Shown here piece by piece: positions 1-64,000 of a DNA stretch of 64,000 nucleotides (positions are counted from its first letter, which is position 1; every line of letters begins with the position of its first letter). Below the pieces are notes generated by a model. It was not told where the DNA came from. It saw only the letters and a program-made list of their open reading frames with translations, and made no database searches. The position numbers were made by a program, and so were the translations under genes. This stretch comes from a virus (lineage: Duplodnaviria > Caudoviricetes): the IMG/VR virus record IMGVR_UViG_3300028909_000001; one strand, written 5' to 3'.

Positions 1-549
1 GTTTTTTATATAATCTAATAAAGAAGGGATAGGGAGAAAATCTTTTTTATCTAACAAGCTCTCAGCAACCTTATCAAATACTTCTGAATTCTTTTCTTCC
101 AAATCTTTAGCTTCAGCATAACTAATACGTCCAGTACGAGGAGGCCAGATCACATTACGCATACTAGGAGCAACAATATCTTTTTGCACATCCTCTTTAC
201 GTTGATTGCTTACACTTCCCATCCCAGTTACATCATCTTTTAAGAATAGTTCTGCAAAATCTTCAGTAAGTGGGTACATTTGTTGATTGTTCTTACTATA
301 TAGTATGTCCAAGTCTTTAATTTTTCCATCAACAAAGAAAGCAGGGACAAACATGATTTGTCCATTATTACTCTTAAATCCAAAAACACCCACAGCTTTG
401 GTATCGTTATCACTCTTTTTAATTAGCTGGAAGCCTACTAAGAATGGTACTAGGTTACTTAGTTTGCCTTGTAACTTATCATATGCAAGAGTAAAGAACG
501 CTTTCTCAAAATCATCCTCAGAACTCGCTAATTTAGTTGAACTATTCAT
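1..549 (-). CDS. Hypothetical protein, truncated by window edge (MNSSTKLASSEDDFEKAFF...), K-x-A motif family
   Basis: Hand translation gives an open frame from ATG 549 to position 1; contains KLAS and KVAE; absent from the ORF track because there is no stop in the window. Confidence 0.8.
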   Translation of the reverse strand, partial: MNSSTKLASSEDDFEKAFFTLAYDKLQGKLSNLVPFLVGFQLIKKSDNDTKAVGVFGFKSNNGQIMFVPAFFVDGKIKDLDILYSKNNQQMYPLTEDFAELFLKDDVTGMGSVSNQRKEDVQKDIVAPSMRNVIWPPRTGRISYAEAKDLEEKNSEVFDKVAESLLDKKDFLPIPSLLDYIKN

Positions 550-633
550 AAATTGAAAGAAGAAGGCTTCTTATATATACTCATCTTCACTTATTATTAT
601 CATATTAGGAAAGTTATAGTTAAGCAATGTCTA

Positions 634-1917
634 TTATACATTAGCTAATTCACTCCTAACTTTATTTTGCATCATTTTATTCTCATTATTCAAGTTGTCT
701 ATGTCTTTATTATGATAATGATTATAAGCACCTATAGCAGCTGTAGGGGCTCCAATAATACCACCAGCTACTAGATATGGTTTTAAAGCTTCCCATCCCG
801 TAGCAGGCTTAGAAGGTGCTACGGGTAAGCCAGGTTTAAAACTATCATTAATATTCTGTCCTATCTGCTTAATCTTTTGAACTGAGTTGGATTTGTCAAA
901 GTTAATATTCTCAGCACCAGCACCTTCAATACCTTCAATAAGATTAGCTGGAGTCTTAAATACATTACTGCCTAATCGTGTTAATGCTTTTGGAAGAGTA
1001 TCAAAGTTACCACTATTATCATTTTGTCTTTCAGCTATAGTCTCTGCACTACCTAATATAGCTGAAGGAATCATTAAACTCTTGACTGGATTCCTAGTAA
1101 TAAAATTGTTTAACAGAGTATTAGGATGATTTACATTCTTTTGTAATATGTTTAGAGGAACTGCATTATCTTTAGCATTACTTATCAGTTCTTGTAATTT
1201 ATCAACTCCAATATTAGATGGTCGGTTTATATATTTTTTAAACAGAGGGTTGTCTACTATTCTATCCAATACTGATGCTTGTTTATGAGTAAGCATCTGT
1301 AATAAAGCATTTGTTCTTTCAGCTTCTTCTTTTCTATGCTTCCTAGTAATGGCATCATAAGCCATAACCGGGCCAGCAGAAAGAGCGGTAGCCCCTAATA
1401 TGCTTTTAACTGGATGATTCGCCATATCTTGCATAGTACTAGAGAATATGCCTTTACCAAATTCCTTGCCTGCCTCATTATAAAGAGGACCCATTTTCTC
1501 ATTAGCCTTGTCTATTAATGCTTCAGCAAATTCATTTCTAGTAGTAGGATTAGTTATATTAGATAGTGAATCCAATACTTTCTGAGCATTAGGATTTTTA
1601 TCTACACTATTTAATACACTATCAGAAGCAGAACCAAGAGCAGGACCAGCACCAGTAGCATTAAGTATTGCACTAGTTAGATGGCCTACTTGTCTACCAG
1701 TCCAAGGAGCACCACCCATTTCTAGATGACCGTGTAAAGCATTATTAATAGTCCTTCCACCTGATTCTAGAGTTGCTGAGGCTAACCCTGCTCCCAAACC
1801 TAGACCGGCAGCACCTTTCAAACCAGCTCTACTATAATCAAATATACGTCCTAATTGAGATAATACGTTAGCTTTCTTATCAATGAAATTAGTCAAAGCT
1901 TTAGTATTGGCATTCAT
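634..1917 (-). CDS. Glycine-zipper, membrane-like K-x-A protein (putative internal virion/ejection protein)
   Basis: ATG 1917 follows the upstream stop directly; KKAN and HKQAS motifs; GAAGLGLGAGLA and GGIIGAPTAAIG hydrophobic segments. Confidence 0.7.
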   Translation of the reverse strand: MNANTKALTNFIDKKANVLSQLGRIFDYSRAGLKGAAGLGLGAGLASATLESGGRTINNALHGHLEMGGAPWTGRQVGHLTSAILNATGAGPALGSASDSVLNSVDKNPNAQKVLDSLSNITNPTTRNEFAEALIDKANEKMGPLYNEAGKEFGKGIFSSTMQDMANHPVKSILGATALSAGPVMAYDAITRKHRKEEAERTNALLQMLTHKQASVLDRIVDNPLFKKYINRPSNIGVDKLQELISNAKDNAVPLNILQKNVNHPNTLLNNFITRNPVKSLMIPSAILGSAETIAERQNDNSGNFDTLPKALTRLGSNVFKTPANLIEGIEGAGAENINFDKSNSVQKIKQIGQNINDSFKPGLPVAPSKPATGWEALKPYLVAGGIIGAPTAAIGAYNHYHNKDIDNLNNENKMMQNKVRSELANV

Positions 1918-1918
1918 A

Positions 1919-4258
1919 TTACTCAAATGATAACTGCTCTTCCAGTTCTTCTGCAAATTTATGGGTCCCAAATCCTTTGGCATATGCAAGCCCTGGTATT
2001 GGAGATGGTCCCTCCAAACTACTAGAAGCTCCAGTATTGACAGCCTTTATTAATCTACGTTCCAGATTAGTACTATATAAGGTATGCATCCAGTCATGTT
2101 CATGTGCTGGGACATCTAATAATCTTTGCATTTCTGGTTCAAATTCAGGTTTTGTCTCATTTACCGTAACATAATCGATATTATGTTTCTTCAACTCATT
2201 AATTACAGTACTGGTGATTCTAGTTCCTATTGTATAGTGTAATTCAGGTATTTCCAAGTATAAACCTTGAGCCATATCAGTTCTGACCTTCTTACTATTA
2301 GTTCTAGGAGAATAGGCTTTCTCCAGTGTATGATAATTTACTATACTGTCTGGCAAGTTATTCCCTAAGCCTTTAGGATTGGTTATTTTAACATGAGTAA
2401 TTAAACCTTTACTTATAATATCAAAATTACGTTTATTTATTCCACCTAATTGACTAGTTTCAAATGTATCTTTAATAGCTTTGGAGAAATACCTTCTACC
2501 TTCTCCAATACCTTTATGCTTTGTTATTTTAGCTGGATTAGGTATACCATCACTTAACACATCACCTTCTTCAACTAGCTGGCCTGATTTAACCAATACT
2601 TTCAAATCTGGGTGTACATAATATTCTTCAAGTTTTCCATTATCATGCTTAATAACTATATAATGACCTCCTTGTGGTGCTACTCTTACTTCTTCTATCT
2701 TACCATCAGAGTCAGCTATTGGGGCTTCATGGACAAATGAATCCGGGATATTAAATAATTGATTGATGTATTTAAAGCCACCAAATTGATTAGAACCAGT
2801 TGCACTACCTCCCTTGTGCTTACTATTATGTACTATTAAGCCATTCGCTAATACAAATAAAGCATCTTTACTATCTACTTCAATATCCCAACATTGTATT
2901 AATCCTAGATACTCTGGTTTATTGTATAGTACTACCCAATAATCATTTGTAGTAACTACATCTATAGTTTCATCAATATCTTTTAGAGGCATTTCTGTTA
3001 ATACATTACTACATTCCAGGGTTTCACAAAGTATCTTATGATTCTCTGTAGCATATAGTTCAATTACTTTATCTTTATTATCTATAAATATATATTTATT
3101 AACAGGTTGTAATCCTTGATTGAATAACCTTAGAACTTTGACTGGAGAGGTTTGACCAGCGTTATCAGAGCCAAGCACCATATCTCCGACCTTTATATCT
3201 TGAATAGCTTTAATAGAATAATCTGCCATTCTTACTAGTGTTCCTTCAGCTAAACAGTTTAACGCCCCTTGTGCTACTGGTTCTGCTGCTGAAGTACCGG
3301 CAACAACTCCAATAAAAGAATTAAGTTCAGACAAGCCTTTACCTCTGATACCCACACATAATTGACAAAGAGCACTAGAAGTTCCATCATGACTAGCTTC
3401 ACAAGTTATAGGATTTCTAACTACAATCTCTTCTATGCCTTTGCTTTTTAGAATACCCAGCATACTAGAGGTAACTTCATTATTATAGTGATATTTGTCT
3501 ATAGGATGAGCTAAGAACGAACCGATGTAATCATTATCATTTGTTTTTACAGGTATTCCATTATGAGTACCACAATCATGTTCTTCTATCACCATTGTCA
3601 TGTTTGCTCTAGCTAATTGCTTGCCTAAAAACCCACCTTCTGCCACTGATAATTTTGTGGCCGCGCTGGCTTGTCTCGCACCAAAAGTATGTGCCAAATA
3701 TTGGGGCAAGGTTAATCCTTCAGCAAAAGATCTATCAATAATAAAATCAGTTAGAATACCGCCTTTATTATCGTTAACGGCTACTGGGGAGAAAATAGTT
3801 TGACGATATTGTTCGGGACTCCCTCTCGCTCCGGCTTTAACTACCTTGGCTAGAGTCTTATTATCTTTAAGGCCTTCTTCTATTATTTCCTTATTTGCAG
3901 TGTCAGAAAACTTGTTGAGCAAATTTGTTAGTTCATCATCTTCTTTCTTTTTAGGTAACTTTTTATCCTTTATGCTCTTAATCTCTTTATTGAGTTCTTT
4001 AAATCTCTCATCTTTAAAGGAGGGTGGAAGCAAGTCACCTAGTCTGACAGTACTACCCAACCTAGTAGCTGATTCAAACCCAAGTCTAGTTAAATCTGAT
4101 ACTACTTTCTTATAACTATCTTCATTATGCTCTGCTAAATTAGAGAAGAAAGCACCTATATTCTTCTTATCCAAATCTTTGCTTTCTATAAATGAATGAG
4201 AGTTAGCAGGAGAGTAATGCTTAAGCAGGATTTTGCCTACTGTTGTTACCTCAGACAT
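1919..4258 (-). CDS. rpoC: Phage RNA polymerase beta' C-terminal subunit with mini-intein
   Basis: TTVGK, AGARGS, SFAEGL, bridge helix GARQASAATKLSVAEGGFLGKQL, HDCGT...CQLCVG zinc site, trigger loop AAEPVAQGALN|SKHKGG. Confidence 0.93.
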   Translation of the reverse strand: MSEVTTVGKILLKHYSPANSHSFIESKDLDKKNIGAFFSNLAEHNEDSYKKVVSDLTRLGFESATRLGSTVRLGDLLPPSFKDERFKELNKEIKSIKDKKLPKKKEDDELTNLLNKFSDTANKEIIEEGLKDNKTLAKVVKAGARGSPEQYRQTIFSPVAVNDNKGGILTDFIIDRSFAEGLTLPQYLAHTFGARQASAATKLSVAEGGFLGKQLARANMTMVIEEHDCGTHNGIPVKTNDNDYIGSFLAHPIDKYHYNNEVTSSMLGILKSKGIEEIVVRNPITCEASHDGTSSALCQLCVGIRGKGLSELNSFIGVVAGTSAAEPVAQGALNCLAEGTLVRMADYSIKAIQDIKVGDMVLGSDNAGQTSPVKVLRLFNQGLQPVNKYIFIDNKDKVIELYATENHKILCETLECSNVLTEMPLKDIDETIDVVTTNDYWVVLYNKPEYLGLIQCWDIEVDSKDALFVLANGLIVHNSKHKGGSATGSNQFGGFKYINQLFNIPDSFVHEAPIADSDGKIEEVRVAPQGGHYIVIKHDNGKLEEYYVHPDLKVLVKSGQLVEEGDVLSDGIPNPAKITKHKGIGEGRRYFSKAIKDTFETSQLGGINKRNFDIISKGLITHVKITNPKGLGNNLPDSIVNYHTLEKAYSPRTNSKKVRTDMAQGLYLEIPELHYTIGTRITSTVINELKKHNIDYVTVNETKPEFEPEMQRLLDVPAHEHDWMHTLYSTNLERRLIKAVNTGASSSLEGPSPIPGLAYAKGFGTHKFAEELEEQLSFE
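2825..3256 (-). mobile_element. Mini-intein (144 aa, no endonuclease) in the beta' trigger loop
   Basis: Starts CLAEGTLV, has block B ATENHKIL, ends LIVHN followed by Ser+1. Confidence 0.93.
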
Positions 4259-4260
4259 AA

Positions 4261-4932
4261 TTAGTGATTGCTATATAGTTCAAATAGAGAAGATTTCTTT
4301 ACTATTTGAAATCTAGCAGGTGTAAGATCTAATACTTTAAGACTGCAAGAAATACCTAATATATCCGCCATAGCTAAGTGATGATGTCCGTCAAGGATAC
4401 TATCATTGAGTAACAATATATACTTATTATTATTCTTGGCTTGAAATTTATCGGCTAAAGCTTTCTTACCTAGTTTAGTCATTTCTTTCTTTATATGAGA
4501 TTTAGCAGATTCGTAGTTATGTATATCTACTTTAGGTAATAGCTCACTAGTTGTCATACCATAAAGTACGAGTTTGGTATCTTTATCAGCTCCAGGAGCA
4601 AATTTTAATACATCTGCTTGAGTATCTTTGGGTAGGCTATTTACTGTAATATCAGCTACATAAGCAGAAGCAACCTTGCCAAATTCAGACTTATTCGGTT
4701 CAGGTTTAGCTATATCAGGCATCCATTTATCAATTTTTTGGTCAACCTCATCTTTAGTACGATTTGTTAGTGGCTGATTCTGTTCCTGGGCATGTAAAGC
4801 TGGTTGTTCGATTTCTTCTGTTTCTTCAGCATTAACTAGCTGGTCTAGTAAGGATGAAGCAGCCTTCTTTACTTTTACATCCTTGGACTCTGCTGACTTT
4901 TCAAGAAATGATTGGATAACATTAAAGTTCAT
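4261..4932 (-). CDS. K-x-A protein with C-terminal ParB/Srx-like motif
   Basis: KSAE, KAAS and KVAS motifs; ILDGHHHL resembles the ParB-N DGHHR motif. Confidence 0.55.
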   Translation of the reverse strand: MNFNVIQSFLEKSAESKDVKVKKAASSLLDQLVNAEETEEIEQPALHAQEQNQPLTNRTKDEVDQKIDKWMPDIAKPEPNKSEFGKVASAYVADITVNSLPKDTQADVLKFAPGADKDTKLVLYGMTTSELLPKVDIHNYESAKSHIKKEMTKLGKKALADKFQAKNNNKYILLLNDSILDGHHHLAMADILGISCSLKVLDLTPARFQIVKKSSLFELYSNH

Positions 4933-4934
4933 TG

Positions 4935-5636
4935 TTAGATTTCTGGATTTCCGCCTGGTTCATCTTCACCATTATCATATTCACTATCTTCTGATTTTCT
5001 ATGCTTGCTATATAGATAAGCCCCTAAACCACCTAAACCTGCAGCGCCCAAACCTAATTCATAAGGAACTTTGTTGTTACTAATATGATTGGATAATACT
5101 TCAAATAAAGATTGGGGAGAAATATCATTCTTATGTAAAGCTTGTTCTGCTCCAGTTATAGCTCCATGTATACTAGGTTTAATAGTAGTATTAGCATTTA
5201 CATTATTAAATACATTACCTAATCCTTGACCAGCATAATGAGCACCTATGCCTCCACCTACTCCAAGTCCGGCAGCAGTACCTAGTCCCATGTCACCAAC
5301 TGATTTACTTTTGAATAGTTTACTCAATACGGATTTGGCATCAATATTAGCTGGTTCTGGTTTACTATTTAATTTAAGTTGATTTCCTCCAAAGCCATCT
5401 AATTTAATCTTATTACTTATAGAACCTAGATTAAGTTTACTAGATGGAAAGTCAGAACTAGAAGGAGCTTTAGGTATAGCTAAATTAGAAACAGCTGCCT
5501 CTGGTATAGAAGCACCAGTAGCCTCAGTAGCACCAGTAACTTCAGGTTTAAGTACATTAGCCAATTCTTCAAATGACTTAATAGGATTTGCAGAAGCTTT
5601 AATAAATCCGTTAATAAATGCGTTATTTAGATTCAT
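4935..5636 (-). CDS. FINGFIKA-leader protein with glycine zippers
   Basis: N-terminus MNLNNAFINGFIKASA; GLGTAAGLGVGGGIG and LGLGAAGLGGLG. Confidence 0.75.
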   Translation of the reverse strand: MNLNNAFINGFIKASANPIKSFEELANVLKPEVTGATEATGASIPEAAVSNLAIPKAPSSSDFPSSKLNLGSISNKIKLDGFGGNQLKLNSKPEPANIDAKSVLSKLFKSKSVGDMGLGTAAGLGVGGGIGAHYAGQGLGNVFNNVNANTTIKPSIHGAITGAEQALHKNDISPQSLFEVLSNHISNNKVPYELGLGAAGLGGLGAYLYSKHRKSEDSEYDNGEDEPGGNPEI

Positions 5637-6286
5637 ATACCTAGACCTTGTTGGGGTTGGGCTGATTGTGCTGGTTGGGTTGGTTGTGCAGGATTACTAC
5701 CATCCATCGGCCCACTACCATAAATACCTCCACCCATCATACCTTGTTGTTGCTGTTGTTGCATCATTTGTTCTTGTTGTTGCTTCTGCTGTTCTTCTCT
5801 CTGCTTCTGTTGCTCTTCCCTATGCATCTTAGCACGTTCATATTGATGCTTTTCTTTTAATTGTTCAGTCTTCAAATGACTCTGTGTTGCCTTCCCGCCA
5901 CTATGTAAATCTAATAGATCAGCTACACTTAATGTAACTGTAGTATCTTTTAACCCTCTAGACTGTTGTTTTGGGGCTAAATCATCACTTTGTCCTGGTT
6001 GTGGCTGACCTCCCTGACTCAGATCTTGCTGAGGTTGACCCTGGCCTTCTTGTTGCATTCCTTGGCCTTGACCCATTTGTTGAGCTAATTGAGCCATCTG
6101 TTGTGGGTCTGGTTGTTGACCTGATCCACCTTGACTTGGTTGTGGAGATTGTGAAGATTGTGGAGGTTGAGGTTGTTGCCCAGGTAAACCTCCTTGTTGT
6201 TGAGCAGCAGTACTATTAGGTGATGGTATAAATGCTTGTTTATGCATCATACTACCTATTTCTTCTAAGATTTGTCTGTAAGTCAT
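5633..6286 (-). CDS. Gln/Gly/Pro-rich low-complexity K-x-A protein
   Basis: HKQAF near N-terminus; long Q-rich tracts around a short ordered core. Confidence 0.75.
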   Translation of the reverse strand: MTYRQILEEIGSMMHKQAFIPSPNSTAAQQQGGLPGQQPQPPQSSQSPQPSQGGSGQQPDPQQMAQLAQQMGQGQGMQQEGQGQPQQDLSQGGQPQPGQSDDLAPKQQSRGLKDTTVTLSVADLLDLHSGGKATQSHLKTEQLKEKHQYERAKMHREEQQKQREEQQKQQQEQMMQQQQQQGMMGGGIYGSGPMDGSNPAQPTQPAQSAQPQQGLGI

Positions 6287-6349
6287 ATTAAAATTGGTAT
6301 TATCTCTATTTCAAAGTTCTATCTATTATGGAGATTGATGGTAGTTATA

Positions 6350-6571
6350 TTAATGATACTTTTGTAATAGTTTCTCACTTTCCCAGGCCACAGCTTCATC
6401 AATAATAAATTCTTCCAAGGATTTTTTAACATTAGCTAATCTACCTTGGTCTATTCTACCCTTTAATTTACTTTTAGGCAAATCAATATCTCTTAGTTGA
6501 GTTAGAGCTTCTATCAACTTATCTAATTTCTGTTGTTCGTTCAATACTAACCATACATCTCTAGTTATCAT
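6350..6571 (-). CDS. Hypothetical protein
   Basis: ATG-started 73-aa ORF filling the operon gap. Confidence 0.6.
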   Translation of the reverse strand: MITRDVWLVLNEQQKLDKLIEALTQLRDIDLPKSKLKGRIDQGRLANVKKSLEEFIIDEAVAWESEKLLQKYH

Positions 6572-6587
6572 ATAAGGTCTTCTTCTT

Positions 6588-8309
6588 TCATTTCTCTATT
6601 TCTATGTTGTCTCCTGGCTCTAAATCACCTCTGTTATATGCAGCAACTACTTCTTGTTCAGTTTTATATTTTTTAGGAGTGTTATGTTTGTTTTCTGTAC
6701 TTAGTCCATAAAGGCCCAAAGCTGCTTCATTACTAGGGATTAATACAGGTTGAAAAGATTTAACAGATAATAAATTTTTGCTAGGCATCATTTTAGCTAT
6801 AACTTCTTTACGTGCTTCTTCAGTGCCTGGAATATGGACATTAAGTTGGTCTCCGTCGGAATTTTTTGTATATCCTCCTATAGTTAAGAAACTTCCGTAG
6901 TTTGGTATTTCCAAATCGTAAGCAGTATTAGATTGTAACTTAGTTACTCTTTTAACTTTCTTCCATTTTAAACTACCATTATACACCTTACCTAAATATG
7001 ATATCCATTGTTCATTATTCTTTAACTCAACTAGAAGTATTTCAATTATTTCTTTTAAAGTGCTTTTACGAAATCTATCTGTTTTAAATTCCTGGCTTAA
7101 TCTATATTTTAAATTATAAAGTTCCTTATTCTTTTGTAATTTATATTTATTATTAATAGCTGTAATTATATTTTTTTTAACAGTTTCTGAAGGAAGTGGT
7201 ACTAAGTCATTAAAGTTATCACCTATACCTGTTATATCTTTTAAGCTATTCTCTAATTTTTCCTTCTTCAACTCATGACTTATTCTAAATTTTGTTCTTT
7301 CAACTAACTTTTTAAATGTCCCAGTATGAAATCTGAAGGAGAAATTATCTTTACTACTCAGCCTAGATGCCCCTTTATATACTCCATAATTTAAATTTAA
7401 CCGTTTACTCATATATCTTAAACCGTTAATTAAATGAATTGATGATGTGCAGATACTTATATTTATAACTGTTTTATTAGAAGAACTGACACTTACTGTT
7501 CCATCAGTTGAGATTAACCCATCTAATATACCTAGTAGATGTTCTTCAGGACCGTTTAAACTAAAAGTAGGTATTTTCTTATTAAAAGCTCCACTCCCTA
7601 TCTGCTCTTTTAACCACTTATTAAACCAGGCACAAGAAGCTCTAGTTTTACCTCTAGAAGTAAATTGCCCCATCATATTCTCACTAACTCTATCTATTTC
7701 TTTAACTCCATTTTCATAAGGAAGATATTCACTATTACATAAATCAGCAAATACTTTTCTATTCATTAATTTTTCTTTGGTAGAACCGGCTAAGAAAAGT
7801 TGATTAGCATTATCTACCCAACCATCACCTAAAACCATTCCTATAAAAAGTCCGGTTTTATAATTAAGTTGCAAGTTAAATGAATTTTTAACAAATCCTT
7901 TTCCTCGTATTCCTTTCATTCCTCTAGTACCCATCATACCTTCAGCTAATACACTTGATTGAATATTGGGTGCTATAGTTGTAACATCACTAGGACAATA
8001 CCTACCTACTGCCTCTTCGGTATCAACTTCTTCAATACCACTATCAGTATAAGCTAATAAACTATGATCTTTGGCTGCAAATATAAAATCCCCATCTATA
8101 AATTGTACCAAATATAAAGGTACATTAGGATGAATCGAGAATGTCTTTGGATTTACCCAATCTACTTCACCAGTTATAAGGTTTAATGATTTTACTTCTA
8201 CATTACTAGGTACATCATAAAGGATATTACCATTTATAGTAGTAGTGGCTGAATTTTCTATTCTAGGGAAATCTGAAATAGGTACTAGTGTATATTTATA
8301 ATTAATCAT
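6588..8309 (-). CDS. rpoC: C-terminal split-intein half with LAGLIDADG endonuclease, fused to beta' middle segment (SDGDQLNVHIP...)
   Basis: Block B AAKDHSLL, LAGLIDADG motifs GMVLGDGW and DGLISTDGT, intein end GGYTKN|S; C-extein matches the DGDQMAVHVP region of bacterial beta'. Confidence 0.9.
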   Translation of the reverse strand: MINYKYTLVPISDFPRIENSATTTINGNILYDVPSNVEVKSLNLITGEVDWVNPKTFSIHPNVPLYLVQFIDGDFIFAAKDHSLLAYTDSGIEEVDTEEAVGRYCPSDVTTIAPNIQSSVLAEGMMGTRGMKGIRGKGFVKNSFNLQLNYKTGLFIGMVLGDGWVDNANQLFLAGSTKEKLMNRKVFADLCNSEYLPYENGVKEIDRVSENMMGQFTSRGKTRASCAWFNKWLKEQIGSGAFNKKIPTFSLNGPEEHLLGILDGLISTDGTVSVSSSNKTVINISICTSSIHLINGLRYMSKRLNLNYGVYKGASRLSSKDNFSFRFHTGTFKKLVERTKFRISHELKKEKLENSLKDITGIGDNFNDLVPLPSETVKKNIITAINNKYKLQKNKELYNLKYRLSQEFKTDRFRKSTLKEIIEILLVELKNNEQWISYLGKVYNGSLKWKKVKRVTKLQSNTAYDLEIPNYGSFLTIGGYTKNSDGDQLNVHIPGTEEARKEVIAKMMPSKNLLSVKSFQPVLIPSNEAALGLYGLSTENKHNTPKKYKTEQEVVAAYNRGDLEPGDNIEIEK

Positions 8310-8382
8310 ATAGACACAATACGGTGACTAGTTGAACTTGTCAATTAATTTTCTCTCTATAAATAATATAATCTACAATACT
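6861..8382 (-). mobile_element. Split intein in the RNAP catalytic motif (IntN 13 aa at 8344-8382; IntC at 6861-8309)
   Basis: Joining the exteins gives YGAD+SDGDQ; IntN SIVDYIIYREKIN is followed by TGA. Confidence 0.85.
8316..8344 (-). promoter_or_regulatory. sigma70-type promoter for a leaderless IntC transcript
   Basis: TTGACA(8344-8339)-N17-TATTGT(8321-8316)-N6-ATG(8309). Confidence 0.75.
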
Positions 8383-11094
8383 ATCCGCACCATACCCCTT
8401 AAATACTAATGGATTCATTTTAATAGTTTTATCTTTAGAATTTGGATTAGCAATTAAATTAAACCCTAATAGATTATATTTATGCCAGGCTGGATCTCGC
8501 GTTATAATACCAGGTCTTACTGCCATCTCTTCCTTTAATGCCATAACTGCTAATGGACTATGTTTTTTAACATAATCAACCGCACTAATAGCTGGTACAC
8601 CCTTCATAACCAACCTTCTAATAACAAAAGGTTTATATATCTGCCACAGCATATCTTGAGGTACACTAGCCTGGTCTACATCCAATCTAGTATCTGGAGT
8701 TAACACAGCTCTTCCCACCAAATCCAGACTCTTATTAACCACCTTACTCTGAAACATTGTACTTTTAGCCGTTCCACCCTTTAATCCAAACATAGTAGCT
8801 AATATACCTTTAACATTCTTATCCTGGTGTTTCTTATTAATTGGATCACCCAAACCAAAGGCAGCTTTTACTCCATCATATTCATTTTGTTTTAATTTCC
8901 TAACTACTTCGTCCGGCACATTCTCAGTATTTTTAAGTGCATTGTTATTTAGTATGAGGTCTTTATATAGATTATTAACATCACTAGTTAATACTACATC
9001 ACCCATCTTACTAGCAGGTCTGTATTGGGCTGGTAGAATAGGTACTTTATGCAACATCAAATCTTTAGGATGTAACTTATGTTCTTTTAGTGTAGTGAGA
9101 AATTCTAACAATTTAACGGCATCATCTCTTCTAGTCTTCTTCTCACTACCTATATACTTCTTCATTTCTTCTATCTTCTTATCCAGATCTATATTATTAA
9201 GGGCTTTTTCCATTTCCCCATCCACTACCATATCATTAAACTTAAACTTGGTAACTCCTAACAACTTTCTGAGATAATCCTCACTAATAGGATTAGGTAT
9301 GGGATGATTAAGATTTATGTGATTAAACTTGTCACCTAATATGCCTATTATATTAGGATCAAATAGTCCGCCAGGTTCATGTATTAGTTCTTCTTGATGT
9401 GGCTTGAATAATGAAGGTTTCTTAATTTCACCATTACTCAAAGCAGTAGTATCCTTATCTGTTAAAGGTAGGATATTAAAGGTATTACCAACTCTATCTA
9501 CATTAATACCGGCAGCTTTTAAACTATCTATGAACTTGTTAAAGATGAATGGAACTTTAGGGCTGGGTGGGGTTTGGCCCAATTTAATAGCACGCCAGAA
9601 TTCATCATTCTGAGTACCTTTAACAGTACCTATATCCTCCAATACATGTCTGACATCATGACTTAGCAAAGCTGTAGTACCTAAATTTCCTATTCTCTTT
9701 GATGAACCACCTTCCACTGCTGACTTACTTGGTTGCCGGTCGAAACTGTATCCGGACCCCTGACTTCTAGTACTTAGTTTATCTTCACTAATATGAGTTA
9801 ACCTACTATAGAATAATGGACCTACAACTGCTTCAATATTTCTACCAGTAATTGGATCATATAGTTGTTCAGTATCATTTATATTATTCTTCTTTAATAC
9901 ATTAATTACATTCTTAATAGATGAATCCTTTCTAAACTGATCCATTTTAATAGTCTTACCAGTCTTCTCAGCTAATTTACCAAGGCCTAGAGTTATGGCT
10001 AAGGCTGGTGCAACTCTTGACGTGATGGACATGGAGTTAAGCATGATATCAACTGGCTTCCCATTAGGTAGTAGTGGAGCTTGTGAGTCTGATACAATCT
10101 TCGTTACACCCTTAGCTCCAAAGTAATTAGAAATCTTATCACCAGGTAATAGACTTCTTACCGTCTTGATATGTACTGTAATAAGTGGGCCATGTTTGGT
10201 TACATCCACTACTTCTCCATCATGTTCGTAGTCCCAGGCTTCTGAATTATCTTTGAATGCATGTTTTAATACTTTACTCAGCTTACCTAATGCCAAATCT
10301 GTACTCTTTAATGCTCTGGGTGAGTAAGCCAGGATTACCGGGTCTCCAGCTTTCAATCTAGACCCTACTATAACCACTCCATCTGAATCTATATTTTTAA
10401 TTTGATTATTCGTATATTTATTAGGAAATAGTGCTACAAATTTATCCTTGCCTGCCTCTACTCCAAATTTCTCTTCAATACTAAAATTGATCATTTGTTC
10501 TGCTGCCAACTTTTTAGCACCACTTTCAGTCACTGCAAAAGCATCCTCAAAGTTGTCTGAGCGGTACGGGATTATAGCAGTAGTAAGGTTAGTTCCCATC
10601 GCCATATTACCTTCTTTATCATTATAATTACTGTAAGCTATTACTTCATTAGTTTTAACTTTATCACCAACCTTCACTTTAGGGGTATGAGTAATAAAGC
10701 TTTTCCTGCCTAAATGAAAGTTATTATATAGTTGATAGGTAGACTTGGTTTTATCTGTATTATCTACTTTAATATGATTTTCAGTAACTTCAGTAACAGT
10801 ACCAGGTTTAGTTGCAGTTACAGATAAATAATGTTTACCATATAGTTCTTGAGTACTTTCTTTGTTAGTGTCATCTGAACTTTCTACTAACGGACGTTCA
10901 GGATTTACTAAAGGTATAGCTTGGAGAGAAGCCTTGGCTCCTAGTAACACACGCCCGCCGGAAACTGAATTTAGCCCAGTAATCATGTTAGTAGGTAAAG
11001 CAAATAAATCCCTACTCGAAGGCATGGATATATGATCTTCATTTAGTTTGTCCACCTTCTCAAAATTTCCCTTATTAAGTACAGTATAACTCAT
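8341..11094 (-). CDS. rpoB: RNA polymerase beta C-terminal / beta' N-terminal fusion ending in IntN
   Basis: Beta motifs RVLLGAKASLQAIPL, NFEDAFAV, GDKISNYFGAKG, RLTHISEDK; beta' motifs GGLFDPNIIG, VPILPAQYRP, SDVNNLY, TRDPAWHK, NPLVFKGYGAD; start moved to ATG 11094 (TATAAT-N6-ATG). Confidence 0.93.
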   Translation of the reverse strand: MSYTVLNKGNFEKVDKLNEDHISMPSSRDLFALPTNMITGLNSVSGGRVLLGAKASLQAIPLVNPERPLVESSDDTNKESTQELYGKHYLSVTATKPGTVTEVTENHIKVDNTDKTKSTYQLYNNFHLGRKSFITHTPKVKVGDKVKTNEVIAYSNYNDKEGNMAMGTNLTTAIIPYRSDNFEDAFAVTESGAKKLAAEQMINFSIEEKFGVEAGKDKFVALFPNKYTNNQIKNIDSDGVVIVGSRLKAGDPVILAYSPRALKSTDLALGKLSKVLKHAFKDNSEAWDYEHDGEVVDVTKHGPLITVHIKTVRSLLPGDKISNYFGAKGVTKIVSDSQAPLLPNGKPVDIMLNSMSITSRVAPALAITLGLGKLAEKTGKTIKMDQFRKDSSIKNVINVLKKNNINDTEQLYDPITGRNIEAVVGPLFYSRLTHISEDKLSTRSQGSGYSFDRQPSKSAVEGGSSKRIGNLGTTALLSHDVRHVLEDIGTVKGTQNDEFWRAIKLGQTPPSPKVPFIFNKFIDSLKAAGINVDRVGNTFNILPLTDKDTTALSNGEIKKPSLFKPHQEELIHEPGGLFDPNIIGILGDKFNHINLNHPIPNPISEDYLRKLLGVTKFKFNDMVVDGEMEKALNNIDLDKKIEEMKKYIGSEKKTRRDDAVKLLEFLTTLKEHKLHPKDLMLHKVPILPAQYRPASKMGDVVLTSDVNNLYKDLILNNNALKNTENVPDEVVRKLKQNEYDGVKAAFGLGDPINKKHQDKNVKGILATMFGLKGGTAKSTMFQSKVVNKSLDLVGRAVLTPDTRLDVDQASVPQDMLWQIYKPFVIRRLVMKGVPAISAVDYVKKHSPLAVMALKEEMAVRPGIITRDPAWHKYNLLGFNLIANPNSKDKTIKMNPLVFKGYGADSIVDYIIYREKIN

Positions 11095-11185
11095 ATTTTG
11101 ATTATATACTCTTATTATTGATTTCCACAACCTCAAACTTTAGTCTTTAATTAACCTGGAATATACATTAAACTAGGTTAGATTT

Positions 11186-11536
11186 ATGAAGAGTTGGATT
11201 ATTATTGTATTTAGCTTGATTAGTATTAGTATTGAAGCACAACAATTAAATAAAGTCTATCTAAATCACTTATTAGACGCTATTTATCTAGCTGAGGGTG
11301 GGGCTAATACTAAATATCCTTATGGAGTGATTGGAGATTTTAAAAAGAGTCCAAGAATTATAGCTGCCAATACTATAAAACATAATTACAATAACTGGTT
11401 AAATAGTAGTTCTAAAACAGATTTCTTAAGATATCTACAACAACACTATTGTCCTATAAATGCTAAAAATGACCCTAATCATTTAAATGATAACTGGTAT
11501 AAGAATGTATCTTTAATAATGAAACAGTATGAATAA
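11186..11536 (+). CDS. Secreted lysozyme-like / transglycosylase-like protein
   Basis: Signal-peptide-like N-terminus; AIYLAEGG...PYGV...HYCP...LNDNWYKNV pattern. Confidence 0.55.
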   Translation: MKSWIIIVFSLISISIEAQQLNKVYLNHLLDAIYLAEGGANTKYPYGVIGDFKKSPRIIAANTIKHNYNNWLNSSSKTDFLRYLQQHYCPINAKNDPNHLNDNWYKNVSLIMKQYE

Positions 11537-12206
11537 GTTAGATGCATTTATTAATGGTTTTATCAAGGCTGCTGGCCCACTCCCTCCACCTCCTCCACCT
11601 CCTACACCTCCTACACCTCCAAAAATTCCGATGATTTCATTACCACACAATGCTTATACTGTTGGTGGTCTCCCTCCAAATATGCATAATTTTGTTAATA
11701 AAGGTGGTAATACCCTTAATATAAATGCTCACGGTGGTCCTGATAGTGCTATTAATGGAGAATATGCATTTCAAAGTGATTCTAATAATTCTAAAAACTT
11801 GCTTTATAACAATGAACCACTAACTTATACTCCTCAAACATTGGCTAAACTTATTGGTCCAGCTACTAACAATATCAATAATATTTATACTACTGCTTGT
11901 AATGGTGGGGATTGCTCCAATACTAATGTGAGTCCAAACGAAGTGCTTAAAGGGTTTGCTACTCCAGCTATGTACCGTAAATTATTCCCTAATCTTACTA
12001 ACGTTGTTCAAATCCCTCCCAGGCATTATGGTCCATTAATTCCAAGTCAATTTAAGACTAATGAATACCCAGACGTAGTGAATATAATAAATAGAATTAT
12101 TAAAGATAGGAATCCTAATGATCCAATAACTACAAGCTTGCCTCATCAATATAATCTACAAGGTGGTACTAATTGGGTGGATAAAGGGACTTACTATAAT
12201 TACTGA
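11529..12206 (+). CDS. FINGFIKAA-leader protein with Pro linker and possible clan CD cysteine protease domain
   Basis: MNKLDAFINGFIKAAG, poly-Pro, LNINAHGG (H68) ... IYTTACN (C124). Confidence 0.6.
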   Translation: MNKLDAFINGFIKAAGPLPPPPPPPTPPTPPKIPMISLPHNAYTVGGLPPNMHNFVNKGGNTLNINAHGGPDSAINGEYAFQSDSNNSKNLLYNNEPLTYTPQTLAKLIGPATNNINNIYTTACNGGDCSNTNVSPNEVLKGFATPAMYRKLFPNLTNVVQIPPRHYGPLIPSQFKTNEYPDVVNIINRIIKDRNPNDPITTSLPHQYNLQGGTNWVDKGTYYNY

Positions 12207-12207
12207 T

Positions 12208-15063
12208 ATGACAGACCGACACAATGTATATGTAGTTGAATTGGATAAGGAGGTCTTAGCTAAAAAAAAGTTTTTAAAGTTGAATCCTAACTACAATCCA
12301 GAACTACCTCCACTTTATGTAGGAGAGACTGGTTTGAGTCCTGAAGCTAGATTCGAGAAACATAAAACTGGACTAAAAGCCAATATCTGGGTAAAGAATC
12401 ATGGGCTTAGACTTAGGCCTGAACATTATAAAGATTTAAATCCCATGCCATTTCATAAAGCTGAAAGAACCGAGGAATGGTTGGCAAAGAAGTTAAGGGC
12501 TGAGGGTTATCCAGTAGTAGGTGGGAATCCTAGAACCGTACCTTTGAAGAAGGAGGCTGGTGAAGAAGCGTTACAACCTCAACAAGCTAGAGTAATTAAG
12601 AAGATTCAAGATAAGAATACTTCAGGGTTAGTGCTTTATCATGGGATGGGTAGTGGAAAAGGATTGGTTATAGGCTCAAAGATATTAACACCTACAGGGT
12701 GGATAAATATAGAAGATATAAAACAAAACACAGAAGTGATTTCTGTTAATGGTGTGAAAGCTAATGTGACTGGAGTCTATCCTCAAGGGTATAAAGATGT
12801 GTATAAAATTACTTTTAGGGATGGTGCTACTATAGAATGTGATGATTCTCATTTATGGTTCACTCAATCTAGATGTGAACGTAAAAATTACGTTAAAAGC
12901 AAGGATCAATTTAAATATAGGTGGGTAGGTAAAGTCAGGAGTACAAGCGAAATTAAAGATACAGTATTATCTAATGATAATAGTTTAAATTATACTATTC
13001 CTATTGTGAAACCTATTCATTTTAAATATAGAAAACTTCCACTAGACCCGTATTTTGTTGGTTTGATTTTAGGAGATGGTAGTATTTGTGGAGGTGGCTG
13101 TGCGATAACAACAGCAGATGACGAAATTCTGCAATCAATTAAGTCTTTATTTCCAAATTTTACTCTTAAAAAATATTCTAAATATACTTATGGATTAGGT
13201 AAACCAAAAGGATATAACAGTTACATTGTTCAAGCATTTAAAGAATTAAAATTACAAGGTATGAATTGTTTTACAAAATTTATACCTGATATTTATATGT
13301 TTAACACAGTGAAATCTCGCATAGCATTATTACAAGGGTTAATGGATACTGATGGTACTGTAAGTAAAGATGGTATGGCTATAGTTTATGAGTCCGTCTC
13401 AAAACAGTTAGCAGATGGTGTGCAATTCCTTGTTGAATCACTAGGAGGTTTAGCAAAGATAACAACTAGAATTCCAACATATTCATATAAAGGAGAAAAA
13501 AAGAAAGGAGCTTTATGTTATAGGGTTTGGTTAAGTTTACCACCAAATATCAATCCATTTAGATTACACAGAAAAGCAATTCAAGTAATTCCTAAGACTA
13601 AATATAAACCAACTAGATATATAAAAAGTATAGAATATGTTGGAAAAAAAGAGACAATCTGTATTGCAATCGATGACCCTTCTCATCTATATATTACTGA
13701 ACATTGTATAGTTACGCACAATACACGCGAAAGTATTGAATCCTGGAAAGCATTAGGATTACCTAAGACTGATATCATTGTTCCAGCTTCATTAAAATCC
13801 AACTATCGTAAAGAGTTGCAGAGATGGTATGGCAATTCTAATCCTTCTAATATCAACTTAATTAGTCAACAAAGATTTGCTAATTCTAAGTTAAATACTC
13901 CAATATACAATACTGGTTTGCAGATAGTAGATGAAGCTCAAAAAGCTAAAAATAGTAATAGTGAATTATATCAAGCATTGGTTAAAACGAATCCAGCCAA
14001 GCGCCTTCTCCTTTCAGGAACTCCAATTCTAAATGATCCTACTGAATTAAGTAATCTTGTTAACTTAGTAGCAAAGAAACAAGTATTACCTAATAATTTA
14101 TCTGAGTTTAAAAAACAATATTTTAAACAGGAAGAAGTTAAACCTGGATTTTTTGGTAGATTAATGGGAGTTTCTCCAGGCATTCAATATAAGCTACAGA
14201 ATAAAGCTCAACTATCTAAGATTCTGGATAAGTATGTTGACTACTATAAACCTACTCAAGAAGGATATCCTACTGTGACGGAGCAAGAAGTTAATGTTCC
14301 TATGGGTGCTAAACAACAAGAGATATATGATACAATACTCGGAAAGACACCATTTTGGACACGTTATCGAATTAAACATAATTTACCTCCTGGACGTGGT
14401 GAATTAGAAGGTATGCGAGCATTTTTAAGTGGACCTAGACAAGTAAGCAATTCAACTGCTGGATTTACTAAAAATTTAAGAGACGTGGAATCCCCTAAAA
14501 TAGATGCAGCTTTTAAGTTTTTACAAATACAATTAAAACAAGATCCAAACTATAAAGCTCTAGTATATAGTAATTATCTTAATAATGGTCTTAGACCTTA
14601 TGAATCATTATTAAGAAAGAATAATATACCATTTGGAGAGTTTAGTGGAGCTGTAACACCTACTATAAGAGACCAGGCAGTTAAAGATTATAATGCTAAT
14701 AAATTAAGAGCATTATTAGTATCAGGAGCTGGGGCTGAAGGATTGGATTTGAAGGCTACAAATTTGACACAACTTTTGGAACCTTTTTGGAACCTTCCTA
14801 AAGAGAGACAAGTTATCGGAAGATCAGTACGTTTCCATAGTCATGATAGTTTGCCTCCAGAAAAGAGAAAGGTTTTAGTGCAACGTTATTTTGCCACACC
14901 AAAACCTAGTTTATTGGATAAACTTACATTCAATCCCAAACCTACTGGTACAGATTCATATATTAGAAATTCAATCAGTAAACCAAAAGATAATCTTAAT
15001 CAAGAAATAACTAATTTAATAGCCAAGAATCAAGAACCTAAATCTTGGCTTAACTACAATTAA
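12208..15063 (+). CDS. GIY-YIG-like domain fused to an SNF2/SF2 helicase with intein
   Basis: VYVVEL...LYVGETG; Walker A GMGSGK|T, DEAQ, LLLSGTP, GAEGLDL, QVIGRSVR; start moved to ATG 12208 (TATAAT-N7-ATG). Confidence 0.9.
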   Translation: MTDRHNVYVVELDKEVLAKKKFLKLNPNYNPELPPLYVGETGLSPEARFEKHKTGLKANIWVKNHGLRLRPEHYKDLNPMPFHKAERTEEWLAKKLRAEGYPVVGGNPRTVPLKKEAGEEALQPQQARVIKKIQDKNTSGLVLYHGMGSGKGLVIGSKILTPTGWINIEDIKQNTEVISVNGVKANVTGVYPQGYKDVYKITFRDGATIECDDSHLWFTQSRCERKNYVKSKDQFKYRWVGKVRSTSEIKDTVLSNDNSLNYTIPIVKPIHFKYRKLPLDPYFVGLILGDGSICGGGCAITTADDEILQSIKSLFPNFTLKKYSKYTYGLGKPKGYNSYIVQAFKELKLQGMNCFTKFIPDIYMFNTVKSRIALLQGLMDTDGTVSKDGMAIVYESVSKQLADGVQFLVESLGGLAKITTRIPTYSYKGEKKKGALCYRVWLSLPPNINPFRLHRKAIQVIPKTKYKPTRYIKSIEYVGKKETICIAIDDPSHLYITEHCIVTHNTRESIESWKALGLPKTDIIVPASLKSNYRKELQRWYGNSNPSNINLISQQRFANSKLNTPIYNTGLQIVDEAQKAKNSNSELYQALVKTNPAKRLLLSGTPILNDPTELSNLVNLVAKKQVLPNNLSEFKKQYFKQEEVKPGFFGRLMGVSPGIQYKLQNKAQLSKILDKYVDYYKPTQEGYPTVTEQEVNVPMGAKQQEIYDTILGKTPFWTRYRIKHNLPPGRGELEGMRAFLSGPRQVSNSTAGFTKNLRDVESPKIDAAFKFLQIQLKQDPNYKALVYSNYLNNGLRPYESLLRKNNIPFGEFSGAVTPTIRDQAVKDYNANKLRALLVSGAGAEGLDLKATNLTQLLEPFWNLPKERQVIGRSVRFHSHDSLPPEKRKVLVQRYFATPKPSLLDKLTFNPKPTGTDSYIRNSISKPKDNLNQEITNLIAKNQEPKSWLNYN
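12661..13722 (+). mobile_element. Class 3-like intein (354 aa) with LAGLIDADG endonuclease
   Basis: Starts GLVIGSKILTPTGW; DDSHLW, TICIAI and IVTHN|T give the WCT signature; GLILGDG and GLMDTDG motifs. Confidence 0.9.
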
Positions 15064-15314
15064 GCTTTCTCTTCCTTTTCCTGCTCCTTAGCTAATTGCA
15101 GTATTTTCCGCATCAAGTCTGGGGTGAATCTTAGCGGCTGATCTCCGAAATCAAATACATTGCATAGTTCATCCATTACCGAACTAGCGATTGTATTTAT
15201 AACTACCTCAGGTTTGCTAAAGTTATTCACATCTTTAAGTAATGCCTCAACTCCAGAAGTAACTCCACTAACCACTGAATTTTCTGTAACGATATAAGAA
15301 TTAATATTTATCAT
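15060..15314 (-). CDS. Hypothetical protein
   Basis: ORF preceded by TTGACA-N16-TATATT-N7-ATG. Confidence 0.7.
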   Translation of the reverse strand: MININSYIVTENSVVSGVTSGVEALLKDVNNFSKPEVVINTIASSVMDELCNVFDFGDQPLRFTPDLMRKILQLAKEQEKEEKA

Positions 15315-15391
15315 AACTGTAAATATAGCTTAATATTTTCTTATGTCAATTACTGATAGCTAAAAAAAGGGATTTGCAGTCTCCCCTCTCA

Positions 15392-15838
15392 TTACAACAA
15401 GTCTTTATAAGCCTGTACTGCCAAACTATCTGCTTCTTCATTTAGAGGATTTCCGGCATGGCCCTTAGTCCATTCCCAGGTAATCTTTAATTTATCCATA
15501 AAACAATCCATAGTTTCCCACAGTACTTTATTTTTTACTGGTTTTTTATCTTTTGTCCTCCAACCATTTCTCTTCCAATTAGTTATCCATAGACTAGCTC
15601 CCAATACTACATACTCACTATCAGCAATTACTTTAACTATAGTACCTAGTTCGGGATTGTCTAGTATGTATGATAATCCTAAAATAGCACCATAAATTTC
15701 CATCTGGTTATTAGTAACATCAGGGTAAGCCGCAGTTAATCTTTTTATTACTATATCGTCATTACATATAATGGCGCTACACCCACCAACCTTATCTTTT
15801 GAACTTGCTCCACCATCTGTATAAATTATTAAAGCCAT
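15392..15838 (-). CDS. rnhA: Ribonuclease HI
   Basis: IYTDG, TNNQME, DSEYV, NWKRNGW, VKN..LW, WTKGHAG...NEEAD; start moved to ATG 15838. Confidence 0.95.
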   Translation of the reverse strand: MALIIYTDGGASSKDKVGGCSAIICNDDIVIKRLTAAYPDVTNNQMEIYGAILGLSYILDNPELGTIVKVIADSEYVVLGASLWITNWKRNGWRTKDKKPVKNKVLWETMDCFMDKLKITWEWTKGHAGNPLNEEADSLAVQAYKDLL

Positions 15839-15883
15839 ATTGTTGTTATTGTAAAAATTGTTATTGTTTGGTATTATATCATT

Positions 15884-16678
15884 ATGCATTTAAATGAACA
15901 CTTTATTAATGGTTTTATTAAGGCTGCTCTAACTAATCCAGGCAATATTAGTCAACCTAAGCCAGCTCCTAAACCCAGCTCTCCACCTATTCAATCAGCT
16001 CCTTCACCTAACCCAGCTCCACCTCCTCCTTTAGCCAACACTCCTCCACCTCAAGTTCTACCTACTCAACCACCTACTAATCTAAATCATGGTATTATGC
16101 CACAATATGATGGTTGGAAATTGAGGGGATATGCTAAATCTAATAATGGTGGAACTTATGATTACCAAGATACTGCTGGTAAGTATCATTTAATGAATCA
16201 TGAATTAGGTGAAGGTGCTCAAAGTTTGGAGGATTTTAACAACGATAATAGTATATCTAATGAAAAACCAATTGCTAGACAAGCTATTACTCCAGAAGTA
16301 GAGAACCAAGCTTTGCGTTCAGCTTATAGTAATTTAGGGAAACCAGATCTGGATTTGAATAGATCTGCTAACGATATATTAGGTGATCCATATACTAGTG
16401 TTGGTCTTCCTAGAGTAGATAGCGTTACTAGAGGTGGTAGTCCTGAACCTGATCCTAATGAGTTATATCAAAGACTGCAACACAATATGACGAATAATAA
16501 CGGTCTATTCGATCAATTACAAAGTGCTGCTAATGGTCTGCCTGGTAGATTGTGGAATAGTGATCCTGGAATTCATGAACAAGGTATGGGTCAACTATTG
16601 CAGATGGTTAAACATCTAGCCACTACTAATCCACCTTTAGCTCAAGAATTGTATCAGAAGTACTTTGGGCAAAATTGA
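15884..16678 (+). CDS. FINGFIKAA-leader protein with Pro linker and unknown cargo domain
   Basis: MHLNEHFINGFIKAAL followed by a Pro-rich tract. Confidence 0.75.
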   Translation: MHLNEHFINGFIKAALTNPGNISQPKPAPKPSSPPIQSAPSPNPAPPPPLANTPPPQVLPTQPPTNLNHGIMPQYDGWKLRGYAKSNNGGTYDYQDTAGKYHLMNHELGEGAQSLEDFNNDNSISNEKPIARQAITPEVENQALRSAYSNLGKPDLDLNRSANDILGDPYTSVGLPRVDSVTRGGSPEPDPNELYQRLQHNMTNNNGLFDQLQSAANGLPGRLWNSDPGIHEQGMGQLLQMVKHLATTNPPLAQELYQKYFGQN

Positions 16679-16683
16679 TAGTT

Positions 16684-16720
16684 AAAAAAGAGGTTGAGTT
16701 TGCACTCTCAACCTGTTGTT
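16684..16720. terminator. Intrinsic terminator between convergent genes
   Basis: AGGTTGAG/CTCAACCT stem flanked by an A6 tract and a T-rich tract. Confidence 0.75.
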
Positions 16721-16725
16721 TTAAC

Positions 16726-17166
16726 TTATACTCCTAATACTTTAAAGGTACTAGTAAGGTCAGCTTGGAGACGCTTCTTTTCTGAGGCCCTACAGAACCA
16801 ACCAACGCCTCTGCTTGTTGGTAAAAAGTTGTATTTAAACAACATTTTCTTATCTGCCGCTGCCTCATTAAATTCCTGCTCAGAACAAGGAACATAACCA
16901 TCGCCGGTTTCATCAGGTTTTGAAAACACCCATATATCATAGGTTTCCTGTGTATCAGGATGATTAGTATTTGCAGCATCAGAAGCCCCAAAAGGAGCTT
17001 TGGTTATTTCAAATGGTCCTTTTGTTGGCAAGCCTGGTGCCAAAATCCATATCTCACCGGATCCATCGCTTGCCGGCAGTTGAGGCCAACAACGCTCACA
17101 AGAAGCCACTATTACGGTGCAGCCCCTTCCCTCAAATATTTCTTTTATTTCCTGCCTCGTTCTCAT
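16726..17166 (-). CDS. Hypothetical protein
   Basis: ATG ORF with AT-rich leader, bounded by terminators. Confidence 0.7.
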   Translation of the reverse strand: MRTRQEIKEIFEGRGCTVIVASCERCWPQLPASDGSGEIWILAPGLPTKGPFEITKAPFGASDAANTNHPDTQETYDIWVFSKPDETGDGYVPCSEQEFNEAAADKKMLFKYNFLPTSRGVGWFCRASEKKRLQADLTSTFKVLGV

Positions 17167-17219
17167 ATTTTTTGTCTTTCATCCTTTTGCTTAGTTTGTT
17201 ATGCTGGGATTGTATTGTT

Positions 17220-17244
17220 AAAAAAGAGGGATGATTAATCCCTC
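17220..17244 (-). terminator. Intrinsic terminator
   Basis: GAGGGAT/ATCCCTC stem followed by a U tract on the minus strand. Confidence 0.65.
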
Positions 17245-17252
17245 ATGAAATA

Positions 17253-17654
17253 CTAAATCCGCCCTACAAACACCCACTGCTTGTGTTCGAAAGTAGGTTT
17301 CCCACCTTCCACCGTCCGTTGCACATTCCATGCAGAGTAGCATGGAATTGCCGTCCCACCTCCAGTTACATATCTTGCAGTTTCATTAACCAAATGGGAC
17401 TGCACCGGTGCTGCAAAGACACCAAACACCGCCGAGAATATATTCTCGGAGGGAGGACAGTCAGGAGGACAGTCAGGAAGCTCCGCGTACTGCAAGTACG
17501 CCACCACCCCCAATAAATCGTCATCAGTCTGGATTGACATGGAGGCATACTTTGTTGCCTCCTCCAATATCACCAGTTCGAACCCCATCCCCACCGCCTC
17601 AGCGGTTTGGACAGGGGTTGGGGTATGCCGTGAAAACCACAATGCTTTTTTCAT
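17253..17654 (-). CDS. Hypothetical protein (MKKALWFSRH...)
   Basis: ATG 17654 downstream of a class A promoter. Confidence 0.7.
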   Translation of the reverse strand: MKKALWFSRHTPTPVQTAEAVGMGFELVILEEATKYASMSIQTDDDLLGVVAYLQYAELPDCPPDCPPSENIFSAVFGVFAAPVQSHLVNETARYVTGGGTAIPCYSAWNVQRTVEGGKPTFEHKQWVFVGRI

Positions 17655-17708
17655 ATTTATTAATTGTTGATTGTTCTTATAACAAAGGCTAATATCCTTG
17701 TTCATTAT

Positions 17709-17749
17709 GTTATACCACAATTACTTGAAATCATGGTAGAGGGGTGGGG
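17709..17749 (-). promoter_or_regulatory. Class A promoter (C-box-N22-GGTATAAC)
   Basis: CCCCACCCCTC-N22-GGTATAAC. Confidence 0.7.
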
Positions 17750-17763
17750 TAGGTAAGTGAATT

Positions 17764-18087
17764 TCATTTCATCTTAATGAGAAGCCCAGTCCTGGCGAAT
17801 TCTGTCAACTCTTTGTCAGTAAATTGGGCTAACACTGATTGTCTTGGTTCAACAATCAAGTTACCAGTCATGTCCCAGATGTAACTGTCTCTTATTAATA
17901 CTGAATCTATAGTTAGACATATACTAACCAAGGAATCATCTACCCATAACGTCCGTGAATACCCACCATGGTTAACTCCATTAGTGAGTACGTTCGCGTT
18001 ATACACTATACCGTCAACTAGCTGAAAAGCTAGGTCCTTAGGTTTAGTTCTGAATATTTTGACTCCGGCCTGCTCGACCCCCGGCAA
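17764..18087 (-). CDS. Hypothetical protein, possibly the 3' part of a frameshifted gene
   Basis: Only a TTG start; overlapped by an upstream ATG ORF in another frame. Confidence 0.5.
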   Translation of the reverse strand: MPGVEQAGVKIFRTKPKDLAFQLVDGIVYNANVLTNGVNHGGYSRTLWVDDSLVSICLTIDSVLIRDSYIWDMTGNLIVEPRQSVLAQFTDKELTEFARTGLLIKMK

Positions 18088-18196
18088 ACCGTTGCAAGTC
18101 GAGCTCCTGTCCGCTCGTAATGATTACCAGCACGTCCTGAATAAGTTTTCGGTCCCCGAAACCAACATAATGTATAGCATGGATTGCTTTATTCAT
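18044..18196 (-). CDS. Small hypothetical protein (50 aa, MNKAIHAIHY...)
   Basis: Hand translation from ATG with AT-rich leader. Confidence 0.45.
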   Translation of the reverse strand: MNKAIHAIHYVGFGDRKLIQDVLVIITSGQELDLQRFAGGRAGRSQNIQN

Positions 18197-18255
18197 ATCT
18201 TAATTCCTTTTTATTATAGTTAGTAGCATGCACTCTACTAACTTTTATTGATTAT

Positions 18256-18507
18256 TTAAAGCTCAGTGAAAACCCGGTATCCAGCATCTTTCAAAGGCTG
18301 GACTAATAGTTGACCTACTTTTTTATCACCAATGCCTGGCAACTTTTTCATCGCCTTGACATTAACCACTACCGAGACAACCGCTTCTTCATTTTCAGGA
18401 TTGTCCAAGTCATTATGCCACAGGACTTTGGTGAACTGCAAATTTTTCCCTGCAATCTTGTTAATTTCAAGAATGCAGGTTTGGACTAACTCAAAGTCTA
18501 CTTCCAT
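18256..18507 (-). CDS. Hypothetical protein
   Basis: ATG 18507 (MEVDFEL) within the minus-strand cluster. Confidence 0.65.
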   Translation of the reverse strand: MEVDFELVQTCILEINKIAGKNLQFTKVLWHNDLDNPENEEAVVSVVVNVKAMKKLPGIGDKKVGQLLVQPLKDAGYRVFTEL

Positions 18508-18523
18508 ATTTTTCCTTTCTTGT

Positions 18524-18862
18524 TTAAGGTTGACTAGCAAGATAATTATCTACAAACAGTTTTGCGCGTTCGATTGTAACTGGAACACTACAACCATTAT
18601 CGGTAACCTCATATTTAAGTTCACCAGACTCCAGGGCTATCATAACTTCTATCAGAAATTTTGCCAGTTCTAATTTTTGGTCTTTGTAAAGACGGAGACG
18701 GAGAGGAAGAGGATCACCAGCTTTCCGTCTAGTAGTAGGCAATTCAATAACATACTCAGTAGTAATAGGCAACTCTTGGTTTATTGACAATTCCTTTTTT
18801 TGCCTTGCAAGTTCTTCCTGTGCCTCTTCAACAGAGAGGGTTATTACTGTTTTGTATTTCAT
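18524..18862 (-). CDS. Hypothetical protein
   Basis: ATG 18862 (MKYKTV) overlaps the upstream stop (ATGA). Confidence 0.65.
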   Translation of the reverse strand: MKYKTVITLSVEEAQEELARQKKELSINQELPITTEYVIELPTTRRKAGDPLPLRLRLYKDQKLELAKFLIEVMIALESGELKYEVTDNGCSVPVTIERAKLFVDNYLASQP

Positions 18863-18966
18863 AGTGGTTCTTGAAATGAGCAGGAAATTACAAGACACCA
18901 GAGCAAGTACCTTTTGAATTTGGACTTGCCCCGGAAATCTTGGAGGGAAAATCCTGCTGCCCTCAT
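18859..18966 (-). CDS. Small hypothetical peptide (35 aa)
   Basis: Hand translation MRAAGFSL...; stop coupled to the next start. Confidence 0.4.
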   Translation of the reverse strand: MRAAGFSLQDFRGKSKFKRYLLWCLVISCSFQEPL

Positions 18967-18983
18967 AGTTTTAATTGTAGTGT

Positions 18984-19241
18984 TCATGATTGTAATAGCG
19001 TTGTTTCTCCAAGAGTCAATATTGTATCATCATTCATAAAGACTAGTTCTTCTGATGATTTAATGAAGCCTAATACTATCAAGGCTTGGATTGCTTGGAA
19101 CAAATTACCAGAGTGACTAATATCTTTTGAACGCACCCCGTTGTTGAGAGCAGAATTTATCAAGTCTCTCACTGTGATTTGGGTAGGAGAGGTTTTAACA
19201 ACTCCTACCAGCCAGTTAATTGTTTCTTGAGTAGTTTTCAT
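18984..19241 (-). CDS. Small protein, possibly winged-helix-like
   Basis: MKTTQE...ITVRDLINSAL...LIVLGFIK pattern. Confidence 0.55.
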   Translation of the reverse strand: MKTTQETINWLVGVVKTSPTQITVRDLINSALNNGVRSKDISHSGNLFQAIQALIVLGFIKSSEELVFMNDDTILTLGETTLLQS

Positions 19242-19242
19242 A

Positions 19243-19512
19243 TTATTCTTTTTCCAACCATAGAACTGTACCTCGTTCAAATAAAGGTACCATTCCTTCA
19301 ACTAGTTGAGGAGTAGAACCACCTCCTAAACAAGAAGTATGGACTGCCGGATCGAACTCGGCTTCCCATCCATCCTTCGATACATCAACAAAAACACTGT
19401 TAGCTGGATGGCGTTTCATTACATATTCTTGATTAGCCGGATTATCCAAGAATGCTCCATTAACTACGAATCGTTGGCATTCACAACAAACTGCATTTGC
19501 AAAATTTTTCAT
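19243..19512 (-). CDS. Hypothetical protein
   Basis: ATG lies within the repeated 65-bp module. Confidence 0.7.
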   Translation of the reverse strand: MKNFANAVCCECQRFVVNGAFLDNPANQEYVMKRHPANSVFVDVSKDGWEAEFDPAVHTSCLGGGSTPQLVEGMVPLFERGTVLWLEKE

Positions 19513-19569
19513 ATTTTATCATTTTATTAAAGAGGGTGGACTCATTTAGAATCCACCCTCCTAGTTTAA
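19505..19569 (-). repeat. 65-bp intergenic direct repeat, copy 1 (hairpin plus AT-rich start region)
   Basis: Identical to 20207-20272 except for one indel. Confidence 0.9.
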
Positions 19570-19575
19570 TTGTAG

Positions 19576-20214
19576 TTATTGATCTTGATAGACCAAGATC
19601 CCTTCTAGAGTATCAACCACTCCAGATTTAGAACTGCTACCACGACCAAACAGGTAGCCCACTATGCCTGGCCTATAATGCCCATGGTGGCTGGTACATA
19701 TATGTGCACCTACTAGCAGCACTTGATGGCGGTATGTACCACCGACATCCCATCGGATAAACTCTGTTTTCAGTTTGCGAACTTCTGTGAAGTCCTGATT
19801 ATTAGCCCATAGATATAGGGCCACCTCTTTTGCTAGGCCTATCCAATGACCTAGCCTTGCTATTTCGAGGTAACAAAGGTGCTTGGCTGTTTCATCAGCC
19901 ATATACTGCTTTAAAGCAGCAATATATCCGGCTCGGTACGATTCCGATGTGTCCCTGAATTCGGCATTAATGCCGGTAGATATGAACTTTCTACCATCCC
20001 ACCGGCTGAATGGGGTGTAAACCAACTCGTCCGGATAGTTTTCCGGAATTTCTTTTATCCAATAAGATTGGCATTCCGCCGTCCCTGCCAGATACCCATG
20101 TTCCCAGTCTTGCTGGGATTTAGTCATGGATTCTGCCCATTTTTGGGCAACCTCTTTTATTCCATTTTCCTTTGCAGCCATCAAAGCTGCAATTAATCTT
20201 CTATGTTTTTTCAT
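19576..20214 (-). CDS. Hypothetical protein
   Basis: 212-aa ATG ORF flanked by the two repeat copies. Confidence 0.75.
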   Translation of the reverse strand: MKKHRRLIAALMAAKENGIKEVAQKWAESMTKSQQDWEHGYLAGTAECQSYWIKEIPENYPDELVYTPFSRWDGRKFISTGINAEFRDTSESYRAGYIAALKQYMADETAKHLCYLEIARLGHWIGLAKEVALYLWANNQDFTEVRKLKTEFIRWDVGGTYRHQVLLVGAHICTSHHGHYRPGIVGYLFGRGSSSKSGVVDTLEGILVYQDQ

Positions 20215-20272
20215 ATTTTATCATTTTATTAAAGAGGGTGGACTCATTTAGAATCCACCACTCCTAGTTTAA
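20207..20272 (-). repeat. 65-bp intergenic direct repeat, copy 2
   Basis: GAGGGTGGA...TCCACC hairpin and TTTAATAAAATGATAAAATATGAAAAA. Confidence 0.9.
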
Positions 20273-20598
20273 ATTTGAGACCAGTGAACGGGCTGAGACT
20301 CTACCGGAACATTAACATAAGCTGGTAGATCGCCAGCAGTTGCCGTCATATCATCAGAGTAGTGCTTCTCGATATGCACACCACCCTGGTAATGCCCTAC
20401 TACGATCACAGTGAAGTGACCGTTGATCGTCTTGCCACAAAAAGTAATGCTTTCCAACTTCAGAATCTTGTGAGGATTAGCACTACTATTCTGCTGCCCT
20501 AAGTTCACTGCAATATCAGTATGCAGTGGAATTTTCCCCGGATCTGTCCGCCTCTTAAAGAGACGGTTCGCCCTATTATAGTTATCTAATGATGCCAT
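20269..20598 (-). CDS. Hypothetical protein
   Basis: ATG ORF tightly packed in the cluster. Confidence 0.7.
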   Translation of the reverse strand: MASLDNYNRANRLFKRRTDPGKIPLHTDIAVNLGQQNSSANPHKILKLESITFCGKTINGHFTVIVVGHYQGGVHIEKHYSDDMTATAGDLPAYVNVPVESQPVHWSQI

Positions 20599-20599
20599 A

Positions 20600-20986
20600 T
20601 CAATATTGTTTTTTGGTTATTACTAGATACGGAATGTACCCAGCTTTCGTTGGTTGGTCTAGTTTGAGAGCTTTGACTAGCTCTATTTTAACTACATGAC
20701 CGTGCTGCACTAATGCAACCGGTCTATTGAATCCTTGTAGTTGCTCCAAACTATCATCTAGCTGGAACAGGTGATATGTGAATACAAAGCCTGGAAACCG
20801 AAGTCTCAAGGCTCCTAACGGGTTAAGTCCGAAGGCATAGCACATCGGAACGAATTCCTGAATTAACTCCTGGTAATCAGGATGATGTAATAGTAGGGTA
20901 TGATCTCCATGTACCCCTATATTTTCCAATTCAGTGAAGAGGGTTTTTAAAACCTCTCCTACTAGTCGGTTAGTTTTTGTTTTCAT
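20600..20986 (-). CDS. Hypothetical protein
   Basis: ATG ORF tightly packed in the cluster. Confidence 0.7.
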   Translation of the reverse strand: MKTKTNRLVGEVLKTLFTELENIGVHGDHTLLLHHPDYQELIQEFVPMCYAFGLNPLGALRLRFPGFVFTYHLFQLDDSLEQLQGFNRPVALVQHGHVVKIELVKALKLDQPTKAGYIPYLVITKKQY

Positions 20987-21056
20987 TTAGATTAACTACA
21001 GCTTCTTATGGGAGCTAGTCCAGGTTGTGTTATTATAGTCAACCAACTATATTATT

Positions 21057-21899
21057 TTACCCTTCCCGAACAAACCTGATCTTATCTGCACATGGCCCCT
21101 TCTTATTAGTGGAATATACGAAAGAGACGGTATCTCCTTCATATAGTTTCCCGCTATCGATGGGAAATGTTACATCTTCCCAGTTAGTGACGTGCCAGTA
21201 TAGCCGTTGTGCCCCAGGGATATTGGGAAGAATAAATCCATACCCATTAGTGAAGATGGAGATGACAGTACCCTCCACCCTTTCATTAGATGAGGTCAGT
21301 TCCTTCAACCCAATGTACCGAATCTGCCCACCAACTGAAGAAACGGTTTTCATCTCGAACTCAGGTAACATTTCAATGATTTCGGAGAGCGATGTAACTC
21401 CGAACTCAGTGTAGTCTATCTCTGGGTTGAGCTTTTTCAAAGTCTCCCCTACAGATGCTAAGTTCGCACTCGGCCCACCCAACTGCCTTATCGTAGCTAA
21501 ATAGGCAGCCTTGATTTGCTGCTTCACTACATCTGATATTGGTGGGAATGCCTCCGGCTTGATCTCCTTCACTACCAAAGTAGCAATGGAGTTGGTTTCG
21601 CCACTAACCGGATCACGCTTTACCACATTAAGCTGAATTTTCCCAGCCTGCAGTTTCCGGAGCATGAATCCGGCATACTTCCCACCCGCCAATGTAATGT
21701 CAATAACCAGATCGATTACCTCCTGTTCGACCTTGACCGACTTCATCTCTGGTTGAATATTAGTGAGTTTAGTGAGTTTAACAACTTCCTCAACCTCAAG
21801 TTCTGTTAAGGAGCAGGAGGTTGAGTTGAGCCGAGGGACATACTTGAGAATCTCCTTACTAGAGATTCCCAACTTCTTAGCTAATTCGTGAACGCGCAT
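21057..21899 (-). CDS. IF2-N-like HTH + OST-HTH/LOTUS + cold-shock domain RNA-binding protein
   Basis: MRVHELAKKLGISSKEIL; LASVGETLKK...YTEFGVTSLSEII; GTV...GYGFI...LYWH...GDTVSF. Confidence 0.8.
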   Translation of the reverse strand: MRVHELAKKLGISSKEILKYVPRLNSTSCSLTELEVEEVVKLTKLTNIQPEMKSVKVEQEVIDLVIDITLAGGKYAGFMLRKLQAGKIQLNVVKRDPVSGETNSIATLVVKEIKPEAFPPISDVVKQQIKAAYLATIRQLGGPSANLASVGETLKKLNPEIDYTEFGVTSLSEIIEMLPEFEMKTVSSVGGQIRYIGLKELTSSNERVEGTVISIFTNGYGFILPNIPGAQRLYWHVTNWEDVTFPIDSGKLYEGDTVSFVYSTNKKGPCADKIRFVREG

Positions 21900-22073
21900 A
21901 TGTTTTTAGTTTGAAGGAGGAACAAGGAATTTATCTTGTCCCTATTATTGATTGTGAGTTTTACAGGAGTTCTAACAACCCCCTCCTGCCTTATCTTTAT
22001 TGCTGGAACAAAAGCCAGCAATTGAATTTTTGCGATTTTGATTTTCATTAAGTTAACAAACTCTGTTCAATAT

Positions 22074-22115
22074 ATTATACCTGATTATGGTAAATATAGA
22101 TGGTGGGGGGAGGGG
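22074..22115 (-). promoter_or_regulatory. Class A promoter (leftward)
   Basis: CCCCTCCCCCC-N23-GGTATAAT. Confidence 0.65.
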
Positions 22116-22151
22116 TCGTTATTCATATGTATCGTGTAATATAGTACCCGA

Positions 22152-22192
22152 CCCCTCCCCTCCTAATTATTTTGCCTAAATAAAGGTATAAT
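22152..22192 (+). promoter_or_regulatory. Class A promoter (rightward)
   Basis: CCCCTCCCCTC-N22-GGTATAAT. Confidence 0.7.
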
Positions 22193-22264
22193 AGTCTGAT
22201 AGAGCGTCTTTAAATATTTAGAGATGTTCTCAGTAAACCGCAACAAACGTTACTACAAAACATT

Positions 22265-22378
22265 ATGAAGATCACTGTTATCTGTTTATCCGTGGCCTGT
22301 GTCGTTTTACTGGGCTGGGCCATTGTCAAGACCACCCCCTCTGGGAGCAGAGCCCCGGCCCCTACTGCCCAGAAGTAA
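22265..22378 (+). CDS. Small membrane peptide (37 aa)
   Basis: Hand translation MKITVICLSVACVVLLGWAIVK... Confidence 0.5.
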   Translation: MKITVICLSVACVVLLGWAIVKTTPSGSRAPAPTAQK

Positions 22379-22426
22379 GTACAAGTTTCAACCCTGGCGC
22401 GCCCAGCAGTAAGCCAACGGTTGCGG

Positions 22427-22637
22427 TAGGAGGGGGCTGGAGAAGAGTAGTCTTCAGCCCCTATCCTTCCAGTTACATTCAGTAGTAAGTAAACTACCTA
22501 GATACTCATAGGTAGTTTACTTACTATTTTGTCATCTAATTTTTTTTGCTAGCGAACAACAAACAACATGAACATTTCTTTACTACGAGCACAATATGAT
22601 AACGCAGGGTCAAGGTCATGGTCAGGGACAAGGTCAG
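22427..22637 (+). repeat. Duplicated leader + MNISLL cassette, copy 1
   Basis: Similar to 23289-23469: hairpin, AGTTTACTTACTATTTTGTCATCTAAT, and an identical ORF start. Confidence 0.85.
22483..22526. repeat. Perfect 18-bp inverted repeat
   Basis: TAGTAAGTAAACTACCTA-N8-TAGGTAGTTTACTTACTA. Confidence 0.9.
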
Positions 22638-22840
22638 GGTCAAGGTCAGGGTCAGAGTCAGTGTCAAGGTCAAGGGCAGGGTCAGGGTCAAGGTCAGGGT
22701 CATGGTCAGTGTCAAGGTCAGGGTCAAGGTCATGGTCAAGGTCAGGGTCAAGGTCATGGTCAGAGTCAAGGTCAAGGTCAAGGTCAAGGTCAGGGTCAAG
22801 GTCAAGGTCAAGGTCAGGGTCAAGGTCAGGGACATGGTAA
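22568..22840 (+). CDS. Ser/Arg/Gly/Trp-repeat (RS-like) protein, copy 1
   Basis: The unique N-terminus MNISLLRAQYDNAG is conserved in both copies, which defines the frame. Confidence 0.7.
   Translation: MNISLLRAQYDNAGSRSWSGTRSGSRSGSESVSRSRAGSGSRSGSWSVSRSGSRSWSRSGSRSWSESRSRSRSRSGSRSRSRSGSRSGTW
22605..22837 (+). repeat. Hexamer tandem repeat (CARGGT/CATGGT)n
   Basis: Visible tandem array. Confidence 0.95.
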
Positions 22841-22915
22841 AAATAATAAAGTTCTGATCAACTCTACCAACGAACAACAAACAACAAACAACAAACAACA
22901 AACAACAACAAAAAT

Positions 22916-23278
22916 ATGATTAACATTAATGAACTAACTATTGGGGAAGTCAAGGAACTGGCAAAAATTGCTCAGTCGTTAAACCTCTGTTCCAAACCTG
23001 CTCCTGAAAATAACTCCCATCCGTACCAAGTCGGTGATAAATATTTCGTACGGACCGTTACCCATCACTATACCGGCCAGTTAGAGCAGGTATCGGAACA
23101 TGAGTTGGTCCTCTCCCAGGCCGCATGGGTTGCAGATGATGGTAAGTTTTCAGCAGCGGTCAGTTCTGGTAATTTCAATGAAGTTGAGATGTACCCGGCT
23201 TGCCAGAAAGTGATTATTGGTAGGGCTGCGATTTTGGATGCAGTAATGATTCCGGTGTTACCTACCCAGACCAAGTAA
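22916..23278 (+). CDS. Conserved phage protein (VRTVT...YTGQL...AAWVAD), possible Sm/SH3-like barrel
   Basis: Motif pattern recalled from phage proteins found next to SRS repeat ORFs. Confidence 0.75.
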   Translation: MININELTIGEVKELAKIAQSLNLCSKPAPENNSHPYQVGDKYFVRTVTHHYTGQLEQVSEHELVLSQAAWVADDGKFSAAVSSGNFNEVEMYPACQKVIIGRAAILDAVMIPVLPTQTK

Positions 23279-23288
23279 GTGAAGTTAA

Positions 23289-23469
23289 TAGGAGGGGTTG
23301 GAGAAGAATAGTCTTCAGCCTCTCCTAATTATATTTAGTAAGCAGTTTACTTACTATTTTGTCATCTAATTTTTTTGCCAGCTAACAATAACAAACAACA
23401 TGAACATTTCTTTACTACGAGCACAATATGATAACGCAGGGTCAAGGTCATGGTCAGGGACAAGGTCAA
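23289..23469 (+). repeat. Duplicated leader + MNISLL cassette, copy 2
   Basis: Similar to 22427-22637; the long palindrome is shortened here. Confidence 0.85.
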
Positions 23470-23738
23470 GGTTAGGGTCAGGGTCAGGGTCAGGGTCAGG
23501 GTCAGGGTCAAGGTTAGGGTCAGGGTCAGGGTCAGGGTCAGGGTCAGGGTCAGGGTCAAGGTCATGGTCAAGGTCAGGGTCAGAGTCAGTGTCAAGGTCA
23601 AGGTCAGGGTCAAGGTCAAGGTCATGGTCAGGGTCAAGGTCATGGTCAGGGACAAGGTCATGGTCAGGGTCAGGGTCAGGGTCATCGTCATCGTCATGGT
23701 CAGGGTCAGGGTCAGGGTCAAGGGCAGGGTCATCGTAA
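23400..23738 (+). CDS. Ser/Gly/Arg-repeat protein, copy 2
   Basis: Same N-terminus as copy 1, with a longer SG-rich array. Confidence 0.7.
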   Translation: MNISLLRAQYDNAGSRSWSGTRSRLGSGSGSGSGSGSRLGSGSGSGSGSGSGSRSWSRSGSESVSRSRSGSRSRSWSGSRSWSGTRSWSGSGSGSSSSSWSGSGSGSRAGSS

Positions 23739-23759
23739 TGGTCAGGGTCAAGGGCAGGT
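23437..23759 (+). repeat. Hexamer tandem repeat, copy 2
   Basis: Visible tandem array. Confidence 0.95.
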
Positions 23760-23778
23760 GCTATTAAGTAAGCAATTT

Positions 23779-23819
23779 GAATTGGTAGAATAGTTCAACT
23801 CTGGCTATTCTACCAATTC
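23779..23819. terminator. 15-bp perfect hairpin, probable terminator or processing site
   Basis: GAATTGGTAGAATAG-N11-CTATTCTACCAATTC. Confidence 0.7.
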
Positions 23820-23989
23820 CTTAAAAATAAATAATTTAACTTATTTTTAACTATAAGTAACTGTTTTACCTTATATACCACATTTACCCTCCTATCCACC
23901 TCCCTCCACCCCTCTCTGCATCCCCTAACCCTCACCTTTACCCTATAAACATTACTCATTATATCAAACTGTAGTATTATTTTATCTAT

Positions 23990-24337
23990 ATGAAACATAC
24001 AACTCGAATTACAATAAACCACCACTCCCTACCTCCAGAATACAAACTAACCCTGATAAATAAACTAACCCTCCTATACCCCCTCTCTTCAACTACTCAC
24101 TATTATTTAATCGTTCTTATACATGCCTTAACTAGCGCTACCACTAATATTACCTATTATGAGATTGGTAGATTCTTTTATAAACTATTTAAATGTATTA
24201 AGAATAATAAAGTTGAAGATAGAGTATATATTAATGCTAACCAATACTTAACCGAAACTGACATGCAAATCCTCTCCAACCTGATTGAATTCCATGACCT
24301 TACTACCGAACAAAATCAAGCTAATATCCAAAACTGA
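23990..24337 (+). CDS. Leu-rich small protein, possible paralog 1
   Basis: ATG ORF; pattern similar to the next two ORFs. Confidence 0.6.
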   Translation: MKHTTRITINHHSLPPEYKLTLINKLTLLYPLSSTTHYYLIVLIHALTSATTNITYYEIGRFFYKLFKCIKNNKVEDRVYINANQYLTETDMQILSNLIEFHDLTTEQNQANIQN

Positions 24338-24596
24338 TAGACTAGACCTTATTTATAGTTTAACTAATATATTCTTTGATACCATTCTAGTTAATACTGG
24401 TAGAAGTAATAAAGATAAAGTATCACTATTAACCGTAGTACATGCATTATCTTTTCCTAGCTCAGACTGGTATCCGATAACAGGATATTATAAAAAGCTC
24501 CTAACTTACATTAAAGAAGATGAACTAGAGGCTGATCCTAATATCAATATATATTTTACTAAGAAACATATAAAACTACTGAAATCAATTATATGA
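24294..24596 (+). CDS. Leu-rich small protein, possible paralog 2
   Basis: First in-frame ATG at 24294. Confidence 0.6.
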   Translation: MTLLPNKIKLISKTDRLDLIYSLTNIFFDTILVNTGRSNKDKVSLLTVVHALSFPSSDWYPITGYYKKLLTYIKEDELEADPNINIYFTKKHIKLLKSII

Positions 24597-24949
24597 ATAA
24601 CAATCCTATCTTTAATGAACCATTTATCCTCAATTTAAGTAGTGAGGCCAAACTACTACTAATTAAAGCCTTATGTAAACTAGCTATAAGTAATTTCAGC
24701 CATACTATATTAATTGATTCTTTTATAGTTATTAATAGTATAGTAAATAACCTGGAACGGGATACTGTTAATCTAGGTGATTACTGGCGAACTCTACCTA
24801 CTAGTAAAAGAACTAAGTGGGTAAGAATACTAGTATATATAAAGAATAGTCAGAACTTGGCCGAGACGCTTACATATCAACGAGGAAGCAGAGTTATTAA
24901 TCTGCTAACTGAACATGAATACGAACTACTTAAACAACTGATATTATGA
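24593..24949 (+). CDS. Leu-rich small protein, possible paralog 3
   Basis: ATGA coupling with neighbours. Confidence 0.65.
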   Translation: MNNNPIFNEPFILNLSSEAKLLLIKALCKLAISNFSHTILIDSFIVINSIVNNLERDTVNLGDYWRTLPTSKRTKWVRILVYIKNSQNLAETLTYQRGSRVINLLTEHEYELLKQLIL

Positions 24950-25314
24950 AAGATAAGATTAAGAAAGTATTGATTGAACGCAGTATTATGGAGCTACCTC
25001 TTAGTTTAAGTGGTGGATATGCTAATGGTTATGTAGGTATGCCTCCTGAACATCCTTGGTTCGGTAAGTATTATACTAATCTTGACGTTTCCATTCACGG
25101 TGGGCTTACTTATTCCAACCCGTATTTACCTAATAATATATATGATACAACATTGTGGTGGATAGGATTTGATACTAGTCACTACGGCGATACTATAATT
25201 ACCTGTAATAGAACTTACTGTGAAAATGAATTGAAATCCTTATATAATCAAGTAGTGGCTGCAATTCCTGGCATATACTGTATTTACGTTGATACTATCT
25301 GTCCTAAATTATGA
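24946..25314 (+). CDS. Conserved phage protein (NGYV...IHGGLTY...WWIGFD..H family)
   Basis: Recognisable widespread phage motif. Confidence 0.75.
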   Translation: MKDKIKKVLIERSIMELPLSLSGGYANGYVGMPPEHPWFGKYYTNLDVSIHGGLTYSNPYLPNNIYDTTLWWIGFDTSHYGDTIITCNRTYCENELKSLYNQVVAAIPGIYCIYVDTICPKL

Positions 25315-25448
25315 GATTATTCATACCTTTAATCCTGGTAGTCTCCCTGCTCAGCTATTGGTTCTGGTCCACCTATATCAGAAGTGAAAGTAAAAGACGT
25401 AGGGATATTAATTCTGACATTGAAAATAAACGCTTTGATGACTTATGA
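25311..25448 (+). CDS. Small membrane peptide (45 aa)
   Basis: Hand translation MRLFIPLILVVSLLSYWFW...; ATGA overlaps at both ends. Confidence 0.6.
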   Translation: MRLFIPLILVVSLLSYWFWSTYIRSESKRRRDINSDIENKRFDDL

Positions 25449-25840
25449 AACTAACAAAAAGAGCTGATAGATGGTATGACGAAAACGATAATAGTTGGTC
25501 TACAGAAGAATCAGCTACTACATATTCACCTACCTTAACTAATTGTTATAATTGTAGAGATTGTAATGCTTGTAGTGGTTGTAGTGGTTGTAATGGTTGT
25601 AGAGATTGTTATAATTGTAGTAATTGTATTGATTGTAGAGATTGTATTGATTGTAGTTATTGTGATGATTGTAGTGATTGTATTGCGTGTATTAATTGTA
25701 TTACTTGTAGTGAGTGTAGTAGTTGCAGTAATTGTACTAATTTAATAGATTGTGAACCATCGCCCAGACCTAAAATAATTCAAAATGATACTAGACCAGA
25801 ACTGAATATTAATGATAGAAGGCTAGAACTTGAACTATAA
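25445..25840 (+). CDS. CxxC tandem-repeat protein
   Basis: Long run of Cys every third residue. Confidence 0.7.
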   Translation: MKLTKRADRWYDENDNSWSTEESATTYSPTLTNCYNCRDCNACSGCSGCNGCRDCYNCSNCIDCRDCIDCSYCDDCSDCIACINCITCSECSSCSNCTNLIDCEPSPRPKIIQNDTRPELNINDRRLELEL

Positions 25841-25975
25841 AATATGACCTCTTATTTCTTCTAATAAGGCTCTCTTAGGTCATTCTTTTAGAAGGAAATA
25901 TCTCATGTGTTTCCTTTTTTTAGCTAATAGTAATTGACAATAATCCGTATACCTCTAAACTCTTTATTTATCTAA

Positions 25976-26785
25976 ATGTATTCACGTAGTCAGATCATCT
26001 CTAAATTAGTCTATAGTATTGACCAACTATCAGCTCAGAACTTGGTTGGAGATATACTGGTTACGGCTAAAAGGTCTGATCAGTATGACGGTGAATTTCC
26101 TAACAAGTTAAATAAGCTGAATGCCTGCTTAAAGAAGTTGTTTAGTAAAGGAGTCTCTATCGTAACCAGGTCTGATTCTGGTAAACTACATGCTCATATA
26201 GGTGTGGAGATGCCTGGTCCTGTCACTAACTTTGACTGGGTAGCTTTTGAACAGAGTGAAAGATACTACAATCTATATAAGCATTTTAAAGATAAGGATA
26301 GCTTGAAATTCTACAACTATTATACCAAGAAGTATAGAAATAGCCTCCCTACTACCTGGCAAGTTATTAATAGTAAACTAATGAGTATAGGTAAAAAGCT
26401 GGGTTTAGGTCGAATATTCCTAACCCCTATTAGAAAGAATCTAACTGCATATAAATGGTATTTAGTATCTAATGTTCCTTATAAAAGAGAAAAGAGAGAT
26501 AAATACATTAGATTCTTCTTTAGTTGGGGTATGGCGGTAGTAGATAAATGTCAGATATTAAATAAGTATACTAAAGCATACCGTAATAAGCTCAAGTCAT
26601 TTGCTGAAGGCTTGCAATTAACTAGTGAATCCTATAATATGGTTTTAAGAGATGTACTAGGTAATTCCTGGCATTATCGTGTTAATGAATTGATCAAACA
26701 TATAGATTCTTTAGACTCTTTAGAATTAATCAAATATAATGAATTAAAGTCAACTGTAGCCCTGCATTTACTTCGTTCTCAATGA
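25976..26785 (+). CDS. HUH (rolling-circle Rep-like) endonuclease
   Basis: RSDSGKLHAHIGV (HUH), GLGRIFLTPI, AYKWYL; upstream TTGACA-N16-TAAACT. Confidence 0.6.
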   Translation: MYSRSQIISKLVYSIDQLSAQNLVGDILVTAKRSDQYDGEFPNKLNKLNACLKKLFSKGVSIVTRSDSGKLHAHIGVEMPGPVTNFDWVAFEQSERYYNLYKHFKDKDSLKFYNYYTKKYRNSLPTTWQVINSKLMSIGKKLGLGRIFLTPIRKNLTAYKWYLVSNVPYKREKRDKYIRFFFSWGMAVVDKCQILNKYTKAYRNKLKSFAEGLQLTSESYNMVLRDVLGNSWHYRVNELIKHIDSLDSLELIKYNELKSTVALHLLRSQ

Positions 26786-27801
26786 ATAAAACATCCTTCT
26801 ATAAAGGTTTACTAGCTGAGTTAACCAAACTAACCAAACTATCTGAACTAGCTAAAGAACCATCTAAAAAACATTGGTATCAGAATCCTTATGTATTAGG
26901 AGGATTAGGTATTGGTGCTGGCGCTCTAGGTACTTATGGATTGAATAGATATTTTGATAATCCTGCAACAAGCCCAACCCAATCAATTACTACCTCTACT
27001 CCTACCACTCCTACCACTCCTGCCCCTACCTCATTTAACTCTTTGAATAATGGAATAGCTACTGGAGTTGGAGCAGGTTTAGGTGGTTTGGCTGTAAAGA
27101 AATGGGGCCTTAATGGAGTATCTGGTGGAGTTGATGCTCTTAGTGGAATTAATAATATATATGATAGTGTTTCAAATCCTGATAACTTAAGTCCTGGTTT
27201 AAGAGCAGTTCAAGGTGTAGGTGGTGCATCTCAAGCAGTATTAGGTGGTTTAGGTTTGGCTGGTAAATCTGTTCCTATGGGTGGATTTGGTAGTCTAGGT
27301 AGATCAGTATCTATGAGACCAATAACCAACCTTGCCTCCAAACTACTACCATCAGCTCTTAGAAGTACTGCCCCAGCTATACAAAGCTTCTTACCAGGTT
27401 TTGCTGCACCTCGAGCCATGACTGCTGCTGCTGGTAGTGTAGCTGCTGTACCGTTATCTGGTGGGGCTGCAGTTCAAGCTTTATTAAATGAAGGAGGAGA
27501 TAAAGCTCAACAACATTCAGATTTGCTAGGTAGTGTAGCAGATAGTCTAGTAGGTACTAAGAATAACCCTGGTATAAGACAGGAACTAAGGTCTGGCGAT
27601 CCGGCCTTAATCAATGATGCTAAACAAAGATTAAATAGTTTCTTTAGTTCTGGATCAAATAATCTAGTGACAAGTCCTGGTACATTAGCTAATATAGGTT
27701 ATAACCCTACTCCTTGGTCTAATAAAGGAAATACTGAGAATTTTCAGACTATTGCACATTTACTAGAACAAGTACGTAGAGAGGCAGAGTTAACCAAATA
27801 A
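26782..27801 (+). CDS. Glycine-zipper protein with variant leader (FYKGLL...KLS)
   Basis: Multiple GxxxG segments and a TP linker. Confidence 0.75.
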   Translation: MNKTSFYKGLLAELTKLTKLSELAKEPSKKHWYQNPYVLGGLGIGAGALGTYGLNRYFDNPATSPTQSITTSTPTTPTTPAPTSFNSLNNGIATGVGAGLGGLAVKKWGLNGVSGGVDALSGINNIYDSVSNPDNLSPGLRAVQGVGGASQAVLGGLGLAGKSVPMGGFGSLGRSVSMRPITNLASKLLPSALRSTAPAIQSFLPGFAAPRAMTAAAGSVAAVPLSGGAAVQALLNEGGDKAQQHSDLLGSVADSLVGTKNNPGIRQELRSGDPALINDAKQRLNSFFSSGSNNLVTSPGTLANIGYNPTPWSNKGNTENFQTIAHLLEQVRREAELTK

Positions 27802-27803
27802 TT

Positions 27804-28565
27804 ATGAGTAACTTATATAATGAATTTGTAAGCGGTTTCTTAAAGCTGGCTGAAGAAGAGAAGTGTGACGTAGATTTCCTCAAAGGCTATATTAAGCAAG
27901 CTGATGAAATAGTAGATATTTGGACGCAAGCCTTTGACGTACTAGCTAAAGAATCTGGTGACCCTCAATACAAGGTTAAGCTAGCTAATGAGATTATTAG
28001 ATTTACTCAACTACTACCTCAAATACATAAACAAGCAGATTTACAAGATACTGAGAAAGGTTATGAAAACTTCCTAGGCGGACTTAATAATGGAGGATTA
28101 AGCCAGGGTCAAAATTGGCTGGAGCATCAATCCTGGATGCCTCAATTTATACAGCAAGCATTACATAACAATCCAAACCTATTATCTAGTCTACTCTCTG
28201 GTAGTATGGGTGGTGGTTTAGGAGGACTATTAATTGGTGCATTGCTAGGTCATCCAATGTCTGGTCTGATGCTGGGTGGTTTAGGTGGTGCAGCTTCAGG
28301 AGCATTCTTAGGTAATCAAGGTATTAGAGATATGTTTAATTCTGGAGATGGAGTTCCCAAACCTACTCCTCCTCCTCAAGAACTTCCAGACAGGGCTCCT
28401 AGTAGTCTGAATCATGGTCCTGACGATCTACCTACTAGTGCTCCTAGTAATCAGAGTCATGGTGTTATAGAACCAACTCCTACCTCAGCTCCTACTAATA
28501 GTATTCCTAATGTTAAACCTATTAGTCCTGTTAATAATGCAACAAATACAGTACCACATAAATAA
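27804..28565 (+). CDS. Leader / K-x-A glycine-zipper protein
   Basis: NEFVSGFLKLAE, DFLKGYIKQAD, HKQAD; GGGLGGLLIGALLG. Confidence 0.75.
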   Translation: MSNLYNEFVSGFLKLAEEEKCDVDFLKGYIKQADEIVDIWTQAFDVLAKESGDPQYKVKLANEIIRFTQLLPQIHKQADLQDTEKGYENFLGGLNNGGLSQGQNWLEHQSWMPQFIQQALHNNPNLLSSLLSGSMGGGLGGLLIGALLGHPMSGLMLGGLGGAASGAFLGNQGIRDMFNSGDGVPKPTPPPQELPDRAPSSLNHGPDDLPTSAPSNQSHGVIEPTPTSAPTNSIPNVKPISPVNNATNTVPHK

Positions 28566-28569
28566 TCAT

Positions 28570-28782
28570 ATGTTTCTATATCTTACACAAATCCTTAAAG
28601 AAGCTAATGAGTTTGGTTTCGCTAATCAACCAAATACAAGTTTTAGTAATACAAATCCAGCTCCACAATCAGCTTCATTACCTCCTCCTAATCCTGCCCC
28701 ACGACCTAGTCCTGTTCCTAGTATTGGCGGTATGACACCTAATATACAGACAAACAGCCCAGGGTTTACCAGAACTATATGA
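28570..28782 (+). CDS. Small Pro-rich K-x-A protein
   Basis: ATG 28570, MFLYLTQILKEAN followed by a Pro-rich tail. Confidence 0.6.
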   Translation: MFLYLTQILKEANEFGFANQPNTSFSNTNPAPQSASLPPPNPAPRPSPVPSIGGMTPNIQTNSPGFTRTI

Positions 28783-29690
28783 AACTAGATATTAATGATT
28801 TTAGTGAAGGTGTTAAAGATATCCTGGCACTATATAAACAAGGTAACAATATCTTTGAAATGAAGAGTGGTGATTTATTCCCTCACAACACTTCTCAATC
28901 TACCTGGCAGTTCGCCAAGGATAATGGTAATATACATTTCTCTGATGGTACTCATACTTATAGTTTTAAAGGTGATCTAAGTGAGTATGATACAGAATTG
29001 GAGAAGATGCCAGAAGCACCACTACCTAATGTATTTTCCAATGCTAAGATTAAGGGTAGGGCTCAGGTACATAGATCAGATCCAGGTAGTATATATTTTA
29101 CTTTGCAAGAAGGACGAAATAATCCAACCTATACTTTAAAACATCAGGGAGATAGTAAATGGAAAGCTATTCCTAAACCTAGAAAAGTCAAAGCCCAACT
29201 AAAAGAAACAGTTACTCCTCTTAATGTAAACTTGGAAAAAGTAAAAGAAGGTATGTTAAAAGAGTTGGAGGAATTCATTAAAGAAGGTGATGGACCAAGT
29301 TTTTTTGATAATGCCAATCATGTAATAGGTAGAGGAGTGCAAGGATTGGCTAATGGAATTACTAAACTTCCTCTATTACCTGGTAGAATTGGTGGAGAAG
29401 TACCAGTACAACAATCAGATAACGGTCCAATATCTACTGAGGGTGCAGGAACTATAGCCGGTAATGCCTTGCTAGCTAGTGGGATAGGTGCTGGTAGTGG
29501 TTTATTATATCATTTAGCTAAACGTAATCTGTTAAATACGACTCAAGAAAATGCTGAAGAAGATGCAGAAGGTGGAAAACTTGGTAAAAGAGTGATGTTA
29601 CCAGCTCTAGGTATGGCTGGTTTAAATATAGCTGGTAGACAGATGCTACCTAACGCTATTAATGATCCTAAATTAAACATATTTCCTTAA
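28779..29690 (+). CDS. Putative virion protein with C-terminal glycine zippers
   Basis: DFSEGV...YKQG and FIKEG variants of the motif. Confidence 0.7.
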   Translation: MKLDINDFSEGVKDILALYKQGNNIFEMKSGDLFPHNTSQSTWQFAKDNGNIHFSDGTHTYSFKGDLSEYDTELEKMPEAPLPNVFSNAKIKGRAQVHRSDPGSIYFTLQEGRNNPTYTLKHQGDSKWKAIPKPRKVKAQLKETVTPLNVNLEKVKEGMLKELEEFIKEGDGPSFFDNANHVIGRGVQGLANGITKLPLLPGRIGGEVPVQQSDNGPISTEGAGTIAGNALLASGIGAGSGLLYHLAKRNLLNTTQENAEEDAEGGKLGKRVMLPALGMAGLNIAGRQMLPNAINDPKLNIFP

Positions 29691-29694
29691 TTAA

Positions 29695-29997
29695 ATGGAT
29701 ATTGATACTATAATGAATCTGGTTAATAATGATAATAACCTGAGTAGTGAGCAGAAACAGGAATTGAATCAAGCAGAGAATAAACAGAAACTTGAAAAGT
29801 TATTATCTAGTGTAGCTGGTTCCGCTATAGGATTGGTAGTTGCTAAATTTAATGATTTAAGCAAGACTACCCAAGTATTGTTAACACTATTAGGTTTTGG
29901 TCTGGGTAGTGTGATTTATGATTATTATCATCGTAGTAAGTTTGCTAATTACGATGACAAGACTAGAACTTATAAGATTGATACTGATAAATATTAA
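29695..29997 (+). CDS. Small protein with two hydrophobic helices
   Basis: VAGSAIGLVV and LLTLLGFGLGSVI. Confidence 0.65.
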   Translation: MDIDTIMNLVNNDNNLSSEQKQELNQAENKQKLEKLLSSVAGSAIGLVVAKFNDLSKTTQVLLTLLGFGLGSVIYDYYHRSKFANYDDKTRTYKIDTDKY

Positions 29998-30000
29998 TAT

Positions 30001-30339
30001 ATGAATAAAGCTGAATTGATAAAAGAAGCAATCTCTGCTGAATTAGCTAAAGAAGGTAAGACATTGTTAGACTTGGAGAGAGCCTTGAGTAAAGAGGCTG
30101 GTGGAGGTGGCTTGTTCTTTTCACCAGAATCGTTCACTAATGTAGGTAAAGGTCTATTAAATCTTTACGGAGCCTCAGCATTAGCGGTAGGTGCATTAGG
30201 AGGTACTGGTGCTTATATGGGGTTGCAGGCTAATGAGGATAGTACTAATCAACAATTAAAGAAAATCAGGGAAAAACAACAATACGAAGAAGCTACCAGA
30301 TCTTTAATAGAACATATTAAAAACCCTTCAACTCTATAA
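30001..30339 (+). CDS. K-x-A glycine-zipper protein
   Basis: SKEAG; GASALAVGALGGTGAY. Confidence 0.7.
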   Translation: MNKAELIKEAISAELAKEGKTLLDLERALSKEAGGGGLFFSPESFTNVGKGLLNLYGASALAVGALGGTGAYMGLQANEDSTNQQLKKIREKQQYEEATRSLIEHIKNPSTL

Positions 30340-30341
30340 TT

Positions 30342-30746
30342 ATGCCTAAGAAAAATATTGAGATTAAGAATCGTGAAGACTTCATGCTGCAAGGAACATT
30401 GAGTGAGGTACCTTGGGAACCAAAGTCTGAAGAACAGATTCAGAAAGATTTATTTAAAAGTAGTGACCCGGATAAGATACTTGATGCTTTTGAAACTCAA
30501 CTAGGTATAAAATCAAATAATGTACCTATTCCTAATGAGATCTATAAGTGTATATTTTTAAAACCATGTAGTGATGATGAACATGCTCAATTATTACAAG
30601 ATTTATATAATAACTCTAGAAGATATAGAGTTTTGAATCGGTCTGATAATTGGACCCATAAAGGAGATTTGGTAATGTTTGTTGAATATGTTGAAAACCT
30701 GGATGTTAAAGCAGAGTTGGAGAAAGAGAAGGAAAACAATATATGA
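30342..30746 (+). CDS. Hypothetical protein
   Basis: ATG ORF in the operon. Confidence 0.7.
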   Translation: MPKKNIEIKNREDFMLQGTLSEVPWEPKSEEQIQKDLFKSSDPDKILDAFETQLGIKSNNVPIPNEIYKCIFLKPCSDDEHAQLLQDLYNNSRRYRVLNRSDNWTHKGDLVMFVEYVENLDVKAELEKEKENNI

Positions 30747-31711
30747 ATGAAATTTTAAAGAAAGCTTCAGGCTATACTCCCCCAGAATTGATGTTGTTAT
30801 CTGCTTTGGGTGGCGGAAGTGTATTTGCCGGACTAAGGTTGCTCACAGATATGGGGAGTAAATTAAATCCACCTAAAGTAGAGCAAAATAAAATCAAGCT
30901 ACAATTACCGGAAAATAATGGAATTGCTTCAGTAACTCCTGGGGAAGCTGGTCCATTACAAGGTTTCGGTAAATCAGCAGAACCAATGCAGCCTGATTGG
31001 TATGTTTCTCCTCTCTCAGCCTTAGTAGGTTTGCCTATAGGATTCTTAGGAACTAAAGCGCTTTATGACAAATATCAGGAGAATCAAGGAAATGCTCAGA
31101 TAGCCGAAGCTAAAAAGAATTATACTAAGCAGTTAATGCTAGCTCAACAAATGAATAAAATGAGTGAAGAAACACCATTAGTAGATGCATTCTGTAAAGC
31201 TGCTGCAGAAGAATTGGATAAAGAAGCTGCTTCTTTACTTAGTTTGACAAAAGGTCTGATAAATAAAGTACCAGGTCTTAATGCTGTAAAAGGTTTCACT
31301 AATCAACATAAATGGGTTACCCCTATCGCAGGTTTAGGTGCATTAGGTGTGGCTGATAATTATGTAGAACCAACTACTAAATCTTTAACAGAAAATGCAC
31401 CAAATGCTATGGGATTTGCTCCCTCAGCAGTACCTGGTATTGATAGTAGTACTATTATGAAGAATCTCCCTACTGATGATGCTAGCTTGTTAAGTGCTGA
31501 AGATAGTTTATCTAATAAAGCTTCTAAAGGTGGTAATGCATTTGTAAACAAGCTTACTGGTAATTATTGGGGACAGACTAAAGATACTTGGAAGGCATTA
31601 GCTGGTTTAGGTACAGCTGGTACATTCGGTATACTATTAAATAATCATCTAAAGAAAAAAGAGAAGGAAGAAAAAGCTCAATATCCTGTAGGTGTTGAAT
31701 ATGCAAAATAA
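30743..31711 (+). CDS. Multi-K-x-A membrane-like protein
   Basis: KKAS, KSAE, KMSE, DAFCKAAA and KEAAS separate hydrophobic segments. Confidence 0.75.
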   Translation: MNEILKKASGYTPPELMLLSALGGGSVFAGLRLLTDMGSKLNPPKVEQNKIKLQLPENNGIASVTPGEAGPLQGFGKSAEPMQPDWYVSPLSALVGLPIGFLGTKALYDKYQENQGNAQIAEAKKNYTKQLMLAQQMNKMSEETPLVDAFCKAAAEELDKEAASLLSLTKGLINKVPGLNAVKGFTNQHKWVTPIAGLGALGVADNYVEPTTKSLTENAPNAMGFAPSAVPGIDSSTIMKNLPTDDASLLSAEDSLSNKASKGGNAFVNKLTGNYWGQTKDTWKALAGLGTAGTFGILLNNHLKKKEKEEKAQYPVGVEYAK

Positions 31712-32501
31712 TGCTTTTTATAGAGGAGTACTTAGTGAGATAAATAAGTTTGCTCAAGTAACTCCTCCTACACCTCAAATAACACCTTCAGCTCCTAGTC
31801 CAGTTATCTCAGGTATTAAGGCACCTCTTCTCTCTCAAACTCAGCATACAATAAATGATTTTGAAAGTGTTTATCCTAAAGTAGAATCAGCTTTGCCTAA
31901 TATAGAGAAATCTATTAGTAGTATACCAGATAATCAATTAGCTTCCACTACTCCTGAGCAATTTAAAAATACAGTCACTCCTTCATTTTCACAGATACTA
32001 GCACATCCTATAAATAGTGCTTCATTAGCTGATAATCAAGGTAAACTTAATGATGTATTTACTAGTTTTCAAAATTTACCTCCTGAACAGCAAGCAGTAG
32101 CAATAAATACTATAGGTACTTATCATCCAGATTTAGCCAAATTCTTAAGTAGTCAGATAGAGAGAGGAGCTAAATCCAGTTTTAGTAATGCTTCCTGGTC
32201 TGATTTAGGTAGTGCTGCTAAACAAGGCCTAACTGGAGATCATAAAACATTATCTAGTGTGATGATGCAAGATCCTAAAATAAAGTCTCTAGTCACTAAT
32301 TCTATGTTAGGGAGGGCTGGAGAACTTAGTGGTCAGTGGTTAAAGAATAATTGGCAGACTCTGGCTAGTGTGATAGGTGGAACAGCTTTGATAGGTTTGG
32401 TGTATAGTATTATGAAAAATACCGCAGCCACAGCCCAAGCTACCCAACAAACTCAACAAAATAGTTTACAACCTAGGCTGAATGCTCCACAATCATTATA
32501 A
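31701..32501 (+). CDS. Variant-leader protein (NAFYRGV...KFAQ) with Pro linker and C-terminal TM helix
   Basis: ATG 31701; LASVIGGTALIGLVYSIM. Confidence 0.7.
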   Translation: MQNNAFYRGVLSEINKFAQVTPPTPQITPSAPSPVISGIKAPLLSQTQHTINDFESVYPKVESALPNIEKSISSIPDNQLASTTPEQFKNTVTPSFSQILAHPINSASLADNQGKLNDVFTSFQNLPPEQQAVAINTIGTYHPDLAKFLSSQIERGAKSSFSNASWSDLGSAAKQGLTGDHKTLSSVMMQDPKIKSLVTNSMLGRAGELSGQWLKNNWQTLASVIGGTALIGLVYSIMKNTAATAQATQQTQQNSLQPRLNAPQSL

Positions 32502-32503
32502 TT

Positions 32504-33202
32504 GTGAACAATCATATAGATCCATTATATAGTTTGCCTATTCCAAAGAATGTGCGTGGTTTTTTCGATCCAGAGAAGACTAGGGAATGGTTACATACTA
32601 AAGCCTTGGATTCTTTTCAGAAGAAGCTTAATACAATTGAAAGTCCAGCCTACAAACTAAAAGTAACAGACTTATCTTATAATGCTCCTGAACATTCTCC
32701 AACTTATAAAGAACAAAATAAGGCTATAATGGAGAAAAGAGATTTGTCCACTCCATTACGAGGTACTTTTCAGATGATAGATAAGAAAACTGGTAATGTA
32801 TTAGATACCAAAACTACAACTATCGCTCATATCCCCTGGCTTACTGAAAGGAATACAGTAATCTTACATGGTGCGGAATACTCAGTTGCACATCAACAAC
32901 GTTTACTACCAGGTGTCTATACTCGTACTAAGGAATCTGGAGAAGCTGAAGCCCACATCAATGTCTTACCTGGAACTGGAGTAGGTGGCAAAGTAATTTT
33001 TTACCCTGACCGTGCATTATTCGTTTATCAAGTTGGAACTACTCAAATTAAGCTATATGGATTACTTAAAGAAATGGGCGTATCTGATAGTGAGATGGAG
33101 AAAGTTTGGGGTTCTGAAATATTCAATAAAAATAAATCTCAATATACTGGACTAGAATTTGATAAATTGTATAATAAAGTCATAGGTAATGAAGAAGAAT
33201 AA
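32504..33202 (+). CDS. rpoB: RNA polymerase beta N-terminal subunit
   Basis: STPLRGTFQMID, IAHIPWLTERNTVILHGAEYSVAHQQRLLPGVY, LYGLLKEMGVSDSEM match the beta domain 1 region. Confidence 0.85.
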   Translation: MNNHIDPLYSLPIPKNVRGFFDPEKTREWLHTKALDSFQKKLNTIESPAYKLKVTDLSYNAPEHSPTYKEQNKAIMEKRDLSTPLRGTFQMIDKKTGNVLDTKTTTIAHIPWLTERNTVILHGAEYSVAHQQRLLPGVYTRTKESGEAEAHINVLPGTGVGGKVIFYPDRALFVYQVGTTQIKLYGLLKEMGVSDSEMEKVWGSEIFNKNKSQYTGLEFDKLYNKVIGNEEE

Positions 33203-33214
33203 CTACTCAAATAT

Positions 33215-33499
33215 ATGTCGAACGAAACACAATTAGAACAGCAATTGAATGCTGAATGGAGAAAAACTATTAAAGATAATCTTGAAGAACTCAGGACTGG
33301 TCAAAAACAATTAGCTAAGGATATTACTGATATTAAGCTAAGTTGTGCTCAAGCAGATGAAGTAAAAAGTCTGAGAGAAAAGGTCGAAAAACTTGAATTA
33401 TCTAAAGCTAAAACTACTGGAGTATTGGTAGCCGTAAATGTGATATTAATTTTTGCGGGCTGGTGTATTCAGACTTTACTGCTTGTACATCATAGTTAA
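33215..33499 (+). CDS. Coiled-coil protein with C-terminal TM helix (holin/XhlA-like)
   Basis: Heptad-rich N-terminus and hydrophobic C-terminus. Confidence 0.55.
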   Translation: MSNETQLEQQLNAEWRKTIKDNLEELRTGQKQLAKDITDIKLSCAQADEVKSLREKVEKLELSKAKTTGVLVAVNVILIFAGWCIQTLLLVHHS

Positions 33500-34146
33500 G
33501 CAGGCCTTCTTCTTTCATTTCTTGGTAAGTTGAATTGTAGATATTTCTCATACTTTCTAGTCAGTCCAATTCTGTCTTCTAGAAAGCCTTGATAAATATA
33601 GTTACCGAATTTATAACCACCACAAATGCTAGGTATAACTATTCTAGAACCCTTATGTCCAGTTTTTTTATTAATCTCCCTCCCTATTCTATAATGAATC
33701 TCCATAGGTAATACTAATTTCTCAAAAGCAGACCAATCTTGAGTGTAGGGACCACAAATACTATAAGAACAATGACCATCTCTGGATATACAAAAACAAC
33801 CATCCCCATCACTGTAACCCCTCCACCAGTAATGAGTTAGGTTTTCAGGTATAATGCTTAATATTGTAGGAGCTTGATCTTTACTTCTATAATTGTAACT
33901 AATTAATTTAGTTGCTAATTCTACACTACCTTTTTGAAAACTCATTTGTAATTGCCCTGGTGGATTTGTTTTTTGTATATTTCTACGTATATTCCAATTC
34001 CAGGCTTTCATAAGTGTTGGTTCAATAATTACTGCATCAACTTGTTTTATAGCTATTTTAATTTTATTTTCTTTAGATATAGACCCGTCGGCCCAGATAA
34101 ATCCTAACGTATATGCTGTCTCTGCTGTTATATTAGTTAAATCCAT
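33496..34146 (-). mobile_element. Free-standing LAGLIDADG homing endonuclease
   Basis: AYTLGFIWADG and WWRGYSDGDG; start moved to ATG 34146 behind TTGACA-N17-TACTGT-N6. Confidence 0.85.
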
Positions 34147-34152
34147 ATAATG

Positions 34153-34181
34153 ACAGTACACATTAGCTACCACGCTGTCAA
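34153..34181 (-). promoter_or_regulatory. sigma70-type leaderless promoter of the endonuclease
   Basis: TTGACA-N17-TACTGT-N6-ATG. Confidence 0.7.
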
Positions 34182-34280
34182 TATTATAGCGCATATATCT
34201 GTTGACTAAACTTATAATAATAGTTAATATAGAAATATACGAATAAACAATTATGTTTATTTTAACTAATTATACAATCT

Positions 34281-35414
34281 ATGTCAGACGCCTCTAGTAT
34301 TAGAAGGACATCAGCAGTTTTAGCTCCAACTTCTGGTAATGCTAACCCTAAGCCTGGTACATTGCCTGGAGTTTTGACTCCTGGTTCACAACAAAATAAC
34401 CCTGGTGGTACTGGCTTTGCTGGTGCTCAAGCCACAGCAGCTGGATTTTTTGCTGGTGGTATCAGATTTTGTTTAAATCCATCTGGGTATTATTTCACTT
34501 ATACTGATACAAGTGGTATTAGTAGACTCCGTGAAACTGGTCAGGCTTACATTAATACAGGCACGCAGTGGACTCCAGTTGGTAACAATCCACTAGATAT
34601 CAATGTCCCCCTCGCCGCTAATGCTATTGATCAATATGTTTATGTAGCTGACCGTCCTTATAACGTATTGAGTGGTTCATTTGTATATACTACTCCTGGT
34701 GGCTCTTCTTGTGCACTTCAGTTAGGTGTATGTCCTTTCTCTCAAGGTATATTAGCTGGTGCTGGTACTATTACTACTACTAACTCTTCTGCTACTGTTA
34801 ATGGTGTTAGTACTACATTTACTTCTGCACTAATTGGTTCCGCAATTTTCAGTCCTTCAGGTACTTATATTGGTACAGTCTCAGCTGTAGGTAGCACAAC
34901 CTCTCTTACATTGGCTGTGGCTGCTTCTAATGCATGGGGTGGTGGTACTCAGGTATTGACTGGTTCTGCCTGGAATTACGGCCCTTATCTTACTGGTACT
35001 GGTAACCTTACTGCGTCTACTGCAACTTCTGCTGTGACTGTTACTGCTGCTGGTTTTGCTAGTTCTGTTACAGTTGGTAGTAACTTGTATGATCAATATG
35101 GTAGAACTCTTGGTGTGATTGCTTCCGTTAATAGTACTACATCTCTTACTCTAACCGCCAATGCTGCTTTTAATGCAGCTGCTACAACTTGGTCATATAG
35201 CACCTTGTTTATTGGTGTGCCAGCTTATGGTACTAATGTGTTTACTGCTACCATCCCACTCACTGCAAGTCCGGGTATTGTACAAATTGGTACTTTGAAT
35301 GCCACTATTGCTAATACTCAAATAACTACTGGACAGGCTTTGGCCCTTAGATTTACTGGTACTGTCACAGGTTTGGCTGGGTTGACTGGTACTGTTATCT
35401 TGCAACCTCAGTAA
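34281..35414 (+). CDS. Virion structural protein (decoration/fibre-like) with two internal beta repeats
   Basis: Thr/Gly/Ala-rich; repeats ending V.S.TSLTL; upstream TTGACT-N17-TAATAT and a strong terminator downstream. Confidence 0.6.
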   Translation: MSDASSIRRTSAVLAPTSGNANPKPGTLPGVLTPGSQQNNPGGTGFAGAQATAAGFFAGGIRFCLNPSGYYFTYTDTSGISRLRETGQAYINTGTQWTPVGNNPLDINVPLAANAIDQYVYVADRPYNVLSGSFVYTTPGGSSCALQLGVCPFSQGILAGAGTITTTNSSATVNGVSTTFTSALIGSAIFSPSGTYIGTVSAVGSTTSLTLAVAASNAWGGGTQVLTGSAWNYGPYLTGTGNLTASTATSAVTVTAAGFASSVTVGSNLYDQYGRTLGVIASVNSTTSLTLTANAAFNAAATTWSYSTLFIGVPAYGTNVFTATIPLTASPGIVQIGTLNATIANTQITTGQALALRFTGTVTGLAGLTGTVILQPQ

Positions 35415-35432
35415 GCTATTTAATCTTATCAC

Positions 35433-35463
35433 AAAGCAACCTATTTACTTAGGTTGCTTTTTT
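35433..35463 (+). terminator. Intrinsic terminator
   Basis: AAAGCAACCTA/TAGGTTGCTTT 11-bp stem plus T tract. Confidence 0.85.
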
Positions 35464-35501
35464 ATTTGACAACTTTCCTCTATTTTGAAATGATACTAAA
35501 C

Positions 35502-35756
35502 ATGAATGAACAAGCTACGTTAGACACACCAGTGATACCTAATTTTAAGATGTCGACTGAGCAGATAGTTAAGTTATTGCAGGGTTATTTGGCACAAGCA
35601 GATACTAGTTTAACTAGTTTACAATCTAATATAGATGATGCTACAAATAAATTGAATGAATGGAAGAGAATGCAGTTGATTATAGTAGGACAGAAACAAT
35701 TGATACAAGATATACTAAGTAAGACGGTAGACACACCTAAAGAAGAGACTAAATAA
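35502..35756 (+). CDS. Small coiled-coil protein
   Basis: ATG 35502 (MNEQATL). Confidence 0.65.
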   Translation: MNEQATLDTPVIPNFKMSTEQIVKLLQGYLAQADTSLTSLQSNIDDATNKLNEWKRMQLIIVGQKQLIQDILSKTVDTPKEETK

Positions 35757-35759
35757 ATT

Positions 35760-35954
35760 ATGGCTATAACGCTAAATGACACCAAGACTAGAATATACAA
35801 CCTTTATATAGAACAGTTGGAAGCAGAGGAAGAAAAGAAAGCTACTAGTAAGATGCATTCAGAAAATATTAAACGGATTAAATCTGAAATTAAGGATATT
35901 CTGAATGAAGAAGCAGAAGTTGTAAAGAATGCTCAAAAGAGTATTGACGATTAA
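35760..35954 (+). CDS. Small coiled-coil protein
   Basis: ATG ORF. Confidence 0.65.
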   Translation: MAITLNDTKTRIYNLYIEQLEAEEEKKATSKMHSENIKRIKSEIKDILNEEAEVVKNAQKSIDD

Positions 35955-36013
35955 ATAGATTGAAGTAATATGAGGCTAGGCTATTTAATGTAGTTTAGCC
36001 TCATTTTATTTAT

Positions 36014-36394
36014 ATGATTGATATTTTAATTTCATACCTATTATTAAGTGCAAGTATAGCCATGTTTTTAGTTATATGGTTTAATAATACTTTTGTTGAA
36101 TATATGAATTTACTAAGATTGACTAAGTTCTTTTATATAGAAGAATACAATAATATTACTGTAGATGACCCTAGTTTGTCTTATCTAGAATATTTAGCTG
36201 CTAATCGGTCTAACTTCCTTGTAAAAATTATTAGTTGTCCCAAATGTATAGTAGTCTGGTTATCTATACTATTACATATTCCTATTATCGTATTTATAGA
36301 TTTTCCTTTAATATTTATTCCTGTAAGTATATTTATAGCAGCTTACTTTAGTTTGCTAATGTACTATATTTTGGTTAAACTAATGAATAAATGA
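36014..36394 (+). CDS. Membrane protein with CPKC motif
   Basis: Several hydrophobic helices; SCPKCIVVW. Confidence 0.65.
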   Translation: MIDILISYLLLSASIAMFLVIWFNNTFVEYMNLLRLTKFFYIEEYNNITVDDPSLSYLEYLAANRSNFLVKIISCPKCIVVWLSILLHIPIIVFIDFPLIFIPVSIFIAAYFSLLMYYILVKLMNK

Positions 36395-38211
36395 GTAATA
36401 GTTTCATAGATAGCTTGATTGAGGTAACTAATTCTACTAATCATCAAGCACAGTATATACCACAACCGTCTAGTAGTATTCCTAGTTCTGGATGTACTTT
36501 ACCAGCATTGCTCACACCTCCTACTATCGGAGCAGTCACACCACCATCTAATGTAAAAGCTTGTGTACCTTTATTCGTACAATTTCCATTAGTACCAGAA
36601 CCCTTTCCATTACCTGAGAATTGCCCTTCAGGTATTTCATTTACTCCTAATACTCAAGCTATAGGGATATTAAATACTTCTGGAATGATTCCTTATACTT
36701 CTATTACTGTAGGTATAACTCCAGGAGTTGATGTTTGTCATTTTAATTTAGACATCCCACCTACACTAATTATACCTTGCTATCCTACTGGTCCTTTATT
36801 TAGTGGAGTTTTACAGTTTAAGATGGTTGGTGATGGTTCTCCAATTGCAGATGATTTTTCATTAAGCACTACTAGAATTAGTGGAGATATAACCCAGCCT
36901 TGTACCTGGAATATTGATACTATAATAAATCTACCAACCCCTAATTGCGCAGCTGGTATTTCATTTCAGAGCAATGTAACGGTAAATCTAAATAATAGTA
37001 CAGCTCTACCACCAGTAATAACATATTTATATTCAAGGGTTTATTCTATAGGACAGAGCATAATTGATACTAATGGAAATCTACAAACAGTCACTGCTAT
37101 TACTGGTGATGGTACATCCGGTGTAACTGCTCCTACCTGGGCTATATCTGGTACTACTGTAGATCATAATGTTACCTGGACCATGTCTCAAGCATCAATA
37201 AGTAACTATGCTTATGTTGATGTTTTAAGTCAGTATGATTATTATAGATTAATACATGGAATTCCCCCTACTACCAAAGATTGCGGTTCAGTATTGTTAG
37301 GTAATCTTGAATTAGGTATTGTTTGTCCATCAGGTTTAAGTGTAGGAGGTAGTGGGACAGCTACCTTTTTATTCCCTGGTGATATAGGTTATAGTGCTCC
37401 AGTAGGTGATCCAACTATTGCGTTATCTATTAGTTCTTGTAATTTAAATTTTGGTATTACTAATATAAGTTTCCCGGCTTTAAAATGTGCTTCAGGTTAT
37501 ACAGCAAACGCAGTTTCAGTAACTAGTGTAAAGGATGTATTAGGAAATACAGTTAGTCAGACTGGTGGAGGAAATACACCTTTTCAAATAACCCCCTCAG
37601 CTTGTTTAGGATTATCAAATCTAGGTAATCTAATAGTTCCTGGTTGTGCTCCTGGTAATTTTGTTAATTGGTATTTAAATTCTTCTACTTCAGGTGGAAC
37701 TACTACATTATCTATTTCTAGTGGTTCTCCTACTACTAGCAGCTATTTAACTGTAACTCCTACTACTTGTGGTATAACTCCTTCTGGTTCATTTTCATTT
37801 AGCAGTGCTTCAAGTTTAGGAATAACTGATGGTACTACAAGTTTAAGTAATGTATCTAATATTACTTTTAATGGAATGACAGTTGGAGGTACTAGTGGGG
37901 CAGCTACCGTAACTGGAACTAAGTTAACTGATGGCACTACTACATTAAATGGGGCACAGATGCTTACTTTTGTAGGTGGTACTTTAAGTGGTACTACTTC
38001 CAGTGCTACAATTACAATAAGTCCAGCTGGTTCCGGGCTTAATTATCGAGGAGTTTGGAGTGCATTATCTACTTATAATCTTAATGATGTTGCAGTATTA
38101 GGGGCAGGTACTTCGTCTGGTATGTATATATGTTTAATAAATTCTAATACTAATAGTCCTGATACTGGTACTGGCTGGTTTCAAGCCTGTTCTTATGCTA
38201 CCTGGTTATAA
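36391..38211 (+). CDS. Tail/baseplate-associated structural protein
   Basis: Cys/Pro-rich N-terminal half, IIDTNGN module, C-terminal YRGVWSALSTYNLNDV carbohydrate-binding-like module. Confidence 0.65.
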   Translation: MSNSFIDSLIEVTNSTNHQAQYIPQPSSSIPSSGCTLPALLTPPTIGAVTPPSNVKACVPLFVQFPLVPEPFPLPENCPSGISFTPNTQAIGILNTSGMIPYTSITVGITPGVDVCHFNLDIPPTLIIPCYPTGPLFSGVLQFKMVGDGSPIADDFSLSTTRISGDITQPCTWNIDTIINLPTPNCAAGISFQSNVTVNLNNSTALPPVITYLYSRVYSIGQSIIDTNGNLQTVTAITGDGTSGVTAPTWAISGTTVDHNVTWTMSQASISNYAYVDVLSQYDYYRLIHGIPPTTKDCGSVLLGNLELGIVCPSGLSVGGSGTATFLFPGDIGYSAPVGDPTIALSISSCNLNFGITNISFPALKCASGYTANAVSVTSVKDVLGNTVSQTGGGNTPFQITPSACLGLSNLGNLIVPGCAPGNFVNWYLNSSTSGGTTTLSISSGSPTTSSYLTVTPTTCGITPSGSFSFSSASSLGITDGTTSLSNVSNITFNGMTVGGTSGAATVTGTKLTDGTTTLNGAQMLTFVGGTLSGTTSSATITISPAGSGLNYRGVWSALSTYNLNDVAVLGAGTSSGMYICLINSNTNSPDTGTGWFQACSYATWL

Positions 38212-38214
38212 ATT

Positions 38215-41109
38215 ATGTCTGTAGCTCCTGGTAATAACTTTAAATTAACTGATTTACAAGCATTAGCAACTCAAGCTAATGCAGTCTCATCTACTAGTTT
38301 TGACTTGAGTACATTTTATTATGTGTATCCAATGTTTTATGACTTAAGTAGTAATCCATATGGTTATCGTATTTGTGGTGCTTTTGCTTTAACTGCTAGA
38401 GGAAGTGGTTATGCTGTTGGAGATATAGTAGTTTCCCCAGGCTATACTACATATTTTGAAGTTGGTTCAGTAGATATTACTGGAGCTATTATAGGATTGG
38501 TAACTTATACTAATTCTGCCTTTTCTCCTTCCGGTGATCTGACTACCACACCTCCATTCCCTTCATATACAGACCCTACTCCTGGCGCACTTAATACAGT
38601 AACTGGTTCTGGTACTGGAGCTACTATTACTTTTACTGTTAGTCAAGTAGGCCCTTCTCAAAATTATTCATTTCCAGACTATAATCCTGGTAATGGTTAT
38701 TTTACCGATTTTTATCTTTGTTTTGGAGGTACTGGTTATACTGCTGGCGATAATTTAACTTTGCCTGGAGCTAAGATAGTTGGTGGCAGTCCAGTTCCAG
38801 TACATGTTGTAAGTGTTGATGGTAGTGGCAAGATATTAACATTCACATTACCTAATACTACTTATATAGGATTTCTTCAATACTTATCTAATACTCCACA
38901 ATATTTAGCTGCTAGTGGTGGAACCGGTAGTGGGGCAACTTTTGGTGGTTTGTTTATAGTTCCTCAAAGACCTACTTGGCTAGCTGAACTAAATAGACTT
39001 CGTAGTGCTATTTGGGGGTTGAAGGATTTGGATGATTCTTTTACATTTATGAATGTTACTTCACCTTCATTATTGTGTGTTTCTGGACCCTGGCCTGTAG
39101 GTGGACCAAATGATAATTATGCAAGTACCTGGTTTTATTTTGAAGATACTGGTGGTGGAGCAACAGTTACAATTAGTAGTAATTTCCCTGGTAGTGGTGC
39201 ACCTTTTTCTGCAGGTTTAAGAACTAATGCCGTTTGCAGTATGCTTTTGTCAACGTTTCCACCATCACCATACTATTATCCAGTAACAACAAAGCAACGA
39301 CAAGCCTTTGTGGTTGGTGGTGTTGATTCTCTCTTTGTTAGTGGGACCTTCCATATAACTGCGGAGTATGTGCGTGGAGGGACTGCTGTGATAACATACC
39401 CTGGACCAACCACAACCATTACACCCGATACAGTTGACCCTAATACGCTTTGGTCTGTAAATCTATCTCCTAGTGGTGGTTATAATGCATTTCCTGGTTC
39501 AGTTTCTTATTCTACATTGGTGGCTGATACAGGATTTTGTAGTATTGGGATTGTCGAAATTTCAATAGCGGTGAGCGCGACTCTAGCACCGGGGCGGTAT
39601 GAACTTGAGGTGGACATACCACAATTACCGGATGACACATCAGTTCCTATAACCGGTACACAGACCACATATACACGCCTTTTCCCAAATGGCACTAACC
39701 CACTAGATGATGGCAGCGGCGGCAATGGAAAATTATTTGGCCCTGTCACAGCCAGTATTAGTTATAGTACAGCAGTTACAGCTTATGGAATTGATAATGC
39801 ATGGCCAATTAAAAAGATAAACTTACCTGGTGATGGACTTTCTCACGGCCCAGGATTATTATTTGTGCAGGATATACCTAATAATAATTGGAATTCTGGA
39901 GCTGGCCCTACATTTCCTGCTATTACATATGATCCGGAAAAAATATTTGGTAATGGTTGGAGTATTGGTACTAGTAAGGCTGGATTTTGGTCTTCAATGT
40001 CACCTGCTATTAGTAGTTTAGCTATTCCTAGTTTAACTTCAATGCCTTGGAATTTAACTAGAACTAAATATGCAGTAGCCGGTAATGCTACAGTAAATCC
40101 AATGCTACAAGGTGATTTGGCTCCTAACGGTTCAGGTATGTTTGGTGCTTATGCTCAAGTATCTAACTCATATAATCAACTCAGTCCAGTAGAAAGTCAA
40201 TCCGAGCCTCCTAGTTGGGCTGCTTCTATATATTTTACGTCTGGATTTACAATTATAGATTCTAACGGTAATTATCAAACAGTATTTACAGGTGGTATAT
40301 CTGGCGGTTCACATCCAGTTTGGTCTGGGGCATTTGGTGGATCTACTACTGATAATGGAGTGGTATGGCATTGTTCTAAAGTATTTACTGCACCGGCTAC
40401 TACTTGGATAGCTAGTACAGTATTTCAATCAGGACAAACTATAATAGATTCTAACGGTAATATTGAAACTGCTCAAAATACCGGTACTAGTAATTCATCA
40501 GCACCTGCCTGGCCTGGAACTTTAGGAGGTACAGTAACTGATAATACTATAACCTGGAAATTTACTTCTCGTTATCAAGCTTTCCAACCAGGCCAACATA
40601 GAATCCCACCACTTCCTAGATACCCTGTTTATTGGTATAGTGAGACAATTCCTAGAATGATGCCCCCTACACTTACTAGCGGTAATACTATTTGGGGAGC
40701 TTATGATCAGTGGCAATATAATACTTATAATTCTCCTAGCTTTGATCAAGGTTGGCATCAAGTAGGTCCTACTGATACACCAGCTAAAGGAAAAGCTTAT
40801 GGTTGGTGGATATATAGTGTATCTATTAATAGAATAGCTAGTACTGCTGGAACCGTAGCTGTAACTTTAGGATGTATTAGAAGTAGTGTATTTAGTCCAT
40901 TTGCAACTTATAATACTGGTACAACTAATCAAGTTCTTTGGCCCATATTTACAAGTGATGCCTTAGTATATCAATGTAGTGAAAGAGTTGATGTTCAAGC
41001 ATTAGCTATTGCTTCTACTAATAGTGTATCTCAAGGTCAAGTAGTACAATCTCCTATATGTGCAGCATTTGTTACCGATACTTCAGCTTTAATATCGCTA
41101 ATAACTTAA
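38215..41109 (+). CDS. Tail fibre / receptor-binding-like protein
   Basis: GSG/GTG-Y..GD repeats and two IIDSNGN modules. Confidence 0.65.
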   Translation: MSVAPGNNFKLTDLQALATQANAVSSTSFDLSTFYYVYPMFYDLSSNPYGYRICGAFALTARGSGYAVGDIVVSPGYTTYFEVGSVDITGAIIGLVTYTNSAFSPSGDLTTTPPFPSYTDPTPGALNTVTGSGTGATITFTVSQVGPSQNYSFPDYNPGNGYFTDFYLCFGGTGYTAGDNLTLPGAKIVGGSPVPVHVVSVDGSGKILTFTLPNTTYIGFLQYLSNTPQYLAASGGTGSGATFGGLFIVPQRPTWLAELNRLRSAIWGLKDLDDSFTFMNVTSPSLLCVSGPWPVGGPNDNYASTWFYFEDTGGGATVTISSNFPGSGAPFSAGLRTNAVCSMLLSTFPPSPYYYPVTTKQRQAFVVGGVDSLFVSGTFHITAEYVRGGTAVITYPGPTTTITPDTVDPNTLWSVNLSPSGGYNAFPGSVSYSTLVADTGFCSIGIVEISIAVSATLAPGRYELEVDIPQLPDDTSVPITGTQTTYTRLFPNGTNPLDDGSGGNGKLFGPVTASISYSTAVTAYGIDNAWPIKKINLPGDGLSHGPGLLFVQDIPNNNWNSGAGPTFPAITYDPEKIFGNGWSIGTSKAGFWSSMSPAISSLAIPSLTSMPWNLTRTKYAVAGNATVNPMLQGDLAPNGSGMFGAYAQVSNSYNQLSPVESQSEPPSWAASIYFTSGFTIIDSNGNYQTVFTGGISGGSHPVWSGAFGGSTTDNGVVWHCSKVFTAPATTWIASTVFQSGQTIIDSNGNIETAQNTGTSNSSAPAWPGTLGGTVTDNTITWKFTSRYQAFQPGQHRIPPLPRYPVYWYSETIPRMMPPTLTSGNTIWGAYDQWQYNTYNSPSFDQGWHQVGPTDTPAKGKAYGWWIYSVSINRIASTAGTVAVTLGCIRSSVFSPFATYNTGTTNQVLWPIFTSDALVYQCSERVDVQALAIASTNSVSQGQVVQSPICAAFVTDTSALISLIT

Positions 41110-41151
41110 TTGAATTGACTGGTATATCAAGTTTGTGTTAGAGTTGGAATT

Positions 41152-41745
41152 ATGGAAACATCTAATGCGATTGATTATAATTCTTGTACTGTTTTAAGAG
41201 GAGCCCAACACACTGAAACTTGTGAAGCTCATGGTGTTTATACTGCTAGATGTATAGACTCTAATAATAATTTAATTTGGGAAGATACTATAGATAATGT
41301 AGTTAATACTGAAGGTAAAAACCTGGCTTTTAATACATTTTTAAACGGCTCTGCTTATACTGTTACTGGGCCTTATATGGGTTTAATTAGTTCAGTATCT
41401 TATTCTACCGTAGCTGCTGGTGATACAGCTGCTCAAATTAATGGTACTAATGGTTGGAAGGAAGCAGGTTCCAGCACTAATTATCCATTATACACTACTC
41501 CTAGAAAAACTTGTGCCTGGTCTGCTGCTTCTGCTGGTTCGATTTCACTTTCCGCAGCTCTAAGTTTTCCTATTATCACTACTGGTGGTACAGTTAAAGG
41601 ATGTTTTATTATCTTTGGCTCTGGTGCTTCGTCCACTATTGCTAATACTTCAGGTACTCTTTGGTCTGCTGGTCTATTCTCAGGTGGTGATAAGATTGTT
41701 AACCCTGGTGATACAATTCAAGTATCATATAGTACTAGCATGTAA
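41152..41745 (+). CDS. Conserved phage tail-associated protein
   Basis: WEDTIDNVV...EG...GTVKG.F...GTL.SAG...GDTIQVSY pattern. Confidence 0.7.
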   Translation: METSNAIDYNSCTVLRGAQHTETCEAHGVYTARCIDSNNNLIWEDTIDNVVNTEGKNLAFNTFLNGSAYTVTGPYMGLISSVSYSTVAAGDTAAQINGTNGWKEAGSSTNYPLYTTPRKTCAWSAASAGSISLSAALSFPIITTGGTVKGCFIIFGSGASSTIANTSGTLWSAGLFSGGDKIVNPGDTIQVSYSTSM

Positions 41746-41748
41746 TAT

Positions 41749-44700
41749 ATGGCTTTTGATGCCCATTCAAATCTAGCAATATCACAAGTAGCCACTGCTC
41801 CATCACCACCTACTTCTGGTACTTCACTAACTGTAACTACTGGTCAGGGTGCATTATTTCCTACTCCCCCATTTAATTGCACTGTCTGGCCTTCAGGTGT
41901 TATACCTACTACAGTTAATGCTGAGATTATTAGGGTTACTGCAGTTGCCACTGATACATTTACTATAACTAGAGCACAAGAAGGAACATCTGCTGTATCT
42001 ATTGCTGTAGGATACCAAATAGCCAATACTGTTACTAAAAAGGTAGTTACAGATATTGAAAATGCAATTCCTACTACGTTACCTCCTAATGGTTCTGCTA
42101 GCGGTGATTTATCAGGTAGTTATCCAGGTCCTACAGTAGCAAAGATTAACGGCACTTCTTTAGCAGGATTAGCTACAGGGTTATTAAAGAATACTACTGG
42201 TACTGGTGTTCCTAGTATTGCAGCGTCTGGTGATTTGCCTGGTGGGCCATATTTAGGTGCTACTGCCTCTGCTTCTGGTGATTTATCAGGTAGTTATCCA
42301 GGTCCTACAGTAGCAAAGATTAACGGTACTTCATTAGCAGGTCTTGCTACCGGTATACTTAAAAACACTACTGGTACTGGTGTTCCTAGTATTGCAGCGT
42401 CTGGTGATTTGCCTGGTGGACCTTATCAAACGACAGCATCTTATGGTGTGTTAGGGTTTTCTTCAGTAGCTACAGCTGGAAGTACAACTACATTAAGTGG
42501 ATCAGCTACTAATTATATAATTTTTACTGGTACATTAACTCAGATTTGTGTACTACCTAATGCCACTACACTTTCTAATGGGGCGTCATTCTTTATTGAT
42601 AATAGTTCAACTGGAGCTGTTACTGTAAATATGAATGGTGGAACTACTTTATGGATTGTAGGAGCTGGAGCATTTTTAGAGTTAGTATTAACTAGTAATG
42701 GAACTTCAGCTGGTACCTGGAATACTCAATATTTTGGTAGTACGGTATCAACAGGAAAAGTCATTAACTTAGCTGATAATTTAACATCAGTAGCCAATAC
42801 TCCAGGGGTATTTCAGAATGATGGAAGTGGTAATATATCTTACGGTCCACCACCACCTACTATAACCCAACTTGATCTTTGGGGACATTCCTGGCTTGAT
42901 GATATAGTTTATATTACTGGCGCAAATCAAATTACTGATCCTGCTGAAATATTAAATAACGTACTTACAAATGCTTTGGGAATTTCTCAAGATAGAGTAA
43001 GAAATCATGCTAGGAGTGGTGCAAACCTTACGTCTCAAGGATGTTTAATGGGCGGTTATATGAGGTTTTTAACTGAAATAACTCGTACCAAAAAATATTC
43101 TCCATTTTATCGACAAGGTGGTTTATCTGTAATTGTATATGGTATTAATGATTTAGGTAATAATACATCAGCTAATCAATCATTAATGCGCTCAGTATTT
43201 TCGCAAGCCTTAACCATGGCTATTAGTAGAATAAGAGCTTCAGCTATTTTTCCTTGTGGCACTGGGTTAGCTCAATGGGCTTTTGGTACTAATTATGCAG
43301 CCGGTCCAGTAGCTAACCTTGAGTGGATGTCTACTGTTGGAATGCAAGCAACAGTAGTAGATTCTGGTGGTACTTCTACAGCAACTTTCACCATTCCATT
43401 TGGCTATAAAGGAGAACCAATAGGATTTCTATTAGTTGGTACTTCCGGAGCAACTTCAGGTATTGTTACTTGGGGTGGAAATATTACTGGAACTAGTGGT
43501 ATTATTGGAACTACTACCACTTTAAACTCTACTTCCATAGATGCTCATGGACCTGTATTCGTTAGATGGACTTCTGGTACTAATGGATTATCAGCTGCTA
43601 ATGCTGGTCAGACTATTACTATCAAGGTAACTACTGCGAGTGGGACAGTACAATTAGATTCAGCCTGGATTGAATCTCTTAAACCAAATCCTGTAGTTGT
43701 AGCCAATGTATATCAATGTGATTGTAGAACTATTACTTACGCTTTAGGGGATGGGGTAACTTCTGGTGTTACTACTTCTTTTACTTCTGGTTCAGCCAAT
43801 TTTAATTCAAGTACTGATGCTGGAAATTCAATAACTGAGACTGATGCTCAAGGTGCTTTTACTTCTGGTAAGACTATTTCATCTGTAACTAATGCAACCA
43901 CCATAGTATTATCAGGAAATGCTACTGGTGCTTTTACATCCATTAAATATACTTTTGGGCGTATTTTAAACGGTTACGCTAATTATGCTACTAATACAGA
44001 TTTTAGTGGGGCAACTCCAGCTAGTCATAGTGCAGCAGACACAGATTTACAAAATTTAAATAGCACAATTACTACAGTAGTTAATTCATTCGATTCAATG
44101 GTTCAATTAGCTGACGTAAATACAGCTATGGGGATTGGTGGAACTGGAACTCTGCCTACTAACGTCTATACAACATCTGCTGATGGTTATCATCCTAATG
44201 CGGTTGGAGCAGCTTTGGCAACTAATGCTATATTTGCTGCTATTAAGAAGCTAGTACCTGTTGCTGATGGTTTAGGGACTCTAGGTGTATTAGAGACACA
44301 GACTCCACAAGGTTATCCAGTCGCTCCTAAACGAAATATTATTCGTCCTGGTAGTAATGTTTATTTACCTGAATTTGGTGTTTGGGGTGCTACATATACT
44401 GCAGTTGCTGGTGATACGTTTGCTATTCCTTTCTGGGTATCAGAAGGTGGGGCTAATATTACTGCATTCCAAGTACAACAAACCAATGCTCCTGCTACAG
44501 CTGGATCTAACGTAAGATTTGGTATTTATGATGATACTATGTTTACAGGTTATCCTTGTAACCTTAGATATGAAGTTACATCAGGCGGTGCATTTGCGAT
44601 GGGAACTACTGCAGCTATAAAGACTATTGGAACTAATACTTTTGGATGGCTACGATCAGGACTTTATTGGCAAGTATTTAAGATAGATTCCCTCGGTACA

Positions 44701-44901
44701 ACTGCTAGTATAGTTAATACAATTGGAGGTCCTAGTCCGTATATGCCACAGTGGTTGGCCGCTGGTGGTACTGCTTCACCTATTGCTTGGAAAGTAACTA
44801 GTGTAGCTGCTGGTGCTTTACCTAATGAATTTAGTGCATTAGCTGCTGGTACTGCAGTTACTACAGCTCCAGCTGTAGGAATGACAATAACTGTAACATA
44901 A
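41749..44901 (+). CDS. Tail fibre/spike with SGNH (GDSL-like) hydrolase domain
   Basis: WGHSW, SGANL, YGINDLG and DGYHPN blocks. Confidence 0.75.
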   Translation: MAFDAHSNLAISQVATAPSPPTSGTSLTVTTGQGALFPTPPFNCTVWPSGVIPTTVNAEIIRVTAVATDTFTITRAQEGTSAVSIAVGYQIANTVTKKVVTDIENAIPTTLPPNGSASGDLSGSYPGPTVAKINGTSLAGLATGLLKNTTGTGVPSIAASGDLPGGPYLGATASASGDLSGSYPGPTVAKINGTSLAGLATGILKNTTGTGVPSIAASGDLPGGPYQTTASYGVLGFSSVATAGSTTTLSGSATNYIIFTGTLTQICVLPNATTLSNGASFFIDNSSTGAVTVNMNGGTTLWIVGAGAFLELVLTSNGTSAGTWNTQYFGSTVSTGKVINLADNLTSVANTPGVFQNDGSGNISYGPPPPTITQLDLWGHSWLDDIVYITGANQITDPAEILNNVLTNALGISQDRVRNHARSGANLTSQGCLMGGYMRFLTEITRTKKYSPFYRQGGLSVIVYGINDLGNNTSANQSLMRSVFSQALTMAISRIRASAIFPCGTGLAQWAFGTNYAAGPVANLEWMSTVGMQATVVDSGGTSTATFTIPFGYKGEPIGFLLVGTSGATSGIVTWGGNITGTSGIIGTTTTLNSTSIDAHGPVFVRWTSGTNGLSAANAGQTITIKVTTASGTVQLDSAWIESLKPNPVVVANVYQCDCRTITYALGDGVTSGVTTSFTSGSANFNSSTDAGNSITETDAQGAFTSGKTISSVTNATTIVLSGNATGAFTSIKYTFGRILNGYANYATNTDFSGATPASHSAADTDLQNLNSTITTVVNSFDSMVQLADVNTAMGIGGTGTLPTNVYTTSADGYHPNAVGAALATNAIFAAIKKLVPVADGLGTLGVLETQTPQGYPVAPKRNIIRPGSNVYLPEFGVWGATYTAVAGDTFAIPFWVSEGGANITAFQVQQTNAPATAGSNVRFGIYDDTMFTGYPCNLRYEVTSGGAFAMGTTAAIKTIGTNTFGWLRSGLYWQVFKIDSLGTTASIVNTIGGPSPYMPQWLAAGGTASPIAWKVTSVAAGALPNEFSALAAGTAVTTAPAVGMTITVT
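42103..42424 (+). repeat. Internal duplication with 174-bp period (58 aa)
   Basis: GDLSGSYPGPTVAKINGTSLAGLATG.LKNTTGTGVPSIAASGDLPGGPY occurs twice. Confidence 0.9.
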
Positions 44902-44905
44902 TGAA

Positions 44906-46669
44906 ATGTTTGGCTCTTCATACTTTGGAGAAGGTTATTTTGGTGGCGATCCTCCATTACCAGATAGGGTAATTGAGGCAGCTAGTGCAGTTGATTCAGT
45001 TAGTGGTATAGCAGTATATAATGTTTCCGTAACAGAAACAGCTTCAGCTTCAGATTCAGTTGATTTAGCAGGTACAGTTTCAGTAACTTTCGGTGGTTTT
45101 TATCTCGCTCAGAATCAATTTGCTGGTGGTACAGCAATTCCTACTTCTCAAACTTATCTAGTTAGTGTAAGTGAATCAGCTTCAGCTCTAGATAGCCCTT
45201 CTAGTATAGCTGTATATGGAGCAAGTGATAGTGAATCTGCATCTGCTACTGATACTCCTAGTTCTACTGCTATATATCCAGGTTCTACTACAGAATCAGG
45301 TAGTGCAGTAGATAGTCCTTCTGTTAATGCTATATTTGCTGCAAGTACTTCAGAAAGTGGTACAGCAACTGACAATCCTTCAGCTAATTCTACTCTTCAA
45401 GCTAGTACTAGTGAATCTAATAGTGCAGTAGATAGTCCTAGTTCAACAGCTACATTTGCAGGGTCCATAACTGAGTCTGCTTCAGCTCTAGATAGTCCAG
45501 CTGGCGGTTATTTAGTAACTATATCTGAATCTGCTTCAGCTACAGAGTCACCCTCAGCTAATGATTTATTAGCAGCAACAGTATCAGAAAGTGGTTCAGC
45601 TTCAGATAATCCTAGTGCTAATGCTTTATTTGCAGGAAGTGTAACTGAATCTGCTAGTGCTTCTGATAACCCTTCTGCTAATGCTATATTTGCAGGTTCA
45701 GTAAGTGAAGCTGCTAGTGCTTCTGATAGTCCTTCATCTACTGCTAAATACAGTGTAAGTATTAGTGAATCTGGTAGTGCAACAGATTCTCCTTCAGCTA
45801 ATTCTACCCTACAAGCTAGTGTAACAGAATCAGCTTCAGCTCTAGATAGTATAGTTGGTGGTTATTTAGTAACTATAACAGAATCAGGAACAGCAACGGA
45901 TAATCCTAGTTCTACTGCTATATATGCATGTTCTACTACAGAATCAGGTAGTGCAGTAGATAACCCTTCAGCCAATGATTTATTAGCAGCTTCTATCACA
46001 GAATCAGTTACCACAATTGATACTCCTAGTTCTACTGCTAATTATAGTGTAACTATATCAGAGTCAGTCTCAGCTAATGACAATCCTTCAGCCAATGATT
46101 TATTAGCAGCTTCTATTACGGAGTCAGGCAGTGCTTCTGATAGTCCTAGCTCAACTGCTACTTATCAAGTTAGTATAAATGAGTCAGGAACAGCCCTAGA
46201 CAGCCCTACAGCTAATTCTACACTATTAGCTAGTATATCAGAGTCAGTCTCAGCTAATGATACTCCTACAGCTAATGATTTATTAACAAGTTCTATTACA
46301 GAGTCAGGTAGTGCAAGTGATTCTAGTTCAGCTTCAGTACTATTCAATACTTCTATTACTGAAACAGCTTCAGCCTTGGATAGTTTATCAGCTATTATAA
46401 GTTCTATAAATAGTGAGTCTGAAAGTGCCTCAGCTATAGATAATACTGATGCCACACTATTAACTCTAGCTAGTGTATTAGAATCTATTACCGCAATTGA
46501 TACAGCTTCAACTAATGCCCCACCTATTATTTATAGTGTAAATGTATTAGAAGCAGCCTTGGCTTTAGACAGTAATATCAACAATAACCCATTTGTTGAA
46601 GGTGTGATTAATAAGAAATTTATAAGTAGATTTCCGGTTCGAAAATCTAAATTATTGGCGAATGTTTAA
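44906..46669 (+). CDS. Ser/Ala/Thr repeat structural protein ((S/T)ESxSAxDxPS repeats)
   Basis: Many roughly 15-22-aa repeats. Confidence 0.75.
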   Translation: MFGSSYFGEGYFGGDPPLPDRVIEAASAVDSVSGIAVYNVSVTETASASDSVDLAGTVSVTFGGFYLAQNQFAGGTAIPTSQTYLVSVSESASALDSPSSIAVYGASDSESASATDTPSSTAIYPGSTTESGSAVDSPSVNAIFAASTSESGTATDNPSANSTLQASTSESNSAVDSPSSTATFAGSITESASALDSPAGGYLVTISESASATESPSANDLLAATVSESGSASDNPSANALFAGSVTESASASDNPSANAIFAGSVSEAASASDSPSSTAKYSVSISESGSATDSPSANSTLQASVTESASALDSIVGGYLVTITESGTATDNPSSTAIYACSTTESGSAVDNPSANDLLAASITESVTTIDTPSSTANYSVTISESVSANDNPSANDLLAASITESGSASDSPSSTATYQVSINESGTALDSPTANSTLLASISESVSANDTPTANDLLTSSITESGSASDSSSASVLFNTSITETASALDSLSAIISSINSESESASAIDNTDATLLTLASVLESITAIDTASTNAPPIIYSVNVLEAALALDSNINNNPFVEGVINKKFISRFPVRKSKLLANV

Positions 46670-46687
46670 GAAGCCCTCTTCTTTCAT

Positions 46688-47374
46688 TTAGTATTCAGGG
46701 ATTAATACTTGTTTATCTAGAATTTCTTTGTGACTCATCCATTTAAGTTTTCCGTGCTTATCCTTCATAATCCTATATAAATTACAATCTGCTCCTTTAG
46801 CTACATTTTGATTTATATAATTAGTAACACCTATCTTCGTGTTTTCTGCAATATGAACGGGATCATAAAAGCCAAAACTAGAAGGACTTACATTTCTAGA
46901 TTCATCTGGTATTGCTGACTCTGATACAATTCCTCCCTGCCCCATCTTAGTTACTTTATGACTATTATCAAAGTGTTCTAATGGATTAATACCTTCAACG
47001 TTATTAGCTAAAGGATTTCCTACAATAACCGACCTGACTTGCTGAGAGAAGAAACCAGGAGTAAGCCAGTTAAGATTCTTTTTCATTTGCATTTTATAAG
47101 CTGCTTTTTGTTGTATTTTACCTGCATCCTTATTTATATGGTCGGCTATAAAATCCTCTAGTCCCATAAATTTGGAGAATTTAAGGTTATCTCGATCATC
47201 ACCTTCAACCTCACCTTTATTAATCTTAATTAATTTTGCTGAACTAGCTAATAAGACTTGGGGACTTATTTTATCCTCATCTACTCCAATATTATTCTTA
47301 ACAATATCTTTATCTAGGGAGGTATGATTTAACCATTCCTTAAATTTAGTTAGTTTCTCGGTTCTAGTTAACAT
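46688..47374 (-). CDS. rpoB: RNA polymerase beta middle subunit (fork-loop region)
   Basis: GDDRDNL, INPLEHFDNSHKVTKMGQGG, RNVSPSSFGFYDPVHIAENTKIGV correspond to DDIDHL / NPLSEITHKRRISALGPGG / [24 protein letters not shown]. Confidence 0.87.
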   Translation of the reverse strand: MLTRTEKLTKFKEWLNHTSLDKDIVKNNIGVDEDKISPQVLLASSAKLIKINKGEVEGDDRDNLKFSKFMGLEDFIADHINKDAGKIQQKAAYKMQMKKNLNWLTPGFFSQQVRSVIVGNPLANNVEGINPLEHFDNSHKVTKMGQGGIVSESAIPDESRNVSPSSFGFYDPVHIAENTKIGVTNYINQNVAKGADCNLYRIMKDKHGKLKWMSHKEILDKQVLIPEY

Positions 47375-47375
47375 A

Positions 47376-48116
47376 TTAATTCTGTACTTGTATAAGGTCA
47401 GCTACTAATTGATCCATATTAAACCCGGAAGGAGATAAACCAGTATTATTAATCCAATCCTGACTAATCAATGCATAAGCTTCCTCAGTCCTATTAGTCA
47501 CCCAATCATAAGTAGCGGATTGTACAGCACCCCAAGTAATATATTCAAAAGTATTCTCTGAAAATGAAAATGATGGTATGGCATGTCCTCCAATTATATT
47601 CCCAGTAGTATATTGCCAGGTAGTTATGCCACTTTCCACAGCATTCATATCATCCTCAGTCAAATCAACCCCAGTATAAACCCCTCCAAATAACCAGATA
47701 GCTATTTTTAGATGAAGTATATTCTTAGGATTAACACTTACGAATGCCCCTATCTTATGATTAGCAATACCTGTAGTTTGCCAGTACTTCAATACCTCAA
47801 GTTCAACTGCTCCATTATCAGTAGCAGGATTATTAGGAGTATAGCCAGTAATTGCTTCATAGGCTCTTAATACATCATCATTAGTAGGTGTGATGAGTGT
47901 AGAACTATTTGCAGTCCAGTTCATAATATAGTGAGCGGCAGCAGCACAAGTACAAATTCCTAGACTATCATTGAGAAACATCTGATAAGGGTTATTACCT
48001 ATTTTAGCCCACCAATTAATAGAAGTTGGTGGTATTAGTGTAGGAGCTAAATACTTTTCTAGTTTAAGCGCCCTCTTATCAAATACAGCCTTATTACGTC
48101 CTAATTTATAGTTCAT
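47376..48116 (-). CDS. Papain-like (C1-type) cysteine protease
   Basis: NDSLGICTCA (C55), GGHAI (H178), ITWG. Confidence 0.75.
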   Translation of the reverse strand: MNYKLGRNKAVFDKRALKLEKYLAPTLIPPTSINWWAKIGNNPYQMFLNDSLGICTCAAAAHYIMNWTANSSTLITPTNDDVLRAYEAITGYTPNNPATDNGAVELEVLKYWQTTGIANHKIGAFVSVNPKNILHLKIAIWLFGGVYTGVDLTEDDMNAVESGITTWQYTTGNIIGGHAIPSFSFSENTFEYITWGAVQSATYDWVTNRTEEAYALISQDWINNTGLSPSGFNMDQLVADLIQVQN

Positions 48117-48122
48117 AGTATT

Positions 48123-48190
48123 ATTCTACTTTCTTGGAACTACTTAAACAATAAAATAAAGTTGACAACATTACCGTACATTTCTAAAGT
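48123..48190. promoter_or_regulatory. Divergent pair of leaderless sigma70-type promoters
   Basis: Minus: TTGTTT-N17-TAGAAT-N6-ATG(48116). Plus: TTGACA-N17-TAAAGT-N6-ATG(48197). Confidence 0.7.
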
Positions 48191-48196
48191 AGTGTT

Positions 48197-48400
48197 ATGC
48201 AATTAGAGATAAATTACGAACCAGAAGATGAGGAAGTCACTATTATAGTTGATAATGCTGACGTTCTTAAAGCTACATTAGGGGAAAAGAATTTACTAGT
48301 GCTTAATAAGAAGTTTAAAGATATAAAAGATGATAACGAGAAACTTTATACTGCACTTAGAAGTATTACCCTGTCTTTAATGGAGCTTACTGAGGTTTAA
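48197..48400 (+). CDS. Hypothetical protein
   Basis: ATG at the leaderless position. Confidence 0.65.
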   Translation: MQLEINYEPEDEEVTIIVDNADVLKATLGEKNLLVLNKKFKDIKDDNEKLYTALRSITLSLMELTEV

Positions 48401-48518
48401 TTAGATATAACAAATTTAACGGTAGGCAAGTAAAAAATTTGCCTAAATCTTCCTTGTCCCTATTCCTAAGGGGCATTTTTTATGATAACTTGATTATTCA
48501 ATCAACAATAATAACTAT

Positions 48519-48845
48519 ATGACAAATGACGAATACTTACAGTTTACAAGAACAACTGCAATCTATCCTAAAGATAGAGAATTAGAATACCTGGGTTTGG
48601 GCTTAGCATCAGAAGCAGGCGAGGTGTGTGGAAAATTAAAGAAAGTGATTAGAGATGATAATGGAGTTTTAAGTGATGTAGTAAAGTTAAGGTTGACAGA
48701 TGAATTAAGTGATGCAGCCTGGTATTTAACTAGACTGGCCGATACTTTAGGTCTTACATTAACTGAATTGTTAGAACATAACTATATGAAACTATCTTCT
48801 AGGAAAGAAAGAGGAACTATAGGTGGCTCTGGGGATTTGCGTTGA
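48519..48845 (+). CDS. mazG: MazG-like nucleotide pyrophosphohydrolase
   Basis: LGLASEAGEV...KKVIRD...ELSD..WY...N..KL.SRK.RG.I.GSGD.R. Confidence 0.9.
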   Translation: MTNDEYLQFTRTTAIYPKDRELEYLGLGLASEAGEVCGKLKKVIRDDNGVLSDVVKLRLTDELSDAAWYLTRLADTLGLTLTELLEHNYMKLSSRKERGTIGGSGDLR

Positions 48846-48847
48846 TT

Positions 48848-49339
48848 ATGAACTGGGATGAATATTTTATGAGGCGTGCATATTTAGCAGCCGAGATGAG
48901 CAAGGACCCGAGAACTAAAATAGGGGCAGTATTGGTTAGAGATGGTAAGTGGGATATTTCATCAGGTTTTAATGGATTCCCTGCTAAAGTTCAAGATTCA
49001 CCAGAAAGATATAGTGATAGAAATACTAAGCTAAAAATGATAGTACATGCCGAGGCTAATTCTGTACTCCAATGTGCTAAACTAGGTTATTCTAGTTTAG
49101 GAACTACCTTATATACTCTTGGGATGCCTTGTAATGAGTGTATGAAAACAATAATTCAAGGAGGGATTACAAGTATAGTACTTCATAAACAATGGCCAGA
49201 GATGACTTATTCTGGAGATTGGGTTGAAGCTTTTAGAATATCTACAATTATGGCTAGAGAAGCAGAAATAAATATTAGTTACTTAGATAAAGTACTAGGG
49301 ATTAAGGGGTTTTGTGATGGTAAAGAAATGAATGTATAA
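48848..49339 (+). CDS. dCMP deaminase
   Basis: SKDPRTKIGA, HAEAN, PCNEC. Confidence 0.92.
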   Translation: MNWDEYFMRRAYLAAEMSKDPRTKIGAVLVRDGKWDISSGFNGFPAKVQDSPERYSDRNTKLKMIVHAEANSVLQCAKLGYSSLGTTLYTLGMPCNECMKTIIQGGITSIVLHKQWPEMTYSGDWVEAFRISTIMAREAEINISYLDKVLGIKGFCDGKEMNV

Positions 49340-49342
49340 ATT

Positions 49343-51454
49343 ATGGATAATAAAGATAATATTAACTTTTTAGAAGAAATTGCTAACTTTACTTTCATGA
49401 GTAAATATGCAAGGTATAACTCAATAGCTGAAAGAAGAGAAACTTGGGATGAGTGTGTAGATAGAGTAGAAAGTATGCATCTTCAAAAGTTTAGGAAATT
49501 ACCTAAAGAAGATTTGAATGAAATTAAACAAGCATTCAATTTAGTGAAAGAAAAAGGCCTCACACCATCAATGCGTTCTATGCAATTTGGTGGAAAAGCT
49601 ATTCTTGCTCATAATAGTAGAATGTTTAATTGTGCTGTAAGACATATAGATAGTATTCGTTCATTTTCTGAATCTTTTTATTTACTATTGTGTGGTTGTG
49701 GTGTCGGGTTTGGTATCTCAGATTATTTTCTTAACAGGTTACCCAAATTAGTAAATGAAAAAGATAAGAACGGTATTGTAATAACTTATGTAATCGAAGA
49801 CACAATAGAAGGATGGGCAGACTCTATTGAAGCATTATTGAACTGTTATTTTAAGAACACTGCTTATACTGGTAGGAAGATTGTGTTTGACTATAGTAGG
49901 ATTAGACCTGAAGGTACTCCATTAAAGACCGGCGGCGGCAAAGCTCCTGGTTATAAAGGATTAAAGCAAGCTCACATAAAAGTTAAGAAACTACTAGATA
50001 AAATTATTGAAGAAAATAAGCAAATCAGTCTTAAAACTATTAATGCTTATGATATTTTAATGCATTGTGCTGATGCTGTATTAAGTGGAGGTATTAGAAG
50101 GTCAGCTTGTGCCATTATATTTGATAAAAACGACCAAGATTTGATTAATGCTAAAACATTATTTAAAGTAACTAGGTATAATAAATTTGATTTTGACAAG
50201 GATACTAATAAATATGAAGGAAAAGTTACTGTAGATGGAGAGAAGTATGAAGTTGTTATTGATAAGTTTGAATATGATTTCTTAGTTAAGGATAATACAA
50301 TTAGCTGGATACATATCGAACCTCAAAGAGCTAGAAGTAATAATAGTGTATTATTACTTAGAGCTAGTACTACGTTAGAAGAGTTTACAGATATAATTGA
50401 AAAGACTAAACAGTTTGGAGAGCCGGGGTTTGTTTGGGCGGACCACCCCCATCAATTATTTAACCCTTGTTTTGAGATAGGGTTTATTCCGGTTACTGAA
50501 GATGGTAGATGTGGTGTTCAGTTTTGTAACTTAAGTTCAATTAATGGAGCTAAGGTTAAGAATAAACAAGACTTCTTAAATGCTGCTAAAGCTGCATCGA
50601 TATTAGGTACTTTACAAGCTTCGTACACAGAAGATATGGTTTATTTATCTAGAGTAACTAAAGAACTTACAGAGAAAGAAGCTTTGTTAGGAGTGTCGAT
50701 TACCGGGTTTATGGATTCACCAGATATTCTATTAACTGCTGAAATGTTACAAGAAGGCTCTAAATTAGTTGTTAAGACTAATGAATTATGGGCTAAGAAG
50801 TTAGGTATTAATCCGGCTGCTAGATGTACTTGTGTTAAGCCAGAAGGAACTAACAGTATTGTATTAATGAGTGCTTCTGGTGCACATCCACATCATAGTA
50901 GAAAGTACTTTAGAAGGATTCAATGTAATAAACACGAACCAATCTATAAGTATTTTAAGAGTATAAACCCTCATATGTGTGAGCCTAGCGTATGGAGTGC
51001 TAACAAGACAGATGATGTAGTTATGTTTCCTTTAAGTGTAGACGAAAATGCTATAGTTAAAGAAGATCTAACAGCATTAAAGCATCTTGAATATATAAAG
51101 TTAATTCAGGAAAATTGGGTATTGCCAGGTAGTACCATACATAATGAGAAGAATATTACTCATAATGTATCTTGTACTATTCAAGTAGCTGATGATGAAT
51201 GGGAAGAAGTTACTAAATATATTTATAATAATAAGAAAAATTTTGCAGCGGTTTCCTTTCTAGCTAAGATTGGAGACAAGTTATATAAACAAGCTCCTAT
51301 GGAAAGTGTTTCTACTAAAGAAGATAAAGATAAATGGGATGATATAGTTAGTAATTTTAAGAAAGTAGATTATAAGAAACTTAAAGAAGAGGAAGATACT
51401 ACTGCTTTAATGGCAGTTGCAGCATGTAGTGGTGGAAAATGTGATCTTTTATAA
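49343..51454 (+). CDS. nrdJ: Class II (AdoCbl-dependent, monomeric type) ribonucleotide reductase
   Basis: FNCA, LLLCGCGVGF, NPCFEI, CNLS, TCVKPEGT, C-terminal CSGGKC. Confidence 0.9.
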   Translation: MDNKDNINFLEEIANFTFMSKYARYNSIAERRETWDECVDRVESMHLQKFRKLPKEDLNEIKQAFNLVKEKGLTPSMRSMQFGGKAILAHNSRMFNCAVRHIDSIRSFSESFYLLLCGCGVGFGISDYFLNRLPKLVNEKDKNGIVITYVIEDTIEGWADSIEALLNCYFKNTAYTGRKIVFDYSRIRPEGTPLKTGGGKAPGYKGLKQAHIKVKKLLDKIIEENKQISLKTINAYDILMHCADAVLSGGIRRSACAIIFDKNDQDLINAKTLFKVTRYNKFDFDKDTNKYEGKVTVDGEKYEVVIDKFEYDFLVKDNTISWIHIEPQRARSNNSVLLLRASTTLEEFTDIIEKTKQFGEPGFVWADHPHQLFNPCFEIGFIPVTEDGRCGVQFCNLSSINGAKVKNKQDFLNAAKAASILGTLQASYTEDMVYLSRVTKELTEKEALLGVSITGFMDSPDILLTAEMLQEGSKLVVKTNELWAKKLGINPAARCTCVKPEGTNSIVLMSASGAHPHHSRKYFRRIQCNKHEPIYKYFKSINPHMCEPSVWSANKTDDVVMFPLSVDENAIVKEDLTALKHLEYIKLIQENWVLPGSTIHNEKNITHNVSCTIQVADDEWEEVTKYIYNNKKNFAAVSFLAKIGDKLYKQAPMESVSTKEDKDKWDDIVSNFKKVDYKKLKEEEDTTALMAVAACSGGKCDLL

Positions 51455-51517
51455 TTAAAAACCATATATAACACTTAGCATTGACATATTTTATGTTCTG
51501 TGATATATATGAGTTAT

Positions 51518-52222
51518 ATGACTAAACCTAATTTGATAGGTAAAATATTTGGTAAATTGACAGTTATTTCAAAAGCTGATGAACATAAATTTCATCAACA
51601 ATATTGGAATTGTTTATGTAGTTGCGGTGTTACTACAATAACAACTTCAGCAAAGTTACTTAGTGGGCATACAAAATCTTGTGGTTGTTTACACAGAAAA
51701 GATTTACTAGGTAAAAAATTTGGTAACTTAGAAGTAATTCGTTTTGATAAAGTAGTTATAGGAAATGCTTATTGGTTATGTAAATGTAATTGTGGACGTG
51801 AAGCTTCTATTAGAGGTAGTAGTTTAATTTCTAAACATACTACAACATGTGGTTGTACACATTTAGCAGGTCATACCAATTGTTTATGGGGTGGTGTAGG
51901 GAATATTTCTGGAACGTATTGGTGTACAATGTGTGGAGGAGCTAAGCGCCGTGGTATCCCTGTTGAAATTACAAAACAATATTTGTGGGATGTATTAGTT
52001 AAACAAAATTTTATATGTGCTCTATCTGGTGTTTTGTTGATACTAAATTCAAAAAATGGTTGTTATGATGGAAATGCTTCTATTGATAGAATTGATTCTT
52101 CCAAGGCTTATATTGAAGGAAATATACAATGGGTGCACAAATATGTAAATTTAATGAAATTAGATAAATCCTCAGAAGAATTTATAAGATGGTGTAAACT
52201 CGTAGCAGATAACAACAAATAA
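51518..52222 (+). mobile_element. Free-standing zinc-finger/HNH-type homing endonuclease
   Basis: Repeated GK.FG.L.V...W.C.C.CG units; CALSG...ASIDRIDS...Y...N.QWV; upstream TTGACA at 51481. Confidence 0.8.
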
Positions 52223-52271
52223 TTATGAATTATGAATACATGTCAATTAGAACTTAAGAAGAAATAAATAT

Positions 52272-52712
52272 ATGACCAAATATGTACTAGGGTTTTTGTT
52301 TTCTACTGATCTATCTAAGGTAGTACTCATTAGAAAACAGCAACCAGAATGGATGAGGGGATTATTGAATGGAGTAGGCGGTAAGGTCGAATCAAGAGAA
52401 TTTCCTACCGATACTATGGTAAGAGAGTTTGAAGAGGAGGCTGGGGTTAAGATAATTGACTGGAAATATTACAGTATTATGCTTGGTACCGATACTGATA
52501 ATACTCCTTTTACAGTTTATTGTTATTATACAGTAACTGACCCAATTAACGTAAAAACTATGGAAGAAGAGGAAGTTGGAATCTTTGAAGTTAGTGAGGT
52601 AATAGCAGGGAAATTACCGATAATGAAGAATTTGCCTTGGTTGATCACAGCAGCTTTGGATTTTATCACTAATCCAAGGCCGCCAAGTTTTATAACTGCT
52701 AATTATGAATAG
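52272..52712 (+). CDS. Nudix hydrolase
   Basis: GGKVE.RE...DTMVREFEEEAG Nudix box. Confidence 0.9.
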   Translation: MTKYVLGFLFSTDLSKVVLIRKQQPEWMRGLLNGVGGKVESREFPTDTMVREFEEEAGVKIIDWKYYSIMLGTDTDNTPFTVYCYYTVTDPINVKTMEEEEVGIFEVSEVIAGKLPIMKNLPWLITAALDFITNPRPPSFITANYE

Positions 52713-52974
52713 CTTAGAACAAAGTAAATTAGACAAAATTAAACTAGAAATACATCAGGGTTTACTACCATTTATAGGAGAATTTAATACTGAATCATTG
52801 AGAGAATCAATAGAAGGATTTTTACGAGTATTACAGGAAGAATTTAATAAATGTAATGCTAATAATGATACTATAATCACTATTGTTCCAGATACTAGTG
52901 ATTCAAATATAATTAATATAAGTATGTCTTTAACCTATCATAGACCAATAAATAATATAACAATTTACAACTAA
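52705..52974 (+). CDS. Hypothetical protein
   Basis: ATG ORF in the operon. Confidence 0.6.
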   Translation: MNSLEQSKLDKIKLEIHQGLLPFIGEFNTESLRESIEGFLRVLQEEFNKCNANNDTIITIVPDTSDSNIINISMSLTYHRPINNITIYN

Positions 52975-53675
52975 TGAATAACATACCGATTATTGGTGAG
53001 AAGAGAGGTTTCCTTATTATAGCAGAAGGCGCAGATGCTTCGGGTAAGGATATGCATGTAGACCTGCTTAGACAGGCTTTAAACAAGACTGGATTTAGTG
53101 TGAAGACGTTTAGATCACCGGGTAGTACAGAATTAGGTGAGAAAATTAGAGAGATATTTAAATCTAGCAATACACCAATCTGTCCTGAAGCAGAATTGTT
53201 ACTTATGACTGCTTCTTTCGCACAACTAGTTAAAGATGCTATAAAACCTGCACTACAAGAAGGTAATATAGTTATCTGTAATAGGTTTTATTGGTCCACG
53301 ATTATTTATCAAGGATTCGGAAAGTTTGTAGATAAAGATATTATATCCGCTAATCTACATTTTGTGCTTAATGGTTTGGTTCCAGATTTAACCTTAGTCT
53401 TGCATACTACTGATGAAGAGACGGCTAGAAGAATATCAGAAAGAAAGACTACTGATAGATTTGAGTCTGAAAGTAAAGAATATCATGCCAGAATAAAGCA
53501 AGGTTTTGAATGGTTAATGAGTTTACAAGAAGCTAGTAAGGGAGCTATCATACCAATTGATAGCTCTGGTAGTATAGAAGACACACATAATGAGATATTT
53601 AGATGTGTAGCATTTAAAATAGGACAGTTAAAAGAAGGTACAATAGAAGTGGATTTAGCTAAAAAGATTATTTAA
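52974..53675 (+). CDS. tmk: Thymidylate kinase
   Basis: EGADASGK P-loop, RSPGS, NRFYWSTIIYQG, PDLT. Confidence 0.9.
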   Translation: MNNIPIIGEKRGFLIIAEGADASGKDMHVDLLRQALNKTGFSVKTFRSPGSTELGEKIREIFKSSNTPICPEAELLLMTASFAQLVKDAIKPALQEGNIVICNRFYWSTIIYQGFGKFVDKDIISANLHFVLNGLVPDLTLVLHTTDEETARRISERKTTDRFESESKEYHARIKQGFEWLMSLQEASKGAIIPIDSSGSIEDTHNEIFRCVAFKIGQLKEGTIEVDLAKKII

Positions 53676-53679
53676 ATTT

Positions 53680-53889
53680 ATGGGAAAACAACACTTAGAC
53701 AATATAAAGATAGTAAAATCAAAAGAAGCAGAACTAAAAAGAGACAAGTTTATTAAAGAAACTGAAGGTAATCATGCTAGAGTGGAAGATGGAAGAAAAA
53801 CTGAAGTTACCAAAGCTAGATTATCTGATAAAGAAGTTAGTGAGCAGAATAAAGTTACTGAGAACTGGGTTAACCAATACATTAAATGA
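53680..53889 (+). CDS. Hypothetical protein
   Basis: ATG ORF in the operon. Confidence 0.6.
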   Translation: MGKQHLDNIKIVKSKEAELKRDKFIKETEGNHARVEDGRKTEVTKARLSDKEVSEQNKVTENWVNQYIK

Positions 53890-54659
53890 ATAAAGGAGAG
53901 ACAATTAACGTTTTAGATCACGGATTTGTAAGATTAATTGATTGGATGGGTAATGATGAACGTATTTGTGAAGCTGCTAGAATAAGCTATAAAGCACCTA
54001 GTAAAGGAATAGAAGGTGACCGTAAACTGATTCAATATCTTTATAAAAATAGGCATACTAGTCCGTTTGAGATGGTAAAGATTACATTAAATATCAAGTT
54101 ACCTCTATTTGTTATGCGTCAATATGTTCGTCATAGGATGCAGAATTTAAATGAAGTTAGTGCTAGATATACAGAATTACCTAATGAGTTTTATATTCCT
54201 TCTAGTTGGAGAGTGCAAGATACTAAAAATAAACAAGGAAGTTTAGTTACTGGAGGTATGGATAACCAAGGTAATCTTATTGATGATAAATGGAATCCAA
54301 TTGTAGAACACTATAATCATATTCCAACTATAGAAGAAAATTATAGTAGAATAGATGTAACAGCTACAGAAGCATTAATAAAACATTGTCACTATTCTTA
54401 TGAGTTATATCAATCAATGTTGGCGCAAGGTATAGCTAGAGAGATGGCTAGGATGGTATTGCCTGTTAATATTTATACAGAAATATATGCTTGCTGGGAT
54501 TTAAAGAATCTACTTCACTTTATTACGTTAAGAGAAGATAGTCACGCTCAAGCAGAAATTCAGGAGTATGGTAAAGCTATTAAATTAATATGTCAGGATA
54601 AGTTTCCTTTAGTAATGGAAGCTTATGAAAAATATAAGTGGGTAGTTTTTGAGTCATAG
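53886..54659 (+). CDS. thyX: Flavin-dependent thymidylate synthase
   Basis: AARISY, HTSPFE, RQYVRHR...NEVSARY, REMARMVLP. Confidence 0.95.
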   Translation: MNKGETINVLDHGFVRLIDWMGNDERICEAARISYKAPSKGIEGDRKLIQYLYKNRHTSPFEMVKITLNIKLPLFVMRQYVRHRMQNLNEVSARYTELPNEFYIPSSWRVQDTKNKQGSLVTGGMDNQGNLIDDKWNPIVEHYNHIPTIEENYSRIDVTATEALIKHCHYSYELYQSMLAQGIAREMARMVLPVNIYTEIYACWDLKNLLHFITLREDSHAQAEIQEYGKAIKLICQDKFPLVMEAYEKYKWVVFES

Positions 54660-54663
54660 CTAA

Positions 54664-54710
54664 AGAAAAGGGTGCTGAGGTTAGGTATTTAACCCAACCT
54701 CAGCATCTTG
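54664..54710. terminator. Hairpin terminator after thyX
   Basis: GGTGCTGAGGTT/AACCTCAGCATC stem with a flanking A tract. Confidence 0.7.
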
Positions 54711-54814
54711 TTATTCGTATAACCCGATCGGGTAGGGAGTAGCAGGTCAGAGAAGGTGATAACGGTAAATACGAAAGCCAACGCCAGTACCATCATAATA
54801 AGTTCGTGTATCAT
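54689..54814 (-). CDS. Possible small membrane peptide (41 aa)
   Basis: Hand translation MIHELIMMVLALAFVFTVITF...; GGTATAAT upstream at 54865-54872. Confidence 0.35.
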   Translation of the reverse strand: MIHELIMMVLALAFVFTVITFSDLLLPTRSGYTNNKMLRLG

Positions 54815-54905
54815 AAGTTTAATTTTTAATGTTGCGGTTGTGGTTAAGAACTACTAATCATTTTATTATACCTTAAAATATGATAAATATGATGTAGGGT
54901 CCCCC

Positions 54906-54946
54906 TCCCTCCCCTCTACCTAACTTAAACTTAAATAGGGTATAAT
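54906..54946 (+). promoter_or_regulatory. Class A promoter
   Basis: TCCCTCCCCTC-N22-GGTATAAT. Confidence 0.7.
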
Positions 54947-54996
54947 AATTTGAATAACATAAACATTATTCGGAAATTTTTACTTATCTATCATAC

Positions 54997-55037
54997 CCCC
55001 TCCCCTCCACCAGAATTTTGATTAATTATGGTATGAT
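54997..55037 (+). promoter_or_regulatory. Class A promoter
   Basis: CCCCTCCCCTC-N22-GGTATGAT. Confidence 0.7.
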
Positions 55038-55091
55038 AACTTGATTAGGAGTTTTATAGCTTTTAGTCAAATTTGAATTTCCCACTATAAT

Positions 55092-55395
55092 CCTGGCTAC
55101 AGTCGGTGCAAATCCGAGGCTTGGACAAAGTGGATATGGCCAAAAGCCCGTTGTTCGTCCGCAAAGTAGCTTAGGAGGTGACATCTCTTGAGCCAGGGTG
55201 ACGAATAATGTATCTCTATAGGGAGGGGATTGCGGAAATCTGGCAGAGCGTCAATCTCTGTTACCCAGAATGTATTGTAGGGTTGATCACCTTATTTACT
55301 GATTTCACCACCTCCCTGTTTAATTTCAGTTGCCTTGTTGTGTTGATTGGTCAGAGAAGAGGTGGCTTGAATCTTAATTGATTTGGGCCACCTCT
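55092..55395 (+). ncRNA. Candidate structured non-coding RNA
   Basis: GC-richer intergenic stretch; closing stem CCTGGCT/AGCCAGG, T-loop-like TCGG-TGCAAAT-CCGA, several hairpins, final stem 55358-55395. Confidence 0.4.
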
Positions 55396-55433
55396 ACTTA
55401 AATTCTAAACATACTTAAACTCAATTTTTAGCT

Positions 55434-55997
55434 ATGAACATTAACTGTGAAATAAAAGACGATATAATCTTAATAGGTACCAAGGTATACATTCCCAGAC
55501 CTGTTTTTGGAACTGTAGATGAAGATGAAGTTATTGGTTACTATGGTGTATTAACTAAAGAAGGGGAGCAATATGTATTAACCCCTACTGACTATGTTTT
55601 AAACACTATAAACTTGGACAAGGAAGGTCTAAATTCTGGATGGAAAGCTAGTCAGTTTTTTCTTAGCTATGATGAGGCTAAAGCTCAGGCAGTGGAATAT
55701 TTAGTTGATGCTAGTCAAACTGAATGGTTTAAAGCTATAGGATTAAACCAAGATTCTGATAGGTTATACTATGATGAAAATTGTGAGTTAGCTCCTTGTT
55801 GTAACACTATAAGTAATATCAGGAATATTCTTTTTGATGTTTGTAAAGAAGGATGTATTACTGGAGTTGCTAGACTAGAGTTAATTGAATTACTGGAATC
55901 TCATGAATGCTGTGAACCTAAACCTATATTAGACAGTCTTTTGAGACAACTGAAGATAAAATGGAATGACAAAGCTCCATTTGTAGAATTGCTATAA
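55434..55997 (+). CDS. Hypothetical Cys-containing protein
   Basis: ATG ORF followed by a terminator. Confidence 0.7.
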   Translation: MNINCEIKDDIILIGTKVYIPRPVFGTVDEDEVIGYYGVLTKEGEQYVLTPTDYVLNTINLDKEGLNSGWKASQFFLSYDEAKAQAVEYLVDASQTEWFKAIGLNQDSDRLYYDENCELAPCCNTISNIRNILFDVCKEGCITGVARLELIELLESHECCEPKPILDSLLRQLKIKWNDKAPFVELL

Positions 55998-56004
55998 ATT
56001 AAAA

Positions 56005-56033
56005 TCCCTGCCAAAGTTATTATTTGGCAGGGA
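56005..56033. terminator. Terminator between convergent genes
   Basis: TCCCTGCCAAA/TTTGGCAGGGA 11-bp perfect stem. Confidence 0.8.
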
Positions 56034-56075
56034 CTATACATATAATTAAAAAGGTGGTCCTTGCCGAATAATAAT

Positions 56076-57380
56076 TTATTTCTCCACCCTATTTATCGGA
56101 TTAAACGCATAAATCACGTTTATTAGGTAGTTTCTATAATTAGGCGATACGTTAGGAGGTGTCATACCACTATCCAGCATAATATCAGATAGTTCTTTTA
56201 ACAAAGTATGATGATTCAGAAAAGCCTTCCTCTTTATCTTGAAAGCTGCGGTTTCTCCTTCCTTAATAACTAGTCCAAATTGATAATAAACATCATTTTC
56301 TTTCTTTATCTTGGTTAAATCTAGAGCGAAGTTACTATATTCAATCAGATTCTTACCTGACTGATAATAGTAACGGTCATTGTTTCTAGTAAATCTGGTT
56401 CCGCTAATACTGACTTCACTAGTCTTTGATGACAACCAATATTTCTTTAGATCGGTCTTGGTTACTTGTTCCAGTTCACCTAATTGAGTTATGGTCAAAT
56501 TCCCTAAACAACCTTTTAATTGTTCAGCCAGATTTTGTGATTTAATCAAGGTTAGAGGATTTACATTGGTAGCTAAATTACTTTGATTACTCCAAATCTC
56601 GATACATTGCGTTGGTTGTAGTGAATGATGTAGTGTAAGCTTCTTATCTCCAACCCAATTAACTATCTTATTAGACCAGGTACATCCCTCATTAGTTAAC
56701 AAGTCCCTGATACTACCTACTATATTAGTACCTAGTTTACCATACCAACCAGGCCCATCAGTTTGGAAAATCATCTCATTTATAGACATATCACATATCT
56801 CAAATATCTCCAAAGTTGCAATCTTGTAGTTAGGTGCGAAATAGGTCGGTACTAACAATTTATTAGCATGTCTATTATGCAGTTTAAGACTGGCAAAGTC
56901 TCTACTATTTATCATCTTATAAGTTAACAATCCTACTCCAGTATTGATAAATTGAGTCATCCCTAACTCATTTAACAGTTCATTTAATTTATAGTTTCTT
57001 CCTTTATAAGTTATCAAGTTCTCTAATGCACACATTCTACTATACTTCCACAATTTCTCATTAGTTCTTAATTGTGTATAATCATTAACAATACCGGCTT
57101 CTATATATTCTGCATACTTGGCTGGTACTTCCAACAAGTCTGGATGCTCCTTGATATAATAACGATAGCATCTACTCATCAATAACAAGTCATCATTCCT
57201 AATCTCTTTAGGTTGATTATAAGCGAATAAATCAATGGCATTAAATGTCATTTGCTCATCTTTTGAAAGGGCATACCATCCTAGATTTGGTAGTTTTCTA
57301 TACATTTTAGGAACCTCCCAGCCGAAATGAGCCACAGCTGAAGGTAAATGTACTTTACTACATAAAGATTTGACATCCAT
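56076..57380 (-). CDS. Hypothetical protein (434 aa)
   Basis: Long ATG ORF with upstream TTGACC-N17-TATACT. Confidence 0.8.
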   Translation of the reverse strand: MDVKSLCSKVHLPSAVAHFGWEVPKMYRKLPNLGWYALSKDEQMTFNAIDLFAYNQPKEIRNDDLLLMSRCYRYYIKEHPDLLEVPAKYAEYIEAGIVNDYTQLRTNEKLWKYSRMCALENLITYKGRNYKLNELLNELGMTQFINTGVGLLTYKMINSRDFASLKLHNRHANKLLVPTYFAPNYKIATLEIFEICDMSINEMIFQTDGPGWYGKLGTNIVGSIRDLLTNEGCTWSNKIVNWVGDKKLTLHHSLQPTQCIEIWSNQSNLATNVNPLTLIKSQNLAEQLKGCLGNLTITQLGELEQVTKTDLKKYWLSSKTSEVSISGTRFTRNNDRYYYQSGKNLIEYSNFALDLTKIKKENDVYYQFGLVIKEGETAAFKIKRKAFLNHHTLLKELSDIMLDSGMTPPNVSPNYRNYLINVIYAFNPINRVEK

Positions 57381-57475
57381 ATTAACAAGTAAGTATAGTC
57401 TTGTACTTGTATCAGGTCAACCATATTACTATTAATTTGACTTGTTGATATAATAGATATTGCTATAATAGAAAT

Positions 57476-58516
57476 ATGAAGAAATTTGACATTACTGATG
57501 ACAACTCTTATAGCGAATTGTATAGATTTGTTGATTTAAATACATTGCCAGCCTATGTTAAAGAAGCGGAAGTATTGACTAAAACTGCTACAGAAAGTTT
57601 GCCAGATACTGCTTTTGCTGATCAGATGCATAGAGCTTTTCCCATTAATACTGCTGAAGATACTTATTTGAGTAATGCTTTCTTTATTAATAAAAGGGCT
57701 GAACTTACCAAACTTTGTGGTGAAAAGTATATTAATGAGGTAGGTGTCAGAATTGTTAAAGCTGCTCAGATATTTGATATCTATGATGACATTGCTAATT
57801 ATAATGGTGGTCTGGATGTTAAACAAGCTGCTGATTATACTGAACAGTCCATAGTATCTATTGAGATTGGTGGAAATGAATATGATTTGTTTCCTTATAA
57901 GACTGCTGAAGATCTTAAATTTCAAGCATCAGAATTTGTTAAGAATCTAAACAATTACCCATTTAATTGGCGTACTAAAATAGCTTCAGCTTTCGTTGAG
58001 AAGGCTGTGGAACAGAATATCGAGGATTTACCTGATTTGATTTGTAAGTATGCCGGTCTATTCTATCCAGATACCAGGGAATTTTCTGATACCCTAGCTG
58101 GAAGAATGCATAGGTTGAGTGAAGAGTATCAAACTAAGTATCAACCTATTATAGAGAAGGCAGCTAATATCTCTTCCAAGACTGAGGCCTTTGAACTTTG
58201 TAGTGAAGCTTATAATATAGAAAAATTAGCTGGAGTATATGAAAAACCACTATTATATAGGGAGATGGGAGACTTAGTTGATCGAACCATGACACTAGAT
58301 TTGACCAAAATTGCTGATATGCTGAATGTAGTCAAAATTGGTGGTAGTTGTTATCATATAAATGATTTGCAGAAAGTATCCAAAGATATATATGACAAGG
58401 CTTTTGATTGTGGATTAGACCCAAAGAATGCCAATGAATTAATGGATGTCTTGCCTACTGTCCCTCGTTCAGATTTTGAGCTGTTTAAAGAACTATCCGG
58501 CATAACCGCACTTTAA
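57476..58516 (+). CDS. Multi-K-x-A helical protein
   Basis: KEAE, KTAT, KAAQ, KQAA, KAAN, KLAG, KIAD; TATAAT-N6-ATG. Confidence 0.8.
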   Translation: MKKFDITDDNSYSELYRFVDLNTLPAYVKEAEVLTKTATESLPDTAFADQMHRAFPINTAEDTYLSNAFFINKRAELTKLCGEKYINEVGVRIVKAAQIFDIYDDIANYNGGLDVKQAADYTEQSIVSIEIGGNEYDLFPYKTAEDLKFQASEFVKNLNNYPFNWRTKIASAFVEKAVEQNIEDLPDLICKYAGLFYPDTREFSDTLAGRMHRLSEEYQTKYQPIIEKAANISSKTEAFELCSEAYNIEKLAGVYEKPLLYREMGDLVDRTMTLDLTKIADMLNVVKIGGSCYHINDLQKVSKDIYDKAFDCGLDPKNANELMDVLPTVPRSDFELFKELSGITAL

Positions 58517-58517
58517 A

Positions 58518-59093
58518 ATGTTTGACGCTTCTATCTTAGTCTTAAAAGATAGTTCTAGTCCTGCTTCAGTACTATTAGCTGCAATATTCGATCATTACGG
58601 TACTGAATGCTTTGATTGGAACCCTGATATTCTAGTTACTGAGATTAGAGATGATTTTAATATTACTCTATCTCCTATTCAATCAGATAAGTTACAGGCA
58701 GCTATTATAGTGATGTCAACCAATCAATTTGAAAATGATTGGCATGTTTTTAATAGTTGTGTTCATGGGTTAAACGGTGAACCTTTTGACTATGATGTTT
58801 TCTCTCCTATTGATCCTGAGCAGATTATAGCAGCTTTGCCTGAGATTCAAACTATCAGAACTGGATTTATGGGAGATGAAGTTATTTTCTCAGATGAAGT
58901 AAATGCTTATGCTGGTATTATTTTTTCTGAATATGGTTTAATTTCAGCTCCTAACGAATTTCCTTCCGCAATAATGCCTGATATAACTACTGAGCATTAT
59001 TTAGACAGCCAGTCAGAAAAACAAGCTGCATTGGCTGAAATCTATACTAACAAAAAACAAAAAATCGAAGAATACTTATCTAAGTTCAAATAA
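58518..59093 (+). CDS. Hypothetical protein
   Basis: ATG ORF coupled to the upstream gene. Confidence 0.75.
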   Translation: MFDASILVLKDSSSPASVLLAAIFDHYGTECFDWNPDILVTEIRDDFNITLSPIQSDKLQAAIIVMSTNQFENDWHVFNSCVHGLNGEPFDYDVFSPIDPEQIIAALPEIQTIRTGFMGDEVIFSDEVNAYAGIIFSEYGLISAPNEFPSAIMPDITTEHYLDSQSEKQAALAEIYTNKKQKIEEYLSKFK

Positions 59094-59102
59094 CATTCTA
59101 AT

Positions 59103-59178
59103 GTGCTTGTGGCAGATTGGAATGCACAAACCAGTTTAAATACTGTTTTGGACAAAGATTCGAATTCTTTCAAGCACA
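59103..59178 (+). tRNA. tRNA-like element with atypical anticodon arm
   Basis: 7-bp acceptor GTGCTTG/CAAGCAC, U8, D-arm GCA/TGC with GG, T-arm AAAGA-TTCGAAT-TCTTT; anticodon arm 4+1+4 bp with a 6-nt loop. Confidence 0.55.
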
Positions 59179-59184
59179 ACAAAT

Positions 59185-59403
59185 ATGAGTAATCATCTAC
59201 CTGAAAAACTTAATTTATGGGACAGACTCTTCAATCGTTATAAGAAAACTATTCATGCTAGGGGTAGTGAGCAGTGGTTTAAAAGTTGTGGCTATACAGG
59301 ACTCAGAATTCCCGGTTCAGAGTTTCAACGTAACTATGTTGAGTATTTAATTATTGATAGACTTACTGGGTCTGAAAAAATTGAGAAGATATATCTAAAA
59401 TAA
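59185..59403 (+). CDS. Hypothetical protein
   Basis: ATG ORF. Confidence 0.65.
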   Translation: MSNHLPEKLNLWDRLFNRYKKTIHARGSEQWFKSCGYTGLRIPGSEFQRNYVEYLIIDRLTGSEKIEKIYLK

Positions 59404-59407
59404 GAAT

Positions 59408-59611
59408 ATGAAAACAAAGAAACCAAAGAAGATTAATTCTGATACTGAAAAGGTTGTACTAGATGAACATTGGAAGAAGTATGCTAAAGATAAAGATCCT
59501 TGTAACATCATCCCTGCTCAATTATTTACAGATGCTTATTATATTGGATTTATGAGAGGTAGAGAGGTTGAAAAAGGTTTAACTGATGGAATTATGATTG
59601 AAGGAGGCTAA
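59408..59611 (+). CDS. Small protein, paralog of 60126-60311
   Basis: C-terminus RGREVEKGLTDGIMIE. Confidence 0.7.
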   Translation: MKTKKPKKINSDTEKVVLDEHWKKYAKDKDPCNIIPAQLFTDAYYIGFMRGREVEKGLTDGIMIEGG

Positions 59612-59613
59612 AT

Positions 59614-60120
59614 ATGAATGTTTTAATTAATCATTGCTGGTGTTTTGATTCTATTTGGGGAGGTGTATATGACTGTCAAGTGATTGTTAGTATGGAAAAG
59701 TATGCTTGTAGAGAAGACATATATGCTGGTAAGAATACAACTGATTGGAATACTATATTAGATAAATTTCAGATTGAAGTAGATGAATTTGGACGAAAGA
59801 GAATGGAAGACGTTTATTGTCTCAAACCAGAAGTAGTTCAATGGTTAGATGCGAATGTCAAAGACAAAAATTGCAAAATGGAAGGACGTACCGAGTTATC
59901 CCTTTCTAAAGGATGGGGAGTAGGCACAGACCAATACAATGTGAAAGATCAGATTTCCTTTTCTCTCTTTTTTGAGCGTCCAAAGGATGCACTTGCCTTT
60001 ATCAAACAGTGGAGTGAATACAAAAATCCAGTGGATTATCTCAATTATTTCCAAGATATTAGGCGTAAACTTAATCCCAAAACTGGTAGGTTACAACGAA
60101 TTCCTAGATGGAATAACTAA
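59614..60120 (+). CDS. Hypothetical protein
   Basis: ATG ORF. Confidence 0.7.
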   Translation: MNVLINHCWCFDSIWGGVYDCQVIVSMEKYACREDIYAGKNTTDWNTILDKFQIEVDEFGRKRMEDVYCLKPEVVQWLDANVKDKNCKMEGRTELSLSKGWGVGTDQYNVKDQISFSLFFERPKDALAFIKQWSEYKNPVDYLNYFQDIRRKLNPKTGRLQRIPRWNN

Positions 60121-60125
60121 ACAAT

Positions 60126-60311
60126 ATGAGTACTAAAACAAAGAAACTAAAGAAGATCAGTTTTGAAACTGAACACAAAGAACTAAAAAGACAATGGGAT
60201 AACCTTAAGATTGAAATAGACTTCCTTTCTTTTTCTCTTGGTTATGAGTTAGGGATTGAGAGAGGTAGAAATATCGAAAAAGGTATTAGAGATGGAACTA
60301 TGATTGAATGA
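60126..60311 (+). CDS. Small protein, paralog of 59408-59611
   Basis: C-terminus RGRNIEKGIRDGTMIE. Confidence 0.7.
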   Translation: MSTKTKKLKKISFETEHKELKRQWDNLKIEIDFLSFSLGYELGIERGRNIEKGIRDGTMIE

Positions 60312-60314
60312 TAA

Positions 60315-60533
60315 ATGAAGAAACTCACTCCAGCTCAGTTTAAAGAGTATATTTCAAATCCTCTAGTTAATGATAGTAAAGTTCGTAGTTATTGTGATAT
60401 TCCTGAAGATAAGTATTTTACTGTAAGTATCTGGCCTGAAGAAGGAATAGTAAATGAAACAAGAGGGCTTCATAGAGTAGTAAAGACTCCTAAAATCTCA
60501 AAGTCTAATCAATCAAAAACTACAACCATTTAG
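60315..60533 (+). CDS. Hypothetical protein
   Basis: ATG ORF. Confidence 0.6.
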   Translation: MKKLTPAQFKEYISNPLVNDSKVRSYCDIPEDKYFTVSIWPEEGIVNETRGLHRVVKTPKISKSNQSKTTTI

Positions 60534-62206
60534 ATATTGTGAGTAGTAAAGAAGCTATTACCATTCCAGAGATGAGCAGCACAAGCACACCAAGTAATAC
60601 AATGAAATGCATCATCAGGGTCACGGTGTCTGTAAAATATCTTGCTTCTAAGGTTATCTTCTTTAACTTCAGTAAATATAGAAAGAATATCCTGGCAAGC
60701 CTCACTACTATCCTCCCAGCAAGGTAATAGTATCTTGGATTTCTTTATTAGTTCAAAGGTGAAACTCATTACTTCACTTCGATTAAGACACCATCTAGTC
60801 TGGCTCCAATCCAAAGCATCAGGTGGAAAGTCTGTATATTGAGTTAAATTCATTTCACGGTAACTTACTAATTGTGTCATTGAGCTATTATATAAGTTAC
60901 CCAGCATTTTTCCTCTAATCGGGTCAGGTCCGGAATCAGTGAAGAGAGTTGGCTGATATACCCTACAAATGTCAGCAATCTCTCTTATCTGGAGTTCATA
61001 GTCGGTATTCTTAAAAATCCTGATATAGAACACTTCTAGATAACCATCATGTCTTAAACCCATTAATGTAAACACAGTTCTGGAGCTTTCAGGATTCACT
61101 CCCCAATCAACACCACCAACTATATACTGGTATCTAGTTGCATTACGCTGATAGATGGTATTCATTGGACCTAGCACACATAATGATTTTAAGTGTTCCT
61201 CAGTAATAGGTTTACTACCAATATCATAAGCCAGACCAAATACTTCGTTGTAAACTTGTAGAACACTATAGTTACTATCTATATTATGAACCTTATTATA
61301 TATTTCCTTCCAATCCTTTTCTCTTTGATTGTAATATGGTAGGATAGGTTGAGCTAGATGAAATCCATATAATTCATGTTCCCCTGGGTTAAAGTCAATC
61401 CACTGACCTATATTAGTATTTAGAAGCTTGCTGCACTTACTGCAACTCAACCCTTGTTTAAGAATCATTTTTAGAGGCTCATTAGCTTCTGTAAGTGAAT
61501 TCCAGTGATTGCAGCCTTCACATTTAGTCATCCATTCCATTTGATGCCCCTTCTTCCAGATAGTATTAATAGTATTATCTGTAGTAAGAGGAGTACCAGC
61601 ATATGTTTCTCGTTTAATTGGACTAATAGCCATGGTTTCATTTACAACTGGTATAATATCCAGATTCATCCCCTGGCACTCGTCGAAGATGTTGGAATCC
61701 GTAGCGGGACCTCTAGTACGTGATGCATCCTCACTAGCATAAGTTAGTATGATATTACTATTACTATCAGCTACTTCCTTAACATAGACATCATTTTTAG
61801 ATAGTTTGCTGATGATCTTTTGTAGTGGTGGGCTGGCAAATCTGGCAGTTAAATAATCATGTGAAAATCTTTTTGTAGCCTGTTCGTTAGGTGCAACATA
61901 CATCATTCGATAGTAATTATATCGAACTAAATTCAAAGCTATCATATTACTGACTAACGTTGATTTTAACGTCTTTCTTGAACACTTTAATAATAACTTT
62001 CTTGGTAGTCCGTCATAGATAGACCGCATCATTGGGAATTTATCCAACTTTTGTGGCTGTCCTTCGTTGTTATATAGATAAAGTTCTACGAGCTTGGATA
62101 GAGGACTATTCAAGAATAGCAGCTGTCTTGCTAGAAATCGTGACTTTTGATCCGTCTGTTTAAACAACGCTGCCGCTTGCTGATATATATTATGGATAGA
62201 AAGCAT
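60530..62206 (-). CDS. terL: Terminase large subunit (lambda GpA-like, with zinc finger)
   Basis: KCSRKTLKST, MMYVAP, RTRG...IFDECQ, AGTP, CxxC...CxxC, GGVDWG, DDAFH. Confidence 0.85.
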   Translation of the reverse strand: MLSIHNIYQQAAALFKQTDQKSRFLARQLLFLNSPLSKLVELYLYNNEGQPQKLDKFPMMRSIYDGLPRKLLLKCSRKTLKSTLVSNMIALNLVRYNYYRMMYVAPNEQATKRFSHDYLTARFASPPLQKIISKLSKNDVYVKEVADSNSNIILTYASEDASRTRGPATDSNIFDECQGMNLDIIPVVNETMAISPIKRETYAGTPLTTDNTINTIWKKGHQMEWMTKCEGCNHWNSLTEANEPLKMILKQGLSCSKCSKLLNTNIGQWIDFNPGEHELYGFHLAQPILPYYNQREKDWKEIYNKVHNIDSNYSVLQVYNEVFGLAYDIGSKPITEEHLKSLCVLGPMNTIYQRNATRYQYIVGGVDWGVNPESSRTVFTLMGLRHDGYLEVFYIRIFKNTDYELQIREIADICRVYQPTLFTDSGPDPIRGKMLGNLYNSSMTQLVSYREMNLTQYTDFPPDALDWSQTRWCLNRSEVMSFTFELIKKSKILLPCWEDSSEACQDILSIFTEVKEDNLRSKIFYRHRDPDDAFHCITWCACAAHLWNGNSFFTTHNI

Positions 62207-62342
62207 AAGGTTAATGAAGTAGATAGTTTAGATCTAGGTCTTTCTATTTGTTTTCATTTTCTTAAACTATGCTTAATTGAAATCCTGTCACTTTTAAACA
62301 TCTTACTCAAATAACAACTAATCTTAACTAGCTTTACATCTT

Positions 62343-62480
62343 ATGTCAAGATCTGCTAAAAAATACAATTCTCGATCCAAACCCAAAAAACATTCTAAAA
62401 TTAAAGGAGTGTACGAAACTAATACTGCACCTATACTAAACTCTGCCGCTAAATCGAATGTCAAAAAATCTGATAAATGA
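62343..62480 (+). CDS. Small basic peptide (45 aa)
   Basis: Hand translation MSRSAKKYNSRSKPKKHSK... Confidence 0.4.
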   Translation: MSRSAKKYNSRSKPKKHSKIKGVYETNTAPILNSAAKSNVKKSDK

Positions 62481-62823
62481 AGGAGATACCGTTGTTTTTG
62501 CTCAACGGTATCTCGCTGATGATATATTCTCTACTCTATACGGTAAACAAGGCAAGGTTTTATCTGTAAAAGAAGAATATGCTGTAATAAACTTCAATGA
62601 TGCTGCTGTAGAAGTTTATCTTGAAGATTTGGAAAAGCTTAATACTTCCTCAACCCCAGAATTGGAGAATGAGGAGATTGAAATAGATAGAGTCGATTTG
62701 TTAGAAAACCATGATTGCAGTGGATTACAACCAGCACAATTAATAGCTCATAAACTTTTGGCCCAGGAAACCGATCCTGGACTGAATAACGAAATAACAC
62801 AACTACTAAACATAAACCAGTAA
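62458..62823 (+). CDS. Hypothetical protein with SH3-like N-terminus
   Basis: EGDTVVF...GKVLSV...AVINF pattern. Confidence 0.65.
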   Translation: MSKNLINEGDTVVFAQRYLADDIFSTLYGKQGKVLSVKEEYAVINFNDAAVEVYLEDLEKLNTSSTPELENEEIEIDRVDLLENHDCSGLQPAQLIAHKLLAQETDPGLNNEITQLLNINQ

Positions 62824-62824
62824 A

Positions 62825-63733
62825 ATGCAAAAGATATCGTTTGAAGATAAATTTAAGAACTATCTTCGTGCTAGTTATCCCATCCTTTGGATCAGGACTC
62901 ACGAAGAAAGCAGAGTAACCAGAAGTATCATTAATGCGGTTGCTGATGCTAAACAAATAACCATATATAGTTGGGATTGTAAGAGATTGTTGGAGAAATA
63001 TGTTAAAAATGCTGACAAGTCTGTTATTAACAACTTTGAATCCGTTAAAGGTGGTGTTGGCACAAGTACAGGACCTAATGCAGGACCCAAGGATTATGGC
63101 CTGACTAATGCAATTGAGAGCATTAAAGCGTTGCCTAATGGAACTGGACGGAATATTATCATTATGAAGGATTTCCATCCTTATATTGAAGCTCCTGGGC
63201 AAGTCCGGCCTATTCGTAATGCCATTGATGATTTGAAGTGTAAGGGAAATATGTTGGTGTTTATATCTCCTATCATTAAGATTCCTGTAGAGTTGGAGAA
63301 GGAGATTCAAATTCTGGATTTCCACCTCCCTGATGAAAAGCAATTAGAGGGTATTTTAATGTCCGTAGTAGCCATCTTTAATAAAAAGAATGAGGAGAAG
63401 GGTGAGCCGGAAAAGAAGATTGATCCTGACATTAAGCAAGCTACTATTGAAGCTCTGAAAGGACTTACATTTAGTGAAGCTCATGATGCAGTAAGTTTGG
63501 CTATTATTGAGAATCATGAATTTAATGCTTCTTTCGTCCTTAGTGTATTTAACGAGAAGGTTAAACAAGTCAAGCGTGGTGGTCAGTTACAATATCAACA
63601 ATCTGATATTACTTATGAGCATATTGGTGGTTTGGATGGCTTGAAGAAATGGACAGAAGTGAGATCTAAAGCTTATAGTCAGAAAGCTAGAGATTATCAT
63701 TTGCCGTACCCTAAGGGAGTTCTACTGGCTGGT
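62825..63733 (+). CDS. Ycf46-like AAA ATPase, exon 1
   Basis: LRASYPILWIRTHEESR, IIIMKDFH, IGGLDGLKKW...PYPKGVLLAG; breaks at Walker A. Confidence 0.85.
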
Positions 63734-64000
63734 GAATTAAATTGACGAATACCTTTGGTTATGGTAAATAATATATTCGTTAGTTTTTATGCCGGTCGCT
63801 CTAGTAATGGAGCGAAGCTTACAGCGGAAAAAATCGGGGACCCTATTAAAAATGAGGGAATCCGACCTGAAGGTTCTATAGATTATTCTATTTAACCAGG
63901 GGCAGAGCATAGTGGATGTAATAAGCCACCAAGAGACCGCTGCAACCTAGAAATAGGTTGAATATATATGCCGAACTATGTGCGTAAGATACTAAGCCAT
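63734..64000 (+). mobile_element. Group I self-splicing intron (3' end beyond the window)
   Basis: 5' splice site after U63733; IGS GCCGGTCG 63791-63798; P2 63797-63814; P3 CAGCGG/CCGCTG; P4-P6; P7 GCATA/TATGC; P8 with GAAA loop. Confidence 0.88.

Follow-up and report, generated by a model that had tools for sequence, protein, structure and literature searches.

A putative serine-dependent, atypically split LAGLIDADG maxi-intein in the catalytic loop of a jumbo-phage RNA polymerase

Natural atypically split inteins are few, and their N-terminal fragments (IntN) comprise 15-37 residues (PMC13014065, PMC10189870). The shortest of these belongs to the PolB16 OarG split intein from a sheep-gut metagenome (Pasch et al. 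2023, PMC10189870), whose 15-residue IntN was made synthetically, and which is the sole cysteine-independent example that we found in the literature. In the same work a motif termed NX is described, a conserved His upstream of block B that is preceded by Arg or Lys (PMC10189870). Semisynthetic labelling of proteins under oxidising conditions has created a demand for short IntN fragments. A preliminary description of the locus analysed here had placed it in a rare class of short natural IntN fragments; the rarity is borne out by the literature, while the range of about 15-25 residues given there proved too narrow.

The catalytic loop of RNA polymerase in an uncultured jumbo phage from peat is spread over two adjacent minus-strand genes, as seen from the open reading frames (ORFs) and the sequence (Table 1; the window is the whole stretch of 64,000 nucleotides that was analysed). 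Most likely, an intein stitches this loop together. From sequence features and structure models we assign a probability of about 0.8 to the reading that the locus encodes a genuine Ser1/Ser+1 (cysteine-independent), atypically split LAGLIDADG maxi-intein within a jumbo-phage multisubunit RNA polymerase, which is predicted to splice.

Table 1. Features of the split RNA polymerase locus, with positions in the window
Feature	Position	Strand	Details
Upstream gene	8341..11136	minus	C-half of RNA polymerase beta fused to N-half of beta'; C-terminus ...KGYGAD-SIVDYIIYREKIN-TGA
N-extein	8383..11136	minus	beta C-terminal half and beta' N-terminal half; ends ...NPLVFKGYGAD
IntN	8344..8382	minus	13 codons, SIVDYIIYREKIN; Ser1 codon at 8380-8382
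TGA stop of upstream gene	8341..8343	minus	overlaps the -35-like hexamer TTGACA
Promoter-like cassette	8307..8344	minus	TTGACA 8339-8344, 17 nt, TATTGT 8316-8321, 6 nt, ATG 8307-8309
Intergenic gap	8310..8340	minus	31 nt, non-coding; downstream gene in a different frame
Downstream gene	6588..8309	minus	starts MINYKYTLVPISDFP; later ...GGYTKN, then SDGDQLNVHIP
IntC	6861..8309	minus	483 residues; remainder of the HINT splicing domain, interrupted by the endonuclease domain
LAGLIDADG homing-endonuclease domain	6975..7862	minus	within IntC, about residues 150-445; Asp162 and Asp269, one per motif
C-extein	6591..6860	minus	90 residues, SDGDQLNVHIPGTEEARKEV...; beta' catalytic loop and the segment beyond

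The upstream protein, which in databases starts at the ATG at 11094 and then counts 917 residues including IntN, matches the Pfam families Rpb2_6 (Rpb2 domain 6), Rpb1_1 and Rpb1_2 (Rpb1 domains 1 and 2). Matches of the downstream protein are to Intein_splicing, LAGLIDADG_3 and the last part of Rpb1 domain 2. When PDB sequences were searched by profile, the C-extein aligned with solved beta' chains, where it corresponds to residues 455-516 of E. coli beta', the NADFDGD region; it also aligns with the final ~95 residues of intein-less homologues. About 100 such homologues carry GAD[S/N]DGD within a single protein of ~990 residues, and the sum of the two exteins (904 + 90 = 994 residues) falls into their range of 990-998. 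By sequence, the insertion point is the beta' Mg-binding loop, with the first Asp on one side and Ser-Asp-Gly-Asp on the other. The Asp triad is divided one plus two between the chains (GAD upstream, SDGD downstream), and GADSDGD is the equivalent of NADFDGD; on both points the preliminary description was correct. The exact sequence GADSDGDQLNV is found in intein-less homologues.

Several further details of that description hold as well: IntN ends after 13 residues with the stop that follows SIVDYIIYREKIN in the upstream ORF, Ser is the nucleophile at both junctions (Ser1 after GAD; Ser484, the +1 residue of the C-extein, after the terminal Asn483), the penultimate residue is Lys482, and the LAGLIDADG domain lies in frame inside IntC (LAGLIDADG_3, 32.8 bits, cut-off 22.5). 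The Intein_splicing match begins at profile position 40 (E 2.7e-6; 27.7 bits versus the curated cut-off of 35.8). Judged by its motifs, the element appears to possess the features of a Class 1 intein, namely a position-1 nucleophile, the block B His (His82, within KDH or KNH), the block F Asp (Asp465), a terminal Asn and Ser+1. Ala or Gly stands in place of the block B Thr, and Lys (Cys in P0003) is non-standard compared to the usual penultimate His. In an alignment of 41 family sequences His60 and Asp465 are invariant; ahead of His60, split-clade members have Ile or Val, a departure from the Arg or Lys of motif NX, and Lys occurs only in P0105, a contiguous relative. Asp162 and Asp269 show conservation of 90% or more across the same 41 members, and sequence and model point to a two-motif monomeric LAGLIDADG homing endonuclease with predicted cleavage activity. 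The intein would be atypically split, with only block A in IntN (13 residues; 14 in relatives) and blocks B, F and G in IntC.

Two diverged relatives from other samples share this split, each with a 14-residue IntN (STIDYIVYREKLTS and SVIDHIIYREKLTS); they are 55-57% identical to the locus in IntC and 74-77% in the N-extein. The break is kept in L002-L004 and in the P0003/P0011 contig, and the gap measures 24 nt in L002 and the P0003 contig versus 31 nt in the window. Among these relatives IntN residues 1-11 are conserved (S-x-[VI]-D-[YH]-I-[IV]-Y-R-E-K), and the last two to three residues, which are coded by the promoter-like cassette, vary. IntN aligns with the beginning of two contiguous homologous inteins at the identical site, P0105 (37% identity over 580 residues) and P0196, and in both of these, as in all three split lineages, Ser directly follows GAD. 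According to the alignment with P0196, the break falls in the turn of the first hairpin. Residue 1 and the DFP anchor are almost equally far apart in P0196 (27 residues) and in the split intein (28; 13 + 15), and therefore, no intein residues are missing at the break.

In the wider family splits recur at the same structural position, yielding IntN fragments of 20 (L011) or ~38 residues (L012). No further relatives emerged from scans of viral_contigs with P0001, P0002 and P0003 or of metagenome_contigs with alignment A1. One candidate, P0262/L007, follows a ribosomal protein L1 gene, has no beta'-like C-extein and was left uncounted. These comparisons support a split that is real and maintained, and reflects neither an assembly error nor recent decay; by sequence, the intein is a member of a large, repeatedly split family of beta' catalytic-loop inteins. 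We found no paper naming an intein at the beta' Mg-binding loop, and the family is apparently undescribed.

A fold search was necessary, because the PDB profile search gave hits for the beta' extein alone and none to inteins. The best PDB matches of an AlphaFold2 model of IntC (mean pLDDT 85.5) are maxi-inteins, with TliVMA at E 1e-17, followed by PI-PfuI, PI-TkoII and PI-SceI (Foldseek, E 1e-17 to 1e-9), and the endonuclease-domain fold matches domains of I-SceI, I-DmoI and PI-SceI. In a model of the IntN/IntC complex, the 13-mer sits as the missing strand: residues 923-928 pair with IntC residues 4-11 and 36-40 and would complete the first HINT beta-hairpin. The complex scored 0.84 versus 0.40 for the best of three controls, with 70% or more of the contacts shared between runs and a partner pLDDT of 44 or above. 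The complex envisaged in the preliminary description thus passed its controls, at a mark that 51 of 78 solved complexes also attain, compared with 2 of 108 mismatched pairs, and this pass may owe something to memory of, or likeness to, solved inteins. The model suggests that association of IntN and IntC rebuilds the HINT fold.

The gap contains a conserved, promoter-like cassette, TTGAC-N17-TAnnnT-N6-7-ATG. Its geometry is kept in L002, where it is the sole match in 9.6 kb, in a comparison that covers these two lineages only. The genome harbours 9 cassette sites versus 2.5 ± 1.6 in shuffles, and all but one open ORFs of at least 67 residues. Sigma70-like sites as such are not enriched, neither in the genome (23 versus 21 in shuffles) nor in a scan of the window (48 versus 69.5). 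The cassette may represent a candidate promoter for a leaderless IntC mRNA. RNA-library contigs from two runs terminate at 8325 and begin at 8324, a weak hint, at contig level, of an RNA end near 8324/8325 that is off the predicted start at 8309; RNA contigs also run upstream past the predicted start. Rfam gave no match between 5500 and 12000. The fold of the spacer is not better than in shuffles and not conserved (z -0.70 and +0.76), and a hairpin, terminator or take-off structure was dropped on these grounds. The spacer is flanked by a 7-bp direct repeat, ATTAATT, in the window only; since the repeat is produced by a 5-nt difference relative to L002, it provides no evidence for a target-site duplication.

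The record is assembled from a metagenome, and errors of sequencing or assembly might have introduced stop and gap into an ordinary contiguous intein. Yet the break is common to independent assemblies of relatives from other samples, the stretch is present in 14 DNA runs, and a 23.8-kb contig as well as RNA-library contigs are identical to it base for base. A DNA contig from a peat run spans the junction without change and an RNA-library contig (8275-8614) bridges it with zero differences; at the level of contigs, the junction proposed earlier is confirmed, and an artefact is scarcely conceivable. Translational recoding would instead produce one precursor that splices in cis, by a hop from AAT-TGA to the downstream ATT-AAT, by readthrough or by frameshifting. 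Such a hop could make use of the matching take-off and landing codons of the window (ATT AAT before TGA and again after ATG) and of a small hairpin after the stop, and the 24-nt gap of L002 is in frame. However, the matched codons are missing from L002, the gap of the window is out of frame, the hairpin is neither significant nor conserved, and the gaps of more distant split members measure 12 nt (with a Shine-Dalgarno sequence) and 145 nt. The codon match confined to the window and the insignificant hairpin also led us to discard a T4 gene 60-type bypass. Beyond the upstream TGA the downstream frame contains a TAG, which leaves no frameshift window; as judged from the sequence, frameshifting is impossible at the locus, and readthrough or bypass is not conserved. 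With two ORFs, a TGA, an out-of-frame gap and this TAG, the intein appears to be naturally split into halves that translation cannot join, and recoding, discarded in all three forms as a general mechanism, is very unlikely.

A decayed, non-splicing relic would leave two chains that assemble non-covalently, or a non-functional product while another polymerase does the work. This notion draws on the non-canonical penultimate residue and block B, on P0105, whose Asn in place of the block B His and terminal Gln imply that some family members may be impaired, and on a phage record that is 69% complete, outside of which a second polymerase or an intact copy could lie. Against decay, pN is far below pS in HINT-N (0.25 versus 0.65) and in the endonuclease domain (0.31 versus 0.72; both against L002, with synonymous sites saturated), which indicates purifying selection on both domains, and His60, Asp465, Asn483, Ser1 and Ser+1 are retained in all three split lineages. 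Moreover, catalysis is hard to square with an insert of ~480 residues in the Mg-binding loop. As expected from the preliminary description, the 151-kb record (69% complete) holds no second copy of the segment, and it holds no other beta or beta' homologue. A relic is accordingly improbable. No GenBank phage matched the locus in a nucleotide search.

If the locus indeed encodes a functional split intein, the two genes would give rise to a beta/beta'N polypeptide ending in the 13-residue IntN, and to the 483-residue IntC followed by 90 beta' residues. Upon docking of IntN, class-1 oxyester splicing would proceed through an acyl shift at Ser1, transfer to Ser+1 and cyclisation of Asn483. The joined exteins would form a protein of ~994 residues (~110 kDa) that reads GADSDGD, with GYGADSDGDQLNVHIPGTEEAR as predicted junction peptide, and the catalytic triad would be complete only in this spliced product. 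A separate sigma70-like promoter within the 24-31-nt spacer probably drives the IntC gene, yielding a leaderless mRNA. Since the halves are adjacent and the endonuclease is seemingly intact, homing of the complete split element as a single DNA unit may still be possible.

Should splicing hold, a phage multisubunit RNA polymerase would depend on an obligatory protein-ligation step within its Mg-binding loop. Regulatory gating of polymerase activity by trans-splicing and use of the element as a ligation tool, both suggested in the preliminary description, would be conceivable consequences. The locus also provides new material, a shorter natural IntN (13-14 residues, 11 of them conserved) and three natural sequence variants along with a contiguous relative for comparison. 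Tentatively, and with the odds against the whole being right, the first-strand break could be a recurrent, selected state within a large family of beta' catalytic-loop inteins, where a stop/promoter/start cassette of 24-31 nt generates a separate leaderless message for IntC and the middle of beta', active-site completion is timed post-translationally, the element remains mobile, and 11 IntN residues constitute the shortest natural cysteine-independent splicing tag.

Compared by features, PolB16 is similar in its natural, atypical split near the N-terminus, its very short IntN, its Ser1 and Ser+1 oxyester chemistry and the conserved His upstream of block B. In contrast, PolB16 interrupts PolB rather than RNA polymerase beta', its IntN has 15 residues instead of 13-14 (11 conserved), its IntC comprises 168 residues without endonuclease versus 483 with LAGLIDADG domain, and Arg or Lys precedes the conserved His, where Ile or Val is found here. 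VidaL, AceL-TerL and GOS-TerL likewise combine a short IntN (16, 25 and up to 37 residues) with a long IntC and a phage or metagenomic origin, and VidaL, like the present intein, is split directly after the first strands; yet these mini-inteins depend on cysteine and interrupt other host genes, and none of them is reported with an endonuclease inside IntC (PMC13014065). The engineered S11-type split of M86 DnaB (11-residue IntN) breaks at the same position, after about 11 residues, and the site is therefore known to be permissive, but that intein is artificial, cysteine-dependent and laboratory-evolved (PMC13014065).

The modelled two-domain fold is shared with the LAGLIDADG maxi-inteins TliVMA (7qss), PI-PfuI (1dq3), PI-TkoII (2cw7) and PI-SceI, which are contiguous, Cys1-dependent and only 8-15% identical, whereas the first strand here comes from a separate polypeptide. 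Fractured genes (Dassa et al. 2009, PMC2677866) resemble the locus in that a split intein breaks up an essential phage-type gene into same-strand halves, with a short non-coding spacer (27-51 nt there, 24-31 nt here), which carries expression signals, before the endonuclease-bearing ORF. However, they are broken at the canonical site, with an IntN of ~100 residues and a free-standing endonuclease ORF between IntN and IntC (PMC2677866); here the break follows residue 13, the 31-nt gap contains no ORF, there is no free-standing endonuclease ORF, and the endonuclease is an in-frame domain of IntC. The 13-residue IntN would be the shortest natural IntN known, within a rare but already described class, and the endonuclease kept inside a long C-fragment is the first such case that we found in the literature.

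The catalytic loop of the phage RNA polymerase (RNAP) is divided between two neighbouring genes, and the best explanation is a maxi-intein of the Ser/Ser type, genuine and maintained, that is atypically split and predicted to splice, a reading to which we assign a probability of about 0.8. The upstream RNAP gene ends ...NPLVFKGYGAD-SIVDYIIYREKIN-TGA (ORF list and sequence), the residues after GAD forming the short N-terminal intein fragment (IntN), and a 31-nt gap separates the TGA from the downstream ORF, which carries the rest of the intein (IntC). There the intein ends at Asn483 and the extein resumes at Ser484, the Ser+1 residue (...GGYTKN/SDGDQLNVHIP; slashes mark splice junctions). The C-extein is 90 residues long and matches solved beta' chains in the region of the NADFDGD loop (E. 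coli residues 455-516). The split junction and intein anatomy set out in the preliminary description are accurate. The window derives from a 151-kb IMG/VR virus record of peat metagenomes with a completeness estimate of 69%.

Features of the split intein locus, its genomic surroundings and related loci
Feature	Location	Strand	Details
RNAP beta C-terminal half fused to beta' N-terminal half	8341..11136	minus	Pfam Rpb2_6, Rpb1_1, Rpb1_2
Downstream ORF (IntC and C-extein)	6588..8309	minus	573 aa; N-terminus MINYKYTLVPISDFP; Pfam Intein_splicing (profile position 40 onward), LAGLIDADG_3
TTGAC[AT]-N16-18-TAnnnT-N4-9-ATG sites	window 8309, 15314, 34146, 41152, 48197; four elsewhere in genome		
Beta' C-terminal gene	1919-4258	minus	779 aa; Hint/Hom_end_hint matches
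SNF2-type helicase gene	12163-15063	plus	LAGLIDADG_3 and Hom_end matches, residues 374-458
Free-standing LAGLIDADG gene	33496-34146		
L011, distant split-type member			IntN 20 aa; gap 145 nt; TTGACA-type site
L012, distant split-type member			IntN ~38 aa; gap 12 nt with GGAG
P0202, distant split-type member			IntC-type ORF 31 nt after beta-beta' gene
P0262, IntC-like ORF	L007:393-2612		739 aa; GTG start; MYNKGLINIADFP...; 9 nt after ribosomal protein L1 gene, 3.4-kb contig

An error of assembly would make the break an artefact. A 23.8-kb contig of a peat run, possibly the source sample itself, is identical base for base across the junction, and one contig of an RNA library bridges 8275-8614 unchanged and without a joint. 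More telling than matching contigs is the conservation of the same split arrangement in two relatives from other samples, P0002 (loci L002-L004; 57% identity) and P0003 (55%). Their upstream genes encode about 917 residues ending GFGAD/STIDYIVYREKLTS or GFGAD/SVIDHIIYREKLTS, and after a gap of 24 nt the next gene begins MNNYKYT or MNTYKYT. Recoding could in principle restore a single chain. Yet no frameshift is able to join the two genes, since their frames differ and a TAG follows the upstream TGA in the downstream frame. Readthrough of the stop codon was rejected as a general mechanism: the gap is in frame in L002 by chance, but out of frame in the window. A ribosomal hop was likewise discarded, as the ATT AAT before the stop recurs after the ATG in the window, but not in L002. 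In fold tests, a small hairpin after the stop was neither significant nor conserved. At the 3' edge of this hairpin, RNA-library contigs of two different runs stop at 8325 and begin at 8324; with contigs only, and a third one bridging the site, this hints no more than weakly at an RNA end.

The uninterrupted state is documented by approximately 100 homologues of the upstream protein, which comprise about 990-1000 residues and contain GAD[S/N]DGDQLN... within a single chain; some intein-less homologues carry exactly GYGADSDGDQLNV. The exteins of the window add up to 904 + 90 = 994 residues. In two homologues, P0105 and P0196, the same site is occupied by a contiguous intein. Over 580 residues that take in the endonuclease, P0105 (junctions GAD/SILGVVKVYEQGEGKFVNIADVP...YQ/SDGD) is 37% identical to the window IntC protein. 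In P0196 (NLD/SMLGEIF...YD/SDGD) 27 residues lie between residue 1 and the conserved DFP anchor, compared with 13 + 15 = 28 in the window. No part of the intein is lost, and the break lies in the turn between its first two strands. P0105 (L006, residues 908-1347) has an Asn at the block B His position and a terminal Gln, and its splicing may be slow or absent.

Several features indicate that the split intein is maintained. [quoted passage not shown] All split lineages retain Ser1, His60, Asp465, the terminal Asn and Ser+1; among 41 aligned family members His60 and Asp465 are invariant, and conservation of both LAGLIDADG aspartates is 90% or more. No further beta or beta' catalytic-loop segment was found in the 151-kb record (69% complete).

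To model association of the two fragments, the 47 C-terminal residues of the upstream gene product were paired with IntC residues 1-510. The complex scored 0.84, the best of 3 controls 0.40; of 78 solved complexes 51 attained that mark, as did 2 of 108 mismatched pairs. At least 70% of the contacts agree between runs, with a partner pLDDT of at least 44. In the model, the YIIYRE stretch of IntN (residues 923-928) pairs with IntC 4-11 and 36-40, and the interface further reaches the surroundings of block B (75-77), block F (454-464) and the C-junction (474-477, 481). The model supports IntN-IntC binding, although the prediction may owe something to its likeness to inteins of known structure. 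The downstream protein as modelled by AlphaFold2 (mean pLDDT 85.5, 41-sequence alignment) most closely matches TliVMA (E 1e-17), followed by PI-PfuI, PI-TkoII and PI-SceI, all of which are bifunctional maxi-inteins. Trans-splicing would generate a product bearing the predicted junction peptide GYGADSDGDQLNVHIPGTEEAR.

The spacer between the two genes resembles a promoter: TTGACA-17 nt-TATTGT-6 nt-ATG in the window and TTGACT-17 nt-TATATT-7 nt-ATG in L002, with no second match in the 9.6 kb of that locus. The -35-like hexamer of L002 encodes the end of IntN (K-L-T-S); in the window, its TGA has become the stop through a 5-nt difference. This overlap accounts for an IntN in which the first 11 residues are conserved and the last 2-3 variable. 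Across the genome, the cassette occurs nine times, compared with 2.5 +/- 1.6 in shuffles (maximum 7), and eight of these sites lie at the start of an ORF of 67 aa or more, among them the free-standing LAGLIDADG gene. The bare promoter pattern is not enriched genome-wide, and Shine-Dalgarno sequences are absent from the genes of this phage DNA. The nine sites are a candidate promoter class for leaderless mRNAs, and we give even odds to a leaderless IntC transcript from its own promoter.

When the IntC protein was used in an exhaustive search without a profile, more than 1000 matches were obtained; the best ~150 (P0125-P0271) are LAGLIDADG inteins homologous to it and located in the catalytic loop, mostly of giant (1300-3500 aa) beta' or beta-beta' proteins. 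Most are inserted four residues further on (NADFDGD/.../T-x-N-x-HVP). Many lack an N-terminal nucleophile, since intein residue 1 is Gln, Glu, Asp, Ala, Leu, Lys, Tyr, Asn or Gly, with Thr at +1. Stand-alone IntC-type ORFs occur repeatedly in the family (L011, L012, P0202). In most contiguous members, a Met stands exactly at the point at which the IntC ORFs of split members start, 19-28 residues ahead of the DFP anchor; it often reads MP or MS after Glu/Gly/Lys/Asp-rich residues, and is replaced by Leu or Val in some. This Met may serve as an internal start, be left over from re-fusion or, given the Leu and Val, have a structural role. The C-terminal part of P0262 is unlike beta'.

Other inteins lie nearby. 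The beta' C-terminal gene contains a second, contiguous mini-intein (...ALN/CLAEGT...LIVHN/SKHKGG), seemingly missing from its 634-aa L002 homologue, and the SNF2-type helicase gene carries a LAGLIDADG intein. Three inteins and one free-standing LAGLIDADG gene thus occur within 35 kb.

A limited literature search found no inteins at this beta' site. The element is of the same kind as PolB16 and other natural atypically split inteins, in which IntN comprises 15-37 aa (PMC13014065, PMC10189870). PolB16, with an IntN of 15 aa, Ser1/Ser+1 and an IntC of 168 aa, has been called the sole natural cysteine-less case and the shortest IntN (PMC13014065, PMC10189870). Four differences set the window element apart: its IntN is only 13-14 aa long, its IntC extends to 483 aa with the LAGLIDADG domain inside, its two genes adjoin across a promoter-like spacer, and its host site lies inside the RNAP Mg-binding loop. 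It also differs from "fractured genes", which have the endonuclease in an ORF of its own and the intein break at the canonical site (PMC2677866).

Follow-up and report, generated by a model that had tools for sequence, protein, structure and literature searches.

The system closest to the locus described here is the PolB16 OarG intein, a natural, atypically split intein from a sheep-gut metagenome, whose N-terminal part (IntN) of 15 aa was reported as "the shortest characterized" (PMC10189870). The AceL-TerL and GOS-TerL inteins are also natural and atypically split, combining IntN of 25 and 37 aa with a long C-terminal part (IntC), and were found in phage genes from metagenomes (PMC11766414). 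Among engineered S1 split inteins, Ssp DnaX S1 and Ssp DnaB S1 have an IntN of 11 aa (PMC3620165, PMC3443213, PMC11766414), and splicing was reported both with an engineered 11-aa IntN (S1) and with the natural 15-aa IntN of PolB16 (PMC11766414, PMC10189870). Dassa et al. (2009) described "fractured genes", phage enzyme genes broken by split inteins, in a model that ties endonuclease expression to the breaking (PMC2677866). The features of the bypass in T4 gene 60 are matched codons, an adjacent stop, a hairpin, and a non-coding gap of about 50 nt (PMC5462505).

Our analysis concerned a 50-nt stretch on the minus strand, within a window (the whole stretch of DNA analysed) of 64,000 nt. The source was a large peat-soil phage. 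We consider it likely that this stretch marks where a natural S1-type split intein is divided, with an IntN of 13 aa, an endonuclease in IntC, and a spacer bearing a putative promoter, and that its parts are joined by trans-splicing.

Host gene, junction, and intein parts

The N-extein matched the Pfam families RNA_pol_Rpb2_6, Rpb1_1, and Rpb1_2, and the matches of ORF1 to named phages by tblastn ended at residue 904. Intein-less homologues of about 991-998 aa carried GAD-SDGDQ without interruption (GADSDGDQLNV). The C-extein aligned to bacterial beta' with matches at NADFDGDQMAVHVP, NADFDGDQMAVH, and the beta' motif NADFDGDQ, and removal of the intein restored the host motif GADSDGDQ at the conserved beta' site. 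A LAGLIDADG intein interrupts this fused beta-beta' gene within the catalytic loop, separating its first Asp from its second (GAD|SDGDQ). No further beta' catalytic domain was found in the 151 kb of phage DNA examined, where the loop at GAD-SDGDQ was the sole beta' catalytic loop.

At the junction, IntN (13 aa) and IntC (483 aa) were encoded on separate ORFs (Table 1). The sequence-only reading had described an ATTAATT-flanked interval (43 nt together with one repeat) holding TGA/TTGACA-N17-TATTGT-N6-ATG, and this description was exact; the hexamers were spaced by 17 nt, and deletion of one repeat plus the interval gave AGA GAG AAA ATT AAT TAT AAA TAT, restoring in-frame REKINYKY. Its argument against a sequencing error was borne out, and an assembly error is excluded too. 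The ORF1 protein cluster was present on 34 contigs, and all sampled words of the stretch occurred in Logan contigs of 14 peat runs, although every one of these runs carries a flag as a possible source. No separate endonuclease ORF lay between IntN and IntC, as the spacer measured 31 nt and the endonuclease was in frame inside IntC.

Table 1. Features of the split gene and its junction, with the comparison site elsewhere in the window
Feature	Position (strand)	Remarks
N-extein, C-terminal part of RNA polymerase beta fused to N-terminal part of beta'	8383..11094 (-)	P0001 residues 1-904, ending ...NPLVFKGYGAD
IntN, 13 codons, SIVDYIIYREKIN	8344..8382 (-)	Ser1 and first beta-strand (block A)
ATTAATT, copy 1	8343..8349 (-)	codes I-N and first stop base
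TTGACA, -35-like hexamer	8339..8344 (-)	
ORF1 stop TGA	8341..8343 (-)	overlaps -35 hexamer
Spacer from stop to ATG, 31 nt	8310..8340 (-)	frame shift +1; stops in both relevant frames
TATTGT, -10-like hexamer	8316..8321 (-)	6 nt upstream of ATG; leaderless geometry
ORF2 start ATG	8307-8309 (-)	
ATTAATT, copy 2	8300..8306 (-)	codes I-N after start Met
IntC	6861..8309 (-)	ORF2 residues 1-483; rest of Hint fold and LAGLIDADG endonuclease; ends ...GGYTKN
LAGLIDADG homing endonuclease domain in IntC	7275..7892 (-)	about residues 140-345; GDG 161-163, DG 269-270
C-extein SDGDQLNVHIP..., 90 residues	6591..6860 (-)	remainder of catalytic Asp loop and next beta' segment
Comparison site TTGACA-17-TACTGT	34153..34181 (-)	6 nt before ATG 34146 of the free-standing endonuclease gene 33496-34146

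In IntC, the Pfam family LAGLIDADG_3 scored above its cut-off and Intein_splicing (PF14890) below it (27.7 vs 35.8). The AlphaFold model of the IntC-bearing protein (pLDDT 81.6) had a Hint and LAGLIDADG fold and matched endonuclease-bearing inteins, including 7qss (the TliVMA intein) at E 3e-18 and also 1dq3 and 2cw7, with PI-PfuI and PI-SceI among the matches. Ser1 (S905 of ORF1), the terminal Asn (N483 of ORF2), and Ser+1 (S484 of ORF2) were kept in three lineages, and H60, H82, D465, and N483 were conserved in all three split lineages; the penultimate residue of IntC was Lys, not His. Homologous IntN tails in relatives read STIDYIVYREKLTS and SVIDHIIYREKLTS, and the IntN of the sister lineages had 15 aa in both.

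Complex prediction for ORF1 and ORF2 gave an ipSAE of 0.83 vs 0.01 for the best control, a mark that 51 of 78 solved complexes and 2 of 108 mismatched pairs attained. Because inteins have solved structures, this outcome may partly reflect likeness. The runs shared at least 48% of contacts, and the pLDDT of the partner was low (41-45). The predicted interface placed ORF1 904-917 against ORF2 residues 2-12, 36-40, and 474-481, with residues 904-917 (IntN) pairing with ORF2 residues 4-11 in the model. From these models, IntN and IntC are predicted to associate and so complete the Hint fold.

In the split-intein reading, the intein gene would have been cut after the first beta-strand, ORF1 ending with a 13-residue IntN (Ser1...N) and a TGA, and the ATG of ORF2, 31 nt on, would open the frame for the remaining Hint fold with the endonuclease, followed by the C-extein. 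Translation would yield two separate proteins, IntN would dock onto IntC as a strand, and trans-splicing would join GAD to SDGDQ and yield the Mg-binding loop. By this mechanism, an essential phage enzyme would gain its Mg-binding Asp loop only through protein trans-splicing. As a conserved putative promoter abuts its ATG, ORF2 could probably be expressed from a leaderless transcript of its own as well.

Age of the split and the internal start site

The layout of stop, short spacer (here 24 nt), and ATG was also found in P0002/P0121 (six contigs) and in P0007/P0271. The extein identity of these two diverged split lineages was 77-81%, with synonymous sites saturated, and the ATG stood at the same codon in all three lineages (MINYKY, MNNYKY, and MNTYKY). 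Because the split is common to three lineages saturated at synonymous sites, it is old and predates their divergence. The three split lineages fell in one well-supported extein clade, in which intein-less alleles were interleaved.

DNA close to the junction was compared in two versions, that of the window and that of lineage B (L002), with lineage C (P0007/P0271) outside this comparison. The spacer of L002 had 24 nt and lay in frame behind a single TAA, an arrangement with which readthrough would be compatible as a possibility in that lineage. Between the window and L002, pS was about 0.7-0.78, which is saturated, and pN was 0.275 in Hint-N, 0.22 in the endonuclease (pS about 0.73), and 0.15-0.17 in the exteins. 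These values indicate that all of these parts have evolved under purifying selection after the split arose.

The start site was not restricted to split inteins. Across 80 contiguous homologues, a span of 10 alignment columns in the same loop contained 68 Met, and an SD-like tetramer stood 10-15 nt upstream of the Met in all seven of the other loci (7/7), vs a background of 12%. TTGACA was often present in the same loop of homologous inteins, contiguous ones included, and one contiguous intein (L137) had an internal TTGACA-17-TATAAT that matched the consensus at 12 of 12 positions. Since contiguous relatives already carry the Met, the SD, and often TTGACA in this loop, the start site predates the split. 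Two further loci were independently split, L135 with an IntN of 20 aa and TTGACA-16-TATAGT in a 145-nt spacer, and L045 with an IntN of 39 aa and an SD in a 12-nt spacer. The start site appears to be a feature of the family, with split versions at the same loop in at least three lineages. Four other candidates were rejected as further splits; P0154, P0151, and P0126 were contig-end truncations of contiguous inteins, and P0260, which adjoins a ribosomal protein L1 gene, was set aside.

The inteins of this family, contiguous ones too, would carry an internal promoter, ribosome-binding site, or Met in this loop, and closing of the upstream frame at the internal start would give rise to the split versions in at least three lineages. 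The start site would not have been brought by a recent 43-nt insertion. We propose only tentatively that a conserved, selfish module for internal expression, located in the loop behind the first strand, is what has repeatedly (at least three times) made S1-type split inteins out of contiguous ones. It would combine a sigma-70-like promoter and a Met with either a ribosome-binding site or a leaderless start. With such a module in the loop, the endonuclease-bearing part could be made alone, a consequence as tentative as the module itself. If true, this would represent a general birth route for atypically split inteins, and maturation of the polymerase active site would depend on two separately controlled products. 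The internal start of contiguous relatives, in a loop where several lineages are split, offers a testable route to split inteins.

The comparison with named phages by blastn gave no match, and no Rfam family passed its gathering threshold in the window. IMG/VR contigs searched with ORF2, its alignments, and P0129 contained no relative that could be found. When IMG/VR was scanned with the junction DNA pattern, none of the 80 loci listed encoded a relative by tblastn, and these loci were therefore taken as chance matches. In a scan of JGI metagenomes, most matches covered the C-extein alone, and none showed a new split junction.

The promoter-like element and other readings of the junction

The TTGACA-17-TATTGT element scored 10 of 12 consensus matches with 6 nt to the ATG, and the spacer of L002 held TTGACT-17-TATATT-7-ATG. 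In this one pairwise comparison, TTGAC (5/5) and TCACCGTAT (9/9) were identical between the window and L002 against a saturated synonymous background, and so was the block TCACCGTAT..TGT. The sequence-only reading had likened the geometry to that of an endonuclease promoter at 34181, and the two were found to be the same; TTGACA-N17-TAYTGT-N6-ATG occurred twice in the window (8344 and 34181) vs 0.09 expected, the second as TTGACA-17-TACTGT-6-ATG, and the product of the gene behind it matched phrog_4645 endonuclease at E 1.4e-20. In the phage genome, TTGAC peaked 35-39 nt ahead of the ATG (8 of 170 genes), and the full -35/-10/ATG motif had 10 occurrences vs 2.4 in shuffles. The promoter reading holds in substance, as the prediction of a sigma-70-like element from its sequence.

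One contig of an RNA-seq library spanned 8275-8614, retaining all of the 43 nt and showing no joint. Of the RNA-library contigs, X16 ended at 8324 and X15 bridged the site, including bases upstream of the proposed start at 8309; this material consisted of contigs only, from which no start, strand, or level can be read and whose uncovered parts carry no meaning. Read-through RNA across the junction probably exists, and co-transcription alone could suffice for ORF2 expression.

An earlier suggestion was that selection for independent expression of the endonuclease had split the intein. What stood of it was a real, selected split point with a promoter-like element, conserved hexamer blocks, and a recurring geometry, which fits the internal SD, ATG, and TTGACA of homologous inteins; what fell was the origin from a cassette. 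That origin would have a recent 43-nt mobile promoter cassette with a 7-bp target-site duplication break a contiguous intein, in the manner of the "fractured genes" model, where invading elements supply the stop and the start together with control signals (PMC2677866). ATTAATT does flank the interval exactly, and excision restores the frame, but a repeat of this kind is within chance; about 1.1% of genome positions start a 7-mer that is found again 25-60 nt further downstream, a rate at which roughly one junction in ten would have such a repeat. L002 keeps the core TTGAC...TCACCGTAT..TGT...ATG without the repeat and with a 24-nt in-frame spacer, and a second copy of the core was absent from both the window and the genome. 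Together with the age of the split in three saturated lineages and the Met, SD, and frequent TTGACA already present in contiguous relatives, these observations make a recent cassette improbable.

Decay of the locus was judged quite improbable. It would leave a broken, non-splicing intein, and the polymerase would then either be non-functional or work as two chains that the intein halves keep together without a covalent bond. Splicing does rest on inference, the penultimate His is missing, and a contiguous relative (P0108) is non-canonical, with Asn in block B and a terminal Gln; against this, Ser1, H60, H82, D465, Asn483, and Ser+1 were kept in all three split lineages, and in both the Hint part and the endonuclease pN was far below a saturated pS. 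The interrupted loop is, moreover, the only one of its kind in the 151 kb, and an insert of roughly 500 residues would presumably be poorly tolerated inside the loop of the Asp triad.

A bypass like that of T4 gene 60, which had been raised as an alternative, would take off at AAU (or AUU) before UGA, slide over 43 nt to a matching landing codon, and give a contiguous, cis-splicing precursor. The identical ATT AAT codons ahead of the stop and after the ATG (AAT ... AAT with TGA), and the stop directly after the take-off codon, resemble such a site. In L002 no identical pair was present (TCT TAA, followed downstream by no more than a synonymous TCA), and the stop was a different one. The weak hairpin beginning at the stop codon was no better than shuffles (MFE z -0.4 to -0.8), and the L002 region folded worse than random (z +0.7 to +1.6), so the structure was not conserved. 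A bypass does not require an ATG, yet one was kept at the same codon in three saturated lineages; other lineages split in the same loop had an SD before the ATG, and one of them had two consecutive stops. Neither a nascent-peptide signal nor similarity to the gene 60 peptide was evident, and a bypass is highly improbable. A simple frameshift is out, since a TAG inside the spacer in the downstream frame, with stops in both frames, leaves the ORFs not joinable in this way, and stop-codon recoding is out as well, as the stops differ (TGA here and TAA in L002) and the frames differ here.

Comparison with described systems

T4 gene 60 shares with the junction a non-coding gap of about 50 nt inside the gene of a phage, and matched codons along with an adjacent stop, but the junction has no conserved hairpin, its matched codons are absent in L002, and its initiator ATG is conserved. 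A split intein, unlike a gene 60 bypass, would explain all lineages at the protein level. In "fractured genes", stop, start, and control signals lie at the break, as they do here. There, however, a free-standing endonuclease sits between the halves at the canonical insertion point, whereas here the endonuclease is in frame in IntC and the break, of 31 nt, is in the first loop.

The engineered S1 inteins share the split after the first strand and indicate that an IntN of 11-13 residues can support trans-splicing; they are artificial mini-inteins with Cys1, whereas the window intein is natural and has been maintained in evolution. AceL-TerL and GOS-TerL resemble it in combining a short IntN with a long IntC in phage genes from metagenomes, and they differ in their terminase host, longer IntN, lack of an endonuclease, and Cys in one or both nucleophile positions. 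To our knowledge, the natural split inteins described so far have no endonuclease domain. Those that are atypically split are mini-inteins, whereas the IntC of the window keeps a LAGLIDADG domain that is under purifying selection, a difference that does not bar the mechanism. With a selected endonuclease still in place, the split element may have retained the ability to move as one piece.

The likeness is greatest to PolB16 OarG, which also lies in a nucleic-acid polymerase gene of a probable phage and also has an N-terminus-near split after the first strand, a very short IntN, and Ser1 with Ser+1 (oxyester chemistry). The likeness of the two is one of layout. PolB16 OarG has an IntN of 15 aa, an IntC of 168 aa, and a PolB host, compared with 13 aa, about 483 aa with LAGLIDADG, and the beta' Asp loop here. 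With 13 residues, the IntN described in our study falls below the 15 aa of PolB16, until now the minimum among characterised natural inteins, and a short IntN is wanted for labelling since such an N-piece can be produced as a peptide. With Ser at both nucleophile positions, the window intein, like PolB16 OarG, is of the type wanted for semisynthetic, thiol-independent protein labelling.

Junction and identity of the interrupted intein

The minus-strand junction between ORF1, the upstream polymerase ORF, and ORF2, the downstream ORF with the LAGLIDADG endonuclease, matched the sequence-only reading exactly, and removing 43 nt from that strand regained REKINYKY in frame. As the spacer carries TAG in the ORF2 frame, a plain frameshift would be unable to join the two ORFs. 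The window belongs to a 151-kb IMG/VR phage contig with an estimated completeness of 69%; related contigs were approximately 190-230 kb in size.

Features at the junction between the two ORFs
Feature	Coordinates	Strand	Description
ORF1	11094-8341	minus	917 aa counted from its own ATG; C-terminal end ...FKGYGAD-SIVDYIIYREKIN-TGA
ORF2	8309-6588	minus	573 aa; N-terminus MINYKYTLVPISDFP...; begins 31 nt after ORF1 stop
ATTAATT, two copies	8349-8343 and 8306-8300	minus	read from sequence
TTGACA	8344-8339	minus	shares bases with ORF1 stop
TATTGT	8321-8316	minus	17 nt 3' of TTGACA, 6 nt 5' of ORF2 ATG

In ORF1, Rpb2 domain 6 of RNA polymerase preceded Rpb1 domains 1-2, indicating a beta-C/beta'-N fusion. 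ORF2 carried LAGLIDADG, an intein-splicing match that fell short of its threshold, and the final part of Rpb1 domain 2, and its AlphaFold model (pLDDT 81.6) resembled the endonuclease-bearing inteins TliVMA 7qss (E 3e-18), PI-PfuI, and PI-SceI. The sequence ...FKGYGADSDGDQLNV... was uninterrupted in approximately 100 homologues of 991-998 aa, the ORF2 tail SDGDQLNVHIP aligned to NADFDGDQMAVHVP in solved bacterial beta', and tblastn alignments with named phages (Salmonella phage Arash and Vibrio phages; ca. 30% identity) ended at residue 904 of ORF1, the last residue of the extein (the host-protein part). Together, these indicated that the intein starts at S905 of ORF1 and ends at N483 of ORF2, the +1 residue being Ser; judged by sequence, it is located within the catalytic Asp triad loop of the polymerase. 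No further beta' catalytic domain was found in the DNA of the contig, which is ca. 69% complete.

Two insertion points were observed in this one loop (bar, insertion point): GAD|SDGDQ in the window (6861-8382) and in P0108, and DFDGD|T in distant homologues (P0124-P0146), whose inteins were inserted four residues further along and opened with S, C, A, G, T, or Q. P0108 (1436 aa; 5.6-kb Logan contig) was the closest contiguous intein at the identical site, GAD|SILGVVKVYEQGEGKFVNIADVP, and its sequence there placed the break of the window intein in the turn between beta-strands 1 and 2. In P0108, Asn replaced the block B His and Gln replaced the terminal Asn, so this intein may follow a variant splicing route or be inactive. 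Where the window intein is cut, the distant homologous inteins had a variable loop, some 5-30 residues long.

The complex of ORF2 with the final 60 residues of ORF1 was predicted alongside three controls, yielding an ipSAE of 0.83 (best control, 0.01); 51 of the 78 solved complexes attained this mark, as did 2 of the 108 mismatched pairs. Runs had at least 48% of contacts in common, with a partner pLDDT of at least 41. The confident interface comprised exactly residues 904-917, antiparallel to ORF2 residues 4-11 and in contact with residues 36-40 and 474-481, close to the C-terminal junction. This result may partly reflect likeness, as solved intein structures exist; the prediction speaks to the two pieces being compatible with the Hint fold and not to their binding.

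Other intein-related sequences were also observed. An SNF2-type helicase gene of the window (12163-15063, plus strand) contained a LAGLIDADG intein, with Pfam LAGLIDADG_3 and Hom_end matches lying between its helicase domains, and the beta' C-terminal gene (1919-4258, minus strand; Rpb1 domains 4-5) had Hint and Hom_end-associated Hint matches slightly below cut-offs, which may represent a third intein in polymerase genes. On a 3.4-kb contig (L044:1-400), the intein-like ORF P0260 (739 aa) began 9 nt past a ribosomal protein L1 gene, an unusual setting for inteins of this family.

Age of the split and the promoter-like spacer

Two sister lineages were split in the same manner. In the first, P0002 (917 aa; 81% identity over the region compared) ended in ...GADSTIDYIVYREKLTS, and P0121 (568 aa; MNNYKY start) lay beyond a 24-nt gap; this pair was present on six contigs from different samples. 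In the second, P0007 (916 aa; 77% identity) ended in ...SVIDHIIYREKLTS, and P0271 (562 aa; MNTYKY start) began 24 nt after it. These sequences argue that the split is old and maintained, the arrangement being common to the window lineage and the two others. Between the window and L002, a relative's DNA with the homologous junction, synonymous differences were saturated (pS 0.67-0.78), while non-synonymous differences were low (Hint N-part, 0.275; endonuclease, 0.22; exteins, 0.15-0.17), and no variation was found at Ser1, H60, H82, D465, N483, and S+1 across the three split lineages. The extein tree placed these lineages within a single ten-member clade (support 100/99), interleaved with intein-less alleles. 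Patchy distribution is usual for inteins, and the tree is compatible with repeated loss and homing alike, without deciding between them.

The L002 junction read AAG TTGACT, 17 nt, TATATT, 7 nt, ATG. When the two spacers were aligned, TTGAC (5/5), TCACCGTAT (9/9), and TGT (3/3) were identical, compared with 5 of the 12 nt following TTGAC. Identical blocks against a saturated neutral background indicated, from this single pairwise comparison, selected nucleotides in the spacer, and these putatively selected positions coincide with a -35 element and a -10 region.

Shine-Dalgarno (SD) sequences were absent from the genes of this phage genome-wide. The motif TTGAC[AT]-N16-19-TAnn[GAT]T-N4-9-ATG occurred 10 times in the genome versus 2.4 in shuffles, with 8 of the 10 ATGs starting ORFs of at least 67 aa, and TTGAC peaked 35-39 nt 5' of gene starts (8 of 170 genes; approximately one per 5-nt bin elsewhere). 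Both results indicated that the promoter-like geometry is real and recurrent in the phage. Starts with TTGAC[AT]-16/18-TAnnnT ending 6-8 nt before ATG, a leaderless geometry, included 15314, 41152, 48197, 34146, and 57476. One motif site preceded the free-standing endonuclease gene to which the earlier reading had likened the junction; its product was a phrog_4645 endonuclease (E 1.4e-20), and sequence comparison of the two found no close kinship to the endonuclease of the intein.

RNA evidence was drawn from contigs assembled from RNA-seq libraries. One contig (8275-8614) crossed the junction, retaining all 43 nt and showing no joint; thus, excision of the interval at the RNA level was not seen where covered. 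A second stopped at 8324, 5' of the predicted start at 8309. Read-through RNA probably spans the junction, although DNA can be present in an RNA library.

Internal start signals across the intein family

Among 80 contiguous homologues anchored on DFP, 68 Met fell in a 10-column span 19-28 residues upstream of DFP, against approximately 16-20 expected by chance, as estimated from typical Met frequency. These Met often preceded Pro or Leu, the rest of the loop was poorly conserved, and split relatives began at the clustered Met. In L045 (3370-3510), the upstream ORF stopped 39 residues past DYDGD, followed by a 12-nt spacer with TAA TAG, GGAG, and then ATG; its N-terminal intein piece (IntN, 39 residues) opened with Gln, a non-canonical first residue. 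L135 (1300-1510), a distant homologous intein of another phage polymerase cut in the same loop as the window intein, had an upstream ORF terminating in ...DFDGD|SAADLIRIEVTSEIFEKMLK (IntN, 20 aa) and a 145-nt spacer with TTGACA-16-TATAGT (11/12, TG-extended -10), then AAAGGA and ATG. P0200 began 31 nt past a 1395-aa polymerase ORF.

Signals were also found in contiguous inteins: L137 (650-715) carried an in-frame 12/12 TTGACA-17-TATAAT, then GAGGA and ATG, and L138 carried TTGACA exactly 35 nt 5' of the internal Met of P0129. These signals suggest that the endonuclease-bearing part would be separately expressed even without a split. An SD-like tetramer lay 10-15 nt 5' of the Met at all seven loci outside the SD-less clade, compared with a 12% rate for ATG triplets at those loci (p ~4e-7, assuming independent loci), and TTGAC[AT] lay within 150 nt of the Met in 5 of 7 lineages (window and L002 counted as one), versus 10.5% of ATG triplets in control loci. 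Internal start signals thus appear to be a family property and not a local accident.

Origin of the split and comparison with known split inteins

The substance of the sequence-only reading, a promoter at the split point tied to the endonuclease-bearing part being expressed on its own, is now better grounded as a sequence-derived proposal. Its account of the origin, a 43-nt cassette inserted with a 7-bp duplication, did not hold: the repeat was within chance and missing in L002, the spacer core was single-copy (no second copy was found in the window or genome), and the start site was older than the split. In L002 (2835-2864), both intein ORFs shared one frame, with one TAA and eight sense codons between them, so readthrough of the lone TAA may join them there; this cannot apply to the window, where the junction, unlike that of L002, has a +1 shift. 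The window spacer minus 5 nt (ATTAA) was KLTSSTSHRIVSI, which resembled the in-frame L002 reading KLTS*ADHRILSP. Joining of ORF1 and ORF2 by a T4 gene 60-like bypass is unlikely, as the identical codon pair was absent from L002, the hairpin was neither significant nor conserved, the ORF2 ATG was conserved, and other split lineages carried SD sequences and, in one case, tandem stops.

Natural, atypically split inteins include AceL-TerL (IntN 25 aa) and GOS-TerL (IntN 37 aa) (PMC11766414), as well as PolB16 OarG (Ser1/Ser+1), whose 15-aa IntN was described as "the shortest characterized" (PMC10189870); engineered S1 inteins splice with an 11-aa IntN (PMC3620165, PMC3443213). His60 of ORF2, an invariant residue at intein position 73, and His68 of motif NX in PolB16 are similarly distant from the N-terminus, a likeness by position alone. 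The "fractured genes" model ties gene breaking to endonuclease expression signals (PMC2677866); it involves a free-standing endonuclease gene at the canonical site, whereas in the window the endonuclease lies within the C-terminal intein piece (IntC). The window intein differs from these known systems in several respects: its IntN has 13 aa, IntC retains the endonuclease, the Asp loop of RNA polymerase serves as the host site, and an internal start module runs through the whole family.

Follow-up and report, generated by a model that had tools for sequence, protein, structure and literature searches.

A candidate class of phage-specific promoters with an optional C-rich upstream box in an uncultured peat jumbo phage

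Described systems and the phage analysed

Phage-specific promoter sets are a key to the infection programme of uncultured giant phages. Sigma-70 extended -10 (TGn) promoters include those of the middle and late classes in Thermus phage P23-45, which have no -35 element. Reviews of jumbo-phage transcription describe phages that encode an RNA polymerase without a sigma factor and phages that encode a sigma factor without an RNA polymerase. In jumbo phages that encode an RNA polymerase, the early operons are preceded by an AT-rich motif, centred near -10, that is conserved and particular to each phage (PMC7598289). The polymerases of the phiKZ group are very divergent and are not accompanied by a sigma factor (PMC7824862). 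In Salmonella phage Arash, gp206, gp216 and the sigma factor gp10 have been detected in purified virions (PMC10585845).

The source of the DNA analysed here is an uncultured peat jumbo phage that encodes an RNA polymerase of bacterial type and a sigma factor; the window is a stretch of 64,000 nucleotides, and the scans described below cover the 151-kb record of this phage (G000; 69% complete). As in the polymerase-encoding jumbo phages (PMC7598289), a multisubunit RNA polymerase is encoded and a lineage-specific AT-rich motif of ~10 nt, findable from the sequence alone, lies near -10 before presumed early or accessory operons. Unlike in the phiKZ group, the polymerase is bacterial-like and is accompanied by a sigma-70-family protein, so that the clade combines the two, and the additional C-rich upstream box is undescribed in phiKZ-group phages. 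No description of the promoter grammar of this clade was found in the searchable literature. One short motif would connect the bacterial-like RNA polymerase of the phage, its sigma factor, whose homologue in a cultured relative is part of the virion, and the units expressed most strongly.

Sites and sequence of the motif

A motif scan places CCCCWCCCCTC-N22/23-GGTATRAY in five intergenic copies, three exact and two with a single mismatch in the box (Table 1), at the same positions as an earlier note on this DNA and in every case between ORFs. The spacer is N22 in four of the five copies, as had been reported, and a TTGACA at -35 is absent from all five, which also agrees with that note. The number of matches expected by chance in shuffled sequence is 0.00. 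The whole-genome scan proposed in the note returned just these five copies from the 151-kb record, and all eight near-matches to the C-box in the record fall inside the window. A further copy is present on contig G001, which matches the right end of this record at 98-100% identity and extends 29 kb past it.

Table 1. Positions of the predicted promoters, related elements and genes, in window numbering unless a record is named
Feature	Position	Strand	Elements	Context
Predicted promoter s1	17702-17749	-	Exact motif 17709-17749: C-box CCCCACCCCTC 17739-17749, N22, GGTATAAC 17709-17716, ATAATGA down to 17702	14 nt past the stop codon of ORF 17764-18087(-); a 133-aa ORF follows after 47 nt, with its ATG at 17654
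Predicted promoter s2	22067-22115	-	One-mismatch motif 22074-22115: box CCCCTCCCCCC 22105-22115, N23, GGTATAAT 22074-22081, ATATTGA down to 22067	Leftward half of a divergent pair; downstream a 55-aa ORF, then a 280-aa LOTUS/cold-shock-domain gene 21057-21899(-)
Predicted promoter s3	22152-22199	+	Exact motif 22152-22192: box CCCCTCCCCTC 22152-22162, N22, GGTATAAT 22185-22192, AGTCTGA	Rightward half of the divergent pair; downstream a 37-aa hydrophobic ORF from 22266, then a small-ORF run
Predicted promoter s4	54901-54953	+	One-mismatch motif 54906-54946: C-run 54901-54916 (box TCCCTCCCCTC 54906-54916), N22, GGTATAAT 54939-54946, AATTTGA	Upstream half of a tandem pair
Predicted promoter s5	54997-55044	+	Exact motif 54997-55037: box 54997-55007, N22, GGTATGAT 55030-55037, AACTTGA	Downstream half of the tandem pair
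Sixth core element	54858-54872	-	GGTATAAT-AAAATGA; s4 box upstream, in inverted orientation	Points at a ~41-codon hydrophobic ORF and a two-way terminator hairpin after thyX (read by eye)
Box-less core variant	48481-48493	+	TATGATAACTTGA; 13 bases identical to the s5 core	Intergenic; 26 nt 5' of ORF 48519-48845
Abundant stable RNA	55093-55318	+		Downstream of s4 and s5
RNA polymerase gene	8341-11136	-	beta C-half fused to beta' N-half, 931 aa	Part of the candidate reading enzyme
Further beta' pieces	6588-8309; 1919-4258	-		Found by sequence searches
Sigma factor gene	G000:16052-16693			Outside the window, within the virion gene block

The conserved block is longer than the box and the hexamer, with yACC following the box and A-NN-(T)TGA following the -10 element, giving a full form of box, yACC, GGTATAAT and A-NN-(T)TGA. 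The record contains 52 GGTATRAY sites; ten of them have the downstream A-NN-TGA, and the C-box is present on five of these ten versus none of the remaining 42. The box contains only C and T on the non-template strand and has no dyad. The hexamer is TATAAT-like and conforms to the A(-11)/T(-7) pattern of sigma-70 promoters, with variants TATAAT, TATGAT or TATAAC and with T in the last position at four of the five sites and C in s1. G(-14) is invariant, as is G(-13), which is not a requirement of the sigma-70 family, and T(-15) is present in two of the five sites here and in four of four in G002.

If transcription starts 6-7 nt past the -10 element, the box would lie at -47 to -37 with its centre at approximately -42, inside the -40 to -45 range given in the earlier note. 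This corresponds to the position of a class II site or UP element (approximately -41.5; -46 to -38), and the resemblance extends to the abutment on the -35 region, the rigid helical phasing and the association with very strong stable-RNA units. UP elements, however, are A/T-rich and read by the alpha C-terminal domain, and class II sites usually show dyad symmetry; the C-box is asymmetric and strand-specific, and as an upstream element composed of G/C only it would be unusual. A UP-element or CRP/FNR-type composition was considered for the box and rejected, the box being C/T only and free of a dyad. The middle promoters of T4, a separate temporal class beside standard promoters and in that respect comparable to the present motif class, likewise combine a good -10 with a non-palindromic, oriented upstream box in place of the -35 hexamer, but their MotA box (TGCTTtA) is at -30 rather than -42 and is not C-rich; no MotA box was found between -35 and -25 at the five sites.

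Conservation in related phages and RNA output

A scan of 2.9 million viral contigs with the motif alone returned G001-G006, with GC contents of 33-53%, all of which share proteins with this phage (20-60 matching ORFs, counting those of 100 aa or more). G003 has the tandem pair, too, at the orthologous locus (187-aa ORF, 54% identity), where it is the sole well-aligned portion of the intergenic region, and s5 agrees at every aligned base with both the second G003 promoter and the copy on G001, the first transcribed bases at the predicted start included. The core common to the clade is GGTATAAT-A-NN-TTGA, with sites in G000-G006 that lie mostly in intergenic DNA and mostly in variable regions, which in G004 and G006 means the middle of the contig, where conservation is poor. 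Each genome has 7-10 such sites, versus 31 in Arash. In G004, GG precedes nine of the 26 TATAAT hexamers, all nine on one strand.

The C-box accompanies a subset of the core sites (three of nine in G006), usually 20-24 bases upstream. Its distance to GGTATAAT is N22 in nine of the 12 aligned sites of G000-G003; in G004 and G006 it is mostly 20-24, with two sites at ~31-32, which is one helical turn more. A tally of the listed sites gives a strand-specific orientation of the box relative to the promoter in ~23 of 25 sites. The C-box does not define the class but is an optional addition upstream of a core that the whole clade shares. The proposal of the earlier note for a separate promoter class read by phage machinery is thus retained in part: conservation, recurrence in the clade, the phage polymerase and sigma genes and the G at -7 in Arash and Vibrio phage D69 support it, but the C-box on which the class had been founded does not define it.

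The same note had all five copies pointing into accessory gene runs, which is the case for the three at 17.7 and 22.1 kb, whereas the tandem pair at 54.9-55.0 kb faces an ORF-free stretch of ~390 nt, beyond which lies a 187-aa ORF. RNA contigs from two studies start at 55093 in this stretch, with k-mer depths of 3913 and 2057 versus 3-7 in neighbouring genes, and low-depth RNA contigs from two other studies end at 55094/55095. The RNA is abundant in the peat metatranscriptomes of 19 studies and matched no family in Rfam. Its 5' end is 49 nt past the predicted s5 start and looks like a processing site rather than a transcription start. One low-depth RNA contig (54860-55095) spans both s4 and s5, and some read-through from thyX or some contaminating DNA must therefore be present. 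Two of the five copies, s4 and s5, would drive non-coding RNA and not accessory genes.

Similar units are found downstream of the box in the relatives: in G004 the best C-box promoter precedes an array of no fewer than 31 tRNAs and a tmRNA, and a C-box site in G002 heads an ORF-poor stretch with a Pistol ribozyme. To judge from these placements, the C-box subset heads stable-RNA units, and the predicted class drives strong expression, as indicated by the abundant RNA here and the tRNA array of G004. The sequence comparisons indicate that the five sites, the leftward sixth element and the G001 copy are real promoters of a phage-specific class.

The candidate reading enzyme and the alternatives

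The phage polymerase is bacterial-like (Rpb2_6 at 5 × 10-45), and a single polymerase set was seen. The sigma factor is identified by Sigma70_r3 (28.8 bits) and phrog_351 (2 × 10-11), with WhiG as the best solved relative. The same beta/beta' fusion is present in G004 and G006 (~52% identity) and orthologs of the sigma factor in G002 (48%) and G006 (43%), so that G000, G002 and G006 each have a gene of the sigma-70 family; its presence implies a sigma-containing system, unlike the polymerases of phiKZ-group phages. Among cultured phages, Arash and D69 have the closest relatives of the two proteins, and the best homologues of the fusion and the sigma factor are Arash gp206 (30% identity over 96% of the protein) and gp10 (31%).

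The 31 GGTATAAG sites of Arash, of which 30 lie on the same strand, have tGGTATAAGtAaagTgtAaa as their consensus, and the top intergenic word of D69 is TGTTATAAG(TAATAT). Both cores belong to the same family as that of the peat clade, reading tGGTATAAG-tAA in Arash and TGTTATAAG-TAA in D69. Their hexamers end in G, where those of the peat clade end in T, so that the homologous core carries G where sigma-70 requires T(-7). The downstream motif also differs (AaGTGTAA versus A-NN-TTGA in the peat clade), and neither phage has the C-box, Arash having instead a weak TCAATAA-like element 13-14 nt upstream. No mention of promoters was found in the Arash paper (PMC10585845), and a literature search for GGTATAAG gave no phage paper among the matches listed.

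The recurrence of the core in related phages as far as Arash makes the phage's own transcription machinery its most likely reader. We infer a start site, a reading enzyme, a time of action and an enhancer role for the box from the sequence, as follows. The core GGTATAAT-A-NN-(T)TGA would span approximately -14 to +1, if the start is the G or A of TGA, and would be read by the bacterial-type phage RNA polymerase with the phage sigma factor. By analogy with Arash, the virion probably carries this holoenzyme and delivers it on injection, in which case the sites would be early promoters. The downstream genes are called early on the basis of gene content alone. The C-box, which abuts the -35 position from upstream and keeps to one face of the helix (N22, sometimes N32), would raise output as an optional module on the promoters of very highly expressed units, namely stable RNAs, arrays of tRNAs and the first small genes of takeover type. 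The absence of the box from Arash and from most core sites of G006 suggests that its reader may differ from that of the core.

A probability slightly above one half (roughly 0.55) is given to the reading in which the phage polymerase-sigma holoenzyme uses these sites as promoters and the C-box acts as an additional enhancer upstream. Points against it include that 7-10 core sites per genome are few for a complete early class, and that virion packaging is established just for a relative whose polymerase is 30% identical. A broader scheme, proposed tentatively, is a large-phage superclade extending from Arash and D69 to peat and freshwater jumbo phages, with self-contained transcription (split beta/beta' and an own sigma factor, delivered by the virion) and its own grammar of TGkTATAAk and a start-site motif, to which the peat branch might add the strand-specific C-rich box at -47 to -37, boosting stable-RNA and takeover transcripts via part of that machinery. 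The Arash sites open the hypothesis to direct testing in a Salmonella system that can be cultured, and promoters that are compact, strong and orthogonal would be useful tools.

A reading by the host, which appears rather unlikely, would make the sites extended -10 promoters of sigma-70 that need no -35 because the host holoenzyme reads G(-14) and a perfect TATAAT; the C-box near -42 would then be a class II-type activator or repressor site, of host or phage, or a substitute for a UP element. The peat-clade hexamer is a perfect sigma-70 -10 with G at -14 and could be read by host RNA polymerase without a phage factor, and the hexamer variants, the invariant G(-14), the occurrences of T(-15) and, by arithmetic, the class II or proximal UP position of the box centre are all in keeping with such a reading. 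The genome is also rich in TTGACA-N16-18-TAnnnT promoters, and a strong -10 where the -35 is missing is equally expected from a single sigma-70-type enzyme. The sites share with extended -10 (TGn) promoters a near-perfect TATAAT, the G at -14 and the lack of a -35 hexamer, but T(-15) is not conserved throughout, G(-13), A-NN-TTGA and the C-box are additionally fixed, and the motif of the relatives lacks T(-7). The clade-wide fixation of GG at -14/-13 and of A-NN-TTGA is the wrong conservation profile for sigma-70, and the -7 position varies, being C in s1 and in some G004 sites and G in the homologous Arash and D69 motifs. The persistence of box and core across 33-53% GC suggests different hosts. 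In an exact scan over 185,579 species of bacteria and archaea, one genome apiece, 19 scattered matches turned up, close to the ~22 expected by chance on a rough estimate, and thus no host group uses the architecture. Several of the chance matches in bacterial genomes have a C-rich run directly 5' of a true TTGACA-N17-TATAAT, which speaks for the host reading. MotA and AsiA, through which T4 middle promoters appropriate sigma, have no homologue at E<=1 (PF09158 and PF09010) in the 151-kb record, which is 69% complete.

Alternatively, the core could be a promoter and the C-box a boundary element of terminator-promoter cassettes with no role in initiation, either as a C-rich RNA or DNA patch that might halt upstream read-through (for example, a Rho loading site) or as a rigid homopyrimidine block or hairpin that might insulate the promoter. 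The box directly follows a terminator T-run in several relatives (pattern TTTTTTTAGC-C-run), TTTTTTAGC heads the intergenic words of G004 and G006, and some boxes can pair with a nearby G-run (for example, G004 175484 and 137016 and G002 57864). An RNA contig that enters the s4/s5 region from upstream and runs through it also fits such a role. The rigid spacing between box and GGTATAAT, however, indicates contact with the initiating enzyme, and the box is strand-specific and, at 11 bases, short for a Rho loading site, which makes a pure boundary function improbable.

Finally, it is very improbable that the copies are non-functional as promoters and represent repeated ends of mobile cassettes or recombination hot spots with a TATAAT-like word: sub-families do exist (s1 resembles s2, and s5 resembles the G001 and G003 copies), copies flank a GC-richer small-ORF block at 16-24 kb and the arrangement recalls the promoter-stem-loop cassettes of T4-type phages, but promoter cassettes spread by recombination would remain promoters, no flanking repeats or transposase genes were seen, the orientation always agrees with the downstream genes, orthologous placement is kept in relatives at 25-55% protein identity and RNA output downstream is strong.

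Copies and form of the motif

A scan for CCCCWCCCCTC-N20-25-GGTATRAY returned three exact copies against a shuffle expectation of 0.00. Allowing one mismatch in the C-rich box (C-box) added two more copies (s1–s5 in the table); box near-matches at this tolerance number eight, with 0.61 expected. A scan of the whole 151-kb record (35% GC; 69% complete by CheckV), as the earlier note had proposed, placed every near-match inside the window. The earlier note had described an intergenic element with a 22-nt spacer and no TTGACA at -35, and this description holds: the spacer is N22 in four of the five copies and N23 in the fifth, TTGACA is absent from all five, and each lies between ORFs and faces the next gene on its own strand.

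Alignment of the five copies extends the motif by yACC 3' of the box and by an invariant A-NN-(T)TGA 3' of the hexamer; the GGTATRAY-type block with this downstream motif is referred to as the core. The record has 52 GGTATRAY words. Ten have the downstream motif, and five of these ten carry a C-box, as against none of the 42 others. With a transcription start 6–7 nt past the hexamer, the box would extend from -47 to -37 and abut the -35 position. These are real, conserved promoters specific to a phage lineage; how they are read is inferred from the evidence discussed in the last section.

A further match at 33818-33855(+), CCCCTCCACC-N20-GGTATAAT, falls within ORF 33496-34194(-), has no A-NN-TGA and is probably due to chance. 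A role of the box as a G-quadruplex, i-motif or H-DNA was set aside, since an intramolecular structure would need more than the two C-tracts present in most copies. At 23890-23975(+), a 40-nt C-rich tract including CCACCCCTC and followed by CCTATAAAC precedes ORF 23990-24337 and may belong to the class as a degenerate copy whose spacing departs from the standard.

Features of the window (plain coordinates), of the whole record (G000) and of two related contigs (G002, G004)
Feature	Position	Strand	Remarks
Window within whole record	G000:48898-112897		
C-box promoter s1	17709-17749	-	exact
C-box promoter s2	22074-22115	-	one box mismatch allowed
C-box promoter s3	22152-22192	+	exact
C-box promoter s4	54906-54946	+	one box mismatch allowed
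C-box promoter s5	54997-55037	+	exact
Core without direct box	54858-54872	-	left-facing; uses the 54906 box in inverted orientation
Box-less core form TATGATAACTTGA	48481-48493	+	
Second promoter class, TTGAC(A)-N16-18-TAnnnT	8309-8344, 15314-15349, 25934-25975, 41115-41151, 48162-48196, 57380-57420, others		
Abundant stable RNA	55093-55318	+	peat RNA contigs; sharp 5' end
Beta C-half/beta' N-half fusion, 931 aa	8341-11136	-	bacterial-like multisubunit RNA polymerase
Intein-bearing beta' pieces	6588-8309 and 1919-4258	both -	
Sigma-70-family protein, 213 aa	G000:16052-16693	-	virion gene block, ~32 kb before window start
tRNA/tmRNA array	G004:40356-61482	-	L122, L123
Pistol self-cleaving ribozyme	G002:21063-21138 (L019:129-204)	-	39.6 bits versus gathering score 34.5

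Distribution among related contigs

Relatives were found by the DNA motif alone: 2.9 million viral contigs were scanned, yielding 9–12 contigs, and all matches that also carry the downstream motif are in six of them (G001–G006). Each of the six shares proteins with the whole record, with 20–60 ORFs of at least 100 aa matched. The copy at 36640 in G001 is a further site in the same or a near-identical phage. Proteins of this contig (IMGVR_UViG_3300037172_000055), positions 1-12000, are 98–100% identical to those of G000 138096-150512; it reaches ~29 kb past the right end of the record and could be used to lengthen the incomplete genome.

In G003 the 187-aa ORF that follows s4/s5 is 54% identical and is preceded by the same tandem pair at the orthologous place, spaced 81 nt; when that intergenic region is aligned between the two contigs, good conservation is confined to the two promoters. 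G002 (25–48% protein identity) has four or five copies with spacers N22, N22, N28 and N17. The same polymerase fusion, at ~52% identity, is encoded by G004 (182 kb, 52.8% GC) and G006 (190 kb, 43% GC, 97% complete). G004 contains nine GGTATAAT words, all on the same strand and nearly all followed by A-NC-TTG, and GG precedes nine of its 26 TATAAT hexamers. The core is present at nine sites in G006, three of which have a C-run 20–24 nt upstream. Thus it is the core that is clade-wide, the box being an optional upstream module. Over the clade the box-to-core spacing is phased, mostly 20–24 nt and twice ~31–32.

The 187-aa ORF, the RNA polymerase fusion and a LOTUS protein, each used alone as a protein query, led to no usable relatives, and no INPHARED phage gave a megablast match to window 36–56 kb. 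Among 185,579 bacterial and archaeal species, each represented by one genome, the exact motif was matched 19 times over many phyla, about the number expected by chance on a rough estimate, and these scattered matches thus give no hint of the host. The 42 matches in metagenome contigs are mostly a few loci resampled or unrelated bacterial loci, one family being an HlyD/PpiC locus from a bacterium with 37% GC, and were not counted as support; L098 and L105 (the latter equal to G001) alone resemble clade members. The box sequence retrieved only unrelated eukaryotic papers from the searchable literature.

Units behind the boxed promoters

Parts of 54600-56000 occur in 20 peat metatranscriptome runs from 19 studies, of which four were examined. 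These data are assembled contigs, which allow no reading of transcript start, strand or expression level, and stretches without coverage were not used as evidence. In two studies the contigs have their first base at exactly 55093 and their last at 55290 or 55318; their k-mer depths are 3913 and 2057, versus 3–7 for neighbouring genes. Low-depth contigs from two other studies end at 55094/55095, and a single low-depth contig runs across both promoters of the tandem pair. Position 55093, 49 nt past the predicted s5 start, looks like a processing site, with an abundant stable RNA on its 3' side. The RNA region matches no Rfam family, giving at E ≤ 5 only chance microRNA and snoRNA matches, and neither blastn nor nhmmer detected conservation of its sequence in G001–G003; G003 does keep an ORF-free leader. 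The whole window contains no Rfam family at the gathering threshold and no tRNA gene in a tRNA scan.

In the relatives, the best boxed promoter of G004 (61369, minus strand) heads at least 31 tRNAs and a tmRNA, and a boxed promoter of G002 heads an ORF-poor stretch of ~1.3 kb with a Pistol ribozyme, which lies ~1.3 kb 3' of the C-box promoter. The C-box is an addition of the peat clade and goes together with very strong expression. Behind the copies at 17.7 and 22.1 kb, in a GC-richer block, come runs of small unknown ORFs, of which the first encode hydrophobic peptides of small size and a LOTUS/cold-shock-domain protein. This block (16000-24000; 41–44% GC in a 35% GC genome) contains many small ORFs without family matches and is both bounded and punctuated by C-box promoters; the cumulative GC skew is lowest at the divergent pair s2/s3 near 22.1 kb. 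Terminase, class II ribonucleotide reductase and ThyX are also encoded in the window. Directly 3' of thyX, a two-way terminator hairpin (54665-54700) and the left-facing core at 54858-54872 bracket a ~190-nt unit with a hydrophobic ORF of ~41 codons.

The probable reading enzyme and other regulatory motifs

The phage encodes both a polymerase and a sigma-70-family protein. The latter scores above the cut-off for Sigma70_r3 (28.8 bits), with weak regions 2 and 4, matches phrog_351 'sigma factor' (2e-11), has WhiG as its best solved relative and has orthologs in G002 (48%) and G006 (43%). By-eye comparison with Escherichia coli sigma-70 gives the impression that both the WW dyad and the residues that read -35 are replaced; this was not used as evidence. 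The closest cultured homologues are those of Salmonella phage Arash, gp206 for the polymerase fusion (30%) and gp10 for sigma (31%); in purified Arash virions, gp206 was the most abundant protein by mass spectrometry, which also detected beta' gp216 and gp10 (PMC10585845). The phiKZ group is without a sigma factor (PMC7824862), whereas the present record has a sigma gene.

The exact peat-clade core is absent from Arash (OQ632216.1, L144–L153), where a related motif, GGTATAAG, appeared through k-mer enrichment only. The top intergenic word is TGGTATAAG(TA), and GGTATAAG accounts for 31 of the 72 TATAAG words, 30 of the 31 being on the minus strand; the consensus tGGTATAAGtAaagTgtAaa usually lies 20–30 nt ahead of a ribosome-binding site and ATG, and a weak TCAATAA-like word is often found 13–14 nt 5' of the GG. 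In Vibrio phage D69 (OZ195729.1, L155–L164) the top intergenic word is TGTTATAAG(TAATAT) and the promoter-like motif TGTTATAAGTAATAT, and 15 of 19 copies are intergenic. A core of the form TGkTATAAk is common to the three lineages, and the peat-clade core belongs to a wider family, apparently undescribed so far. The Arash and D69 motifs likewise appear undescribed: no mention of promoters was found in the Arash paper (PMC10585845), and a literature search with GGTATAAG and phage gave only unrelated papers among the matches listed.

Arash and D69, both phages of gamma-proteobacteria, end the hexamer in G, at the place of T(-7), the best-conserved base that sigma-70 requires; their motifs are therefore unlikely to represent sigma-70 promoters. 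This, combined with the finding that the peat core persists over 33–53% GC, favours reading of the peat-clade sites by the phage polymerase–sigma holoenzyme (probability roughly 0.55). The peat-clade sites also fit a published rule for jumbo phages that encode an RNA polymerase, by which early operons are preceded by an AT-rich motif peculiar to each phage and centred near -10 (PMC7598289). Less likely, but compatible with the peat-clade hexamer, is reading by the host holoenzyme, with the box serving an activator: the hexamer matches the sigma-70 -10 element perfectly and has G(-14), and the record also has ~15 intergenic TTGAC-N-TAnnnT promoters, several of them leaderless. No MotA or AsiA homologue was found in the 69%-complete 151-kb record.

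Several peat copies have yCAgAAT words, akin to the TCAATAA-like word of Arash, after the box. The position of these words after the box or 5' of the GG, inspected by eye, would put the box upstream of the likely sigma region 4 contact, where a proximal UP element is located in other promoters.

Promoters of the TTGAC(A) class often lie just 6–8 nt ahead of an ATG, giving leaderless mRNAs, and often have upstream a terminator ending in TTTTTTTAGC. GAAAGAAGA / TCTTCTTTCA belong to the most strongly enriched words of intergenic DNA (6 of 13 intergenic), occurring in the virion block of the record and at window 549-640(-); located 5' of late-block genes, they are probably a third regulatory motif.

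Follow-up and report, generated by a model that had tools for sequence, protein, structure and literature searches.

The question raised by this locus is what a phage protein is that begins like the initiation factor IF2 and continues into RNA-binding domains, and what it may do for the phage. The window analysed here is a stretch of 64,000 nucleotides within a 151-kb virus record that is 69% complete. An open reading frame (ORF) at 21057-21899 on the minus strand encodes the 280-aa protein P0001, the coding sequence of which is present on 41 contigs as four near-identical variants. An earlier note on this DNA had described an IF2-N-like N-terminus, a central LOTUS domain and a C-terminal cold-shock domain (CSD), and the Pfam matches, an IF2 profile and structure matches of the AF2 model bore out all three. 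Its three-part division was incomplete, since it overlooked a fourth conserved domain at residues ~63-112. P0001 therefore has four parts, namely IF2-N1, an unnamed domain of 50 residues, LOTUS and CSD, which lie as follows.

21057..21899, minus strand: gene for the IF2-N1 / mid / LOTUS / CSD protein P0001, 280 aa (ORF call, Pfam, composition)
21765..21899, minus strand: IF2 N1-derived domain, residues 1-45, eroded, with a 5-residue gap after helix 2 (Pfam, profile, alignments)
21564..21713, minus strand: family-specific mid domain, residues ~63-112, a helix and a beta hairpin, without a Pfam name (alignment of 21 members, model)
21303..21539, minus strand: OST-HTH/LOTUS winged-helix domain, residues ~121-199 (Pfam, structure match)
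21069..21281, minus strand: cold-shock (OB) domain, residues ~207-277, with GYGFI and YWH motifs retained (Pfam, structure match)

In Pfam, OST-HTH was found at residues 139-187 with 31.8 bits, over the cut-off, and the CSD at residues 213-275 with 25.5 bits, slightly below its cut-off of 27. IF2_N at residues 1-19 scored 25.1 bits against a cut-off of 25.3, and 27 bits, over the cut-off, in a second run. The AF2 model of P0001 has a pLDDT of 82; its LOTUS fold matches 2kpm (Z 9.7) and TDRD7 (Z 9.0), and its CSD fold matches Unr 4qqb (Z 11.1). Of the six CspB-type stacking positions, the CSD keeps four (Y220, F222, Y234, H236). The mid domain is common to all family members, as aligned over 21 of them; it had no match at Z >= 2 in a fold search and none in Pfam or the Atlas, which does not in itself make it a new fold. 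The GTPase and fMet-tRNA-binding domains of IF2 are absent, the 280 aa being taken up by other domains. Neither Pfam nor the AF2 model placed a NYN nuclease domain in the polypeptide, as the earlier note had stated, and the 151-kb record, which is 69% complete, yielded no NYN either.

To see where this arrangement comes from, we searched 1.84 billion representatives with the single sequence and obtained a full-length relative, P0005, with a match over residues 2-277 (E 2e-15). A profile search yielded more than 20 proteins with the same domain order, and a metagenome scan added more. Family members were defined by homology over mid and LOTUS together with N1 and CSD in the shared order; P0001, itself among the 21 rows of the A8 profile, matches that profile at E 8.6e-34. 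The full-length relatives number about 25 and come from soil members of Limisphaerales (Verrucomicrobiota). This assignment is indicated by the named members and by the genes for IF2 and NusA in the respective genomes, and one member is flanked by PVC hallmark genes. Genome G001 (GCA_035511075.1, locus L020) is labelled 'Baltobacteraceae' at NCBI, which is likely wrong, as the named close matches of its IF2 start are Limisphaerales or Verrucomicrobiota. The family gene occurs in two of 401 genomes of the order and in one of 31 genomes within the family that includes G001, and a 400-genome phylum sample held no further members; the other matches in the order and in that sample are ordinary NYN-LOTUS proteins. 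The possibility raised in the earlier note, that this is a common cellular gene, is thus ruled out: the cellular gene exists but is rare. As such, P0001 is not a phage invention and belongs to a rare Limisphaerales family with the order N1-mid-LOTUS-CSD. We found no description of this split, IF2-tagged architecture in the literature searched, the coverage of which was incomplete.

The composition of the phage gene agrees with a foreign origin. Its GC content is 45.7% and its GC3 is 50.9%, compared with 23.2±6.8% for phage genes, which marks it as foreign and fits acquisition from a GC-rich donor. GC3 exceeds 50% in just one further gene, at 17253-17720 (52%), which is probably foreign too and has no Pfam match. 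CSD genes occur on dozens of viral contigs, and a search for other phage copies in IMG/VR, where close relatives of this genome may be missing, returned only CSD-only matches and one stand-alone IF2_N protein; a query with the RNA polymerase found no related phages. The P0001 gene indicates a Verrucomicrobiota gene donor, possibly the host, for an uncultured peat jumbo phage. On a second, unrelated phage contig (L002:3799-4314, plus strand), a 171-aa protein has a clear IF2_N domain (47 bits, over the cut-off) and its gene immediately precedes terminase-like genes; phages may have used IF2_N more than once.

Bacterial OST-HTH versions are almost all fused to a nuclease (PMC2848206), and the cellular loci explain the 'missing' NYN of P0001, because in cells it is the adjoining gene. 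Upstream DNA was available for 24 distinct cellular loci; the immediately preceding gene is a NYN gene in 16 of them and a CSD-only remnant in two, while the remaining six have neither. The NYN gene is nearly always NYN-CSD, with the family gene following at 20-40 nt, and the NYN acidic motifs D-x-[ED]-N, KNA[AS]D and SGDSD are intact except for one site in one locus (L006). Most NYN-linked loci fall in one clade and are therefore not independent events. The CSD-only genes of 95-96 aa upstream of the family gene (L013/L014 and L109/L148) represent two separate NYN losses, which suggests that the nuclease is costly or dispensable. Several loci lie amid defence-type genes, their neighbours including NucS, an SMC-like ATPase, HNH, Nmad3, REase-ARP, an N6 methylase and PIN. 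Directly upstream of the phage gene there is no NYN, the region being a leader and a promoter-like element. In a tree with long branches, P0001 and four NYN-free members lie on one side of a branch with support 95/87 (79/34 in another, weaker tree); forcing the phage, itself on a long branch, into the main NYN clade was marginally rejected (p-AU 0.043). Since P0001 groups with NYN-free cellular members, the NYN loss probably predates capture by the phage. Among the NYN-free members nearest the phage by path length, two (L003, L169) follow a KamA-family radical-SAM gene. The main find is thus a module of two genes in cells, apparently undescribed so far, whose adaptor has borrowed N1 from IF2; the phage carries a divergent, nuclease-free member.

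The origin of the N-terminus is clearest in the cellular members. The family gene in G001 shows 85% identity over its first 59 residues to the IF2 of the same genome, and its N1 shares 45 of 50 residues with its own IF2 compared with 40 and 35 for two other IF2s. Cellular members resemble Limisphaerales IF2 starts about as closely as those starts resemble one another. Limisphaerales IF2 carries N1 and N2, and the family captured N1; one member (L004) also retains the IF2 linker motif and another (P0025) both N1 and N2, longer stretches which show that a real IF2 gene was the source of the N-terminal piece. The phage copy is more diverged. Its identity to family N1s is 24-40% with a 5-residue gap, while cellular N1s share 46-68% with one another, and the strong IF2_N score is limited to the first 19-26 residues. 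Nevertheless, residues 1-48 scored 21 bits on an IF2-only profile built from 21 Limisphaerales N-termini, whereas none of 2000 shuffles exceeded 8.3. When phage N1 was searched against 301 Verrucomicrobiota genomes, 22 of the top 25 loci were IF2 starts and two more were IF2-like starts at contig ends; the best IF2 matches came from other Verrucomicrobiota and were somewhat better than that of G001. A generic DNA-binding HTH, which the earlier note had considered fatal to its reading, is ruled out by the profile score and these matches, and the N-terminus derives from IF2. Relative to the cellular proteins, phage N1 is conserved about as much as LOTUS and CSD, and it is modelled as folded (pLDDT ~75-90).

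We also analysed the DNA upstream of the gene, where the following features were located.

21900..22067, minus strand: predicted 168-nt leader with three hairpins (21999-22022, ~21963-21989, 21918-21943), from folding, with the start site inferred from the -10 box
21881..22048, minus strand: 55-codon ORF within the leader, overlapping the P0001 start (ORF list; called in L001)
22074..22114, minus strand: promoter-like element, a C-rich tract followed by GGTATAAT, from a motif search; half of a divergent pair whose partner ends at 22192 on the plus strand

The GGTATAAT copy ends at 22074, 175 nt upstream of the gene. Only four intergenic copies exist in the record, and they form two mirror-like divergent pairs with a common C-rich tract, at 22074/22192 and 54865/54946. 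The predicted leader has a fold z of -2.4, equal stability being reached in two of 200 shuffles, and no Shine-Dalgarno (SD) motif precedes the ATG of P0001. The claim that P0001 is the first gene after a class A promoter applies to full-length genes; it is not strictly the first ORF after the promoter-like element because the 55-codon ORF, which has no Pfam match, precedes it. Metatranscriptome contigs from four peat studies cover the P0001 region patchily and can neither rank expression nor exclude DNA: one contig of 151 nt falls within the gene, and a second run gave low depth across its 5' part. Elsewhere, 15901-16668 and 22921-23433 are covered by RNA-library contigs in all four studies, which does not in itself show transcripts. 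RNA contigs of two studies join across 16683-17221, from which it follows that a 146-aa ORF (16726-17166) is missing in some strains and that the leftward accessory block is strain-variable.

Considering what the borrowed piece could do, work on E. coli provides the main lead. There, IF2 N1 binds NusA KH2/AR1, as seen by pull-down, cross-linking and tracking (Metelev and Johansson 2025, PMC12297416); it localises with RNA polymerase without noticeable ribosome binding, and N2 is the ribosome-linked copy. Limisphaerales NusA ends in an AR1-like C-terminal domain. The IF2 piece is therefore more likely to direct the protein to the transcription machinery, as an address tag, than to mimic IF2 in recruiting ribosomes, and we tentatively favour, by analogy, a P0001 of host origin that docks at transcribing host RNA polymerase as an RNA chaperone or adaptor. 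Judging from E. coli N1 and the AR1-like domain of Limisphaerales NusA, N1 would address NusA KH2/AR1 on transcribing RNA polymerase, and the tag would bring LOTUS, for structured RNA, and CSD, for single-strand binding and the melting of hairpins, close to nascent transcripts. In cells with NYN, the tagged adaptor could deliver the nuclease to nascent RNA; in the NYN-free branch and the phage, it may serve as a tethered RNA chaperone or an antiterminator-like helper. The phage protein would be made early from a host-type promoter, would keep early phage transcripts unfolded, could ease termination or pausing, and would perhaps displace IF2 from NusA. The phage has genes for a multi-subunit RNA polymerase of its own, so any importance of host NusA may be confined to the early phase. 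A wider proposal, which we regard as unlikely, is that Limisphaerales reuse N1 as a portable NusA-docking tag for the NYN module and that the phage adaptor occupies the IF2-NusA site, steering early transcription-translation coupling or shielding RNA from the nuclease.

The state of phage N1 bears on this reading. The E. coli contact also involves residues 57-90 (PMC12297416), for which P0001 has no recognised match, and a complex prediction of phage N1 (residues 1-48) with NusA KH1-KH2-AR1 of the stand-in host G001 gave no answer (score 0.00). Given the identity of only 24-40% and the gap, the tag may be dead in the phage, in which case the gene is merely a borrowed RNA chaperone. The next reading, somewhat unlikely in our estimate, has a plain, untethered chaperone in which CSD and LOTUS shield phage RNA or unfold it, possibly in cold peat, with N1 as a decaying relic or an aid to condensate entry. 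All four domains persist while N1 is eroded, and CSD genes are widespread among viral contigs, both of which fit such a chaperone; however, N1 is folded in the model and conserved about as much as LOTUS and CSD relative to the cellular proteins. The leader also fits, as cspA-type leaders are long and hairpin-rich, like that of P0001. Condensate entry finds some backing in a preprint that describes cold-induced condensates driven by IF2 N-terminal regions (bioRxiv 10.1101/2025.02.02.631968), but the work described there concerns a disordered region that is nearly absent from P0001.

The docked chaperone or adaptor must also be weighed against a role in counter-defence, in which the cellular NYN and its adaptor form an RNase module directed against phages, with the phage copy titrating the nuclease or filling its docking site. 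The two-gene linkage with intact NYN motifs, the patchy distribution of the family, the defence-type neighbours and the position of the phage gene behind an early-type promoter all point in this direction. However, the phage copy groups with cellular members that are already NYN-free, six cellular loci retain the family gene without NYN, and the NYN and adaptor pair has no known defence role, with the PADLOC model set giving only weak, single-domain matches (CSD_V and NYN); we consider a decoy quite improbable.

The earlier note had proposed that P0001 mimics IF2 and recruits ribosomes to SD-less or leaderless phage mRNA. Phage genes do seldom carry SD motifs (10 of 133; 5.0 in shuffled sequence), but donor-lineage loci are equally poor in them (8 of 61; 6.1 in shuffled sequence), so the translation of SD-less mRNA does not call for a dedicated phage factor. 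Boxes resembling a -10 element are modestly over-represented 6 nt ahead of the ATG (13 of 133 phage genes, compared with ~5 at other spacings), which suggests that a few phage genes are leaderless; P0001 has no evident means to serve them. Even with an N1 genuinely derived from IF2, ribosome recruitment is very unlikely for a protein without a G domain or tRNA-binding domain, with an N1 whose E. coli counterpart binds NusA and not noticeably ribosomes, and with a cellular version that adjoins an RNase.

The docked adaptor would be of interest beyond this phage. IF2 N1 had no known job until 2025, when NusA binding was shown in E. coli, and a family in which N1 was copied onto RNA-binding domains beside an RNase, together with a phage version, offers an independent test of N1 as a general address for the transcription complex. 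The family also gives a handle on the bacterial NYN-LOTUS nucleases, which have no known targets.

Compared with known systems, P0001 shares with CspA/CspE RNA chaperones and antiterminators an OB fold with the main RNP1 and RNP2 aromatics, but it is multidomain, the CspB W8 and F30 positions are altered across the whole family, and its CSD scores far under the NCBIfam cut-offs. With IF2-alpha Domain I / N1 (PF04760), it shares the N1 sequence and predicted fold, cellular members being nearly identical to their own IF2; unlike IF2, the family lacks the GTPase and C-terminal domains and is fused to RNA-binding modules, and the phage copy is eroded. The comparison with the IF2 N1-NusA interaction extends as far as binding evidence from E. 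coli only. The eukaryotic NYN-LOTUS endoribonucleases MARF1 and DNE1 likewise pair LOTUS with a NYN nuclease for RNA targeting, but as single polypeptides docked on the decapping machinery, whereas the P0001 family is bacterial, encoded by two genes and IF2-tagged. Bacterial proteins that combine an LK-nuclease (NYN/LabA, PF01936) with OST-HTH in one polypeptide, in some cases together with an S1/cold-shock OB fold, are a further known kind (Anantharaman et al. 2010, PMC2848206). They share with the P0001 family the order LOTUS then CSD, the association with NYN and a sporadic spread by lateral transfer. In the P0001 family, by contrast, NYN is either missing or encoded upstream in a gene of its own that also carries a CSD, and IF2-N1 and the new mid domain replace it at the N-terminus. 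Taken together, the P0001 family is apparently a previously undescribed split, IF2-tagged form of the bacterial NYN-LOTUS-CSD proteins.
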